64,000 nucleotides of DNA, taken from Isurus oxyrinchus (lineage: Eukaryota). This document shows, piece by piece, positions 1 through 64,000 of this stretch. Under the pieces are notes generated by a model, which worked only from the letters and a program-made list of their open reading frames with translations, did not search any database and was not told the origin of the DNA. Location: contig JANJGN010000015.1 of assembly GCA_026770705.1 (NCBI GenBank), forward strand, positions 118,978,001 through 119,042,000, read 5' to 3'. A program made the position numbers and the translations under genes. Each line of letters starts with the position of its first letter. The stretch's first letter is position 1.

Positions 1-249
1 TGACATGAATGTGAAAATTGGTGTTGATTTTTCTTCTGCTGGCAGTCTAAATGGTAGCAACTCAACTTCAGCAGCAGTGCCTTTGTATCAGCAGTCATAT
101 AAATGGCTGCACGTTCATCCAGGGGTGCTCAGCTTACTAAGTCCTCCCAGGAAACACTCATGCAGAAAAATATCTCAGAGCAGTAAGCAGGTGGGCACTG
201 AGCAAGACATGAAAGGTTTAGGGGGAAGAGACCCAAGGCACAATTAGAG

Positions 250-880
250 ATAGGCTTTAATGGAGGTCTTTGAAGGCAGCAAGAGGATAGAAAAGCTAAG
301 ATTCTTTCGGAAGAAATTCCAAAGGACAATATTGGGGTTGCTTAAAAAGCAGCCTCTAATGGTAAAATGGAGCAAGTGGGAGTGAATCAGAGGAACAGAC
401 AGTGCAAACTAGAATCTACAGCTGGAAAAGGTGTCCGAGAAAGGCCAGCACAGTGTCGAGGAGGAATCTGAGCACAGAAAGAGGATCTTGAAATCTTTTC
501 ACTTGGGGATTGTGATCCAGTGAAATTTAACAAAGATTGAGTTAATAGGTGTGCTGGGACAGGCATGGAGTTCTGGATTTTGTGAAGCTTTAGTGGGGAA
601 GGATTGCAAGGAAAACATTTGATAAAAAGAAAATTAATCCCCAAGACATAATTAAAGGTTTCAACATTGTGAGTTCAATGTGCAAAGGGAGGGCTGAATT
701 TATTGGATGGGGTGGAGGTGGGTAATGTTCCATATGTAGGAAAAGACAGACATTATGATGTGCCAGATGTTGGATATAATGTTCAATTTGAGATTGATCA
801 GAGGACTGAGGTTGCACATTGCTGGAATCAGCCTGAGTGATTGATAGAGTCAAGAGTTCAGGCTACAAAGAGGCTGCAAA
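250..880 (-). mobile_element. Old L2-type LINE 3' fragment (decayed)
   Basis: Purine-rich pattern resembling the reverse complement of L2 3' ends; recognised by eye, boundaries approximate. Confidence 0.4.
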
Positions 881-1526
881 TTGCTGGCCACTGGGCTCCT
901 TTCTCAAATTAGGACGCATCTGAAACTAGAAAAGTTGTGATTGTAACTAAATGCAATGCAATTCTTTACCAGTTGCATCTCTTTGAAATCATGCAGTACA
1001 AACGGCAGAAGATTCCTTTTCAGCATCTGGTACCACTACTCTTCATGAGTAGCCAACCAACAAGGAAAGGCTGGCAATGCCAGGCACAATCACACAACCA
1101 GCTGATGTTTAACATATTGGCCCATCTTAGGATTTTCACAGTCTTAAAATACTGGAAGCTAAATTTTTTTTTTGCCCCAATTGCGGTGGGGTGAGATCTC
1201 TGGCAGCCAGTCTGGAGTGACGGTTGACCCTATACCAAATTTCTGGAATTGATTCAGCTTCATAAAGGAAGACAGGGCAGTTGCCTGTGCCATTTACATT
1301 GTTCCTCGAGTGCTTTCTCTGCAGCTGTTAGGAATATAGGATTCACTCTGCTGATTCAATGGGCAGTGGGGTGCAGGGGCTAAGTGTAAACTGTTGTGGC
1401 CAAAGGTTATTTGAAGAACTCCCCTTTCAAAGTGATTGTTTTGTAGCCAAATGCACTGGAAAGCCACACTGTGGGCCCCAGCCCCACCCTTACACTGTAG
1501 GCTACAGCCATGTCACTTGTACGTTA

Positions 1527-2215
1527 ATAAAAACAGAAAGTGCTGGAAAAACTCGGCAGGTCTGGCAGCATCTGTGGAGAGAGAAACAGGGTTAACGTTT
1601 CGAATTGAATTACTCTTTAGAACTGAAATGGGGTAGAAATGTTTTATGTTGTTGAAAGGGGAGGAAGGGGTAGGACAAAAGGGAAGCTTTGGGATAGAGT
1701 AGAGGGCGGGAGAGATTAAATGACAAAAGTTGTTACGGGAACAATAGGCAAAAGGAGTGGCAATCATAGTAGTAAAGAAACAAAGCATTGATCCAGGTTA
1801 GGTGTTAATGGCAGAATAAAAATAAGCTCTACCTGAAAGCAAAAACATGAAAACAAGTCACAGACAAGGCACAGGCAAAATAAATCAAAATGGGGGACAG
1901 AGTTCATGTTCTGAAGTTGTTGAACTCAATGTTGAGTCCAGAAGGTGCCGTGCCTAATCAGAAGCTGAGGTGCTGCTCCTCAAGTTTGCAACGAGCTACA
2001 ATGGAACATTGCAGCAGGCAAAGGATAAAAATGTGAGCGCAAGAGCATTAAAATGGCCAGCAACCAGAAGGTCAGGATCATGCTTGCAGATTGAGTGGAG
2101 GTCCCGCAGAGCGGTCACCCAGTTTGCGTTTGATCTCTCCAATGTCAAGGAGATTGCATTGTGAGCAGCGTACAGTATACTAAATGTAATACAAGTAAAT
2201 CACTGCTTCACCTGG
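1527..2215 (-). mobile_element. Penelope-like element 3' fragment (GIY-YIG endonuclease remnant plus terminal repeat)
   Basis: Minus-strand translation gives interrupted motifs like LVYC..CSQCNLLDIGEIKRKLGDR (~2110-2185) and KLEEQHL.F.LG..PSGLNIEFNNFR (~1910-1990), typical of PLE GIY-YIG C-termini. It ends in the same GCTGGAAAAACTC.GCAGGTCTGGCAGCATC repeat as the short copies elsewhere. Confidence 0.85.
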
Positions 2216-2649
2216 AAGTAGCGTCTCAGGACAAGGATGCTGACTTGCGCTTTAGGATGGTCGCAAAAATACAGAAATTACAGGATTTCTCACAAATGTC
2301 ATCATCCCACCGATCTCATGTCTTTGCTCACAAGAAGTGTGAGCAGGAAAAGGGAAAGATCTGGTGGAATTGATCTTCAGCTGCCTGCCTCCCTTAGAAA
2401 GTGGTATAATTCAGTCAGAGACTAGGATCTTAAATCTAAACAAAGAAACTATGAAGGTATGAGGGGAAAATTGGCTATGGTAGATGGGGAAAAAATGTAC
2501 GATGGTGGGCAGGCGATGGCTAATATTTAAAGAACTAACACATGGCTCACAACAAAAATACATTCCTTTAATGCACAAAACATAGCAAGTGCTGGGCTCC
2601 AACCCAGTGTTCCAACTGTGACGAATGAAAGAAATCAAGGATTTTTTTT

Positions 2650-3130
2650 TTGTTCGTTCATGGGCATCACTGGCTAGGCCAGCATTTATTGCCCACCCTT
2701 GTTCAGGGGGCATTTAAGGGTCAACCACATTGCTGTAAGTTTGGAGTCACATGTAGGCCAGACCAGGTAAGGACGTTAGTGAACCAGACAAGTTTTTATG
2801 ACAATCGGCAATTGATTCATCGTCATCATCAGACTTTTAATCCAAATTTTTTCTTTTATTTTTTCCATTCCCAGAAGTACTGCAATACAGATCGATGCAT
2901 GGAGTGGACAGATCAAGCCCCAATTCCATCTCCTTCATCCAAAAATCAATTTAATATATGGTCCCCAGATAAGGGACGTATCAGATATTAAACTGATTAG
3001 AACAGATACTACACTTGAATTCAAATTTCACCATCTACCATGGTGGGATTTGAACCCAGGTCCCCAGATCATTACCCTGGGGTCTTTGGAATACTAGTCA
3101 GTGACAATACTACTACGCCACTATCTCCCT
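2650..3130 (-). mobile_element. tRNA-derived SINE (HE1-like) inserted in CR1
   Basis: Minus-strand head TGGCGTAGTAG (A box) and GGTTCAAATCC (B box, ~3047-3057); A-rich tail at 2642-2651; similar copy at 55905-56278. Confidence 0.8.
2865..3018 (-). pseudogene. RNU2: U2 snRNA retropseudogene (about nt 27-180 of U2)
   Basis: Reverse complement reads TCAAGTGTAGTATCTGTTCTAATCAGTTTAATATCTGATACGTCC...ATATATTAAATTGATTTTTGG...GTCCACTCCATGCATCGA...TATTGCAGTACTTC, matching vertebrate U2 including the GUAGUA branch-recognition sequence and the Sm site. The first ~26 nt are absent and an A-rich tail follows. Confidence 0.95.
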
Positions 3131-3864
3131 AAATTAGATCAAAGGAAGAGGCATATAAAATGGCCAAAAAATGGTAAGCCTGAGGATTGGGAGCATTATA
3201 AGAATTCTGCAAAGGAGGACCTAGAGAAAGATTAACAAAGGTAAATAGAAAATGAGAGTAACTTAGCGAGAAACATAAAACCAGATTGTAAAAGTTGCTA
3301 TAGGTTATGTAAAAAGGAAAAGATTAGCAAAAACAAATGTGGGGCCGTTACAAGTGGAGTCATAAAACATTATAATGGGGAATAAGGAAATGGCAGAGAA
3401 ACTAAACAAATACTTTGTGTCGATCTTCATGGAGGAAAATATTATAAACCTCTCAGAAAACCCAAAAATAATGGAGAAGCAAGGGACTAGTATAAATGAG
3501 GAACTACACATTATCAATATAGGTAAAAAAAATAGTACTAGAGAAATTAATGGAACCTAAAGTAGATAAACTCCCTGGACTTGATGGTCTACATCCCAGA
3601 GTGTTGAAAGAGGTGGCTGTAGAATAGTAGATCAATGAATGGTTCCTGAAGATTGGAGGTGACAAATGTAACACCGCTATTTAAGAAAGGAGGGAGAGAG
3701 AAAACGCATCTGTTAACCAGACATCAGTCATAGAGAAAATACTAGAATCTACAATAAAGGATGTGATAACAGGACACTTGGAAAATAAGGGAAGGATTGG
3801 GCAGAGCCAACATGGATTTGAAAGGGAAATCATGTTTAACAAACTTATTGGAGCTTTTTTTTTT

Positions 3865-4750
3865 ACTGCCCGGCAGTATCAGAGAAACTTACATATCATT
3901 ATTTCTGGGGAGTCACTAACGACCCCCTGTGGGCTGTACAGGCCAAATTCAAAGAAAGCTGTCCAAAGGCCATCTGCATTTCATACCCCATGCTGGCCAA
4001 CAAGAGTCTGCCCATCTGCTAAAAGAATCCACAACCTTCCTTTCAATTCTTAATGGTTGAAACATTTAACAATCTAGGGGACCCAGACGAGGGATAAACA
4101 TCCTTTGTCAAAGACAAAGTGTGGTGAGGTGGAAGTCATGTGACCTGGGCCTCTGGCTTGTGGAACAAATAATATTGCCTTGCTGTTTACCATCTAACTG
4201 GCAGCCTCACAAGAAAAACTCTGCCTAGGTTGAACACCTCGCCCATCTACACTAATTATGCTGGAAATTCTATACCATCACCTACAAGTCTGATTCATCT
4301 CTGCATGCCTATCTCACCGTGTGAAGTCAACATCACTGGAAAAGTGAATTATCCAGTATTGCATTTCCACCCACCAATCTCCATGAAGAAGTATCTCATT
4401 GGACTTGATTCTGGACTCTGGAACCCATGTGAAGCAATATTTTTTCCTCTGTAGTCTCTGCAGTGTAAATCTTTTCTTTATCCTTCTCTTTACTGTCTGA
4501 GCGGGGAAGGCCATGTTGTGACTCTCCTTTCGCATTTTGAGTGTATGCAAATAAACTAACCTTTTGAGTTCATCCTATTTCAAGTCTGCTGTGGGACATT
4601 AATAGAAAATTGGACTGCACCAGAACCGAGAGGTTGAGGAATATGCTACTGCTATTAAAGAGGGAAACAAATCAAAGCATCTGCTTATGGGAAGGTGGTG
4701 AGAGGAGAAATTAATATTGTTTAAATTAAACCCCCCTCCTGTCCATTAGC
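3865..4750 (+). mobile_element. LTR-like insertion within the CR1
   Basis: ~0.9 kb non-CR1 segment interrupting the RT region; AATAAA at ~4550; ends ...TTAGCA; 5' end and TSD not identifiable (adjacent CR1 sequence appears deleted). Confidence 0.45.
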
Positions 4751-6621
4751 AGGAATAAATGGATAATTTTCAAGTTGGCAGGCTGTGACTAGTGGGGCAT
4801 GGCTAAGATCAGTGCTTGGGCCCCAGCCATTCAATCTAATTCAATGATTTGGATGTGAGGATTAAATGTAATATTTCCAAGTTTGCAGGTGCCACAAAAC
4901 TAGGTGGAAGTGTGAGTTGTAAGGAGGATGCACAGATGCTTCAAGGAGATTTAGAGAGGCTAAGCAAGGGTGGAAAAATTTGGCAGATGGAAAACAATGT
5001 GGAGAAATGTGAGCTTATCCACTTTGGCAGGAAAAACAGAAATACAGAGTATTTCTTAATTAATGAGAGGCTGGTAAGTATTGATCTTCAAAAGGACCTG
5101 GGTGTCCTTGTTCATGAGTCACCGAAAGCTAACATGCAACTACAGCAAGCAATTAAGAAGGCAAATGGTATATTGGCCTTTATTATTTGGGTATAGAAGT
5201 AAAGATGTCTTACTGTGATTACATAGAGCCTTGGCGAGACTGCACCTGGAGTAGTGTGTGCAGTTTTGGTCACCTTACTTAAGGAAAGAAATACCTGCCA
5301 ATGAGGGGGGGTTCACTAAATTAATTTCTGGGTTGGAGGCATAGTCCTAGGAGAAAAGATTAAATAGTCTAGTCCTTTATTCTATGGAGTTTAGAAGAAT
5401 AAGAGGCATCTCATTCAAACACACAAAATTCTTCCAAGGCTAGACTGGGTAGAAGCAGGAAGGATGTTTCCCTTGGATGCGGAGTCTAGATCTAGGGGAC
5501 ACAGTCTCAGAATTAGGGGAAAGCCATTTAGGACTAAGATGAGGAAGAATTTCTTCACTCAGAGGGTGATGAACCTTTGGAATTCTCTGCACTAGAGGGC
5601 TGTGGAGGCTCAGTCATTGAGTATGTTCAAGAATTGAAGTCGATAGATTTCTACATATTAAAAACATTAAGGGGTATGGGGATAGTGTAGGAAAATGTTG
5701 TTGAAGTAGATGATCAGCTATGACCTTAATGAATGGCAGAGTGGGATCGAAGGACTGAATGGTCTACTCCTGCTCCTATTTTTTATGCGCCTTCCCTCTT
5801 CGGCCCTGCCATGAGCTCACTGACTGGCAGAACATGTTTGAGGGACTGAATGGCTTACTCCTGTTCCTATGTTCCCTCCCTGGACAACTGGTGTATATCC
5901 CACTCCCGACTCTCCTGCAGGCCTCCGAATAAGAATGAAAATTCAGGCCCACTTCTGGTCAGAAATAGAAGTAGTTAAAACCAGACTTTAAAATTGCAAA
6001 AGGTCTTGCGCACTATTAAAACTTCTGCACTCTTTTTTTTAAAATCAGGTATAAAATTCAGAAGTTGTGTCAAAGTAACTGAACTAACAGAGTGTTCTCA
6101 CCGTTTTATCCTGCTTTAACCTGGGGCGTGGCCCTGATCTGAAGTAGAATTTTCCAAATTCCAAGTTTCAGTCCAGGCTCAGTTTTAAATATACAGGCGG
6201 AACTAGTTCCTGGATCAGTGACACCCATATCATTTCTGTAATTTATGATGTGGGGGCAGGGATTACTGAAAGCTTTGAAACGCTAGTAAACTTGCAGCAG
6301 CCCAAACAGCACAAACCAGTTTTACAGAATCCACGTAGTCAGATACAAAGACTGTGACATTCAAATCACAGGCACATTTTTCAAAAAAATGTTTGAAGGG
6401 CAAGAGTGCAACAATATTTGTAAAAACAGTACGCAAATGTTGAAGTAGGACAAGGTAGTGGTATTGAAAGATATGCTTTCAAACATTGGCTGTAAGAATC
6501 CCAGCACTACTCTCCAGACCAGTCCATAGCTGAAACCAGGATAGACAAAGCCCTCCCCTGGAGGGCTCGATGATGAGTGACAACATGAGAAAAGGCTGTA
6601 TGAAACTGCAACCGTTCTCAC

Positions 6622-6642
6622 CATGGGGGTGGAGGGGATGCA
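6622..6642 (-). CDS. 21-nt microexon of an unidentified minus-strand gene
   Basis: Minus strand: ...cttctcatctttctctttccctgcag|TGCATCCCCTCCACCCCCATG|gtgaga. Strong polypyrimidine tract, CAG acceptor, GTGAG donor, frame-preserving length, no stop in any frame (CIPSTPM / xHPLHPH / xASPPPP). Confidence 0.7.
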
Positions 6643-7242
6643 CTGCAGGGAAAGAGAAAGATGAGAAGCAACAAGTACAGTATAGTTGGAGCTAACTTGT
6701 AACCGAAACAAAGTTCCTTTAGAGGTTCTTCCCATAAGTTAAGGCATTAAAATCCATTATTCAAAGCATTTACTGCTTATGTGATGATACTATCTCAGTA
6801 GAAGTGTACAAAACATCACTTCCTAGTTTAATGTAAGATAGAAGGCCCTATAGTTTTGAACTGTAGGATCCCATTTCGAGTCTTTTACTTACTGAAGTAC
6901 ATTAGTTCCTGCTCTGAATTCCTTCCTCTTTTGCTGCATGAACATGTTGGTAATTTAAGGCAAGATTATTGTTTCATTGCAAAGTTAATGAAACAGATCA
7001 AAGTGTGTTAAACACAAATAATTTGACTATATTTTGGGCTTTAAGGGAAGGAGCAAGTATAAAATTTGATTGCTATTTAAAACAAATCCTTCTGTTGACA
7101 AAATAGATCTAAAATTAAGACACTGCACTCTGTCTTAGATTTCAAGTTCTATGTTTCATTATACAATTGTATGAAGGTCAAACTTACTATCCTAAACTCA
7201 ATAGAACAATGTTATAGTTTTCAAGAAAAAAATAGGGAATTC

Positions 7243-7243
<1 letters not shown>

Positions 7244-7282
<39 letters not shown>

Positions 7283-7302
7283 CATATATATACACACACA
7301 CA
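7244..7302. repeat. (TA)n/(CA)n microsatellite
   Basis: Direct reading. Confidence 0.95.
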
Positions 7303-7829
7303 CTTTTATTTGTAAGTATATTTAGATTTTTGCTAATGTCACATTCTCCTTGCTCACAAACCGTACTTTCTTGTCATGACCTTCAGTCATGCTTTTCTGT
7401 CAACGTTCTGTAAATTTCTATGTCAACATTTTCTCTAGCTATGTAGTTGCAGGCTCTGGCCACTACATGACTCTGTGGAGAGAGTTTCTGAAGCATTTCG
7501 CACTTTTGTAGTAAATAGTATCCTTCATGTTTATAACTAATCTCAAGCAACACCAAAAAACAATTTCAAGTGCATAGATTACAATTAAAAATCTTATATA
7601 TATTCACTTTGTGTTGGAGGGGGCTGTTGGGGGGGGCCATTGGGGATGTAGTTACAAGTTTACATAAGTAGTGTCTATTATAAATGTGGACTAAGTAATT
7701 TATCATGAAAATATAGAAATAATGAAACAATTTACCACTTTAAAATCCAGACAAAATTATATCTAAGTGCCCTGTTTCAAATGTCCCTTCTTGAGTCCAA
7801 GTACATAGTCATTTAAAGCTAGTAGACAG

Positions 7830-8460
7830 ATACAAAAAGTAATCAAAAAGGCTCAAAAGAGTGTTGGCCTTTATCGCAAGGCAATTGTACTATACAGGGA
7901 AGGGAATCATACTTCATATAAAGTGTCTTGGTCAGGCCCACATCTGTAGGAATGGCTTTGGGTTCCACAGCAAGGATTTAGTAATCCAGGTTCTGTAGCC
8001 TAGATTTACCAGAATGATACCAGGATTTAAATGGTTAACAGGTTGCATAAAGCTGGATTGACCATGTTCTATAAAACATGGAATGGACTGCTGGAAACTG
8101 ATAGTTGCAAGTACATGGTGCCCTCCAGCATGACAAAACATGGTAACCCATCCACACAAACTAAAAAGACCATTTTTCCAAGACAATGTAGCAACAATCT
8201 TTCTTCTCATGGGCATGTCTACATTGGAACAAGCTGCCAAAGGAAACAGTCACAGCTCCATCACTTGAAATCTTCAAGACCCATCTTCAGATTATTTCCA
8301 TTTAAAAACTTTCATTATCAGAACTACCATTCCAGGAGGTCATGCTTGGTTTAGCTAGTGCTACCCAAACAAATGTTGTTGGATAATAGTCTGTGATGCC
8401 AACATAAGTAAAGCAGAAGCCTGTATTCTCAAGATTACAGAAGATTGAGGGGTGATTTAA
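7830..8460 (+). mobile_element. Old CR1 3' fragments
   Basis: Decayed motifs TTGGTCAGGCCACATCTG, TTTACCAGAATGATACCAGG, AGAAGATTGAGGGGTGATTTAATTGA. Confidence 0.55.
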
Positions 8461-8826
8461 TTGAATGCAGCCACATAATGTACATGAGGAAAATGAAGAA
8501 TTTAGAAGTCAGGGACTATAAGAAATGCAGTACAGACTGATGGGAGAGGGAACTCTCTCCCACCATCCTTTCTCCAATTCAAAGCATGAACATTTTGGGG
8601 GCCAGATTAGGATAATGGGCTAGAAAGTTGTTTTGGGTGGTAGGCAAAACAAGAAGCATCACATCAGCCACTGTTGCACACCCACTTGAAGTTCTAATGA
8701 AACCAGTGGAAAACAAGAGATCAATGTGTTATCAATCACTTTACGCTACTGCTCAGGATGAATTTCTGTTTTGAGATATTATTTTCTGCTTAATTCAGAT
8801 TTCAAAAGCCTGATATGTAAGAATGT

Positions 8827-9487
8827 GGGTCAGGATTTTCAGAAACCGATGGGAACAGGCATATAATTTCACACGACCAACTGGCATGCAAGTTTGCTAG
8901 CACCTTCCTGCCCAGAGACATTTCCAGGAAGATTAGAACAGCAGGCAGAACAGTTACCTGCCCACAAGTAGCAGGGAGCTTGTTAAGGAAATGAACGGGC
9001 CAATTAAGGCCATTGATCAAAGTCTGACAGAAATTTTCCATTTGGCCTCTGAGCTCCCTGCAGTGTCGGGAGCAGGGCAGCTACTAGGGTGTAGCTGCTC
9101 AGTGGTAGGCTGAGAGGACCAGTGCTCCAGGATGATTTTGAGTCACCCACAGCCTACTGGCTACAATGGTGGTCTGGCAACTCTGGACTTTTTATTTTAC
9201 TTTAAACAATTTAAAAGATGAAGGCTCTCTCTCCCTTGCCCAAAATGGCTTGGCTGTAGCACCTTGTGTGTTAGAGGATCTCCTGTTAGTCCTCCAGCCT
9301 TGAGAGCCCACCCACCATTCTTAGTCGAATGGCAAATATGCCCTCTGGCCACTAATCCAGGCAAAACTGATGCTGGGGGACTGCTCCCAACGTGGATCAC
9401 CTGCATTTGACCCTGATGTCGGGGTACCCTGACATCAGGGTCAAATGCAGGTGATTCATGTGGACCCAAAATGGAAAAGCCTGTCCC
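8827..9487. mobile_element. GC-rich MITE, PIF/Harbinger-like
   Basis: Imperfect TIRs GGGTCAGGATTTTC / GAAAAGCCTGTCCC; internal GGCCAATTAAGGCC motif shared with related copies. Confidence 0.65.
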
Positions 9488-9639
9488 TGGTCTCAGCGCT
9501 TATATTGTTAAAGCAATTGTCTGCCTTCAGGCAAACTAGTGGGTCTGATTTACAACGTTGTCATGGTGCTGAGGAAAACAATTTAATCACACAAATACCA
9601 CAGCCAGAGGATTCCTGGAATCCAAATTAATTTATTCTG

Positions 9640-9972
9640 AGTTTTGGTTAGACCACACTTGGAATACTGTGAACAGTTCTGGTCTCCATATCATAAAAAG
9701 GTTTGGAAGCAGTGGAGAAGGTACAAAAACAATTTACTGGAATGATACCAGAACTGAGAAGATATACATACCAGGAAAGATTGGGCAGGCTGGGACTCTT
9801 TCCTCTAGATGAAAGAAAGCTGAAGGGTGGCTCGATAGAGGTCTTTAAAGTTATGAAAGGGTAGGGGCCATAAATACAAGATAGTCATTAATAAATCCAA
9901 TGGGGAATTCAAGAGAAACGTCTTTACCCAGGGAGTGGTTAGAATGTGGAAATTGTTACCACAAGACGTAGT
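9640..9972 (+). mobile_element. CR1 3' fragment
   Basis: TTGGTTAGACCACACTTGGAATACTGTGAACAGTTCTGGTCTCCA encodes LVRPHLEYCEQFWSP. Confidence 0.85.
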
Positions 9973-10625
9973 TAGAATCATGGAATGGTCATAGTACAAG
10001 AGGCCATTCAAGCCCATGTGTCCATGCCAGATTTCTGTGAGAACAATTCAGCTAATCCCACCTACTCCGTCTTTTCTTTTCCCCATAGCCCTACAAATAT
10101 TTTCTTTTTAGATAATTATCCAATTCCTTTTTGAAGACTACGATTGAACGTGCCTCCACCACACTCTCAGGCAGTGTACTCCAGATCCCAACAATGCATA
10201 AGAAAGCTTTTCCTCATGTCGTCTTTGGCTCTTTTGCCAATCGCCTTAACTCAGTATCCTCTGATTCTTGATCCATTGCCAATGGGAACAGTTTCTCCCT
10301 ATCGACATTATCCAGACCCCTCATGATTTTGGGCAGCTCTATCAAATCTCTCCTCGTTCTTCCCACCAAAACATATCACTCTCACTGTTCTGCGTTGAAC
10401 TTCATCTGCCACGTGTCAACCTATTCCACCAGCCTGTCTATGCCTTTTTGAAGTCTATCACTATCATCCTCACAGTAAGTCCAAAGTTTCTGTTATCTAC
10501 AAATTTTGAAATTGTGCCTTGCACGCCCAAGACTAACTCATTAACATAGATCAAGAAAAGCAGTGGTCTTAACATTGTCCCCCAGAGTCCCTGCTTTATA
10601 CCTTCCTCCAGTCCAAAAAATAACC
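9973..10625 (-). mobile_element. CR1 3' fragment, opposite orientation
   Basis: Minus-strand ORF piece LRPLLFLIYVNEL..GVQGTISKFVDN (RT core); begins with reversed CR1 tail AGAATCATGGAATGG...GAGGCCATTCAAGCCCAT. Confidence 0.85.
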
Positions 10626-10642
10626 CTCTGGAGGAACACTGA

Positions 10643-11411
10643 GGACTGAATTTAATGCCCCCGGTAGTGACCCCTTCCGCTAATCGGGAAGCTGCTGGCG
10701 ACCCTACTGCGGCCATTTCTGGGACCCCGGTGAAATTAGATGGCAGTCAGGCAGTCTGTTCCCTGCTGTCGAGGTTTCTGCTCCTCTAAGTTGAAGAGAC
10801 CACCTCCAACAGCTGCCAGCAGGGAGCCAGCAGCTCTTCACTCCTAGCAGCACCACTGGCAGCAGTGGCTACTGCTAGGGCTGCAGCAGACCCCGAAACA
10901 GAAGCACTGCTGAAAGCCCAGAGAAGAAGTGAGTGGGCTGGGCTCGTTGGAGTCAGTCAGCAGGCCCCGGGCGAGGGGCGGATGGTGATTGAGTTTCAAT
11001 GTAGAGGGCATGGTGGGCTGGCCTTTGGTGCCTGCAGAACCTTCTGTGGGGCATAGCGAGCCCAAACAGAAGGCACCCCCAACACCCAAGCCTGCAGCCA
11101 GGTCAGTCTATACTTGTCAGCCTGTCCACATAGCATCAGGTCCCTCACCACTGGTAGAATATAAGGTGTGTGGGATGACACCCTTAAATGGGCCTTAATT
11201 GGCTAGTTAAAAGACCTCAGTAGGCCTAGGGATGGGAAGGCCATTCCCACCACAACCCCCGTCCACCCTCATCCATCCCAACAGAATCAGGAAGGATTCA
11301 GGAAGGTGATGGGCTCTCCCATCTGCATCTTCCTGATCGATTATATGGCAATGTGCCCCCCACCCCCCCAACCTCCCAGCCCACTCCCAGGAGAAGCATT
11401 AAATTCTGCCC
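10643..11411. mobile_element. GC-rich MITE, PIF/Harbinger-like
   Basis: 16-bp TIRs GGACTGAATTTAATGC / GCATTAAATTCTGCCC (2 mismatches), flanked by 3-bp TSD TGA (10640-10642, 11412-11414). Confidence 0.8.
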
Positions 11412-11664
11412 TGATTCATTGACAGCAACCTCTGGATTTCCATGTTATTATGCATATGTATGGACTCCAGTTGCTGTCAGTTTCAGTAAAGTAATGGCAG
11501 CAAAAGCTGACAGTTTCACGATCAATATTACTCCAAAATCTGGGCCATTATGAATAAAATACTGCTATTGAATTAAGGCCTCTTTCTGAAAATGTAGGGG
11601 TTTTTTTCCTCCAAATTTGCACTTGATAGTGATTAAATGTGAGTTTATTCAAAACTCTGCTACT

Positions 11665-12030
11665 TGTATCCTAACTTGCATCAAGTCACTCATCATCCAT
11701 GTAGTCATGACATATATTGGCTCCAAGGCCAAAATGCCTCAATTGTAAGGTTCTCCTCATTGTGTTCAAATCCTCCCATGGCAACAACAACTCTCCCCAT
11801 CTCTGTAATCTCCTCCAACCCTACAACTGTTCAAGATCTCTGCAGTCCACTGACTCAGCTCTCTTGTCCAGTCCCAAATCCTTCTTTCCACCATTGGTGG
11901 CCATGCCTTCAGTTATTTGGAATTCAGTTCATTCCATAAATCTCTATGCCTATCCATCCGCCCTTAGGACACTCTTTAAAACCTACCGCTTTAACCAAGC
12001 ATTTGGTCACAATTCCTAATGTCTCCTTCA
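11665..12030 (+). mobile_element. L2 LINE 3' end
   Basis: Typical motifs TATATTGGCTCC...TCCTCATTGTGTTCAAATCC...GGTGGCCATGCCTTCAG...AAAACCTACCGCTTTAACCAAGC; same family as 42616-43110. Confidence 0.75.
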
Positions 12031-13212
12031 GAGGTTCAACCTCAATATAGGCTAAACCGCAACATTATTACATACCTTTGAAGTCCCCCAAGGACCTCTT
12101 ACCATGTTAAAATTGCTACATAAATGTAAATTATCAATTAGGTCTCTGCAGTGCACAATGGAAAGTTGGGGGGGGGGGAGCGGAAGGGGGAGTTCTGCAC
12201 AGATAAACAACCAGCAAGCATTGTTAATGGGGAAAAGGGTTGTCTCTCCAGAGACAACTGCAACTCTCATACCCAGTATAATAATGCCTTAATTCAGTTT
12301 GTTCATTTGCCAATGATGGGTGCTAGCAGCCAGGAGACCAAGGGGTTGGCATATAATGATGACCAAATTCACGGATTAACAAGAATGAAAAACCATTCCA
12401 GGTTTCTGCAATGACAATCCACAATGGATTGCAATAATTAACAGAGGCCCATTATTCTACAAGTTTATTTACAGAACATAGTGAAATACTTTTATGGTTA
12501 TATGTATTCAACCGAATGTGACTTTACATGTTATAGTCTGTCCAAATAAATTATTTTTTCACAAAACTGATAGTGTGGACATTTTTAAAAGTCAGAGAAG
12601 CAAATTGACCATGTTCAGGGAAAGGGAATCATGAATAACCCTCATCCAGTACAGCAGCAATTAATCACAACTTAATCTTGTGGACCATACCAATATGATC
12701 AAACAGGGATTAGAGGCAAAAGGTTTTGTGCAGAAATAAATGAGTACATTTCGCAGGCATTTTGCTTGGAGAAACTGAGCATACTTTCTGTATCTGAGCA
12801 CCTCTCTCACATGTACAGGCTAGTTCAAAGCACAGATTATGTGAAGTGTGCATTAAGAGCCTTAACTCAGGCTGAAGTGATTTGCCCCATTGTAGATTTG
12901 TTGCCTTTACAGCAGGAGGAGAAGGGCAGGAGCAGGTTTAAGAGGGTTAAAGGGTTTTGATGGAATGAACATGCAGCAATTACCCTTTAATCTTCCACAC
13001 TACCTACCTTTGCTTCTTTGACTCAAATGAACAACTTAATGCAAATTTGTTACCAAACTCAGCACTTGTATGCAATGGACTGACATCACTCCAGGAACAA
13101 GGGCTTTTGTTTCTGGCAGGAAAAAAATGGACTTTGGTCCCAATAGTCTGGTTTAACTTTCAACTGGAGTCACAAGCAGAAGGGCATTATGCTAATTCCC
13201 CATTGCCATCTG

Positions 13213-13870
13213 GGGCAGGATTTCCCCCCCCACAGGCTTCATGACCATGCCCGCCAGCTCCAATAGGGGCCAGAAGCCTGCACAGTGTGGGGAGCAGTCA
13301 TTCATCAGTGATTTTCCCTGAAATGACCAATTAGTGACCAAAGAGCAGGCCCACTTGTCCAATTTAGGATGGTGGGCAGGCTCTCGAAGCTGGAGGGTGA
13401 GGTCAGAAGAAGCAGCAGTCAGCCTTTGCAGCTAAGTGGGAAGTAGGGGGGGGGGGGGAGGGGAGGTGGGTAAAACGGAGATGTCCCTTCTCCAACTTAT
13501 TAAAATAAAAAATGGCCTCAGCAGCTGGGCCACCATTGTCGGAGGAGGGGAGGAGGGGGAACCCTTTTAAAGGGCGCCCCGAGGCTGCACCTGAAGCTAA
13601 GCAGGGAGGAAGGGCCTCTAAACTGGCGTAAGCTGGTCACCCAGTCGGCCGCCACAAGGCAGCTACACTGCTCCCTGACATCTCTGGGAACAGGAAGCCA
13701 ACTGCTTTACTAGGCCCCTTAAATAGTTAAATTGAACACCAGCCCGTTGAGTTGGGGTGCGGGGGGGGGGGGTTGGTATGAAGCTGGGAAATGGGCACAT
13801 CACGAGCATTGTGAAATTCTGTGCCTGCCTACCTCTGTGCCCAGCCCCTTGTGGCCTAAAAACCCTGCCT
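13213..13870. mobile_element. GC-rich MITE, PIF/Harbinger-like
   Basis: Ends GGGCAGGATTT / AAAACCCTGCCT; GC-rich body with G-runs. Confidence 0.6.
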
Positions 13871-14828
13871 TTCATTTTCTTAGAACTAAATAGGAGGTTA
13901 ACTTTAAACATACTCTTGTCTTTATATTCTTCTATTTAAGATTGTGGTCTCCAATTTCACCCATGCATGATCGATTTTACAGGCAGTAAACAGCCTTCTA
14001 AACTTCCAATAAGGCGAGCAGGAAGGCCACTTTCATTACTGGCCAGAAGAGAAATGCCCTTCATAGTCAGATAGTCAAAAATTGGACAATGTCTAAAACA
14101 GAGGCTAACTCCGTATTTGCATAATAAAGTTAATTTGTGGTTATGTCTCCCATCCCCACCACCACCACCATCCCCCCCCAACATTGCCTGGTGGTAACCC
14201 AGTAACCAGCTGCATTAAGGAAAACATGGTTTACGTTTGGTCTAACCAGCAGTCCTCAAAAGGAACCACCACAGGTCACCTCCAACATAATTACCCGAAT
14301 GTACCTCCTAATCCCACACAAACTATGTAGCCCACTGCTCCTTCCTCCTACTGCAATCTTGACACCCTGCACACCACCACACCCCTTCCCAATCACTGCC
14401 ATCACCTTACCTCCCAATTTCAGTCACTGATGCCACTTTCTTGTTTTCCACCTTCACCCATTCGTCCTTACAATGTACCTGAGGGATCGTGCCGGCAAAA
14501 CACCACCTAATCTTCGAAGCTTTTTTGTTTGTTTGCTGCCTGGTGAAGTCTATTAGATGGCTTGACAATAATGAGGCTGGAGGCCCAATATCATTAGTGC
14601 CTTGAGCATATTCAATCAGGTGCAGAGATTGCTCCCAGTGGCCTCTGCATGCTCACTTTTTGGGCATGCTCTCATTTCTAGGCCTTAAATTTATCTTTTT
14701 TCCAATTTTGCTCTTTTTTTCCTCCCTCTCTCTTGCTGTGGTGTAATTCCATAGACAATAGCAGCCATCTGGTATCTGTCCGAAATGACCATTCACCCCA
14801 TATGAGCTAAGACCCTAACAGGACAACA

Positions 14829-14985
14829 GTGTAAAAATGATAGCGAGTTGATAGCCCATTTTACATCTCTCCTGATTTTTTACTTCTATTGAAGGCAATG
14901 CAAGAAAGAACCAGGAGAGGTGTAAAACAGGCCATCAACTCACTACTATCAGTTTTACACTATCGCACAAAGTCAAGATCTGCCC
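14829..14985. mobile_element. Hairpin (fold-back) MITE remnant
   Basis: Imperfect inverted arms AGTGTAAAA...AGTTGAT...TTTTACATCTCTCCTG / CAGGAGAGGTGTAAAA...ATCAACT...TTTTACACT around a centre near 14890; right terminus ..GATCTGCCC. Confidence 0.7.
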
Positions 14986-16546
14986 TAGGAGTGTTTATGG
15001 GTTAATTTGATCATCAGGGTGTCAGAGTCAAGCTTGATCATGATCTCACCAGATGTCTTCACTTTGCCTGAAGAGGCTCATTTGTTAGCAACAACAAACG
15101 GATGCAACCAGATGATTTCTACCATCTCAACTCTTGTTCCAGCTCTCAACTATTTGGCAGATTAGAACCAATCCTGCGGCTTATTGATCTGTAGGTTTTA
15201 TGCTATACAGTTAGGTTTTTATTATTATATTTAAGGTTGATTATGTTTAAATTTATCTTTATGATTGGGAGGGAGAGCACTATAGTGAAGAAACACTAGC
15301 CCTAGTTACAGATTATAGAGACAGTGAACGACATAGGATGCTTCAGATGCCTTCGTCAATTCACTTTTCCTCAAACCCTGGCAAATCATTTTGTTTCCAA
15401 TTATATCAGTATTCTGTAAAAATATTTAACAACGTAATATAAAGTGAATAACATACTTTAATGCTAACACCAGTCATTTTAAACTGAAAGGAAGTGCTTA
15501 TAATAAGACTCATGAAGTGTGACAGTATCCTGCCGTGTATAACGAATCACACCGGACAGATAAAAACCTCAAAATCCTCAATTCTGGCCCAGTTGGATCG
15601 GAATTCTGCACATTTATTTATCTAGCAAAATATATTTGCAAACACAGCATTAAGAAAGACAAATACACTTTATAATTTAATTAGGTATATTCTTTATTTT
15701 TAGATGCTGTTACATAGAGTTTAGATATTTCCCTGTGGCATTTGTTACAAACATTTGGAGTTACATTGTGTTATCAGAAGCAATGTAAGTACCAAGGAAC
15801 AGAAAATATACAAAAGCAGGCACAACCTCTTCCAAAACTGATTTGCGACCCATACATTTCTCTTTAACACCTCAAGTATTCTAATCAATTAATTAACTAT
15901 AACTTATTATATGCAAGAGGAGGTATGCTTTGTTCAGGTGTTTTGTAGATCATGGAATTTCTAATATCTTAAGTTTAACTCTTTATAAGAACTGGACTCA
16001 AACAATTAGCTTGAATATCCCTGAAGTGGAGTGTCTTTATAGAACTCTGTTCAGCCAGCTTTGTAACAAGAATTGAGGCTATTAGCATTTTTCATTATAA
16101 ATACCCAATCCATTAAGTTACCCTTTTCATTAGTTTTCCACTAATAATAATTTCAAAACTAGCTGATGCCCCATGTAAATGTAATTTGTTTTAGCTCAAA
16201 AACTATGCTTTTTGTTCCTTCTTACCCAATATACTTTTAAGTGGTACCTAGAATTCAATTGCTTGCACCTTATCAAAATCAGCAAATGGCCTCCATTTCT
16301 TCTTCTCCTTTAGGGTTCCTGTTTCGTCAATGAAGTGGACTGATGGATACGCTACCTCTTCAAGGCCTCTTTAAAATTAACTAATAGAAGATGTGTTAAG
16401 AGTGGTGGGATGACATACCTTCTACCTTCCCATCCATTTCCTGTGAAGATCTGGCTGAAAATGAGGTACTGATTACGGGCATAATCTTGAGCAACAAAGC
16501 ACATTGAAAGATATAGGCCTGCCACTCGAGATTCTAATACCCTGTT

Positions 16547-16548
<2 letters not shown>

Positions 16549-16577
<29 letters not shown>
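16549..16577. repeat. (TA)n microsatellite
   Basis: Direct reading. Confidence 0.95.
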
Positions 16578-17129
16578 GCTTTCAAAATCTTGGACTAGAC
16601 ATATTTTGAGATCAAATATCCATTTGAAATTATAAATTATTATAATATATTCGGCTAACTGTAGAAATGCACAACTTTAAATCGCAAGACTGTCATTTAC
16701 TTTGTGATATTCAAAGAAAATAACAGTCAGTCCCAACACAGCTGCAACATTGATTCTTTATCACTGTTGAAACATCTGATTAATCAGGTTACAGGTTTAA
16801 ATGCCAAATTTGTTTTTCAAGCAGTGGAATGTGCATATTTTGTGGAAAATGGCTGAACTACAACTGAGAAAATCACAAGGTGCTGCATTTGTACCATTCA
16901 GTTCTCTCACTGCAAAATATTCCCCTTTATTAAGGTCGGTAACTCCAGGTTCAACTTGAACTGCGACACAAATGTTTCTACTTGACTACAAAGTCTGCAA
17001 TGCTGCACATATTTATGATGAATGACCAGAAAGAAAAAAAAACAATTTTATTTGGCAGATTTTTGACAATCCAGCAATCCTAATAGCATCATTGTTAAAC
17101 AACAACAAATAACCCCTGAGAGTTTTCCA

Positions 17130-17435
17130 CTGCCACTTTAAGCCCATGGAGATTGTTAGAATGGAATGTGAGGAGATCCCAAGGCATTATTTGAAGAGCA
17201 GCCATGGAATTTTCCTGGCTACCATTTATCCCTCAATCAACATGCCTTAAAACAAATTATCTGGCTATCTATCTCACTCCCATATGTGGAACCTTGCCCT
17301 GTACAAATTAATTGCCTTGTTTACCTATGAAATGACAGTGACTACACTTCAAAGCCAATTCACTGGTTGTGAAGTGCATTGAGATACCCTAAGGACATCA
17401 AAGGAGCCATATATAATTGCAAGTTCATTTGTTCT
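17130..17435 (+). mobile_element. Old SINE body/tail (same family as 58690 and 63110; DeuSINE/SacSINE1-like)
   Basis: ATCCCAAGGCATTATTTGAAGAGCAG...ATTTATCCCTCAATCAACA...GTGACTACACTTCAAA...CCATATATAATTGCAAGT. Confidence 0.65.
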
Positions 17436-18879
17436 TTTCAAGAGGTGAATGTCAATGCTCTCTCCCCATATCTCCAAAGTTATAGACCCAGCAAAGGAAA
17501 GGTCACAGAGATGACACATGGATATTGCTTACATTATAAACCGCAGAATTTGTAACTATTGGTTTGCAGTAGGTACTGTGCCACTCACTGCTCTATTCAA
17601 TAACTGCAGAATCCTGCTAGCAGCCAAATTAAATGAAACCTTTAAGGTCAGGGCTGTGACCTGGCTGATATTGTCTAGACTTCAGTTTTTTTTTTCCAGT
17701 TCCAGTTTTTTTTCTGTGAGCTAACCAAATTAAAATGTATATGGGCTCAGATTTTGTAGTAGCAATGACAACGAAACTGACAGTGTTCGCCATCCTTATT
17801 TCTCTGAAACCGACAGCAATTTCTGAGTCCACACATACATAGTTAAATGAGAGTCTTGAAATTTGTTGTCAGTAATTCTAAGCTTCTCCATAGTGTGTGC
17901 TATTAGAAGTCCCTGCACATGGCAATCAATTAGAAATCACTGAGCTGATGAGAACTTTCACTGTTATCCTTAACATTGCTGTTAAAAATGCCTAAAAAAG
18001 GTTATGCCTTGTTAATGAAGTGTAACTAGGATTTTAATTGCATACTGAGTCATAACTAATGTTTAAGCCCAGCCCTAAAAAGTTCATTTTATAATTGTGT
18101 AACATCAAATGTTTCCATTCTAATAAAAAATCCATAGTTTTAATGTTTTTTTTTCAAATTTTCACATTTTAGCTTCTAAAATGTATATACCCCAATAATT
18201 ATTTCATTCTCTGTAAAATCCATAAGTTAAAGGTAATTACTTCATTTTATTTCCTGTTTTGCTGTCTGTGAGAATTCTTTAATGTGTTTGGCCTCTTACC
18301 CTGTTTGATGACATCAATGCTGCCAGGTGCCTGAAGCACCAGATTGAAATTAACATCAGAGAAAATGAAATACATGCCAGACAGTTTGCTGGAACCTTAT
18401 GGACAGCCTTCTTCACAATCAGTAGTGAGCAATATAACAGCTGGTGGCTGCAAAATCCAGGCCATAGTCCAGTCAACAACAAAACATCTGCTTTTAATGC
18501 ATGTAATCTCCCCTTCAGGATTACATTGACCAAACTTATCTGAGAGCACCTTTTCACCAACTATAAGCTACATAGTCAATGCATGTGACAGAAGCCTGCA
18601 AGTGTGAACCTGGAAATCAAGGTGAGCTAACCACTGCTGTGGCACATCTGATAAGGAAACATACAACTTCGACAATGTTGTTTTACTATCCATGTACAGT
18701 GATCCCACATTCCACAATCTGAAGGCCAATGCTCAGGTAGACCCCATCTGATGAACAATTTGAACTCTGGCACTGGGCTGTTCCTGACAATCATTTTGGA
18801 CTGAATTATAGCCTGGTGGCAAGTTGTGTGCGCTGTGGGCAGTGGGGGAGATGGGGACTGATGTGTGGCTAGGAAAGCC

Positions 18880-19478
18880 GGTAGAACAGTTTTCCCAAAT
18901 GTCCTGCATAATTTAAATGGATGGCCTTTAAGTTGGGTTCCCACACACAGGCGACCTTCACTGACAGGTTGGGGGCTTTTCAGGCTGGAAGCCTGTTTCA
19001 CAGGGCCAAAGTCTAGAAGAACGCAGATAGATATACTGAGATTGAGAGAGAGATTCTGGTTGGTGATGGGGGTTCAGATCGTGGGGAAGAGCAGCAGGAG
19101 CATTTACTGGATAAATTTTTGGACCTGAAGGAAACACTCCTGCTCCTCCTGGCCAACGCAGTGTTGTAAAGGCATTTAACCTCATGGATTCAGCCCCATT
19201 GACCTCTTTTAAGTTGCTGAGTTTCCCAAGGTTTGGGGAACCCAGCCACCTGTGGTTAAAAATAGAATAGCTGTTAAAGTGAAGACGTAAGTACAGTCTC
19301 ATTATAATTTAAATATCTAACCCGCTTCCCGCGAGCAGGTTGGTCACCTGACCCTCATTACACCTCTGTTAAAACCAGAAGTGGGCGGGTTTGGTTCCGG
19401 TTCCGGTTCCAGGCTTTTTGCATTTTAACCTCCATTACATGCCAACCCATCCATTTTGGGAATTAAGGTTCGGCCCCT
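18880..19478. mobile_element. GC-rich MITE-like element
   Basis: GC-rich segment with family-like motifs ending ..AAGGTTCGGCCCC; left TIR degraded. Confidence 0.45.
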
Positions 19479-20687
19479 TGAATCTACTCTTCTAACCCCT
19501 TCCAAGCCCCACAGCAAAAGATTTAAGACTTATACTTAAGACTTTACATAATCAATTCTTCGTAATCGTATCACAACTATATTTTAATGAATAAAGCAGT
19601 AGGAATATTTCATAAAACTATGATACATATTCTGGGCTACAACAACCTGCATTTAATGAATCTTTATGAAAATAAAAGCAGTTTACGAAAATATCCAAGT
19701 ACAAATAGAATGCACCAAAATCAAAGGGTAAAATAATGCAGTTAAATAATTTAATAAACTGAAGCTCTATTATCCCACTACCTTTGCTAACGAATGAAAA
19801 CTGTACAAGTATATGGTCAGGGAGATACCAGCTACAACCAAAATCTATGATGATTTGAGACTTATGGAAGTGTCAAGAGATGGTTGTAATGCATGCTCAA
19901 CGCAAAGATAGAAAACATTTTTAAAATTTACAGACAATTCTGAGTCTTTTGAATATTTACGTAGACTTTGATCCTTTTCCAAGAGGATGTGCTTTATCAC
20001 AAAAGCTGAATTATAAGGAAAAATAAACAACAGAATATATGGATAAATCCTCATAGTCCATCAGATTAAACTCTGGATGATGAACAGGACCTATGTATTG
20101 CATCATCTAAACAGAGAATTTCAACAGCATGAAACTAGAAACTATCCTGTTGATGTGTATCTTTGGTGCAGGTGTGTAAAATGTTAATCAGTAAGCTTAG
20201 TTCTCTTTCAAGGCAGTTTGACATAAATTCTGAAAAGCAGTAGCACAGGTTCTTCTCCATGCATGCCCTTTTTCTGCTGAATAATGCTGTTAGACATTAA
20301 CAGGCCAGACGTATTAAAGTTGCACTTTGAACTGATGCACTTGAATGGGCTTCAGAGACACACCCAAACTGCAGTGCACAGCCCAAGCTCAACTCCTGGA
20401 CTGGCTCACCTACAAAAATGGCACTGATTGCTAAGTTTGGCTGGAACGCCTCCCACAAGGTGAAGAACTTATGACATGAGATCAACGGCATTACCAGACA
20501 GTATTAGACTTAAATAGCTATATCTAACCTTGCCTGGTAAGACATCAATCAACATGCAGTCAGCTTGGACAATCAGTAACCTTTGGCCGGTGATTTATAC
20601 TGGAATTGCGACCACTATAGAAGGAGTTATATTCTCAGAGGCTATTTTGAGAAAATGAAGGTAAATAAAAAGAAATCCAAACTGTAC

Positions 20688-20719
20688 CTCCTCAACGTTT
20701 TTTCCACAACACCTCTCAT
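20688..20719 (-). CDS. Candidate short alternative first coding exon (MRGVVEKTLR + AG, phase 2)
   Basis: ATG AGA GGT GTT GTG GAA AAA ACG TTG AGG AG|gtacag on the minus strand in non-repeat DNA; donor only moderate. Confidence 0.3.
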
Positions 20720-21709
20720 TTAGATGAAGTTTGTTAAACGATGAAATAACACTGTAATTACACATAATAATTCAGAAGGAGATTACAATCAGTGCCCTGT
20801 GAGCATCTTATATTCAACTGACCAAGGAACTGGCAGAAACTCCATTCAAACCAATACCCAATTGTTCTTATGCAGTTAATAAAACACACACACTAATAAA
20901 GTGTATTGTACCAGCACAGTTCCAGATTGTTGGCTTCATGCATGGATACAATGAGTAGGCAAAATAAGAGAGATTCATTTTAAACTAATTTCCATTGTGT
21001 GTGTGAACAATATTATTCAGGTTTACTTCACAGATTCATTGGACAAGACCATTGAAAATCATTCTTTAAAGTCATAATATCAGTAAATATTGCAAAAGAT
21101 CGGAGAAAAAAATTGTATTTTTTCAGCACCTTTCATTACCTCAGGATACCCTTTCCAGCTAATTATATACTTTTTAAAGTGTGGTCACTATTATAGGAAA
21201 TTTAATCACACATTCAAAGAAGCTTTCTGGTGGGAATAAAATTTCCTTTCAATTTATTTCTACTCCCATAGCATGTGACTTCTATAGTCTCTGGATGAGT
21301 GGGCAACTGGTACAGAAGCTTTTGTGAATAATTGCCACCTAGAAACTGACTATAGTACCAGGATATTCCATGGACTACCAATTTTTTTTGTATACTCCTA
21401 TTGGCATTCTAAGTTTTCCTACATATTAAGTAACAAATATCGGTATACTAAAATTAGACAAAGCAGTAAATTTTGTCTCTTGTATAATATCTGCTCATCA
21501 CCAGTGGATGGTGATAATTATTGCCAAAACATTTAACATTCTCATCAGGAAATCAATTCTGCTTCATGTACTTTAACTAAAATTATATTTAGATAAATTT
21601 TTAAGAAAGAAAAGAAAGGCCTTTCATCTACTAATATACTCCACTGCTATTACTGTCAGTGTAACACAGTTACTAAATTAATGGCCATACTAAAGTGGTA
21701 AGAAAGAGT

Positions 21710-21908
21710 TAAAAACAAAAAAACTGCAGATGCTGGAAATCCAAAACAAAAACAGAATTACCTGGAAAAACTCAGCAGGTCTGGCAGCATCGGCGGAGAA
21801 GAAATATGTTCTGTTGAAGGGACATGAGGACTTGAGACGTCAATTCTTTTCTTCTCCGCCAATGCTGCCAGACCTGCTGAGTTTTTCCAGGTAATTCTGT
21901 TTTTGCTT
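21710..21908. mobile_element. Short Penelope-derived fold-back insertion
   Basis: Forward and inverted copies of the PLE terminal repeat; TSD TGGTAAGAAAGA at 21696-21707 and 21909-21920; decayed hammerhead at 21808-21845. Confidence 0.88.
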
Positions 21909-23568
21909 TGGTAAGAAAGAATACTAGCACAACAGGAAGGCACAACAGAAAGTGAATCACTGGAGAGGATTCCATATCCAAGGAGTTACTCCCTTTGCTT
22001 GATGCGCCCAGGTAAAAATCATAGACATTTTAGCAGTTCAACCCGATGGACTACAGGTTAAATTAATTAGGAAATTTATGTGATACTAAGGTCAGTTTCT
22101 GCTTCTTCCATTTTTGGGTTCAATATCAGCATTACACTGCATGCCAGACCAGCATTCTTAGCCTGGCAAGAGTTCTGCGTGTTTTGTTTGCAGGCTCAGT
22201 TAATATTAAACAAAGGATTAGGCACTTCTCACGCAATACCTGCACCCAGTAACCAAACACAGATAAGCACAGGCATTCTGGGAAAATATGAACCAGTTCG
22301 GCCTGTGACACTTGATGCAGCCTTGATTAATATATATTGTGATGTTAACCACAATAAATCCCACCTAGAATCAAATACTATGAAAGGCAGATAACCGGAC
22401 AATGGAGAGACAGTAATGCCACAAATGGGGATTCTGTGTTTCTTGAGTCTCCCTTGTCTTTTGTCACTGGTTTGCTTAGTACTCTATCAACATAGGTCTT
22501 CTACTCCAAATGAGGGTGGAGTACAATCTCATCATGGTAAAACCAACAAATAAATCCATTAGGTTTAGCACAAGGAAGAATCAACTAGTTTCCTCTGAAC
22601 TGTTAATACAAAGGGACCTGCTTACACTTCAGTTTCCAGCGTGACAAAATATCTACACCTGAAACATTAACTATTTCTCTTATCCAACATTTTCTACTTC
22701 AGTGTCTACTGTACTCAGAGCACACTGCTGAACTGGGCAAGAAGTCTTAGTTTGGGTATAATAATTTAGTTTGATAGTGAATGAGACAAATCAATGCATT
22801 AGATTCAACTGAGTAACTAAGGTATCGTTATAATAACCCATTAGGTTACACAAACAAGATTAATTTAAGTCACCTGAATTGAAGAGCTTATGTTAAAATC
22901 CTAAAGTAGCCAAAAGATTTTGTGGTTTACTATTATATAAAATGATGTGAATTTAGGGAGAAATTATTTTTTGATTAGTTCACAGGTCTTTTTCAGCTTT
23001 GCGCAACCTAAGTAATCGTACATGAAATTTAATGGATGGTACGTCACCTTTTATCTAAAAAACAGGAAAACAATAAAGATTATACTGACAAATGTATTTC
23101 AATGATTCATTCTTCTTAACTCCACTCATAATCACACGATTCTGTCTGAGGTTTCTTTACTCTTCGTCCTATCGTTCCTGAAATACTAGATTTTGCTCTG
23201 TGGGTAGTGGTAGCCCTCCTGTACTTAACCCAACAGGTTATTCTCTAATTGTTGGTAGGCACCTAGCCGAAGAGGGAGAAAACCAATGTGGCACTGAGAT
23301 ATGCAGTATTTGCCGCATATTTGCACTTTCAGTTAAAAGTCCTGTCATCTCATTTTTCATCTATGAAATTACCGTTTCAGGTTTTGGTCAGGAGGGGATA
23401 GGTAGCTTGTTTTTTAGGCAGCAGTGAGGAAGTAGAAGCCAGAATGATGATTGGAAGGAGAACAGTTTGCATCTTTAGGCAGTCTAAGGAGAGGCACAAC
23501 AGCAAGCCTGGGACAATGAATAGGTTTTTCATAAAGGGAATGGCTGGGACTTCAAATACAAATACAAA

Positions 23569-24252
23569 GGGCTGAATTTTGCCACAGAGGGAGAGGCTGA
23601 TATGTGGTGGGGGGGAGTCCGTGGAAACTCAGATAATCTGTCCCGCTGCCGGATGAGTTTCCCAGGGGCAGGCTGCCATGGGAATCAGCAACCCGCTCAC
23701 GGAGGTGGGCAACAAAATAGGCCAATTAAAGCCCTACTTCAGGGCCAATTTCAGAGTAGGCCAGCATTGTTTCCATCATCAGGCCAGCACCTCACTAAGC
23801 AGCGACTTGGAGGAGGTCTCCCGGTAGCTGAACAGAGAGCTATCAGCGGCTCCTCTCATTGGCCCAATGAATAAGCCGCATGTACAAAAAGAGCACAGTC
23901 ACAGCCAAAATACAATCCGGTGGAGGACCCATCCCTCCACACTGATGATCCTAACAACTGTTGGCCACCTTTAATTTTAAAATGTTTAGCAACTTCCAAG
24001 AGCACCTCCATTTTGAGACGCCTTCACTTCTGCCTTCTGCCTCAGCAGTGCCCATCTCTCCTGACGCAGTGCTCTGGGTCCTCTGAATGAGCCTCCTGCC
24101 TCAGGAACTCACCTGCCATCCTTAATTGTATGGCGAACATCAAGGCGGCCAATTAGGAGCCTGCTTCTGGCAAAGTTGCTCGGGTGGGTGCCTTGACGTC
24201 AGACCTGAAAATGGTCCTGACGTTGGTTTCCTGACGCTCATGGGAAAATTCC
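23569..24252. mobile_element. GC-rich MITE, PIF/Harbinger-like
   Basis: Left TIR GGGCTGAATTTT, degraded right end GGGAAAATTCCC; internal GGCCAATTA motifs. Confidence 0.6.
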
Positions 24253-26452
24253 CAAGAGACCGCAGTTAATTTTAGGCTTAAAGTTTAATGTTGTGTTTAG
24301 AAATGTTAGTCTTGTCATCTCGGGGACTGATTGTGACCTCAGAAAAACGTTTCTTCCACTACTTGAAAAAACTTAAACAGGGAAATCACAGAATCATAGC
24401 ACAGAAGGAGGCCATCTGGCCCATCATGCCTCTCCCAGCTCTTTGAAACAATTGAATTAAAGTTACTCATCTGCTACTTTCTCATAGGTCTGCAATTTTC
24501 TCTCCTGCAAGAATTCAACATAATAGAATGGGTGTAAATTTTATTTGTCGCTTAATATCACAATTTTGAGATCATTAAAATATCCCATGCCAATTAGAGA
24601 TAGAGGCCACTCTTTACCTCCAAAGAAAAATTCAAAATTTGTACATGGTGAGGTAAAACAACTCTGGACTATTTAGTACTTCCGCTTGGTGGTTAGAAAG
24701 CTGCTCACTTTGTCTTTGCACCTCTGAATTTTCTGCCAAAACTTATTTGTCTTTTTCATTCTCTACCTGTCACCATAAAATAAACTGCCCTGAATTATGT
24801 CTTGGTTTCCCTTCCCCTCTCAAGGTTTCCTGCTTTGTATTGATTTTGCCCCTCTTAGTAAAGTGTTTCAAGTCGCTGGTTTGTATGAATAGTGCTATAT
24901 AAATACAAGCTATTGCGAATAGTTAATCTTTCACTTTTATGCAGATTATTAATGACATGCACAGAGAGCAGGACAAGTTAGCAAGGGCAAAAGTCTGGTG
25001 GTAAAGTTAGCATTCTTCATTATTCCTACGTATATAAAGGATTAAGATAAGAAAATGTCAACTATGGGATTTAAGCTCCTAAGGTCACAGTATTTCTGAT
25101 GAATTAGAGGATCAAGCTTTTTCACTTTGGCCACTTTGGCTTTCAAAGATAGCAAGGGACATCACAGGACAATTTGCACTCACTAACCCTGCAGTGTATA
25201 GTGCGATTTCATCTTATGAAGCCATTTTCAGGTTTTGTACTGTACAAAGTTCACAGCTAAATGGAAATTTAGAATGATTCAATGATGAATTGGGTCTCCA
25301 ATCTTCTGGTGGCAGATTTATTGTAAAAGAAAATAATAGCACTAAATTCTTCATTACCTGGTAATAAGCTGCACTTTATGGGCAATCATTTCAAATATTA
25401 GTCATCTTTACCTGTCTAAAGCCTCCTTTGTTCACCTTGGGACAACAATCCCTTGAACTGATTCAGCTAAGAATTAACCAGCTTCATGGCTGCATCAACC
25501 TATAAGCAATGCCACCCTGGATTTCAGCACATATTATCACTTCTCATTCTTTTCTGGTGTCTCATTATGTAATTCAAAGCAGGAAATAGTGATTAACAAT
25601 TCTTCAAAGTAATGTCTTTTCAATTACTTTTTTTTCAAAAAATTGTATGTTTTCAACACAGTTTTAATGTGATTACCTTCAAATATGTTGTGATAGGATG
25701 AATGACCACTAAATACTTGCAAATACATACTTTTAACCAGAGTATGTACACTTTCCCACTTCAGTTTCTGCTCTTATTAATCTCTTGGGGGTTACACAGA
25801 ATGCAGTGGCCTAGAATTTAGACAGTGTGCTCCAATGCCACCATTTGTCAGATCCTGTCTGGACACTGCTGTGCATCGAGACCCTAGGGAAGACTTCCCC
25901 ATCCAATTTTCAAAATTTGGCAGCATGGAGGTATTAAGCCTGTAGCCCACCAATATATATGTTCTAATACTTTCTCATGAGAAACTTATTTTTAATATTT
26001 GGTCAATTGCAAAGAACGTTAAACAATTTAAGCCACACGTTTTGGAATCCACAAAGAGGAAGAACTACATTCTACATACCAATAAGATCGCATGCAGGAA
26101 ATTTAATATGATTTTACTTGCCTGCAATTTCTGCATGGCAAGTTCTCAGTTTAAATTGATGCATGAAGTGAAGAGGGGACAGAATAATCAATAATCAGTG
26201 CAACCAAAAAAAAAGAGCGGGGGAAGTCAGTCAGGTATTAATTAGCCAATGCCAGTCTTCCACAACTTCTTGTGGCTGGTAAACAAGCAACAAGAGAGTT
26301 CTCTTGAGTAAGAAAGGACGGAGAAAAGATAGATGAGACTTGAAAAAGGGGGCAAAATATAAATAATGTATAGAATAAGTTTCTAAACATTTTTAAATAA
26401 AAATATAATAAGCATTTTTCTTTTCACATGAAATCTACTTACCACTACTTAC

Positions 26453-26508
26453 CCTCCTATAGCTGAAAGAAAAATGGTCTGGGCTGTAGACCAATTCACA
26501 ACTACCAT
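26453..26508 (-). CDS. Candidate alternative first coding exon (MVVVNWSTAQTIFLSAIG + GG, phase 2; frame open upstream to ATG 26661)
   Basis: Ends GGAGG|gtaagt (consensus donor); lies in a complex, CpG-retaining, non-repeat block. Confidence 0.4.
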
Positions 26509-29500
26509 CAATTCCTCTCTGCGACTAACTAATAGGAGGTATGATTGTAATGGAAGGAACCTTCTAGGCCAGTCGCCCTTGCTATAGATTGTCAACGCCC
26601 CCAGAGCACATTCTACCATTGAGAGTGAGCCGACCAACAGCCTGTTGAAAACTGGGAGCATTCATTCCCAGAGAGTTTTGAGTTGACAAGAAGTACTAGA
26701 AAATGATTACCTTTTCCATATTCCAACCTCTGATACTGCTTCAAGGTTTGAAGTATAACAATAAAAATGAAAAGGAACATAGTTTTTAAAGCTACATTTG
26801 CAAAACATGCATGCAGAAAAGCAAATGCAATACTTTGTGTTAATTTACAAATGTAGTTCAAAACATTTCATTTAAATTCTGACACATCTGTCTTTGGGAA
26901 CTGCTTGTCTACAACACACTTAATTACTGTACACAGTGTGACTTCTGGCACAAAGTATTCAGTGTTTCAGCAGGTCAGTAAGTTGAGCCTGCATTCAAGG
27001 AATCTTGTCACTAACAGTGCTAAACTGTATCCAGTGGCTGTTGATTGTGGAGCACTCTTTAAACATCGTTACCAGACAGTGTTAGAACCTAGCAGTGCAA
27101 TCCAGCACTGTCTAGTAAGATGCCCACAGAGGACCATGATCCGACCCGAACTAGGGGAAAGCATTTTAGTTCCTGTAATTGGAAGGAAACATTGCAATTT
27201 TCAATCCAGTGCTAACTACATACCCAAACCATGACAACCAAATTTGAAATTCTGGAGGATGACCGAATAGGACCAAGATAGACAACTTACATAATATATA
27301 CATTGAGCTTCTTTGTTATCATGCTGTTTCTTTGCATTTTTATGTGTTTTTACTAAAATGTACCTCTGAACAACCTATGCTCATTTAAAATAACATATTT
27401 ACCTCCTATAATTTGCAAACAATAGCTACTTCATCATTTTAACACAGATAATTCCCATAGTGAAATTACTATTGAATTTATTAAAACAAAGCTTTCCCAA
27501 TGGGTCAATGTTATCTTGAGCTATACATACCAGGGGGGGCCTTAGATTCCATTCCTGTGTTGTGATCCTGACTTGGGCAATAGGAAAGGTATTATAACTG
27601 ATCTTAATGTCTTTGGACCATGCAGTGCAAACAATTGGTATAGTTTTGAACTCTAGATGGTACAATATAGAGATGTTAGATAGCTGAGAGTTTCCACACA
27701 GCCAAACATCCTACCTATAGTCACAGGCATAAAAAATGATCTCTTCAGCAAGTGACAGCAGTGCAAAGGGTGTTTTTAAGAGGTGGAGGAATGACAGGGG
27801 TGGAGGGAGGTGGTGGGGGAAGAAACAAGAAGAAAATATTAAATGCACAGCTCTTAACTGTTCAAAAAGACTTCAAACCTCTCTCTGATGGTTGACTTAT
27901 TTAAACTTCTGGCAGCTTCTGACCAGAATAGAAATAACTATTATAGTTAGAACTCAGGCTTTAGAACTTCAGAAGTTTTTTCAAGTGGCTGACTAGATGT
28001 GTACCAATCAACAGCATGCTGCAGCTATAATCTCTTCACCAGCCCATCTAATGTCAAATCTTTAGTATTACACCACGATGGCAAACTAGTGGGCATGATT
28101 TACAGGTTACTTATGGCCTTTAGCAGATTAGATGGATTTATTTCCTAAACACCTTGAAAGTTTTGGTGTTTTGCAACTTTTCTGTTCCCTTTATGGTACA
28201 AAAGGTAAAATATATTTCATAAAATAGAAACTGCATTACAAACCAGCAAAACAGTAGCCCTCTGTAGCATCATTTACAATTGTTACGATCCAGTTGATTA
28301 CTGTTCACAGAATCTGCATTTTAAGTTTAACATTACAGACCAACAGTAAATAGTACTCAAAATATAGCATTATTCTTGGAGCCAGTTGCACCTTTTCAAG
28401 TTTATAGCACAAAATTTCTAATCTAGACAAGTTGATTCTAATAACCATATCCGAAGATTTTACCTGCACTCCTATAAAGTAGTTAACAAAGAGTAGTCAT
28501 TGTCTGTTCAATATTTGGGCATTATATCTCTCTACAGTCTACTCTTTTTAATTCTGATTTATCTGCAAACTCAATTTTTTTTTCAAATATGTACCAAAGT
28601 CCCATCTTTCCATGTTATTTGCAGTCCTTAATTCAAAAGACTGAATAATTCAAATTTCTTAGCAAAAACAGAACTTTTGTATTGGTGTGTGTTTGTGTGT
28701 CAGAGTGACAGCGAACACAAAAGAACACAATCAAAAACAAGTCATATATAGCAACTAGATTTTGTATGGAATGCAAGAAGTGTGGTCTCTGTTCAACGAC
28801 TTTGCCTTCTTGTGTTCGAATGTGTGATCTTACATCAACCATTGTGAAATCATGATTTGTGGCGCCACTTTTAGAGGTACTCATTCTTTCCTAACCGTTC
28901 ACAAATACAACTCCTAATTTGTCTGCTCTTTCTCCTAGTTTTCTAAAATCCAATTTTGGTGGCATTCAACCACTACTCCTTGATTCCTCTCATCATCATT
29001 GGCCCTTCACCTCAGTCTTTCTGGGATATACAATAGCTTACTTTCTTAGCTCCTTTAATTATACCTGTTCAAATGCATCTTAAAGATTACACTTTAAGCA
29101 TTCCTAATAACTCCATTTTATCTCTTTTTGCTGCTATAAATTTAAAGCTAACAGTCTGAATCTAAATCATAATCACCACAAAGATCATAGGATGGTCCAC
29201 GTCAATAACAAATCAAAAATGGATTTTACAAATTCAAAATACTGGAGGATGACAGAAGATGAGAATGCTGAAAAGTGTTAAAACTACATACAACTCTTTT
29301 CCTCTTTCTACTGTAATATAACAAAGTGAATCATCCAATTGATTTAGTTCTGGTGGCACACAAAAGCTAGTTTTCTGGTGCTATGGTACTGTACCAGAAA
29401 TTGGTACCAGGATGCAGGCACAGTTATGTGATTAAGTGTTCTCTGGGGGTGAACTCACTAATGCATATGCCACCTTATATGTCAAACTATTCCCACCATT

Positions 29501-32500
29501 TTCTCCTCCTATTGATTTGGAGGTGCTTCTTGTCAACAAATCCATCACTTACAAGGCCACTAACTGCAATTCTGGCAAATAGGATACCAAGAAAATGCTG
29601 CTAAAAATGAATGCATATTATGAAGGGGATAGAAAGACATGAAACAAAGATACAGCTTTAGTGTCCCTCATTAAAAAAAAGACTATCACAAGAAGAATGA
29701 AGTGAAGAATGAGGGTTAAATGATCATTGTTCCCATCATACAAAGCCAGCTCCTAGGTTGCTCTGTAAATATCCTGTACTGCACAAGCCTGTAAGCCAGA
29801 GATTTCCATTCTTCTGTTTGCATTGAATTCTTCTCCGATGAAATCAGAAAGCCATCATCATCATTACCAGGCAGTATTAGAATACCAGTTACATCCAATG
29901 CTGCCCAGTAAGATGACAATACCTCCCCAAAAATCTTTCATTGTCGTTTTCCCAGCAGTCATTGACACAGGTAATCCGTAGTAACTCATCAGTAAGTAAA
30001 AATACATCTTGCTGATTACCTTCCATTTCTATCCAAGTCCACTGTCAAATTACATTCTATCCCATGCCACCTAACATGCATAAAATTATCTTGTTTCAAT
30101 TAAGCAAATTTAAAATTACTTCCAATTTGAAAACATTAAGTTATAATTCTGAATTTCATTATTGTCCTATTTTGAATAGCTTGAAGAGGTTTTTAAAGCT
30201 GATATTACCAATTTAAATTGATAATATACAATTCTGGTAGACAATACATTCTTTAGAAATAAACTTTACTACAATACCTCCCCCTTTCCATTGGTTATCA
30301 CAAAATAAGTAAAAATCTATTTAGCAGCCTTATTAATTAAGGCAAAATTATCTATTATAATTGATGGCCTGCAGCCTTCTGTCTACGATGTGAAAACTGT
30401 ATCTCAAACTAATTTATACGACAAGTTTTGACTTTCTAAGAAGCTGCATATGAATCATGTAGGCAGATATTTATATTATGTAAAGAAGTGACATCACTAG
30501 CTTTCTGTTCAAAATGAAAGCAACTCACGAAAGGCGAGAACAAAACCTGGAATGAAATATAATACTATCTGCTTCCACCCACTGAAAACCTACAAAGCCA
30601 TTTTTGTCACAAGCTTTTTTTTAAAAACTTGAAACGTAAAGAAAACCTGACTTCCCCTGCTATCTACATTTCTAGGGTCATGCTAAGACCATGAGCTAAT
30701 ACCACCATTTTGTATATTGCAGCTATGTGTGGAAAAGCAAAATGGCCTCCAGTGTCCTGAATACGACAATACTAATGAGTACCTTTCAAACTACAACACC
30801 ATAACCAGTCACGAATTGGAAGCATTACTGGTTCTGACTTGCACAACCTCCAGCAATAAAACATTTAACATTAAATTTGATTTTAAGGGTTTTTGTAGAA
30901 GACAACATGCAAACAATCAACTAATTCTTCAAGAATTGCAATTATTTACTTTTAATCTTTCAGTCTCAGAGAAAGATCTATTCTGTTTACAAATCCTGGC
31001 AGGCTAGCCATGCTTTTATAACATTTTTTGTATTTTTAATATTGCGGGTTTTTTTGTTTTATTTTATTGTAATAATTGCTATTTGTTGTCTTAGTGTGTC
31101 CAAACAAAATCGTATTTTATCAAAAAATTAATAATTCAAAACTGCTCTAATCCTTTGGGAGAGGCTTTTTTTTGAGTGTCACAAAGACCAATTTTATTAA
31201 TTTACAAGCCATGTATCATTACTTTGACAACATTTCTCAAATTCAGAAGAAAAATAGCAATGACAACCATGATCTGAAAGTAAATAAAATGCTTTCAATT
31301 CAGATTACAAAAATGTACAATTTTTCCTGAAAGATAACTAAAGGTTCTATCTAGTTTAACTGCAGCTTTTAATTCACTTCTATCTGTCATATGAAATAAA
31401 CATTGGAAAAATGAAATAATCTAAAAAAATACATTCTGGTCATTTACATTGTGAGTGTACATAATAACGCTCATTATTCTGACTAACCTGTAACTCTCAA
31501 GTTTTATATTAAAAATGGCATGCAAATGTATTCGCTGCTTAGACACATACTTGTCTCAACATTTTTTTTTATCTGATCACCCTAAGAGATAATGCTCATG
31601 TTAATAAAATTGTACTAGGGGAATGGCTAAAATTACCTGTTTAATTGTAATACCTAGCAATCAATACAAGCAAACAGACTTCAATATATTATCACTAGGC
31701 TAACCTGAAACATAAGGTGCACAAACAGAGACACATTACCTTGAAATGTCACAACCAGAAAAAGGTGGCTCATTATGCTCAAAAGTGAATTTGGAACTGA
31801 ATTCATCAGATTCTTTTTTTAAAAAATAAAACTAGTCTCAACAGTTGGAATACATGCCTTGTGGGCATATTTTGTAAATGTAACCTGAACTGCTGTTTTT
31901 TTTAATATATAATTAAGTTTGTGTTGAATTGTGAAAACATCCCATTTATTTTTTCTATAAGAAATATTAATTTCCATGATTAAAATAGAATATTAATTTG
32001 AAATTAAAAAGTCCTAATTACTGCCACACTGCCAATATTAAACTTTTGCAACTAACATAAGAATTACAAGAAAAGTTCAAATTTAATACAGAATAGATAA
32101 AATACACACACACATGCAATTGCTTTAAACTAAATTAAGAACTAATAAACAGGTTAAGTTTATACTGCCTGATCCCTTATTTATCCAGTCTCTACTAGCT
32201 GATCTAATATTTGTGATCACAACAGCTTACAGTTAAAGGCCAGACTTTGGCAATGTTTTGTTCAGTAAAGGGGAAAGTAAAGTACAGTAAGTAGCGAACA
32301 TGGCTGTAATCCAAAGCCTTCAAAGCAAGGTTATCTTTGCATTAAATATTACATGGATATAAATTACTGTATACTCTTCACAATTACTGTACCAATTTTC
32401 TTCAAAGATGTGCACAAAAATAAATTACCTTGGAAACAAGAGGTATTTATCCTCTGTTCCATAAAAAAGGAAATTACAGCAATTCTATTACTGCGTGATT

Positions 32501-33886
32501 TTAAACATATATATCTGTGCTTTTGGAAGGATGAACAAGAGACATTTGATTGTGAGATTCAAAAAACAAGGATGCATGACAGACTAACAAATTAAAAGAA
32601 TGAACAAGCTCAGTAACTGCTGAAAATGGAAGTGATGAGTGGGAATGCAACTTCTAGTAGCAGGTTTTCATTTGCCACTTGCTATTAAAAAGTATAAATG
32701 AAAGTAAGCAAATAGCAAAGAAAGCTTTCCCCCTAACAATCATAATTTTTTAAAAAGTTGGTATTCACAAAAACGCTATTCCAACAATTTAATTATTTTT
32801 TACAGATAAAGAAACTAATCTGATAACCTCCTCCTACACGCCCTCTATTTTGGGAAGGTCACTCAATGACACCTCCATGACCATTGCAACTCCTAACTGT
32901 AACTCGATGTTCCTCTTATTTGTTGAATGGCTAAGACTGCCTTTTCTCCACAGCCGATTCCACAGTATTTACTGTACATTTCATACAAGCAATGTCCTGG
33001 GTTTGTGTTAGACAAGAATTAGAGGGTAAAGGATACACTTGCACAATTATAACATTAATTTCTTCACCTAACAAGATCCTCATTACTTTAGCTGAAAAGA
33101 AAGTTACAAAGCAAAAAAATGTCTTTGTCTAGCTTTTAAATACATTAAAGTTTCGGTTTTGGAAGCCATGTTTAGCTTCATTTAACTCAATTATGGTAGG
33201 GAATATTTCATGCCGGAACTTTCTGTACTTGGTTGTAATCCTAGTTCTATAAAAGGGCAAAGGGTACCTCCCATGTGCATTAACCCTTGAACTACACAGA
33301 AGTGCGAGAATGATTCATCAATTTATAAAGGATAAAGAATCTTTAAAAGCAAAATGACTTAAGAGACTGAAAAACAAAAGTAGTTTCATTAGCATACTCA
33401 AAGAGAACCTCAAGCCTCGTTCAATTTTTAAACAATGAAAATTTGAACTTACTTTATCAACCATTTTGCAATGAATGTTCACAGCTTTACGAGTGACAAT
33501 TCAGAAATACAGACTACATGATAAAACACCAAGACAAGAGTTTGTTAGCTGAACCCACTGCCCTGTTACTATTTTATCTATATTTGCTATAGCTTTCCAA
33601 GTAGAAAAGGAAATGTATAAAAACTTAAAGCCAACTTGCCTGTAAAATAATCGTTTTGAAGTGAACTTATTCAAGAACATGACTCACTGCTCCCGAAATT
33701 GCTCTCTCTACAGCTAATTAATTTGCAAGTACTAAATTTTGGCATATCAAATGCAAAGGTTAGCATAAAGGAAACAAAGCCTTGTGCACAGATACCAAAG
33801 GAAATTTTTAAGCATGGGGGAAAGATGCCAGGAAAGCAGAAGCAGAGAAAGATTGCGTGGGAAGGAGAAAACACCTGTAATCTTAC

Positions 33887-33975
33887 CGTCGTGAAAGGCA
33901 TTACAAAGCGTGCAAAGAAAAAACCTCAATTTCCCCGACTCGTGAATAATGTGGCTTCTCTGGTCATTTTGAACC
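33887..33975 (-). other. Candidate 5'UTR/first-coding exon ending ATG CCT TTC ACG ACG (MPFTT)
   Basis: tttcaag|GGTTC...ACGACG|gtaaga; alternative stronger acceptor tttcctttctttccaag| at 34058; local CpG retention. Confidence 0.45.
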
Positions 33976-36900
33976 CTTGAAATATAAAACCCACCTAATG
34001 GTTGCCTGGCTACAGCCTTCATTTAGTTAATCATCAGCATTATTACCAATGTGCAGGCCTTGGAAAGAAAGGAAACAATGAATAAGACATGTAGAAAACA
34101 AGAAGTATATCCCAACTCCTCCTCTGTTTAATACTAACAATTAGACACTGGTATTACCTTTGCTTTACCCACCCCTTTCAGCCAACGCCTGGACAAGGTT
34201 CAAATAAATTCAAGAATGTTTAGGTAGTACTAAATTCTAGGTTTTAAATGATCCTACCAACATGAGCAAAGATCTCCAGCTCCACTGTGGAATGCAATTT
34301 TGATTTGAAGAGACCGACCTGTTAGTTAACTGTGACTGAACCTTAATCAATGGTTAGCGATTGTGTAATGGACAAGGCAGATGAAACACTACACCTTATC
34401 TAATGCTCAATCTCCAGAGTGTTACCTGGAGTCCATGGGGACAAAAAAGACCTGTTTTCTTTTTGTCCCAACTGAATAAGTTGCACTGCTACTTTGGGAC
34501 TGGAGACACTGAGCTGCTTATACACCACACATATTAAACAAAACAAAAGTTACAGGGACAGAATTTACATGTCTACCAATACCTAATGTGCAAACTAAAG
34601 AAGTCATTCAAATCATGCTTTATGCAAATATGAATTTACTATGTTGCATCAGAGAGGTTCATAAATCTTTGGGCATCCACAAAAATCAAACAGAATTACT
34701 GAAAATGTTTTTGTGGAAACAAAAATTTATGTGCTAGGTGATTTTTAAATAAACAATAACACCATCACCAATCAAACTTTTTCTGATGAATGCATTTAAA
34801 TTCTTCAAATGAAATTTAACCTGTAATTTAACTCTGGTGTTATTTGGTCCCATTATTAAACCTCGTAGTCCTGGAAACTAATATGATAGAATCTAATGAA
34901 AAGAATGCTGTGTTTGTTTAACTTGAAACTTTTTTTCAAAAGGAAAACAAAACAAAAGCTATAAATCTAAGGCACTATGTTACTGGTCTCTCTCTCTCTC
35001 TATTACATATATTGCTAAGACATGCAAAGAAAAACCCCACACAAAATGGCTTCTTCTGCCTTATCTCCAAAACATCGATGTTATCCATTACTTTCGTCAC
35101 TATCTTTCTCCACTTCAGATTTCTCATTTTTTTAAAACTCCAGTTTAGATAAATAACAATATAGTTGTTTTATCCTCAGCAGGTGCAAATGGGCAGTACC
35201 CCCTAATTTTTTGGGGAGAATGGATGGTAACCAAATTGTAGCTTCCTAAAACATAGATAAGCTGTTTTTTAAGCTAATTATACATTTAGTGCATAGAAGG
35301 GGCAACACTGGACTAGATCTGCACTTATTCATTTAACTTGAGAACAAAAGGACCCATTCTTTAGACCATGCTATTTTATTGATTTACAACATAGCAAGCA
35401 TTGATATAAATGCATCACGATTATGTCTCTACAACTGATTGATTTATTTTAAATTACGTACCTAAATAAAACACTTCTTACTACTGAATTTCAGCAGCAT
35501 TATAGCTTGCTCAGGATTTTAGAAAACTTTTCAAAAGTTGTGACTTTTGAAGCATTTCAGTCTAAAGCCATTTATAGTTTAAACAACTGGTAATTCAGTT
35601 TTCAGCACCAAATACCTACTTTGCTAGTATTTATGTTACTTAGTTCAAATAACTGGGTAATTCATTTTTTAATTGTTTAAAAAAAAACACTCCGAACTAT
35701 CAGTAGATTGTATGTGGAACTAAATTTTACAAATAGCTGACATGAAAATAAAAATGTAAATAGCTTAACTTTAACAAAGTGCAATTTTGTGTTATTATGG
35801 GAATTAGCAAATCAAATGAAAATAATAAATTGCAGTCAAATATAGCTGAAGCAACAGCTAAAACTAATAATCTATCAACATTACGTAAAAATGTTTAGAC
35901 ACATTAAAATAAAATATCAACTCATTCTACAAATGTTTTTTAAACTATTTCAGTCGAAGGTCAAGATATTATAATTTCTACAAGCATCTCTACTCGTCTG
36001 GAACACTATTAAAGTCTTCACTGAGGTAAAGTGGAGGTAAATGCTTCTTACTCATCCAGTAATAAGTTGAAGGATTCAGAATTTTTAAAAACTCACATAT
36101 CTAAAATTGTGACAATACGTTCTATTTACAAGGCCTTTTGCCCCGTTGAGTAAACTCATCTTAGTTGAGCAGTTTGGGATAGCTAGATAAAGAAACCAAG
36201 AGAACATTTGCATCGGGAAAACTAAAATGCTCTTCGCAACCATGAAGTTGAACAAAGAAATTGCACCTTTGAGCTCGATATTGTGTCTAGTCTAAGGTAC
36301 TAGCTTACCAAGGTAAACAGAAAGGTAGTATTCTTTTGTCTGAAGACCTTAGAACTCTATCTCATACTAAACAAGTAACAACAAGCCAAGCTTTGAGTAG
36401 GGCCTCAATCAAGACAATCCAGAAAATTCATCCAACAGGACAAAAACAGAATAGATTTGAAAGTGTGTTTTTAAACTTGTTGGTAAATAGCTAAACATTA
36501 AATACTTCTCAAAAAAAACTATGGTACTCCTAAAGTTATGTTTGAAAATTAGCCAAAAGTTTCAATGTAATAAAAGACCTACTAAAACAATCTTTGAGTT
36601 CTTTAAGCCACATGTTCAGTACTGTAGCTTTCCTTTTCTTATATATGTCTGCCCACATAAAAACAATATGAATGGATAAAAAGCTGTCCGAACCTCCTTG
36701 GGAGAGCATTTTAAGTATATGCAACTTCTAAGAAACAGTAATTCCTGAAGCTGCTGACTTCAAAGGCTAAATGAGGCTTTACTTTCAGATCTCCATCCTT
36801 GGGTTTCTCCACGCTGTCTTTACCTGCCCCGACTGGTTAAACTGGTTGAAAGAGACACGTTTCAATTCTTGTGTCAGCCTTTTCCATCTAACAGATACTG

Positions 36901-37279
36901 ACAAGAGACTGACACTACTTACATTATTTCCCTACAGTTACAAAATAATGCTCAACGCTACCGAACAACTCACCAAACTAAGAATAAGAGATTTTTATTC
37001 TACCAGTATTATTTCCGCTTCACAACTGACCTCCTAGTTTAACCAATATACCTACATGTCAAGGTCAGCAAGACGATGAAACAAACAGAATGCTTTAATT
37101 CTGTGCCTGCAAGCACTTTAACCTTTCACTCCACAAATGCTTCAAAAACTGAAAACTTTCACAAGTCATGGCTTTCACGTTGCAGCAAAGATGATTTTCT
37201 TTGTTGTCTGATGACTCCACTTGTTGATTGGGAAGAACTTCGCAGATGAATTCTCTGCAACTTAATAGCTAACAAAAAG

Positions 37280-37600
37280 AAACCATGACGTCTCTACTTC
37301 AAAACTATTCAAAAATAAATTTAACAAAAGCAACTCTCTGTTCTCCAACTTCACATACAGAAACTCGGAGGCAATCGAAGTGATGTTGCTCGAACGAGGT
37401 GAAGAAGCAAAGAGACAGGGGACGTCGAGAGAGTTTCTACTTACATGCAGCTCCCACCCCTCCCCTGCGCAGGTGCATTCTTTACTGCAGACCAATCTGC
37501 TTTGCCTTTGGCCGTTGACAGGTGTGTCTCTCAGCACAATGATAGGTCAAAAAGAATCTCATTTGCGTGATGCTCGCACGATTTCATGAGAATGGCTCTC
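37280..37600 (-). promoter_or_regulatory. Putative promoter/TSS region (small non-repeat CpG cluster)
   Basis: Numerous CpGs in an otherwise CpG-depleted AT-rich region; TGACGTC (CRE-like, ~37286), CCCACCCC GC/CACCC box (~37454), TTGCGTG (XRE-like, ~37563); downstream minus-strand donors TTG|GTGAGT (36974) and CAG|GTAAAG (36824). Confidence 0.5.
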
Positions 37601-40388
37601 AATTTTAGAAATTCCAGACTCTTTGCCTACATTACCAGAAAAACATGAAAATAGGCAGGGGAAATTTAGAGTAGTTTGTACAATGGATATTAAAATTTAA
37701 TACAATATTTTTAATTCTTTAAAAAATTGTACAGATAAAGGTTCTCACTCAAATACTAAAAAATCCAAAAGGTTTGATAAACAGAAAAAGAAAGGAGTTT
37801 TTAAAAATAAACTTTTAGTTCAAGATAGCACAAGTTAAGGACGTTTATAATTGTAGCTGTCAGGATAACTCCAGAATGTCTTAGGTGATACCAATAGCAT
37901 GTATGATACATCAAATTCCAAATGCTAAAAAATAATTTTTAGATTGGTTAAACAGAGTTTTTTTTGATTCATACGATGGTGTATTTAACACTGCATATTT
38001 AAAAAATAATTAACAAGCATGTAAATGACACACACGAGCACAATGCAAACACATTGGTCACTGAAGAATTTATAAATTATTGAATTTTCAGTTCCTTATA
38101 TTCTACATACTATAAATCAATAGTTTTCTCTCTTCCCTTTTTCTAAAAGTCTATTATTTAAGATTGTGAAGAAGTTCGTAAATTCTCTACAAACACCATA
38201 ATTTTGCGCTTTCTATAATCTTTTATAATGATGAGTTCAGACAACTCAAATGAAACAGAAACACTAGGAAATTTGATCTTTTATTTAAGTGAGTTAACTT
38301 ACATTATTACATCACAAATACTATGCCTAGAACTGCATTTGTTTGCAGATTAGGGCTTGGCCACTTTGCATTCCCTGCTGCAAAATGGCTGCTACAGTGT
38401 CTTCAAACTTTAATTTACCTGAAACTGTACTTAACCCATATTAACATTGCTTTTTGCTGCATAAACCATGCTGGAGCTTCTATATGAAAGTCAAGTTGAT
38501 CTAATAGAACACTATAACTAAACAGGCACATAAATTAGCACACAGGTAAAACAAAGGTGCGTTCCCTTGAAATAAACGGGTTCTAATCTCACTAGCAAAA
38601 GGTTCAGCCGCCGAATACAAAAGATGCTGAGAGGCTAAGTGCACAGCAGTTAGCGAAGTTCAATGTATGGCGCACCAAAGCAATTTCTGAAGTATACCTT
38701 TATCAACCATTTTATTACTGCACAGTTAACTGCCAGTGCTTTATATTTTAAAATAAATATTTATTTGGGCAATTATTGCAGATGAAAGGCCCTACAATGA
38801 TTATAGTTTATGAATAATTTATTTTCACATTAGCAGAGATGCAACTTTTATGGTAATTAATGCACAAAATGAGTTGTTTTCGGCACGTGGTATGTTTCTA
38901 GTTAGCAGCAAAAGTGTGGATCAACAGAATATTAACTTGCTACCCATACGCTAATGATGCAAAGAAAAAAAGGCTCATGTGCCACACGTATTTTCCATAA
39001 TTGACAGCAGGTGCTTAACTAGACTTGTTTTGTTCCATGCTGCATGATTATGAAAAAGATTAAGGAGATCACAAAGAATAATTGGAGTTTGACAATGTTT
39101 TCCCGTCTCTTTTGATCATGTCCTTGCCGGTATACAGTTAAGCTGCCAATCATCTTCTGCAACAGAGTGGCCATTATGCATGTATGATCCTTGGCACCAT
39201 GTTGGCAGGCTGTTCAATTATTGGAGATGGACATCACAACCAAACTGAATCTGTCCTTGCCCAACATCCACTGATACACATTTCCAGAAGGGGGCACTGG
39301 GAGCAAACATGAGCAGAAGCCCTGACTTTTTTCTCCCACCTTATTCAGGTGCAACAACGCCCATTTTTGGAATTCCCCAATCTACAACCATGCCACCTGC
39401 CCGAGCTGAGTTCAACTAACTCAGCAGAAATTGGACATGCTCTTGGTCTGTATGGTCTTGCAAAATTCCGTAGAAATTTTCTCAGATTGGTTGGTTTGGG
39501 AAGCACTTTCACAGGCAAAATTGAAAAGAAGTTAAAGAAAGTTCTGATGAAAGGCCATTGACCTTTAGTGTTAACTTTGTTTCTCTCTCCACAGTTGCTA
39601 ACTTCAATGACGCATACTAAAAATTTGAAGTGGAGAGCTAAGATAGTACATGCTAGGGAGCAGTGGTATGTTATTGTTACAGAAAGCATAACTACATTTT
39701 ATACATGTTGCAGATAATATAAGATCTAAACTAAGGTCACATGCACATGTCTAAAGCTTCAACTGCATTGATGTCATTAAAAAGATACTAACGTACTTTA
39801 AATAAAGAACCAGTTATGCATTGTAATATGATGTAGATTGAAGCAACAGGCTGGCATAGAGCCTGCCACATTTGAGGTCTTTGTTCCTTATGCATTGCTC
39901 TGTTCTACATTTGCCTGCAAGAGAGAAAAATGGTTTGCCTCACAATTGCACTGATATAAGGAACATCAACCTGAAAAATGAAAACACTTAGTGGTAAAGA
40001 GATCAAAATGGGTAATCACATTTGGCCACCTTTGCTAACTTGATGACTTATATTAATATGTGATCAGTGCAGTAATTTGAAGAGTTAGCAGGAAAAAAAC
40101 ATGCCGTTAGAATCTATTTAATCTATTTTTTACTTTTACCTGAGGGAGGGAGGAGATTGGCATAAGATATTATAAAAAAAACTTAAGCTGGAAAAATATA
40201 AAACTGTATTTACAGTGTGGGTCCAATTTCTCTTGTTAAGAAATGCAATTGATTACCATGCTGCAGACTCTAGAATATCTGCCCGTTATCTTTAGATGGT
40301 TAGATCTCAGCAGCACAATGGGCTGCCAAAAAGTAGGCAATGCAAGTTCAATTCCAAAGTCTGCCCTTAGACAACATCCATTATACCA

Positions 40389-40659
40389 AAACAAAAATAC
40401 CCGGAAAAACTCAGCAGGTCTGGCAGGATCTTCAGAGAGGAACACAGTTAACATTCCGAGTCTGTATGACTCTTCAACAGAACTAAGTAAAAATAGAAGA
40501 GAGGTGAAATATAAACTGGTTTAAGGGAGGGTGGGACAAGTAGAGCTGGATAGAGGCCAAGTCATAGGTGGAGATAGCCAAAAGATGCCATAGACAAAAG
40601 GACAAAGAGATGTTGAAGGTGGTGATATTATCTAAGGAATGTGCTAATTAAGGGTAGAA
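40389..40659 (-). mobile_element. Short Penelope-derived insertion
   Basis: PLE terminal repeat; TSD ATCCATTA(T/C)ACCA at 40376-40388 and 40660-40672; hammerhead motif at 40447-40483 (minus). Confidence 0.88.
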
Positions 40660-41394
40660 ATCCATTACACCACATTTGCATGACACCTGGTGGAAGGCCA
40701 AGACCAAACAGTGGCAGTGGTCATAAAGAGGTAATTTTTCATATCCTCCATGGCCAGAGGCTAGGGAAAGAGTGTGTAGAATAGTTTCGCTACAAAATGC
40801 TTAATCTCTGGATCATAGGTTTGGGAATAATGAGATATTGTCTAGCCATCTCCCTTTTTTAAAAAATAAACTTGCAACTGCATACCATTTCTGTTTTTAT
40901 TCAAATTATTTAGAACAGATTCAGTGATGCCAAAAGCTTGAAGAGAATTTTGTTCTTGCCCACTGAGGATCTTCTGTCTTCCACACTGAACTAGAATCCA
41001 GCAGAGCATCTGTGGAAAAGGGCACATTAAGCAAGGCTCAGCAAGGTTTGTAAGCTGCGGCTTTGGTGATATCAATTTGCAACACCTTAACAAAAATAGT
41101 AAAGAATAGTAGTAAGGCATATAACTACATCTTAAGATAACTAGATTGTTACTTGCCCAATTTTCATCTGTGACTTTTTCGCTGCCATATGTGCATTGCA
41201 AATAACACACATGAAAAAGGTCACAATACAAGAGGAAAATGAACTTGTGATATGTTGTAAGCAATGCAATTTAAATGTTTAAACTGCTAAACAGAAACGT
41301 GCAGCCTTTGTGTAAGCCTGCCGCTTGTGAAGGTGACTTTCCTTAGATATGATTCCAGTCACTATCGCTTTATTTCTGAATCTACTAGGTGAGC

Positions 41395-43110
41395 TGACAT
41401 TCCCTCCAAGTAAATGCTGGGACAGCTGAAACCATTGTCTTCAGTCCTGACTACAAACTGAACCAGACTGCCCACAACCTTGGTGACACATTTGACCGTG
41501 AGGTGAGCTTTCAACCACATATCGCAAAGGCCACTTATTTCCACCTCCATAACATTGCATGACTTTGTCCCTGCCTGCCTCAGCTCACCTTCTGCTGAAA
41601 TTTTCATCCATGTGCTATGGAGGTGTGTTATGTCAAACATTACATTTCGATTTCATCTGCTGGGCTCATGTAGAACTTTTTTAAAATGGTAGTTACAACT
41701 GTTAAAAACAAAGACTGACTTATGATGGCTGCCACAGGTCACCTGCCATTTGGGACTGCAAATTGGCCTAGCTTCTGGAAGCTTCTAAAAGGTGGGTTAC
41801 AATACATTCTTGTGGAATGTCAGACCTGCCTTTGTCAGGGCTTACCTCAAAACAGCAAGGACAATAAGGCCTCGTACTTTCTTTCTCTATTACTACCAAG
41901 TAACAAAGGAGAATACATGAAACTGGTTATGCACAAGAGAAGTCCAAAGGACTCCTATCTGCCTCTATCGTACGTTGATGGTTTTGACCATGGGAGGTAG
42001 AAACTCCTTTGTTAACCTGCATAGACTGTCAATTGTTTTCCATCGTGTATAACTGAAACTCCGATTTTTGAAAGCATTTTATTACAAAACCCTGCTGGAC
42101 CCTGCATGCTTATATCATACTGTGGACAGCAGACGGAGAAATTCTAAAGAAAACTTCAAATTCCAAACCAGCATTTCCAGGAGGAAAAAAACCCAGGACT
42201 ACAGCTTTAAGGATGGTCTCAGTTATGAACAAGAGTGAAGGACTCATAATCATTGAACACTTTATATCTTTGCCTTTTATCACTGAATGGTAATTGGCCA
42301 AAAGTTAATCTTCTCTACTTTGTAACTTGTATTTTGGTATGTGGCATGTGTATGCGGCGATGGTTGGGACATGTTTACACCTTTTTTAATATTTTAATAT
42401 CTTTACCTCGGTAGGTTTTTAGCACAAGAGAAACTATTCCCTTATTTGTTTAAGCCCAAGAAAGCCTGTCAGACTGAGTTCTTTGCAATCAGCACATAAA
42501 TAGTTAAGTACATACAAGGATGAGTACAGCGTAAATTTCAAAATACCCTGTTACAATCAACCGAGGAGTGGGCAAAAAGGGGGTCACTTGCACCTGACAT
42601 TACCTGGTTGTAACACATGCCTTTGTTACCTCTAAACTTGACTATTCTAACACATGTTTGGCCAGCCTCCCATGTAAACTTGAAGTCAATCAAAACTCTA
42701 TGTGAGTACTAGCTTGCCTCAAGTCTCCCCCATCAGCTCTGTCTGCTGACTTACATAGGCTTCCAGTTAAACAATACCTTGATTTTAAAGTTCTCATCCT
42801 TGTTTTCAAATCCCTCCATTGTTTCATCTCGCCATTTCTGCTCCAGTCCTACTTGTCTTTCAAGCACCCCCAAATTTAATTACTCTACCACTGGTGGCCA
42901 TGCCTTCAGCTGTCAAGGCTCTAAGCTCTGGAGCACCCTCCCCAAACCTCTCTGCCACTTTACCACTTTTTCCTCCTTTAAGACACCCCATAAAACCTAC
43001 ACCTTTGATCAAACTTATAGTCATCTGCTCTAACAACTCTTTACATGGCTGGGTATCAAATGCTGTTTTATAATGCTCCTCCGAAGTTCTTCGGGACTTT
43101 TTGTTTTACA
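41395..43110 (+). mobile_element. L2 LINE 3' fragment split by an LTR insertion
   Basis: L2 text TTCATCCATG|CCTTTGTTACCTC is rejoined when 41613-42619 is removed; typical L2 3' motifs continue to ~43110. Confidence 0.8.
41613..42615. mobile_element. Solo LTR (~1.0 kb)
   Basis: TG...CA termini (TGCTAT/GTAACA); 4-bp TSD CATG at 41609-41612 and 42616-42619; interrupts L2; no coding content. Confidence 0.8.
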
Positions 43111-44555
43111 TTAAAGGTGTCAAATACGTTATTGCTATTTTAGACAAGGCAATGGCAATCACTTACTTAAGCCTGAGTGGACAAAATTTCCAACCCAATC
43201 TCATCTTCATTTGCACTTCCCAGTAGTAATCGGTAGCACTGTGGGTGTACACCACATGGACTGCAGTGGTTCAAGGAGGCGGCTCACCACCATCTTCTCA
43301 AGGACAATTTGGGGTGGGCGATAAAAATGTTGGCCTAGCCAGCAACACCCGCATCCCACAAAAAGAGTTAAAAAAAAACATGGGACTGCAATCAGGACTG
43401 GGAACCCACGCTGATTTTTCTATCTCCCAACTTATGGGTAGCAAGGCCAACTGCATGGTCTGAACTACCATCCAAATAGCTAAGATAAACTAACTGAACA
43501 CAGATTAGGAATAGAACCTCAATTCTTCTGGTCTGAGTGGCTCAATACTATACTGAGTTATGCCTTTGCCAATTACTGTAGATCATTTAGGGGCTACATT
43601 TCTTTTCTGTTTATAGGCAGAAAAAAAAGCTCTTATCATGTCATTAATTATGGATTCTTCTGCCCTCAAGTGCAATATTTCAGGATTTGGTTACAAAATA
43701 ATCTTTTGATGGCAAAACAATTGAAGTTAAAGAACCTCAAGATTGAAGGATTCTCTTTACTCATGCATTTCCCAGAAAATAAGGCCTTTCCTTCTCTGAA
43801 TGAAAAGACCAGCTATCCTTGGTTTAACTGTTACCCTCTTATGATTATCAGACTTGAGCATAATTAAATAGAAATCTCCAAAATTCAGAATTACAATTCT
43901 GATTTTCTAATCATTTCAGAGTATAAAATTCAGATTTGGATCTTAGGATTGGCACTCATCATTGAACTTAGCTAAAGGTGGGATTTGAATTTTAAAATTC
44001 AAATGATTAACTGCAACACTCTGGTATACAAATGATCAAAATGGTGATTGCCACTGGTTTTAAGTGACAAAAAACATCAATAATATTTGGCAATATAGGG
44101 ACGCTTTTATATGCTGATATACATGGCCATGATAAAAGCTTAAAAAAAAGTTTTTTTTGCTTTGATTAACACATCTTGTATTGTTAAACTGCCAATATAT
44201 TTTGGCTTTTGCCACTGGCATGAATGGAGAAATAACACCTGTGGCTAAGTACTTGTGCCTATTGCCTTACTTTACACTCTGCAGCAAATAATTGATGCTC
44301 GGGATTAGGTACTGGTGTCACATAAGAGCAGGCAACTTCTTCATCCCATCAAGCAAAATAACCCTGAAGTATAATGTACTACAAGATGGTTTTAATGTGG
44401 CATAAAGAGAAAAATCTATTTAAACTTCACCTGGATGAGTCTTAAATCCAAAATGCCAATTCTCAAAATGATTTGAGAAAGAAGTTTGATCAATTTTCTG
44501 CTTTTGTTTTCAAAATTAGTAATTCAAGTGAAATTATGTGATATATTACTCTTAC

Positions 44556-44619
44556 CTGAAATACGGATAATCTAAGCATCTTAAACGGAAGAAATTGTTC
44601 ATGCTATGGTTCAGAACAG
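44556..44619 (-). CDS. Candidate exon with ATG at 44602 (MNNFFRLRCLDYPYF + AG, phase 2)
   Basis: Ends TTCAG|gtaaga (strong donor); possible acceptor cttgcag| at 44619; non-repeat context. Confidence 0.45.
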
Positions 44620-46590
44620 CTGCAAGATTATGGCAATCCCATTCACACTCTGTACTGAGCAGAATAATTCCTATAGTTGCCCAATGAAGAAAAGTAATGC
44701 TCTCAATCAACATGACCACTAGTACGCAGGCCCTTCCTCCTGTCCCCCAGTCCCAGAAACCACAACCAAACACTCTGACCCACATTCCTCTCAGCTTAAC
44801 AGTAGTTATAAAAAGTTACTTCAATGCATCGATTAACTCACTCAACTAACACTATGAAATTAAAATATACAATGGCTTCGTAGGTTATGCAAAAGAACAC
44901 TTGGATGTACAATGGCTACATAAAATATATGTGAATGTACTTTTTGAGAATTTAAGAAAAAAGTAAACATAAGTTTCAGGATACTTTACCAATTTAAGTA
45001 ACAAAGACAGTTTATCACAATGTGTCCTACATAGATGAAAATGATATTAAGTTCACAGATAACACAATAAAGCACTGTATTATCTGTATTTAATACTTAC
45101 ACTTCAAATGAACTTTGGCTCATGATTTTTTTTAATCCTAGGTTGTGTCTCATTCACTGTAGAATGTACCACATAGCATGCAAAACACTTGGGTCTAGAG
45201 TTCTTTGTAGTTATCAGAAACTCAAAAGACTTTTGCTGATAGGTTTTCTCATTTATGATAATGATCCCAATTTTAAACTGCTCATTGTGTAATTCCAGTC
45301 AATGCACTGAGGTATCTCAAGAATCCAACCACCACTGAGTGACAAAATGTGGCTTATATGCTGCACGTTTGAGAAAAACTGTCTTTTCAAACAGTTTTTA
45401 TCTTTAATTTTCTATTTCACAACCTCACATCAGTTTACATACTGTTGATGTATGCTTGCAAGTATTTGCATGAGCATGCGTGGATATAATGATAGTTGTA
45501 CAAATTATTATTGCAGTGCTACAAAATTCAAAAAAGGGGTAACAAAGCTAAGGCATGGTACAGTAGTTTAGTTTTTCTTCTATTTTGTTGAACACCAGTT
45601 AAATTGTAAGCGTGCTTTCACTGAAAGTGATGCTGCAATTCTGGACTGGCTGCTCTTGCTCTGATTTTTATTGCAACATAGATTCAGAGCAAGAGTAGAC
45701 ACAAGTGCCAATGGATGGCGAGTGAAAAAGTTGAATTGTGACACGAGTTGTGCCTTAAGTTGAGTGCACAATGCTCAATAGCTGAAATTTCCAATATTAG
45801 GGGAAGGCTAATAAAAGTCAGCAAAGTAGAACCTCCGTTGCTCACTTGTACAGCTTCCAATGTTGTAATGTAAGTAAGGTACACATATGAAAGCATACAC
45901 TTTCCACTAAAGCAATCACATTGAAGTGCATTTTAAGTTCCAAACTTAACTACTGTTGCACTCAATCCAACCGGAATGCCATAAAACATTAGATAAACTG
46001 TCAAACTTCTGTTTGAAACAATTAATTAAAATCTATGCTGCATTTCAGACCACTTTTATTTTCAGTCTATTTTAACCCTTTATGTTCAAACAATGTATGT
46101 CAAAGACTTCAGCAGAAAAACTGGCTGTAAGGAATACAGCAGAAATGGTAAATATTACAAAAAAACTTCTTCATCACAGATCACCAATAAAGGGTCAGCA
46201 TTCATACCTAACATACGATACAACAGATAAATACAGGTTAGCCAAAAAGTTACGCAACTATTTTGAGCCACTTATGTTAAAAAATACTGCTGGTTAATTC
46301 CCTTAATGATTTACAAACATACTGCAAGAACAGTATTGAAATAGTTAAGGATGAAAGCCTTCACAGTCGACTCAATGCTAAGCATGCCCGAGCAATCAGC
46401 AAAGCAAACAAAATGTTGAACTACATAGCCAAAAGCAGCAGAATAAAAGTCAATTCTGGTCAGATCACACCTTGAGTACTCCATCCAATTCTAAAAACAA
46501 AGAAAACTGCGGATGCTGGAAATCCAAAACAAAAACAGAATTACCTGGAAAAACTCAGCAGGTCTGGCAGCATCGGCGGAGAAGAAAAGA

Positions 46591-46627
46591 GTTGACGTTT
46601 CGAGTCCTCATGACCCTTCGACAGAAC
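46591..46627 (-). ncRNA. Minimal hammerhead ribozyme motif (mirror copy)
   Basis: Exact reverse complement of the motif at 46629-46665. Confidence 0.75.
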
Positions 46628-46666
46628 AGTTCTGTCGAAGGGTCATGAGGACTCGAAACGTCAACT
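46628..46666 (+). ncRNA. Minimal hammerhead ribozyme motif (variant core)
   Basis: AGTT-CTGTCGA-A-GGGTC-ATGAG-GACTC-GAAA-CG-TC^AACT: stem I AGUU/AACU, stem II GGGUC/GACUC, palindromic ACGU stem III, GUC triplet. Confidence 0.75.
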
Positions 46667-47169
46667 CTTTTCTTCTCCACCGATGCTGCCAGACCTGCTG
46701 AGTTTTTCCATCCAATTCTAGTTGCTGAGACAAAAAGAATTATTCACATACTGGGGAGAGTATGGTGAAGAACCACTGGGCTTATACTAACCTAAGTACG
46801 AGACATTCTTGATGTACGGTGGAATTCTTAATAAAGGTTAACTAACAACAGTAAGTGATTGTGTGTGTGTATTGTGAAATAATGTTCAGTTGAGTAGGAG
46901 GAAATGATATGGCCAATAAGTACTCTACTCTAACAGGATTTAGATAAGACTGTATTAGAAAGCATAGGAAATTGTGGGGTGAGTGGGGTTACTGGATCAT
47001 AACTTTGGCACCACAAGTTGCTAGTGGAACTCTCCATTGCTGGCTTCAATAGCATGCTCACAAGGTTATAGCCAAAATAGAAAAGCAAAAATATTTGGAT
47101 GTTTATATATGGGCTGCAATAAAGGTTGTGTTTTGAATCACAAGCATAGGTCTTAATTACAGCCATGGC

Positions 47170-48110
47170 TCTCTAGGCAGCACCCTGAGTCAGAAGATTG
47201 CTGGTTCAACTCCCACTCCAGGGGCAGAATTTTCTGGTCGGCCTACAGGGCGGGCCCTACACGACGACGCATAAAATGACGCGTGATGATGTCAGGCGTG
47301 TGTCTCGGACGTCCTCGTGCTCAGTAGTGATGTTTTGTTCGGCAGTTGCGTGCCTGAGTCGGCTGCGCGTCGGAGTCAGCTGCGTGCCCGCCGATATGTA
47401 AACGGTCTGTTAAGGCCATTAAGGATCTATTTAAAGTTATTCTAAATACTACCTGTCCAATCTGGCAGGCAGGCGAAAAAGCCAAGTGGCCTTCGCGTTT
47501 TTCAGGAATCCTCATCCATGAGCAGGATGAGGTTTCCTAAAGCGTTTATTAAATAAATATATTTTCATAAATTTAAAAACATGTCCCAACTCAGGTGACA
47601 CAGTCACATGAGGCAACATGTTTAAATACATTTTTACACGTTTTATTTAATAATTTTATTGTCGATTCAATCTCCCTGAGGCAGCACCATGCCTCAGGGA
47701 GGCTGAAGCGCTCTTTCAATCGCATGCGCAAAAGAACACTGGTCCCAACTCTCCCTCCAACCCCTGCCCACACAGGTAGCACTACTGGCCACATATTATG
47801 CCGGGCGGACCTTAATTGGCCTGCCCGCATAAAATTGCGGCACGGAGTCGATTGCGGGCAGGCCAATTACCTCCTCCTTCCATGCATGTCTTTTCTTCTG
47901 TCACCACTCGACTCCATTCCTCACCCCGCCCAGTCCCACTGACCCCACCCACCATATGAAAAATTCTGCCCCAGGACTTGAGCACAACAATCTAGTCTGA
48001 GACTCCAGTGCAGTATTAAGGGATCACTGCACTGTCAGGGGTGCTGTCTTTCGATTGAGACGTTAAACTGAGACCTTGTCTACTTTGGCAGGTAGATGTA
48101 AAAGAACCCA
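47170..48110 (+). mobile_element. tRNA-headed SINE interrupted by a MITE
   Basis: CTGAGTCAGAAGATTGCTGGTTCAACTCCCACTCCAG|GACTTGAGCAC...GACTCCAGTGCAGTATTAAGGGA...GAGACGTTAAAC; same family as 58690 and 63110. Confidence 0.8.
47222..47971. mobile_element. Young CpG-rich PIF/Harbinger-type MITE
   Basis: Perfect 12-bp TIRs GGGCAGAATTTT / AAAATTCTGCCC; 3-bp TSD CAG (47219-47221, 47972-47974); non-coding. Confidence 0.9.
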
Positions 48111-48309
48111 CAGTCTACAATTTATTAAAGCCAAAATGGTCATTCATATTAAAAACTCCTCAACCAAAAAGGAAGAGAACGGAGATGCTTAAAATTAAAG
48201 AAAATTTAACTTAAGCAAATATAGTGACGCTCTTAATTCATCACCTTAAATTGCCTCCACCACAACCATCACTAACTGTTTTATAAAAATAAATAAGACT
48301 TGCAGCCAT

Positions 48310-48530
48310 CCCAGAGAACTTTACTGCCAGTGAAATATGTTACTGAAGTGTGGTCAACTAATGTAGGAAAAGGAGGAGTCAATTTGCACACAGCAAACTC
48401 CAACAAAAAGTAATGTGTTAATGACCAGGTAATTTTTTTGGGGGGTCATTTCTTGGAGGGATTAAGATTGGCCACGTACAGGGGATAACTCCCCTGTTCT
48501 TTTTCGAAATAGTGTCATAGGATCTTTCAG
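48310..48530 (-). mobile_element. Old SINE fragment
   Basis: Reverse complement of the SINE body (GAGGGATTAAGATTGGCC...GGATAACTCCCCTGTTCTTTTTCGAAATAGTG). Confidence 0.6.
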
Positions 48531-50315
48531 CTTTGGCACCAACGCAGAACTGCACATAATCTGACCTATTAACACTTATCTCAATTATCTTCACATTTTC
48601 AGCATTTGGCTCATGTTTTAGATTGGAGTTTAGATATGGCAGGAAACAGTAAGTGGTATAGATTTTCATGTTGAAAACATTCAGACAGAAATACAACATG
48701 TTGCGACCTCTGATAATTTTAGAGAAGCTTCTATTAGTTAGTCTTATTACGAGTGTCTAAAAATCACAGACTCTGAATAATTGAAGCAGATATTTATCTT
48801 CAGTTTCTTTTGGAGAAACTTCACCAAAAGCAGCAAGGGAAGTGACATAAAGTATGTCTGATCACACCTATGCACGGTTCATTGTTCTAACTGAGTCGTT
48901 TCACAATCAGTCCATAAAGGACATCATCCCAAAATGTACAATCACTGCGCCAGCCTCAGGTGAAACCACCAATGTTTTTAAATTAAAAAAAACACTTGTT
49001 TCTTTGTCACTTTGAAGATACACTCAAATAGCAATAATAGACATTATTTATGCATTGGTTTACCCCCTATTCTCTGGTATATTAGTCTAGCCTTAACATC
49101 TTGCCTACTTAGTCACCTCTACAGCTGTGCTTCTCATTCTATTGAAAGCAAAGATTTTTTTAAAACAATTTTTCAAGCTGAAATTCTCACTCTGACACCT
49201 TGCTAAAATATATCTCATCCAACTCCCACGCAACTTCGAAAACAGCTGCTAGGTGGATGTAAGTAAATATATCTTGATGCAATAAAAGCTCATAAACCTT
49301 GGGAGAGTGAACATGTGTGACATCACATTTTTACCCCTTCAATGATAATGGAAAATCTTGATAATTTTTCCAAGTACCTGTATAGGAGTTAAATAATAAT
49401 AATGCAACATCATTCAAAATGGTCTTGGTGTCCCAATAGCATAGACTGCTAATAATTCCAACAAGCAAATGATTATATTACTTTCAGTACGTTTATCCAA
49501 CTCTGCTACAGGGAGCTACAGGGTACAACTGTTTGGATGTGCACCTACATTTGGCCCTTGCTCCTCCCTCTCCTAGTCAGCTTCCAATTACAGTTGCACA
49601 TTTGAGTGGAAAGCATATTTCCTTCAGGAATAAGTAAGACAAATAAGATCAAACAACCCATTAAATCACACACTGCTCAATGCAAAGTTGACCTTTAAGG
49701 GTTGGGAGCATGTTGTCTTGTCTGTTCATCTTTTGTTAAGGGGACGTGGTGAAGCAAAATCTACAGATGAGAAAATAAGAAAAACTGACAAAACTGCTCA
49801 GTTAAAAAATAAATGATATGCTTGAACAATTCTTACATCTTTCAGATGAGGATGCAACAAAAATCTGTAAAATTTCAAACATACTCATTGAAATAACAAC
49901 TTGCATGTTTTTTTTAAACCATATTCCTCCCAGTGAGGTGTCGTTTGAGGTGGTGGACAAGAATGGGCACAAGCAGGAACGAGACTGGGAAAAAAAGTTT
50001 GTGGGTGGGCATAAAGGCAAAAGCAAGGCTGAAGCAGTAAGTGCTTAGAGAGGCAGTTCATCCTAGAATGGTTGTTGTCCTGTAAGCATTTTGCCAATAA
50101 AGATGCAATGGAGGGATCAAGCAAGGTGGTAGAGAGGTGGAGCTGGGTGTTAGCATACATGTGAAAGCTGACCCTGGTTCAGAGGTTGATGTTGCCAAGC
50201 AGCTTATAGGCTGGGACAAGAGAATTGAGGAAAAGACCAAAGATAGATTCTTCAGGAACTCCAGAGATGACAATGCAGTGGTGGGTGTAGCATAAAGGGT
50301 TAGCAGATGGGATAT

Positions 50316-50433
50316 GAGAGAGAGAGAGAAAGAGAGAGCGAGAGGGAGGAGAGAGAGTGAGAGGATGCGAGAGTGAGCGAAAGCCAGACAGCAAGAGAGA
50401 GCGTGGGAGAGCGAGAGACAGCAAGAGAGAGAG
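50316..50433. repeat. (GA)n-rich compound microsatellite
   Basis: Direct reading; lies in the putative 5' LTR. Confidence 0.9.
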
Positions 50434-50476
50434 ACCAGCCCCTAGAGTCCAAGGTAGAAGGACGGATCTAAGAACA

Positions 50477-50491
50477 TGGTGGCAACCATGG
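50477..50491 (+). promoter_or_regulatory. Primer-binding site (tRNA-Leu-like) after an LTR end ...AACA
   Basis: TGGTGGCAACCATGG resembles TGGTGGCAGCGGTGG, the complement of a tRNA-Leu 3' end; immediately upstream of gag. Confidence 0.6.
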
Positions 50492-50624
50492 AGATATCAA
50501 TGTAAAAAACATATTAGAATTATCGAAGGAACTATAAAGTGAGGAAACATTTGAAAGCAGCTTGAAAAATTTTGGTGGAAGGAGACACATTGGAAAGGGG
50601 TAACAATAACCGCACCTGGTGAGC

Positions 50625-51396
50625 AGTCCATGCCCCTGCCCCTGCCCCACCAGTTTGAATGCCTCGAGGGCCCACAGAGAGGCCAGCAGTGGGAGTTATG
50701 GAAATGCCATTTTCTCCAGTACCTAGCAGCATCAGGCTTTTATGAAAAGGAGCCAAAGCTTCAAGTTAGTTCTTTTCTTTATGCAGTAGAACCAGTAGCA
50801 GACAACGTTCTCGAAAGGCAGGGGGTGCAGGGGTTCACTGCGGACTTTAAGTCCATTCTTAAGGCTTTTGACACCTAACTTAGCCTGAAGCAAAATTTAG
50901 TAATTGAATGAGCACACTTTAACCAGCACTCACAATGATCTGGGGAATTGACTGAATTATTCCTAACCGACCTATGTTGGCTAGCTATTCTTGTGGATAC
51001 GGGGCACTGAAAGAGGAGCTAATTCGTGATCGCATTGTCATGTATGTCTGGGATAAAAAACTCTCCGGCTTTCTGCAAACAAAAGATGTTCTTACTTTGG
51101 ATCAAGCCTTCCAGTATGCAAGGCAAGCCAAGCTTAGAGCATTCAATCGAGCTATAATTAGGGCCAACTCAGAGGCTTCACATGTCTCCGCAGATTGGGT
51201 AGGCATACCGGCAGTGGCCTCACCCATACAAAAGCCCACCAAACCGAGTGAAAAGGTGAGCAACTTCATGCCAATGGCCATTTTGAGAAGCTTGCGCTGT
51301 GGTACGAAAACCCAGCATAGGACCCAAGATTGCACAGCAGTGGGCACAGAATGCTTCCAGCATGGCAGAACTGGATATTTCAAGCATTTCTACTAA
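50625..51396 (+). pseudogene. gag: Gypsy/Ty3 LTR retrotransposon gag, decayed
   Basis: WELWKCHFLQYLAASG...QVSSFLYAV, CGYGALKEELIRDRIV...LTLDQAFQYARQ, and degenerate tandem zinc knuckles RCG....H....C.A.G.EC..(H)GRTGYF; stops/frameshifts between ORFs 50630 and 50974. Confidence 0.88.
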
Positions 51397-53004
51397 TATA
51401 GCTATTTTAACCTAAGTCGAAGGTCAGCAAGTATTTATGAAACACATTCTTTCCAACAAATGGAAATTCAAGAAAAAAGATGAAATTAGAGTTCCTAGTG
51501 GAGGAAAATAGTCTAATAGAAAAACCAGGTGATGCTCATCATTTGAACGACTCACTGTCTTTCATGCAACAATCTTCAATATTTAAAAGCAGTGGGAATT
51601 CAGCCTTCAGAAGCCGAGGAAGTTTATACATGCCGCAGTAAGTTTCTTTCATTCACAGAGACACCATCCACTAGACCCATGGCACACATGGAAGTTATAA
51701 ATCTCTCAATTCTTTACAAAGTAAGGCGAGAGGTAGCGGATATGGAAGGCACTACAGCTGATGGTGACCATACCCATGAAGACCTGCTAGACCTGAATTA
51801 GCTCTTCCTGGAGAGTGATGAGGAAGAATCCTTTGTGGTACTGAACGATCTCTTGGAGGTTGAGGTCCTGCAGAATGATTAGTCTTTCCCATTGATGGAT
51901 GCACCTTATGAAGTCTTTGTTGTCTTTTTAGAAGAATTATCTGTGCTTTTAGGGGCTGAAAAGCATTCTGATCTTAATTACACTGAACCTACCAACGTAT
52001 TGCCTACTTTATTTCCTGTCATTCAAGAGGAGTCTTCCACAGAGAATGTCTTGCCTGAGGCCAGATTAGAGTTCATAGAGGTTCAGGTTGTCAAAGAGCT
52101 GGTACCTTCCAAGAGTGAAAGTCAATTCACACCCATACTTCAGTCTCAACTGAAAGTCTTCTTCCCTTCAGAGGTGGAGGTCAGCGCCAGAAGCTGTGGC
52201 AGAATCTTTAGCACTCCTGAAGTTGCAGAATCCTGTACAGCAATCTTGGCCCAAGTTGATTGTCTACAGGAAATCTGTCTCATTGCAGAAGATGAGGTGG
52301 TCTGGTCTTGTTGTCTCCATATTCTCAGCAATTTTTCCCATTGTACAAAATTGCTCCACTATGGGCAGAGAGAATTGTGGCTCTCTTATCACTGCCTACA
52401 GAAAGTAGGCATCCCTCCCAAATTGTCAATGGGAAATCATCGCGTCTTCTTTTCCTGACGGCCATATAGGAAGTTGATCACTTTTTCCTTCATCTAAGTT
52501 CATTGAAATCTCTGATCTTCAATGCCTTTTCAGTTTTTGATGCAGCAGTCAATGACATAGATGTGATAGTCTTCCTTGGAGCTGAAAATCATTCCTCTTC
52601 TGAATCTTGTGCCCAGAGTCCTTTGAGGGAGCAACAAGTTCCTCAATGTCCTCAGTTCTTCTCTTCTAGTCCCAGAGGTTCTAAAGGTCGATTCTCTTCA
52701 GTCTTCTCCTTTGGATCAGTCTTTCGTTGAAAAATCCTCACTGCTCTTGCAGTTCAGTAATCCTGCAAATTACACTTTGCTTCTCAGTAATGTTGTCAGC
52801 CATGCTGATGAAATGTTGCCCTATTCTGCAGATAATGACATCCTACTAGAACCAGAAGAAAGCCTTCATGCCTCCAAGACATCTTTCCTAAGGGCTGAGA
52901 ATACTGTGAGAGATTGAATCCCCCAGGATTTGATTTGGGAAGAGGATGAGTAGGAGTTGGAGTTGAGTAGAATCTATAGTTGTGAAAAAGAGAGTTACAT
53001 AAAT

Positions 53005-53185
53005 GCCCCAGAGGGCTGTGGAAGCTCAGTTGTTGAGTATGTTCAAGACTGAGATGGACTACATATTAAAAAATAATGTAGGAAAAAGGTATTAAAGTAA
53101 AAGATCAGCCATGATCTTACTGAATGGTGGAGCGGACTCAAAAGGTTGAATGGCCTACTCCTGCTCCTATTTCTTATGTTCTTGA
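53005..53185 (+). mobile_element. CR1 3' end
   Basis: AGAGGGCTGTGGAAGCTCAG...GATCAGCCATGATCTTACTGAATGG...GAATGGCCTACTCCTGCTCCTATTTCTTATGTTCTT. Confidence 0.9.
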
Positions 53186-53205
53186 TGTAAATAGTTAAAG
53201 ACATA

Positions 53206-53305
53206 GGGCAGGATTTTTCAGTCAGCATGCAGGCGTGCGCCCAACATGCCTGAGTGTGATACAGCCCGTGATGGCTTTGAGCGAGCATCCCGACATTATC
53301 GCGCA
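53206..53305. mobile_element. Truncated Harbinger-type MITE end
   Basis: GGGCAGGATTTTT terminus and CpG-rich body resembling 47222. Confidence 0.6.
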
Positions 53306-54296
53306 CAGAGAACAGAGTTAAAAAGAAAAGTTTTGTTTTTGAGTAGGATAGTGGTGATAGCAGTTCTGATGGGGTAGTTTAATCCTACAGATCACCCCAT
53401 GTTTTGTCAGAGTTGACCAGTTTTATTCCTTTGGCTCCTGCACTTCAATGCAGGCTTGAACATTTTCCAGGTTGTCCCATGAAATATTTTCCATTTGGCC
53501 ATACTGTGCTCTGTGCCACTATTCTGTTCCATGGTTACTACTTTTAGGTCAGAATTTTATATTCTTATTCCTTACCTAGGTAAAGCAAAGGAATGTTGCT
53601 TCTCTGTCAGTTCCACACAGCAAGTGAAAAGACTCTATTATCATAATGTTAAATGCTAATGGTATAGCAAATAGGGGCTTTTCATTTGCTCTAAAGGGTC
53701 TGGGGGAGTCATGTCTTGTGGCAGATTTCCCCTGATTTCTCACTGGAGAGGACCAAATTTTGGTACCAACAATTGAAAACAGCAGCTGGGTTGGTTGGGC
53801 AAAAGAGCAGAGACACAAGGAGAATAAGAGTCAGACAGATTGTTGTCAGCCTTATCCCAGTCACTGCCATGCCCCGTCAGATTTTTCCTCCACAAAGCTG
53901 AGTATAAACCTTCCTTGTGTCTGTCGAAATACAGCTGAGTGTTATAAATAGATGGAGATTACCCTTATTCTGTTTATTATTCTCCAAAGAAAAATTGGAA
54001 ATGCTCATGTGGTCACAAAGATACTGTAGTGTGGTGAAAACATTTAAAAAGATATTGTTCAGTCTAGCAGGGAACACCTACCTTAAGTGTAGTGCTCTTC
54101 TCTCATTTTATTAAAGCGGTTTCCAATCTATGATTGTACCTTCACCCAATCTGTCTGAACATATATGAACTTAGTTCACAGGCGTGAAAGGATGGCAACC
54201 CAGTTCACTGATGTTGTTAAAAAAAAATCTCAAAAAAGTTGGTTTTTTGGTGCTTTTGCTGAGCACCTGCACCCAAACAAAAGAAAGTCATTAATA

Positions 54297-54520
54297 CTAA
54301 AGCAAATTACTGCAAATGCTGGAAATCAGAAATAAAAACAAAAAATGCTGGAAATACTTAGCAGATCAGGCAGCATCTGTGGAGAGAAACACAGTTAACA
54401 TTTCAGGTCGATGACCTTTCATCAGAACATTATATATTATAAAATGTTACTGTCTAATTTGTTAATTCGTCTTTCATTGACCTGCTGTGCATTTCTAGCA
54501 TTTTCCATTTTTTATTGTTT
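54297..54520. mobile_element. Short Penelope-derived insertion with degraded inverted arm
   Basis: AAATGCTGGAAATACTTAGCAG...GCAGCATCTGTGGAGAG forward, GACCTGCTGTGCATTTCTAGCATTTT inverted; TSD not clear. Confidence 0.75.
54394..54428 (-). ncRNA. Minimal hammerhead ribozyme motif with canonical CUGAUGA/GAAA core
   Basis: Minus strand GTT-CTGATGA-A-AGGTC-ATC-GACCT-GAAA-TG-TT^AAC; perfect 5-bp stem II. Confidence 0.75.
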
Positions 54521-55399
54521 TCTTCAATTTACTGGTACTTCTCTTCCAAAAATGCCAGAAGTTCTGTTCCTTTCTTTCCAAAGGGTTTCATTTACCTCAT
54601 TCACCTTCTTGCTAAATGTTAAACTATTTTTTTCTCTCTACAAACGTTGCTGTGTTTCTCCAACATTTTCTGTTTTTCTTTCATAATTCTACTAGACATT
54701 TGTTTGGAACTAAGAGTTATTCAATCGCATGTCAGTTATACTCATTGATGGAATAAATGTAAACCATATATTGAGAATTATGCTGAAAAGTGCACAACAA
54801 TTAAGTGCTTGACAAACAAACTAAAAAATTCTATGGAGCAACAGCAAAATGGGAGAGGTGATTTGGCAAGCAGAGGAGGTGAAATATGGGTCCAGAGTCT
54901 GTACGAGGACAGGGATGAATCCTACCTCTCTGCTGGGTTTCTTGTTATGTCAGCATGACTCAGGAGGCATAATACAGACAATTCATATGGCAAACTAGAA
55001 ATGGGTTTTGAGGGTAAATCAGACCTTCATTTGCCATTATTAACATTAAATAACTTATATACATTGTGTTTGTTGAACACCAATCTTATTGCATCATTAA
55101 CAGAAAATAGTTAAACCTTTTAGCAGGTAGGGAGGCAACAATGTCAACAGGGTAATTTTAAATAGAACCTGAAAGCTTTAGATCTACCACCCTTCTGGTA
55201 AAAGGTCAAAATCAATTCAATGCTTTGTAGCAGACCGTATGATCTAATGAGTTAAATAGACTCATGGTACTTTAAAAGCACCATTGTTGATTGACAAGTT
55301 AGCCTGAGCCATGAATGAAATGTTGAAGGAAAGACCTAGCATTTGGCTTATTGATTTCTTGTTGGTTGCAGATAAGCCAATGCGATACTGCAGGGTAGT

Positions 55400-55600
55400 T
55401 CACGCTGCATAAGCAGTTGGAGAGAGTGGTGTTCGAGAGGTTGAGGAGAGCAGGAGGAAAAATGTACTGGTCGCATGGATGTAATTTGAGACTTTGATTA
55501 TGGCAGAAGTGGAAACCTGACTGGAAAGATCCAGAAAAGATGGGCATAGATTTAGAGGGTGCAGGATGCGAGGGGAGGCTGGAGTGGTTTGCAAGGGCAG
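55400..55600 (-). mobile_element. L2 fragment
   Basis: GGAGAGAGTGGTG...GGCAGAAGTGGAAAC...AGAAAAGATGGGCATAG, reverse of L2 ORF2-like sequence. Confidence 0.45.
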
Positions 55601-55904
55601 TACAACTGAGAATGTTTTTCTTTGAGCAGTAAATGCAACATTTACGTAAAGAATACAATTGTGCCTTCAAAACTGTGAGCATCCAGAGAACACCAAGAAC
55701 TGAACGCTACAATTCTATCCAGGAGGGCAAGCAGCCTGCATCAGAAAGTTCAATCTGCGTATGAACATAAGGCTGGCATGTAGCGTATGAAAAAAAAGGT
55801 GAAAAGCTTAGACATGCCTCTTTTTTCAGCAATATTAATAAATCTGATCAGCTACATAGCACTATGGAGAATGGTTACAGTTCACACCACTGTCAGAAGG
55901 TGGA

Positions 55905-56278
55905 GTTTTTGCTATTCATTCTTGGTATGGGGGCACTGCTGGGGACATCCCTAGTTCACATAACAAAATGGCTTGCTAGGTCACTTCAGATGTCATTAAG
56001 AGTCAACCATGTTAGTCTGGGACCAGAGTCTCACATAGGTCAAATGAGGTAATGATGGCGGGTTCCTTTTCTCAAAGGACATTAGTGAACTAATTGGGTT
56101 TTTACTACACTGTCAGCTTCACAACCATGTTTACTGATTCTAACTTCTTTCTTTTAAATATAAACAGAATTCAAATTTTCCAACCTCATTGTTAGGATTT
56201 AAACTCATATTCTCTGGATTATTACTCCAGGCCTCAGAATAACTGGTCCAATGACATAATCACTACACTACTGTACCC
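55905..56278 (-). mobile_element. tRNA-derived SINE (same family as 2650-3130)
   Basis: Shared AGAGTCAACCA...GGAGTC.CA.ATAGG...TTAGTGAAC...GAATTCAAATTT; decayed A/B boxes at the right end. Confidence 0.7.
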
Positions 56279-56379
56279 AGAATCCAGGCCGAGACATTTT
56301 GTTCTGGAACGTGTAACGTATTAGTAAAGCACCATGTGGTGTAAAAATTTTTTTAAAAATTAAAATGTCTACAAGATAC

Positions 56380-57040
56380 CTGGGCTAGACGGATTACACC
56401 CAAAAATCCACAAGGGAATGAAGGAGATAATTAGTGAAACTCCCATACACACTGGTGGGAGCTTCATAAACACTGGTGCAGTAGCTCAGCAAGGTAGCAA
56501 AGATTTAAGTAGCAACTATTCTCTCCAATAATAAAAAGGTACTGAGATATGAATCTGGAAGTTATAGACCAGTTAACCCAATAGCTGTGAATGGGAAAAT
56601 GTACCATGAAAATTATATTCCCTAGTATGAGAAATCACTTAAAGATGACAAAGTGCAATAAGCAATTGTCAAGCAGGGGTTTAGAAGTAGTAAGTTGTGC
56701 CTTACTAGCATTCTATCTGGTAAATATTTTTTTACTGGTTAGGCCTCAGTTAGAATACTGTATCCAGTTTTGGGCATCTTGTTTTAGGAAAGCTGCCACT
56801 GCTATGGAGTTTGTGCAGAAGGGATTCATTAAGATGATGACAGGCTTCAGTTATGAGAACAGAACGGAATTATTGCATTCTCTTCACAACAACGAGACTA
56901 ATAGGTGAACGAATAGAGAGATGTTCAAAATTATGAGTTTTGATAAAGTACATTGGGAAAAACTATTGCCATTGGTCTATGAGTCTGTAACTAAAGGGCA
57001 TTAAGACGAAAACATTAAAAGGGACAAGGAGAAATTTCTT
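56380..57040 (+). mobile_element. Old CR1 fragments
   Basis: ORF text LLVRPQLEYCIQFWA...VQKGFIKMMTGFSYE. Confidence 0.7.
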
Positions 57041-57360
57041 TATCAAACTCCAGACAAGGGACTTTGCTTTGCAGTCCTTTGGTCAAAAACGTAACATCCC
57101 TGACTGATATTCTAAAAAGTGATGATGGAGCAGTATCCACTTCACAGAGAACATTAGATTATTAGATCACCATCAAAGACAAAATAACTAATTGCTCAAC
57201 TTTCTCTGCCATCCTCACAAATAAGCATAAGATGTATGTATGTATCAGTTTGAAATAGAATATGCGCTGTGACATTCTACAAACTGGCACATCTGGCTTT
57301 AATACACAACTTTAATGAACCTGTCAGCCTTTTGCTTAAAACCAGTGTAAACCTAAGTGC

Positions 57361-57516
57361 GAAGCAAAATACTGTGGATGCTGGAAATTTGAAACAAAAA
57401 CAGGAAATGCTGCAAAAACTCAGCAGGTCCATATGCCTCAAAACGTTAATTCTTTTTTTTCTCTCCACAGATGCTGTTAGACCTGCTGAGTTTTTCTAGC
57501 GTTTTCTGTTTTTGTT
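57361..57516. mobile_element. Short Penelope-derived fold-back insertion
   Basis: Inverted terminal-repeat arms; perfect 15-bp TSD TGTAAACCTAAGTGC at 57346-57360 and 57517-57531; hammerhead core largely deleted. Confidence 0.9.
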
Positions 57517-57599
57517 TGTAAACCTAAGTGCAATTCCCCAAATCCTTCCAGTACAGAAAAAAAATCAAGTATAGTGGTGATGATGAATTAAATTTGCTG

Positions 57600-57840
57600 T
57601 GCCTGTGTCCAGCAGTGTTTCATAGGTTTCTGTTCTGGATCCTCTGCTTATTATCCTATTCATAAATGTGGAGGAAAGCATTCCTTGTACAATATAAAAT
57701 TTGCTGATGACATCAAGCTTTGTGTTCAGGTGACAAGTATAGGAGAGACAAGAATGTGAAAAAAAGGTCGATTCATTAAATAGATGGACTAAGAGACAGC
57801 AGGTGGATTTTAATGTAGATAAATGTAATGTATTTTGCAG
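57600..57840 (+). mobile_element. Old CR1 RT fragment
   Basis: GTTCTGGATCCTCTGC...AAATTTGCTGATGACATCAAG (KFADDIK)...TTTAATGTAGATAAATGT. Confidence 0.7.
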
Positions 57841-58689
57841 TATAAAATAGCAAATATTTGTACAAATTCCTTCATACATGATAAAAGACCTAGAATTGTT
57901 TGGGGAATGCACAATTGATATTAATGATATGCAGAGTTCAAAAAGAATTGAAAACAACTGCATAATCCAATTCTAAAATGTTAGAAAGGAAGCTATTTGC
58001 ACAGAATAACTTCATTTAGCAGAATGTCTCAGTCACTCTTCACTATCCTGCAATGATAATGGAAGAGTGAAGTCACAGCAACATTCCTTATTCATGAAGT
58101 CATGCAAGAGCTCTAGCTAAATGTCTGCTTCCAGATTGCCGCTAACCACTGGGTCCAAAGCAGAGCAAGGAGTCAGCCAACAGAGCACTTATACAACAGG
58201 TACTAGGATGGAACTGATACTTGATTAGATCAAAATGGAGCCGGCAAATCACAATTATATTGCAGCCTACATATCAGTGTCTAGCTGGGTAAAACATGCA
58301 ATTCATGCTTTCAGGCAACAGCTCACTACACTAGTACCCAAATACTGTTTAAATTTTAATCTCATGCAGGCACTTTTTAAATAGTACTGTGCACACCTGA
58401 TATGAATCAAAAGCAGTGTGAGAATATCTCCTCAATTTTACATACAAGTTATGCCCCACAATTTGTTCCATTGCACAGCAGTTTTAGCTTCACTGACATG
58501 GAATATCTTAGATTATGTGCTCCAGTATAGTGTTCATATATGTTCTATGATATGATTGGTATATAGGGATGCAGTAACTCTATAGATTTCCCCCTTTAGA
58601 ATTATGCACCTATTCAGTGAATATATTTTCCTGCTAAAAACGAAATAAATTTTCTTCCATTACCAAGAGAACAAAGGTCAATATAGACT

Positions 58690-59110
58690 GTGGTTTTAGT
58701 GGGCAGCATTCTCAACTCTTGAGTCAGAAGGCTGTGGGCTCAAGGCCCACTCCAGAGACTTCAGCATATAATCTAGCAGTGTAATGCAGCATTAAGGGAT
58801 TGCTGCACAATCAAAGATGCCATCTATTAGATGAGACATTAAATCGAGGTCTCATTTGCCCTCTCAAGTGGATGTAAAATATCCCATGGCACTATTTCAA
58901 GAAAGGGCAGGGGAGTTCTTGCCAGTATTCTGGTCAATACTTATCCCCAAACCAATATTGCTAAAACATCTTATCTGATTACTATTCCAATGCTGGTTGT
59001 GGGACCTCACTGTGCACAAATTGGCTATCGCATTTCAACAGTGATAGCACTTCAAAGTACTTAATTAGTCATAAAGTGTTTTGGGATGTCTTGAGATTGT
59101 GAACGGTCAT
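58690..59110 (+). mobile_element. tRNA-headed SINE (DeuSINE/SacSINE1-like)
   Basis: GAGTCAGAAGGCTGTGGGCTCAAGGCCCACTCCAGAGACTT...GGATGTAAAATATCCCATGGCACTATTT...TTTGGGATGTCTTGAG. Confidence 0.75.
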
Positions 59111-59697
59111 GGTTTATCATAAAACTTAACAGTGGTGCATCGGTGAGCCTGTTTGCTGAAGTTTGTTATAGCTTTTTCATGGTATTAGTCACAAGACAAG
59201 CGTAAAAGCAAGATGAGTCGTGAATCCCAACATAAAAAGCTGAAACACTCAGTAAGTCTTTAAAAAGCTTTCAAATTCAGACCACTGCACACAATCCCCT
59301 TCATAGACAATTTACTCTGCCTTTTCTTTTTGAAAGTACTTAAATGCCTGTTCCACAGTCTCTCTCCAATGCTTCACTAAGCCCTTAATCCTGAGCCAAA
59401 CCAACATTGCTCCTTCCCCCCCAGAGCACCTAGAACAAATTTCTATCTCCACTCAAAAGCATCGCACTTCCTAACTAATGAATTCTCTTGTCACAGCCCA
59501 GAACAACTTTAAGATTCACTCAGCAGCAGCCTTCCCTGTATGAAACCCACATACCCTTGAGTCGGTTTAACTATAAACCACATCATGACTCAAATAATCT
59601 ATAGAGTTAAACTCTCCTTACAGTTAACTGACCAGAACTGCGGTATAAATAGTAAACATAGTACCTTTGTATAAAGTTTTAAAGATCCAATTTTTCA

Positions 59698-59698
<1 letters not shown>

Positions 59699-59736
<38 letters not shown>
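59699..59736. repeat. (CA)n microsatellite
   Basis: Direct reading. Confidence 0.97.
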
Positions 59737-59738
<2 letters not shown>

Positions 59739-61110
59739 CATTGCTTGCTCAGTAAAGCAAATACTGTGCATCATAGCCACTTTTAAAAAAAACTATTCTT
59801 CAGGTTCTCTCTTTTTTTAGGTTATTTATTTTTATTTAAAAATTATTCTATTAAAATACAATATCCAGAATAAAAGAAATTATACTTCAAAAGGATCTAC
59901 GTTTTGAGTTAGTTTCACAATGTAATTTCAATACAGTGTTGGAACTGTTCAATAACTGAACAGTTCAGCTTTCACAGACGCTTAGAAAATCAACAGGAGT
60001 TTGAAAAAAAATTGAATTGTTAACAAAGCAACACACCCACTAACTGATTTTAAACTTGTCACACCTATGTACGCAACATTCAACTTTGATCCAAAGCAGT
60101 GCAGATTTCAACATCTGTCATTCCATAGTCTGGAGTCAGTTACCTCAGGCTGTTTCCTAATTATATGATTTGAGGTACAGAAACTCAGATCTGCTGACAT
60201 TCACAAATACGTTAACAGAAAAATGTGAAATAGGTGTGTTTGTAATATGATCCTTAGCGTGAGATAAGCAGCGCCCACTGCCAGTTTTAAGCCACGAAAA
60301 CAATACAATACACATACAGTTAAATCCCTGCACAACTAGTTTGTCAAGAACTGTGATCGGAATGGGATTTTTGTAGCAGCATATAAAAATAGTCAATTAG
60401 CATATACATGCGCTGTTTAAAACTATAATGCTTCAGCTAGCCAACAATGTACAAATAGAAACTAAAAAGGTTCCTACTTATTTCCTGCACTGTTGTGATC
60501 CAAGTATGCACATTAGACTGGGTTAATTTTAGGAATGTGCAGTTGGTATACTCGCACTGGTCACCTTCACACTATGTCCTAAAAACTGTGGCTCTGCAAT
60601 TGGCAGGAATCCAAAGGGTGAAGGGTTGCAGATGTATAGAACCACATGCTCTTTAATTTAACTATTGAAATGCCAGAAAAAATAAATATTTTAATGTCTG
60701 GTACATCACAACATGGCCCTTTCGGAGTTCAGAAAATGAAGCATGAATTCGCTAGTCCAAGGGTCAAAGTTTTCCTAGTAGAAATTCAGTTCCTGCATTC
60801 CAAAGTTATTTTTGTCTGTTCTTTAAGAATAACTGTTAAGGTAACTAAAACTTTAAAGTCCCTTTGGTTCATATATGCAATGCCGAATACTGCTATCAGC
60901 GCAACACAGTTCTACAGTACTAGTAATAGCTTCTGCTTGGGTCTAGTAATTCCCTAGGAGATAAAGTATTTTTAAAAATACCTCACCAATATAAGTTACC
61001 ACCTTTTTAAAGTAAAGTATTGTGTTTCTGGCCTCTACCTAAAGGTTCTTTAGATTTTGGAACATATACATTGTCTGTGCAAATGGATGAACCCAGAAGT
61101 GTTCACTCCC

Positions 61111-61325
61111 TGGCCCTCTATCCAGCTCTACCCGGCCCCCACCCCCCTAAACCAGCTTATATTTCACCTCTTTTCTATTTTTACTTAGTTCTGTTGAAGG
61201 GTCATTCGGATTTGAAACATTAACTGTGCTCCTCTCCGCAGATGCTGCTCGACCTGCTGAGTTTTTCCAGGTATTTTTGTTTTTGTTTTGGATTTCCAGC
61301 ATCTGCAGTTTTTTGCTTTTATCTT
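61111..61325 (+). mobile_element. Short Penelope-derived insertion
   Basis: Perfect 13-bp TSD AGTGTTCACTCCC at 61098-61110 and 61326-61338; hammerhead motif at 61187-61225; same subfamily as 40389. Confidence 0.9.
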
Positions 61326-61469
61326 AGTGTTCACTCCCACCCATATATAAAAGGAAAGTGGTAACTTGGCTAGAATTCTTGCAGAAATCTGGTACTCAGT
61401 GAATTACTTTCCATTTACCACTCAGGAATTTTTCTTCTCCACAAATCCTTCCCTAGTAAGGAACAGAAA

Positions 61470-61815
61470 AAGCCCTCAAGCCTGTTCCAACATTCAATTA
61501 GAGCATGCTGTTGTGTACCTTAACTCCATTTACCCATCTTGATTCTTAACAAAAATCTGAGTCAGTTTTTAAATTCTCAATTGATCTGGCTTCAACAGCT
61601 TTTTGGGAACAAGTTTAGAGATTTCCACTATCCTTTGTGTGAAGTGCTTTCTGACGCGAGTCATAAACAGCCTAGCTCTGATTTTAAGATTATGCCTTGT
61701 CCTGGGCTCTCACACCAGAAGTAATAAGGTACAGAGAGTGAAACTGTCAAATCCTTTAATCATGTCAATTAGATCACCCCTTAGCCTTTTATACTCAAAG
61801 GAATACAAATCTAGT
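61470..61815 (-). mobile_element. CR1 3' fragment
   Basis: Reverse-strand CR1 3' motifs (TCAATTAGATCACCCCTTAGCCTTTTATACTC). Confidence 0.65.
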
Positions 61816-63109
61816 TAGCCAGCATAGCACTCGAATCTGAAAATGCTGTAACTTTCCTTCTTACAATCTAATGCTATCCAAGGTGCCTTAGTGACCTGCC
61901 ATTCCATGGTTTTTAATGCTGGTACACCAACATTCTGTGTTATTGGTTATTTCTTTATGAATGACTAACATATATAAAAATACCACTGCAACCTGAGCAC
62001 AAAAATTAAGGGGTGATTTAATCAAGGTCCTTAAGATGATTAAAAGAAGTTAACAGGTAATCTAGAAAGAAACTATTTCCTCTGATGGGAAAGTCTAGGA
62101 AAAGGTACTACATAAATTGAGAGAATTAGCATTCTTAATGAAAGGACTAACTTTAAATACTGGTCTTCCCTAATATTCATATCTAGGCTTCTCCCCCAGA
62201 GGTCAATGCTTTGCCAGTACTCAATTGGATTGTTTAGAGAAGTGATGGATGCCAGACCTGGAAATGTAGCTCTTTGCTGTCTGCGTAAACGTGTCTCTGG
62301 TATCTCAAATTGGTTGAACACTGGATTCAGGGCCAGAAAATCCAGGGTTTGAATCCCAGCAGGTTTTACTTGCTACATTCAGTGGCAAGTAACTAAGCAC
62401 TGTATTTTAAGATACATAAGAGCCTACACACTGTACTGCTACAGTATCTGTCTTGCTGAGAATCATCTACCGTCAGTAGACATTTATGTCAAAAGGAGAT
62501 AACTTCTATGCGGTACTGTGTCTCTCAAGAGACAACTGAAAGGCAGCACTAATATTGTCTGTAAAAATGCTCATGGACAGAACCATTTCACCCTACTGAC
62601 CAAGGAAAATAGTGAATGAGGAAAGAAAACAAACAAAAAGGCAAGCTAAATAAGTGCAGAACAAACGATACTTGAACAGTGAAGTATCATACCTTATTAG
62701 TTCCTGCTCAAATACCTACCACACTTTTTACTGTAGGATTTGCTGCTGGTTTTCTAAACTACATACACAATTAAAATGATAATTACTTTTCCCAAAACAG
62801 TATTGGACATACTTCTACTTTATTTTTCCAGATACTATGTGCCATTTCAAATATACGTTCATGAAATTTATTTCTTAAAGATTATCAAGGGAGTGTTCTA
62901 ATGATTTTTGGAATTACAATGACTTTTTTGTTGGTATGTTGTGAACTTGATGGAAGAGGGTCAAAGCTATAATATCTTTAATAGACTACTTGTTTTAGAA
63001 TGACTTTAGATAACATTACAGAGGTCAACTACACTTTTATGGGTCAGAGACAAACTGATTTATAAGTCAGTTTTATATTTAAGGATCTTTAAAAAGGATT
63101 GCTTTGAGT

Positions 63110-63680
63110 GTCAGAAACGGCTCAGTTGGTAGCACTCTCACCCATGAGGCACACGATTCTGGATTCAAGGCCCACTCCAGGGCTTGAGCACAATAATAAA
63201 GGCTGACACTCCAGTGCAGTATTGAGAGAGTGTTGCACTGTCAGAGGCACCATCTTTCAGATGAAACGTTAATCTGAGGTCCTGTTTGTTTGCTTGGGTG
63301 GACCCAAAAGATTCCATGCACTATTTTGAAGATCAGCGTGGGAGTTATCTCCATTGTCCTGGCAATATTTATCCCTCAATCAACAACACAAAAACTGATA
63401 AAAGAAAAATACTGTGGATGCTGGAAATTTGAAACAAAAACAGAAAATGCTGGAATAACTTAGCAGGTCTGACAGCATCTGTGGAGAGAGAAACAGAGTT
63501 AATGTTTCGAGTCCTTATGACTCTTCTTCACAGCTGATTACAACAACTGATTGTTATTGGTCATTGTCACATTGCTGTTTGTAGTAGTTTGCTACATGTA
63601 CATTGGCTGCCACATTTTTTATGTTACAACAGCCAGTGGTCATGAAAAACTTTACATAAATGCAAGTCTTTCCTTTTTTT
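63110..63680 (+). mobile_element. tRNA-headed SINE interrupted by a PLE mini-insertion
   Basis: A box GGCTCAGTTGG, B-box-like GGATTCAAGGCC, body and tail ATAAATGCAAGTCTTTC. Confidence 0.8.
63400..63539 (-). mobile_element. Short Penelope-derived insertion
   Basis: TSD ACAA(A/C)AACTGAT at 63388-63399 and 63540-63551; decayed hammerhead motif at ~63497-63534. Confidence 0.8.
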
Positions 63681-64000
63681 TCAATTTTTTGCTTTCAATT
63701 TCAGATTTACATTTTGATGGTGACACTTATAGATGAGTCAACATAAATGAAGTCTATCCAAGAACAGGGGTTACCAAGATGCAAAACAAAATGCCCTTTT
63801 ACATTTGACAAATACGGGTGTTTAATTATTACAACATAACTTACTATTAGAAGTTCTTGAGATATTATAATAGGATGCAACTTATGATTCTGATCCCAAA
63901 GTTTTATCCTAGATTGACTAAAAAGCTAAAGTGTGAAAGAATCACATTCAAGATGACGCATTTCTTGTAGTTTCCAGGCAACTGTGCAATAAATATAGGA

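Follow-up and report, generated by a model that had tools for sequence, protein, structure and literature searches.

Short insertions built around a hammerhead-like motif recur along the 64,000-nt stretch of Isurus oxyrinchus DNA analysed here (hereafter the window), and they raise the question of whether they form a non-autonomous family of the retrozyme or SINE type, as a preliminary description of the locus proposed, or are fragments left behind by a larger retroelement. The reading favoured here, with a probability of roughly 0.7, is that the copies are dead-end products of autonomous, endonuclease-positive (EN+) Penelope-like elements (PLEs) of at least two lineages, probably of the Neptune clade, and that they constitute no separate non-autonomous family.

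Insertions in the window and their parent element

The window contains nine insertions, i.e., one per 7.1 kb, where about one per 9 kb had been estimated. All seven short copies listed earlier (21710, 40389, 46494, 54297, 57361, 61111, and 63400) were found again, as was the copy at 1527 with its coding remnant, and a ninth was added at 39540-39599. The longest copy (1526..2217, minus strand, lineage B) comprises a broken GIY-YIG C-terminus, about 280 bp of 3′ UTR and a tail-less 3′ end. Single copies of lineage A2 occupy 40389-40659 (minus strand, tail-less; 40376..40672 with its target-site duplication, TSD) and 61111-61325 (plus strand, tailed; 61098..61338 with its TSD); at 271 and 215 bp, and with hammerheads preceded by 176 and 77 bp of 3′ UTR, respectively, these two do not fit the earlier characterization of the short insertions as almost only terminal repeat. 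Two other single tailed copies, both on the minus strand, lie at 54297..54428, with a 5′ end at helix I, and from 63400 to about 63535 (lineage B; 63388..63551 with a marginal 12-bp TSD). The added copy (39540..39599, plus strand) has a canonical CUGAUGA and has lost its GAAA box and its 3′ part, and two faint, more decayed pieces (54474-54516 and about 54610-54689, within 54474..54689) lie on the plus strand, opposite in orientation to the 54297 copy. Insert lengths span 60-745 bp, with no one fixed size.

That these insertions are 3′-end (pLTR) pieces of a GIY-YIG PLE is largely confirmed. The longest copy carries a remnant of a GIY-YIG C-terminus (1907-2217, minus strand), interrupted by frameshifts and stops and perhaps extended by weak similarity to 2265, which matches GIY-YIG-bearing proteins (tblastn, E 1e-14) and is contiguous with the 3′ end common to the short copies. 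Its relatives are proteins combining a reverse transcriptase (RT) with GIY-YIG, and 29 of 120 RT+EN relatives match it. The remnant breaks off before the position of a Zn-finger-like Cys linker that is present in 112/112 relatives with the endonuclease motif and in the three nearest long matches, and the Neptune clade is the probable source. The PLE traits found comprise the C-terminal GIY-YIG, 5′ truncation with a common 3′ end, an inverted truncated copy (3/9 insertions) and an optional 30-40-bp tail at one end, here of 35 nt. Queries with the remnant returned nothing from Pfam or PDB and none of seven candidates in a word-based protein search; BLASTP of the remnant against the full-length relative P0015 was not significant, so that the link runs through intermediate matches, and one of 13 HMMER matches (P0003) was discarded as a spurious repeat protein. 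The window holds neither an RT remnant nor a full-length copy. No full-length partner with exactly the same terminus was found, the best full-length relatives being distant, which counts against the favoured reading.

The preliminary description had all copies sharing an A-rich end or a truncation of it. A common end does exist, but the orientation was wrong: since the GIY-YIG remnant lies on the minus strand, element orientation is fixed, and what was read as an A-rich end is the T-rich 3′ end of the element in reverse complement. This end comes, moreover, in two discrete forms, with or without the 35-nt tail, instead of a graded truncation; among 12 arms, six are tailed, four tail-less, one shorter and one deleted. 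In copy 61111 the tail-less end corresponds to about 61289 and the tail end lies at about 61324. Loose ends with diverse flanks were recovered at these two positions, respectively, in 328 and 363 contigs for organism A and in 343 and 330 for organism B; one of the contig runs (X1) may be the source of the window. Two putatively RNA-derived contig sets of organism B (1222 and 139 contigs) carried no information about starts, splicing, cleavage or circles. Summed contig depth does not measure copy number, and the parts were not ranked by it. The recurrence of the 3′ ends in hundreds of contigs of two species bears out the very high abundance suspected at the outset. An exact-pattern scan for more copies gave only chance matches at nine metagenome and 22 prokaryote loci (longest alignment 38 bp), and none in viral contigs.

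Target-site duplications were evaluated on the nine insertions against 300 random pairs, in which the longest exact repeat was 9 bp and, with one mismatch allowed, repeats of at least 12 and at least 13 bp occurred in 5/300 and 2/300 pairs. Exact TSDs of 12 bp (21696-21707/21909-21920), 14 bp (46480-46493/46707-46720), 15 bp (57346/57517), and 13 bp (61098/61326) agree with the length of 12-15 bp first reported. As for the six readable TSDs claimed, a fifth has one mismatch (13 bp, 40376/40660) and the sixth is only marginal (63388/63540: 12 bp with one mismatch, separated from the element by 9 bp); those of copies 1527, 39541, and 54297 do not rise above background.

The hammerhead motif and the fold-backs

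The hammerhead-like motif is real by two measures, namely a relaxed descriptor and covariation, although Rfam did not find the hammerhead family on the copies. The descriptor, run on both strands of the window, returned six motifs, all inside copies, including one at 61188-61224 in copy 61111; in copy 40389 helix I starts at 40483, and copy 1526..2217 retains a decayed hammerhead from 1623 with four core bases deleted. In a structure drawn from the same sequences, the two helices flanking the core, I and II, are paired in 93% of 71 cells, and three of eight pairs change on both sides; 5/500 shuffles scored as high, and slid controls gave 19-51%. CUGANGA, GAAA and the palindromic 15.2-16.2 segment are all intact in 0/9 arms. 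Position 6 of the core is a U in five of nine arms, a trait of lineage A; copy 54297 alone keeps both CUGAUGA and GAAA and has lost its palindrome, the CG of which persists in 4/9 arms and reads TG or CA in 5/9, as CpG decay would give. Predicted cofolding of three copies did not yield an active dimer fold.

These motifs resemble the minimal hammerheads of metazoan PLEs (PMC4209133), which are likewise of type I, without helix III and with a short helix I, an unpaired base before helix II and a palindromic 15.2-16.2, and which occur in thousands per genome, mostly solo or as opposite-strand pairs. They differ in that the only variant named in the available text of that paper is U3-A8, whereas lineage A has U6.

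Four fold-backs had been claimed, three of which are clear: 21710, 46494, and 57361, with arms 97% identical over 64 bp, 99% over 82 bp and 89% over 37 bp. The fourth, which would combine 54297 and the faint pieces on its right, was rejected, as the match is only 77-80% over 35 bp and there is no clear TSD. The first (21696..21920, both strands, young lineage A1, 12-bp exact TSD) joins head to head a tailed minus-strand left arm (21708-21804), which begins about 40 nt into the unit and lacks the hammerhead core, and a tail-less plus-strand right arm (21808-21908) that starts at helix I. In the near-perfect second (46480..46720, both strands, lineage A1, 14-bp exact TSD), both arms start at helix I and meet over one base, 46628; the left arm (46494-46627) is tailed, and the right arm (46629-46706) stops about 20 nt before the tail-less end, with a 4-nt microhomology to the TSD. 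The third (57346..57531, both strands, lineage B, 15-bp exact TSD) pairs a tailed left arm without hammerhead (57361-57432) with a tail-less right arm starting inside helix II (57437-57516). The tail is thus confined to one arm in all three.

Rfam matches on the copies to MIR1033, MIR7696, psbJ, and 23S-methyl fell below the gathering score and reflect hairpins. Fold-backs of this kind mimic microRNA hairpins, so masking is advisable.

Positions of the 5′ ends

Relative to the hammerhead, the 5′ ends scatter between about +63 and -594; of 11 such ends, four lie within 3 nt of the first base of helix I and five within 9 nt (n = 11; corrected for window choice, P = 6e-4 to 0.05). The 39540 copy begins one base before helix I, and the 5′ end of the 63400 copy is at most 4 nt from it. 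The preliminary description had named purely continuous lengths as the outcome pointing to plain truncation; the pattern is not cleanly of that sort, for the ends are spread, yet they cluster at helix I. Hammerhead cleavage was rejected as the maker of the 5′ ends: 0/11 lie at the cleavage site, the nearest being about 6 nt downstream. Among 32 pieces listed from the contigs, three start exactly at 61188 with different letters before that point. The helix-I position is absent among the six loose-end places listed per run, so that the contigs do not confirm the cluster genome-wide.

Such a cluster is what a true non-autonomous family would leave if a unit of 100-140 nt, from helix I to the tail, were transcribed by itself and mobilized in trans, perhaps in lineage A1 only. 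The A1 copies (21710 and 46494) are indeed short and young, their arms being 97-99% alike; the window contains no long member of this lineage, which could form a short family by itself. In addition, pLTR-derived non-autonomous elements have been proposed for vertebrates (bioRxiv 2026.07.22.740005) and for Chlamys (PMC8557442). However, the cluster copies fall in both lineages of the tree (support outside lineage A being weak, 0.35-0.44) and are not monophyletic, and half of the arms end elsewhere. The copies form no tandem units, none of nine TRF rows overlapping any of them, and the sense strand of every arm lacks an A/B-box pair. An antisense Pol III promoter was rejected too: relaxed pairs occur in 4/9 insertions under a loose pattern, and their B-like box is a by-product of the hammerhead core, which it matches in reverse complement. 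If the anole protein (PMC11167929) is taken as an analogue, mobilization would also need RNA past the RT start sites, which the short inserts lack. Non-LTR retrozymes (PMC7229834; bioRxiv 2026.07.22.740005) share with the present copies a non-coding, pLTR-related make-up, a type I hammerhead, long TSDs and occurrence in a cartilaginous fish, but they are described as head-to-tail arrays in which every unit bears a hammerhead and which give rise to circular RNA. The copies studied here are solo or inverted, so that one transcript holds at most one hammerhead. The retrozyme or SINE-like family first proposed is therefore not upheld, and a self-transcribed unit is judged distinctly improbable.

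Plain 5′ truncation, in which the cluster would arise from an RT stop, from microhomology at the helix, with its complementary strands, or from small numbers, and would mark no RNA end, agrees with ends spread over 650 nt. In both species the 3′ UTR preceding the hammerhead is amply covered by contigs, which also speaks against a short family, and there is no step down at helix I, though this coverage speaks of presence only, and the most generous null gives a P of about 0.02-0.05. Against it, both arms of 46494 stop at one identical base and three more insertions stop within 1-4 nt. A reverse transcriptase is expected to pause when it enters a helix from the 3′ side, not after leaving it. We regard this explanation as unlikely.

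The cluster could also mark a 3′ splice site, the copies then deriving from a spliced RNA whose first exon is very short, or it could come from antisense self-priming, a version of which has been proposed for head-to-head repeats (PMC3846280). In 3/3 long copies helix I is directly preceded by a pyrimidine tract and AG, AT replaces the genomic letters before both 21808 and 54428, and the intron of the D. virilis Penelope stops where helix I begins on its 5′ side (PMC4209133). Yet the letters before the G vary among the cluster copies, even inside A1, exon 1 of D. virilis measures 46 nt (PMC2377424) vs. 0-3 extra letters here, and no joint at helix I appears among the contig rows listed; this origin seems improbable.

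Proposed origin of the copies and its bearing on PLE biology

Under the favoured reading, dead-end insertion by autonomous PLEs, a GIY-YIG/RT protein would nick both target strands 12-15 bp apart; the TSDs are observed, and the enzyme is suggested by the remnant and by PLE biochemistry. That biochemistry comes from the anole Poseidon element, a different element from the present one, in which two internal RT start sites bound the tail, both strands are cut and extended, hammerhead cleavage is dispensable and RNA 3′ of the start sites is required (PMC11167929). By analogy, reverse transcription would begin inside the pLTR at either of two sites 35 nt apart, accounting for the tailed and tail-less ends. 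Often both nicks would prime, one per site, and the two cDNAs would be joined head to head, leaving the tail on one arm as in the fold-backs. Most cDNAs would then halt early, at variable places, and a subset would halt at the first base of helix I because the template RNA has a defined 5′ end there, at which the enzyme runs off. Such run-off would imply initiation in the 5′-proximal pLTR of the element's own transcript, itself starting at or processed to helix I, a tentative proposal to which we give slightly less than even odds. Hammerhead cleavage does not set the template end, since none of the copies begins at the site of cleavage.

Known systems share much of this. The EN+ PLE insertion units described in PMC8557442, PMC3846280, and PMC8969392 have the same 5′ truncation, head-to-head inversion, one-arm tail, TSD and GIY-YIG; adjacent inverted copies and a 30-40-bp tail at one end are reported in the first, and inverted as well as solo pLTRs in the second. 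They differ in that the inserts here often consist entirely of one or two pLTR ends, that the TSDs measure 12-15 bp vs. 8-10 bp in the rotifer paper (PMC3846280), and that the helix-I cluster present here is not described in the papers examined. Poseidon of Anolis likewise has two 3′ ends bounding a tail and none at the cleavage site (PMC11167929), but its ORF starts in helix II, where no open frame starts here, and the relatives of the present remnant have the Neptune-type Cys linker. The literature examined gave no match for the present family, for helix-I 5′ ends or for a PLE hammerhead with A6U; one candidate for the last (PMC11662667) concerns a twister and was set aside.

As a class, the insertions are ordinary: PLEs are abundant in a shark genome (bioRxiv 443036), and thousands of solo and opposite-strand minimal hammerheads have been ascribed to truncated PLEs (PMC4209133). 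Their use is mechanistic, and concerns how PLEs form inverted ends and what PLE hammerheads do. It is somewhat doubtful, but conceivable, that the 5′ end of the PLE transcript is fixed at the first base of helix I and that reverse transcription, initiated internally in the 5′ pLTR and running off this end, mass-produces discrete hammerhead-headed inserts of 100-140 bp, with perfect hairpins arising via dual-strand priming. If so, the genome would preserve, as an extensive fossil record, both the PLE start site and dual priming, a lineage that went on transposing with U6 would mean either that the hammerhead need not cleave or that its core can accommodate U6, and, at the far end, lineage A1 would be a self-propagating short element. 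A genome in which young, TSD-bounded copies number in the tens of thousands makes both questions about PLEs testable by counting ends.

The insertions and the identity of the element

The short insertions of the window are truncated and inverted ends of what appears to be a Neptune-like Penelope-like element (PLE), and are mostly ordinary. Nine insertions and two faint pieces, totalling 2133 bp, were detected in the window by BLAST and alignment, against at least seven short insertions and the coding copy at 1527 in the preliminary description, giving a density of one per 7.1 kb instead of about one per 9 kb. Copies are named here by their start positions. Among the nine insertions tested, four bear exact target-site duplications (TSDs) of 12, 13, 14 and 15 bp; the TSD of 40389 (13 bp) has one mismatch, a score reached by 2 of 300 random pairs, and that of 63400 (12 bp; 5 of 300) is marginal. 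The longest exact repeat among the random pairs was 9 bp, and the same test detected no TSD at 1527, 39541 or 54297. Three of the four fold-backs (head-to-head inverted pairs) initially counted are clear; the fourth candidate is not.

On the minus strand, the 1527 copy retains a broken GIY-YIG C-terminus at its end. This reading frame sets the orientation of the element; the A-rich end first described is the complement of the element's T-rich 3′ end. Translated with X in place of stops, the remnant was run through a full HMMER search, which returned 13 proteins (best E 2.4e-8), and tblastn maps the matched proteins to 1910-2227 (best E 1e-14); Pfam GIY-YIG was found at E <0.01 in 6 of the 12 matched proteins scanned, one of which exceeds the curated cut-off. 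A profile search yielded 970 relatives, and among the 120 of these that were retained, 29 match the remnant, 101 contain the DKG motif and all 112 bearing the endonuclease motif possess the Cys linker, a hallmark of Neptune/Nematis (PMC8557442). Since the remnant ends before the Cys linker region, the Neptune-like clade is one that we infer only. Three of the matching database proteins (P0002, P0004 and P0014) are PLE GIY-YIG ends fused to unrelated domains (LINE RT, DUF4518, a GPCR); exonisation of PLE ends or faulty gene models would probably account for them.

3′ ends, hammerhead motif and 5′ ends

An arm is one orientation's part of a copy. The 3′ ends of 12 arms comprise six with an extra tail, four that are ~35 nt shorter, one ~20 nt shorter again and one deleted; in all three clear fold-backs, the tail is on one arm only. 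A tail of 30-40 bp is known in PLEs (PMC8557442); in the anole element, each of its ends is an internal start site of the RT (PMC11167929). The segment between the two 3′ ends found here is this tail. At the tail-less or shorter 3′ ends (21908, 40389 and 46706), the element's next letters agree with the TSD over its initial 2-4 letters, which may hint at base-pair-assisted priming. When public contigs of two species were aligned to the 61111 copy at 82% likeness, flank-diverse loose ends peaked at 61289 (328 contigs in organism A, 343 in organism B) and at 61324 (363 and 330). The very high abundance proposed earlier holds in order of magnitude, with 68,474 (organism A) and 45,030 (organism B) contigs placed, 2 of each spanning the unique ends; neither the number of contigs nor their depth equals a copy number.

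A relaxed hammerhead descriptor gave 6 matches in 128 kb (both strands), every one inside the copies. Helices I and II are paired in 93% of 71 cells, and both sides have changed at 3 of 8 pairs; this pairing and covariation support a hammerhead and are not proof, because a shuffle control may be passed by sequences merely through their relatedness. The motif has the minimal type I form reported for PLE terminal repeats (pLTRs), of which thousands of solo motifs and opposite-strand pairs have been ascribed to truncated PLEs (PMC4209133). A fully canonical hammerhead is present in 0 of 9 arms. Core position 6, normally invariant, is U (U6) in all five lineage A arms having a core, youngest copies included, so an active element carried the change; cleavage by the U6 form is putative.

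Counted from the base at which helix I begins, the 5′ ends (n = 11; the two arms of 46494 counted once, faint pieces excluded) lie at about -594, -176, -77, -1, 0, 0, 0, within 4 nt (63400), about +23, +40 and +63, and none is at the cleavage site. Four of them fall within 3 nt and five within 9 nt (P = 6e-4 to 0.05 depending on the null, window choice allowed for). In the contig pile-up, bulk coverage continues upstream of helix I in both species without a step down, the six loose-end places listed for each run do not include the helix-I position, and 3 of 32 pieces among those listed begin exactly at helix I with foreign letters preceding; in one of these, a contig of 1759 nt contains a unit running from helix I to the tail. 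The cluster is thus probably real but a minority class over a broad spread.

Neighbouring features in the window

A U2 copy and three miR-200-family hairpins identified by Rfam mark the window as vertebrate DNA, and its repeat content fits a shark. Of the hairpins (29854-29920, 27059-27127 and 20481-20549, minus strand), two enclose the 21710 fold-back, which has a 64-bp near-perfect stem and its hammerhead on the opposite strand and, given this location, probably lies within the primary microRNA transcript. The 46588-46668 fold-back, which has Rfam matches to plant microRNA families under the gathering score, is likely to be mistaken for a microRNA in annotation. Two more long palindromes (9385-9464 and 14850-14936) are not related to the PLE end. 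The U2 snRNA copy (2855-3028, minus strand; Rfam, 99 bits), whose 5′ stem is damaged, is probably a retrocopy, and the repeat families D11 (47183, 58717 and 63142) and D2 (47971, 58747 and 63177), both with a B-box-like head, probably represent a tRNA-derived SINE. Decayed LINE-type reverse transcriptase fragments occupy 4755-5058 and 10379-10581, and a 146-aa frame (50956-51396) may be a Gypsy gag remnant.

Family or by-product, and the mode of insertion

Most PLE insertions are 5′-truncated and keep a single terminal repeat (bioRxiv 2026.07.22.740005). The retrozyme/SINE-like non-autonomous family initially suggested is not borne out. In non-LTR retrozymes, units that each bear a hammerhead are repeated head to tail (PMC7229834; bioRxiv 2026.07.22.740005), whereas the fold-backs here hold two motifs in opposite orientation; no tandem array overlapping a copy was found in the window, nor a Pol III head on the sense strand of the copies. 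In a 10-arm tree, lineage A (support 0.89) holds cluster copies as well as two long ones, 40389 and 61111, while other cluster copies fall outside it, near 1527, where support is weak. Because cluster copies occur on both sides, a single short family is unlikely; A1 (21710 and 46494; support 0.96), of which the window contains no long copy, is the only remaining candidate.

TSDs, two 3′ ends, head-to-head arms and spread 5′ ends including the cluster are directly observed. In biochemical work on the anole element, both strands are cut and extended with an internal RT start; the process can do without hammerhead cleavage but requires RNA lying 3′ of the RT start sites (PMC11167929). Fold-backs may be read as products of dual priming, and inserted short copies, without downstream RNA, would be dead on arrival. 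The cluster would arise by initiation in the 5′ pLTR followed by run-off at the RNA 5′ end. A pyrimidine tract with AG stands at the helix-I boundary in all three long copies and fits both an initiator-like motif consensus and a splice acceptor, which the present data cannot separate. In D. virilis, helix I does coincide with a splice acceptor (PMC4209133). Antisense self-priming, proposed in print for head-to-head PLE repeats (PMC3846280), is a further rival explanation. Lineage B (1527, 57361 and 63400) has two further such motifs 3′ of the hammerhead (unit regions 61237-61245 and 61290-61297), clearest at 63400 and 54297, the second sitting at the tail-less 3′ end; in A1 both AGs are lost. 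Modest leads that can be tested are the cluster of 5′ ends and the lineage with U6.
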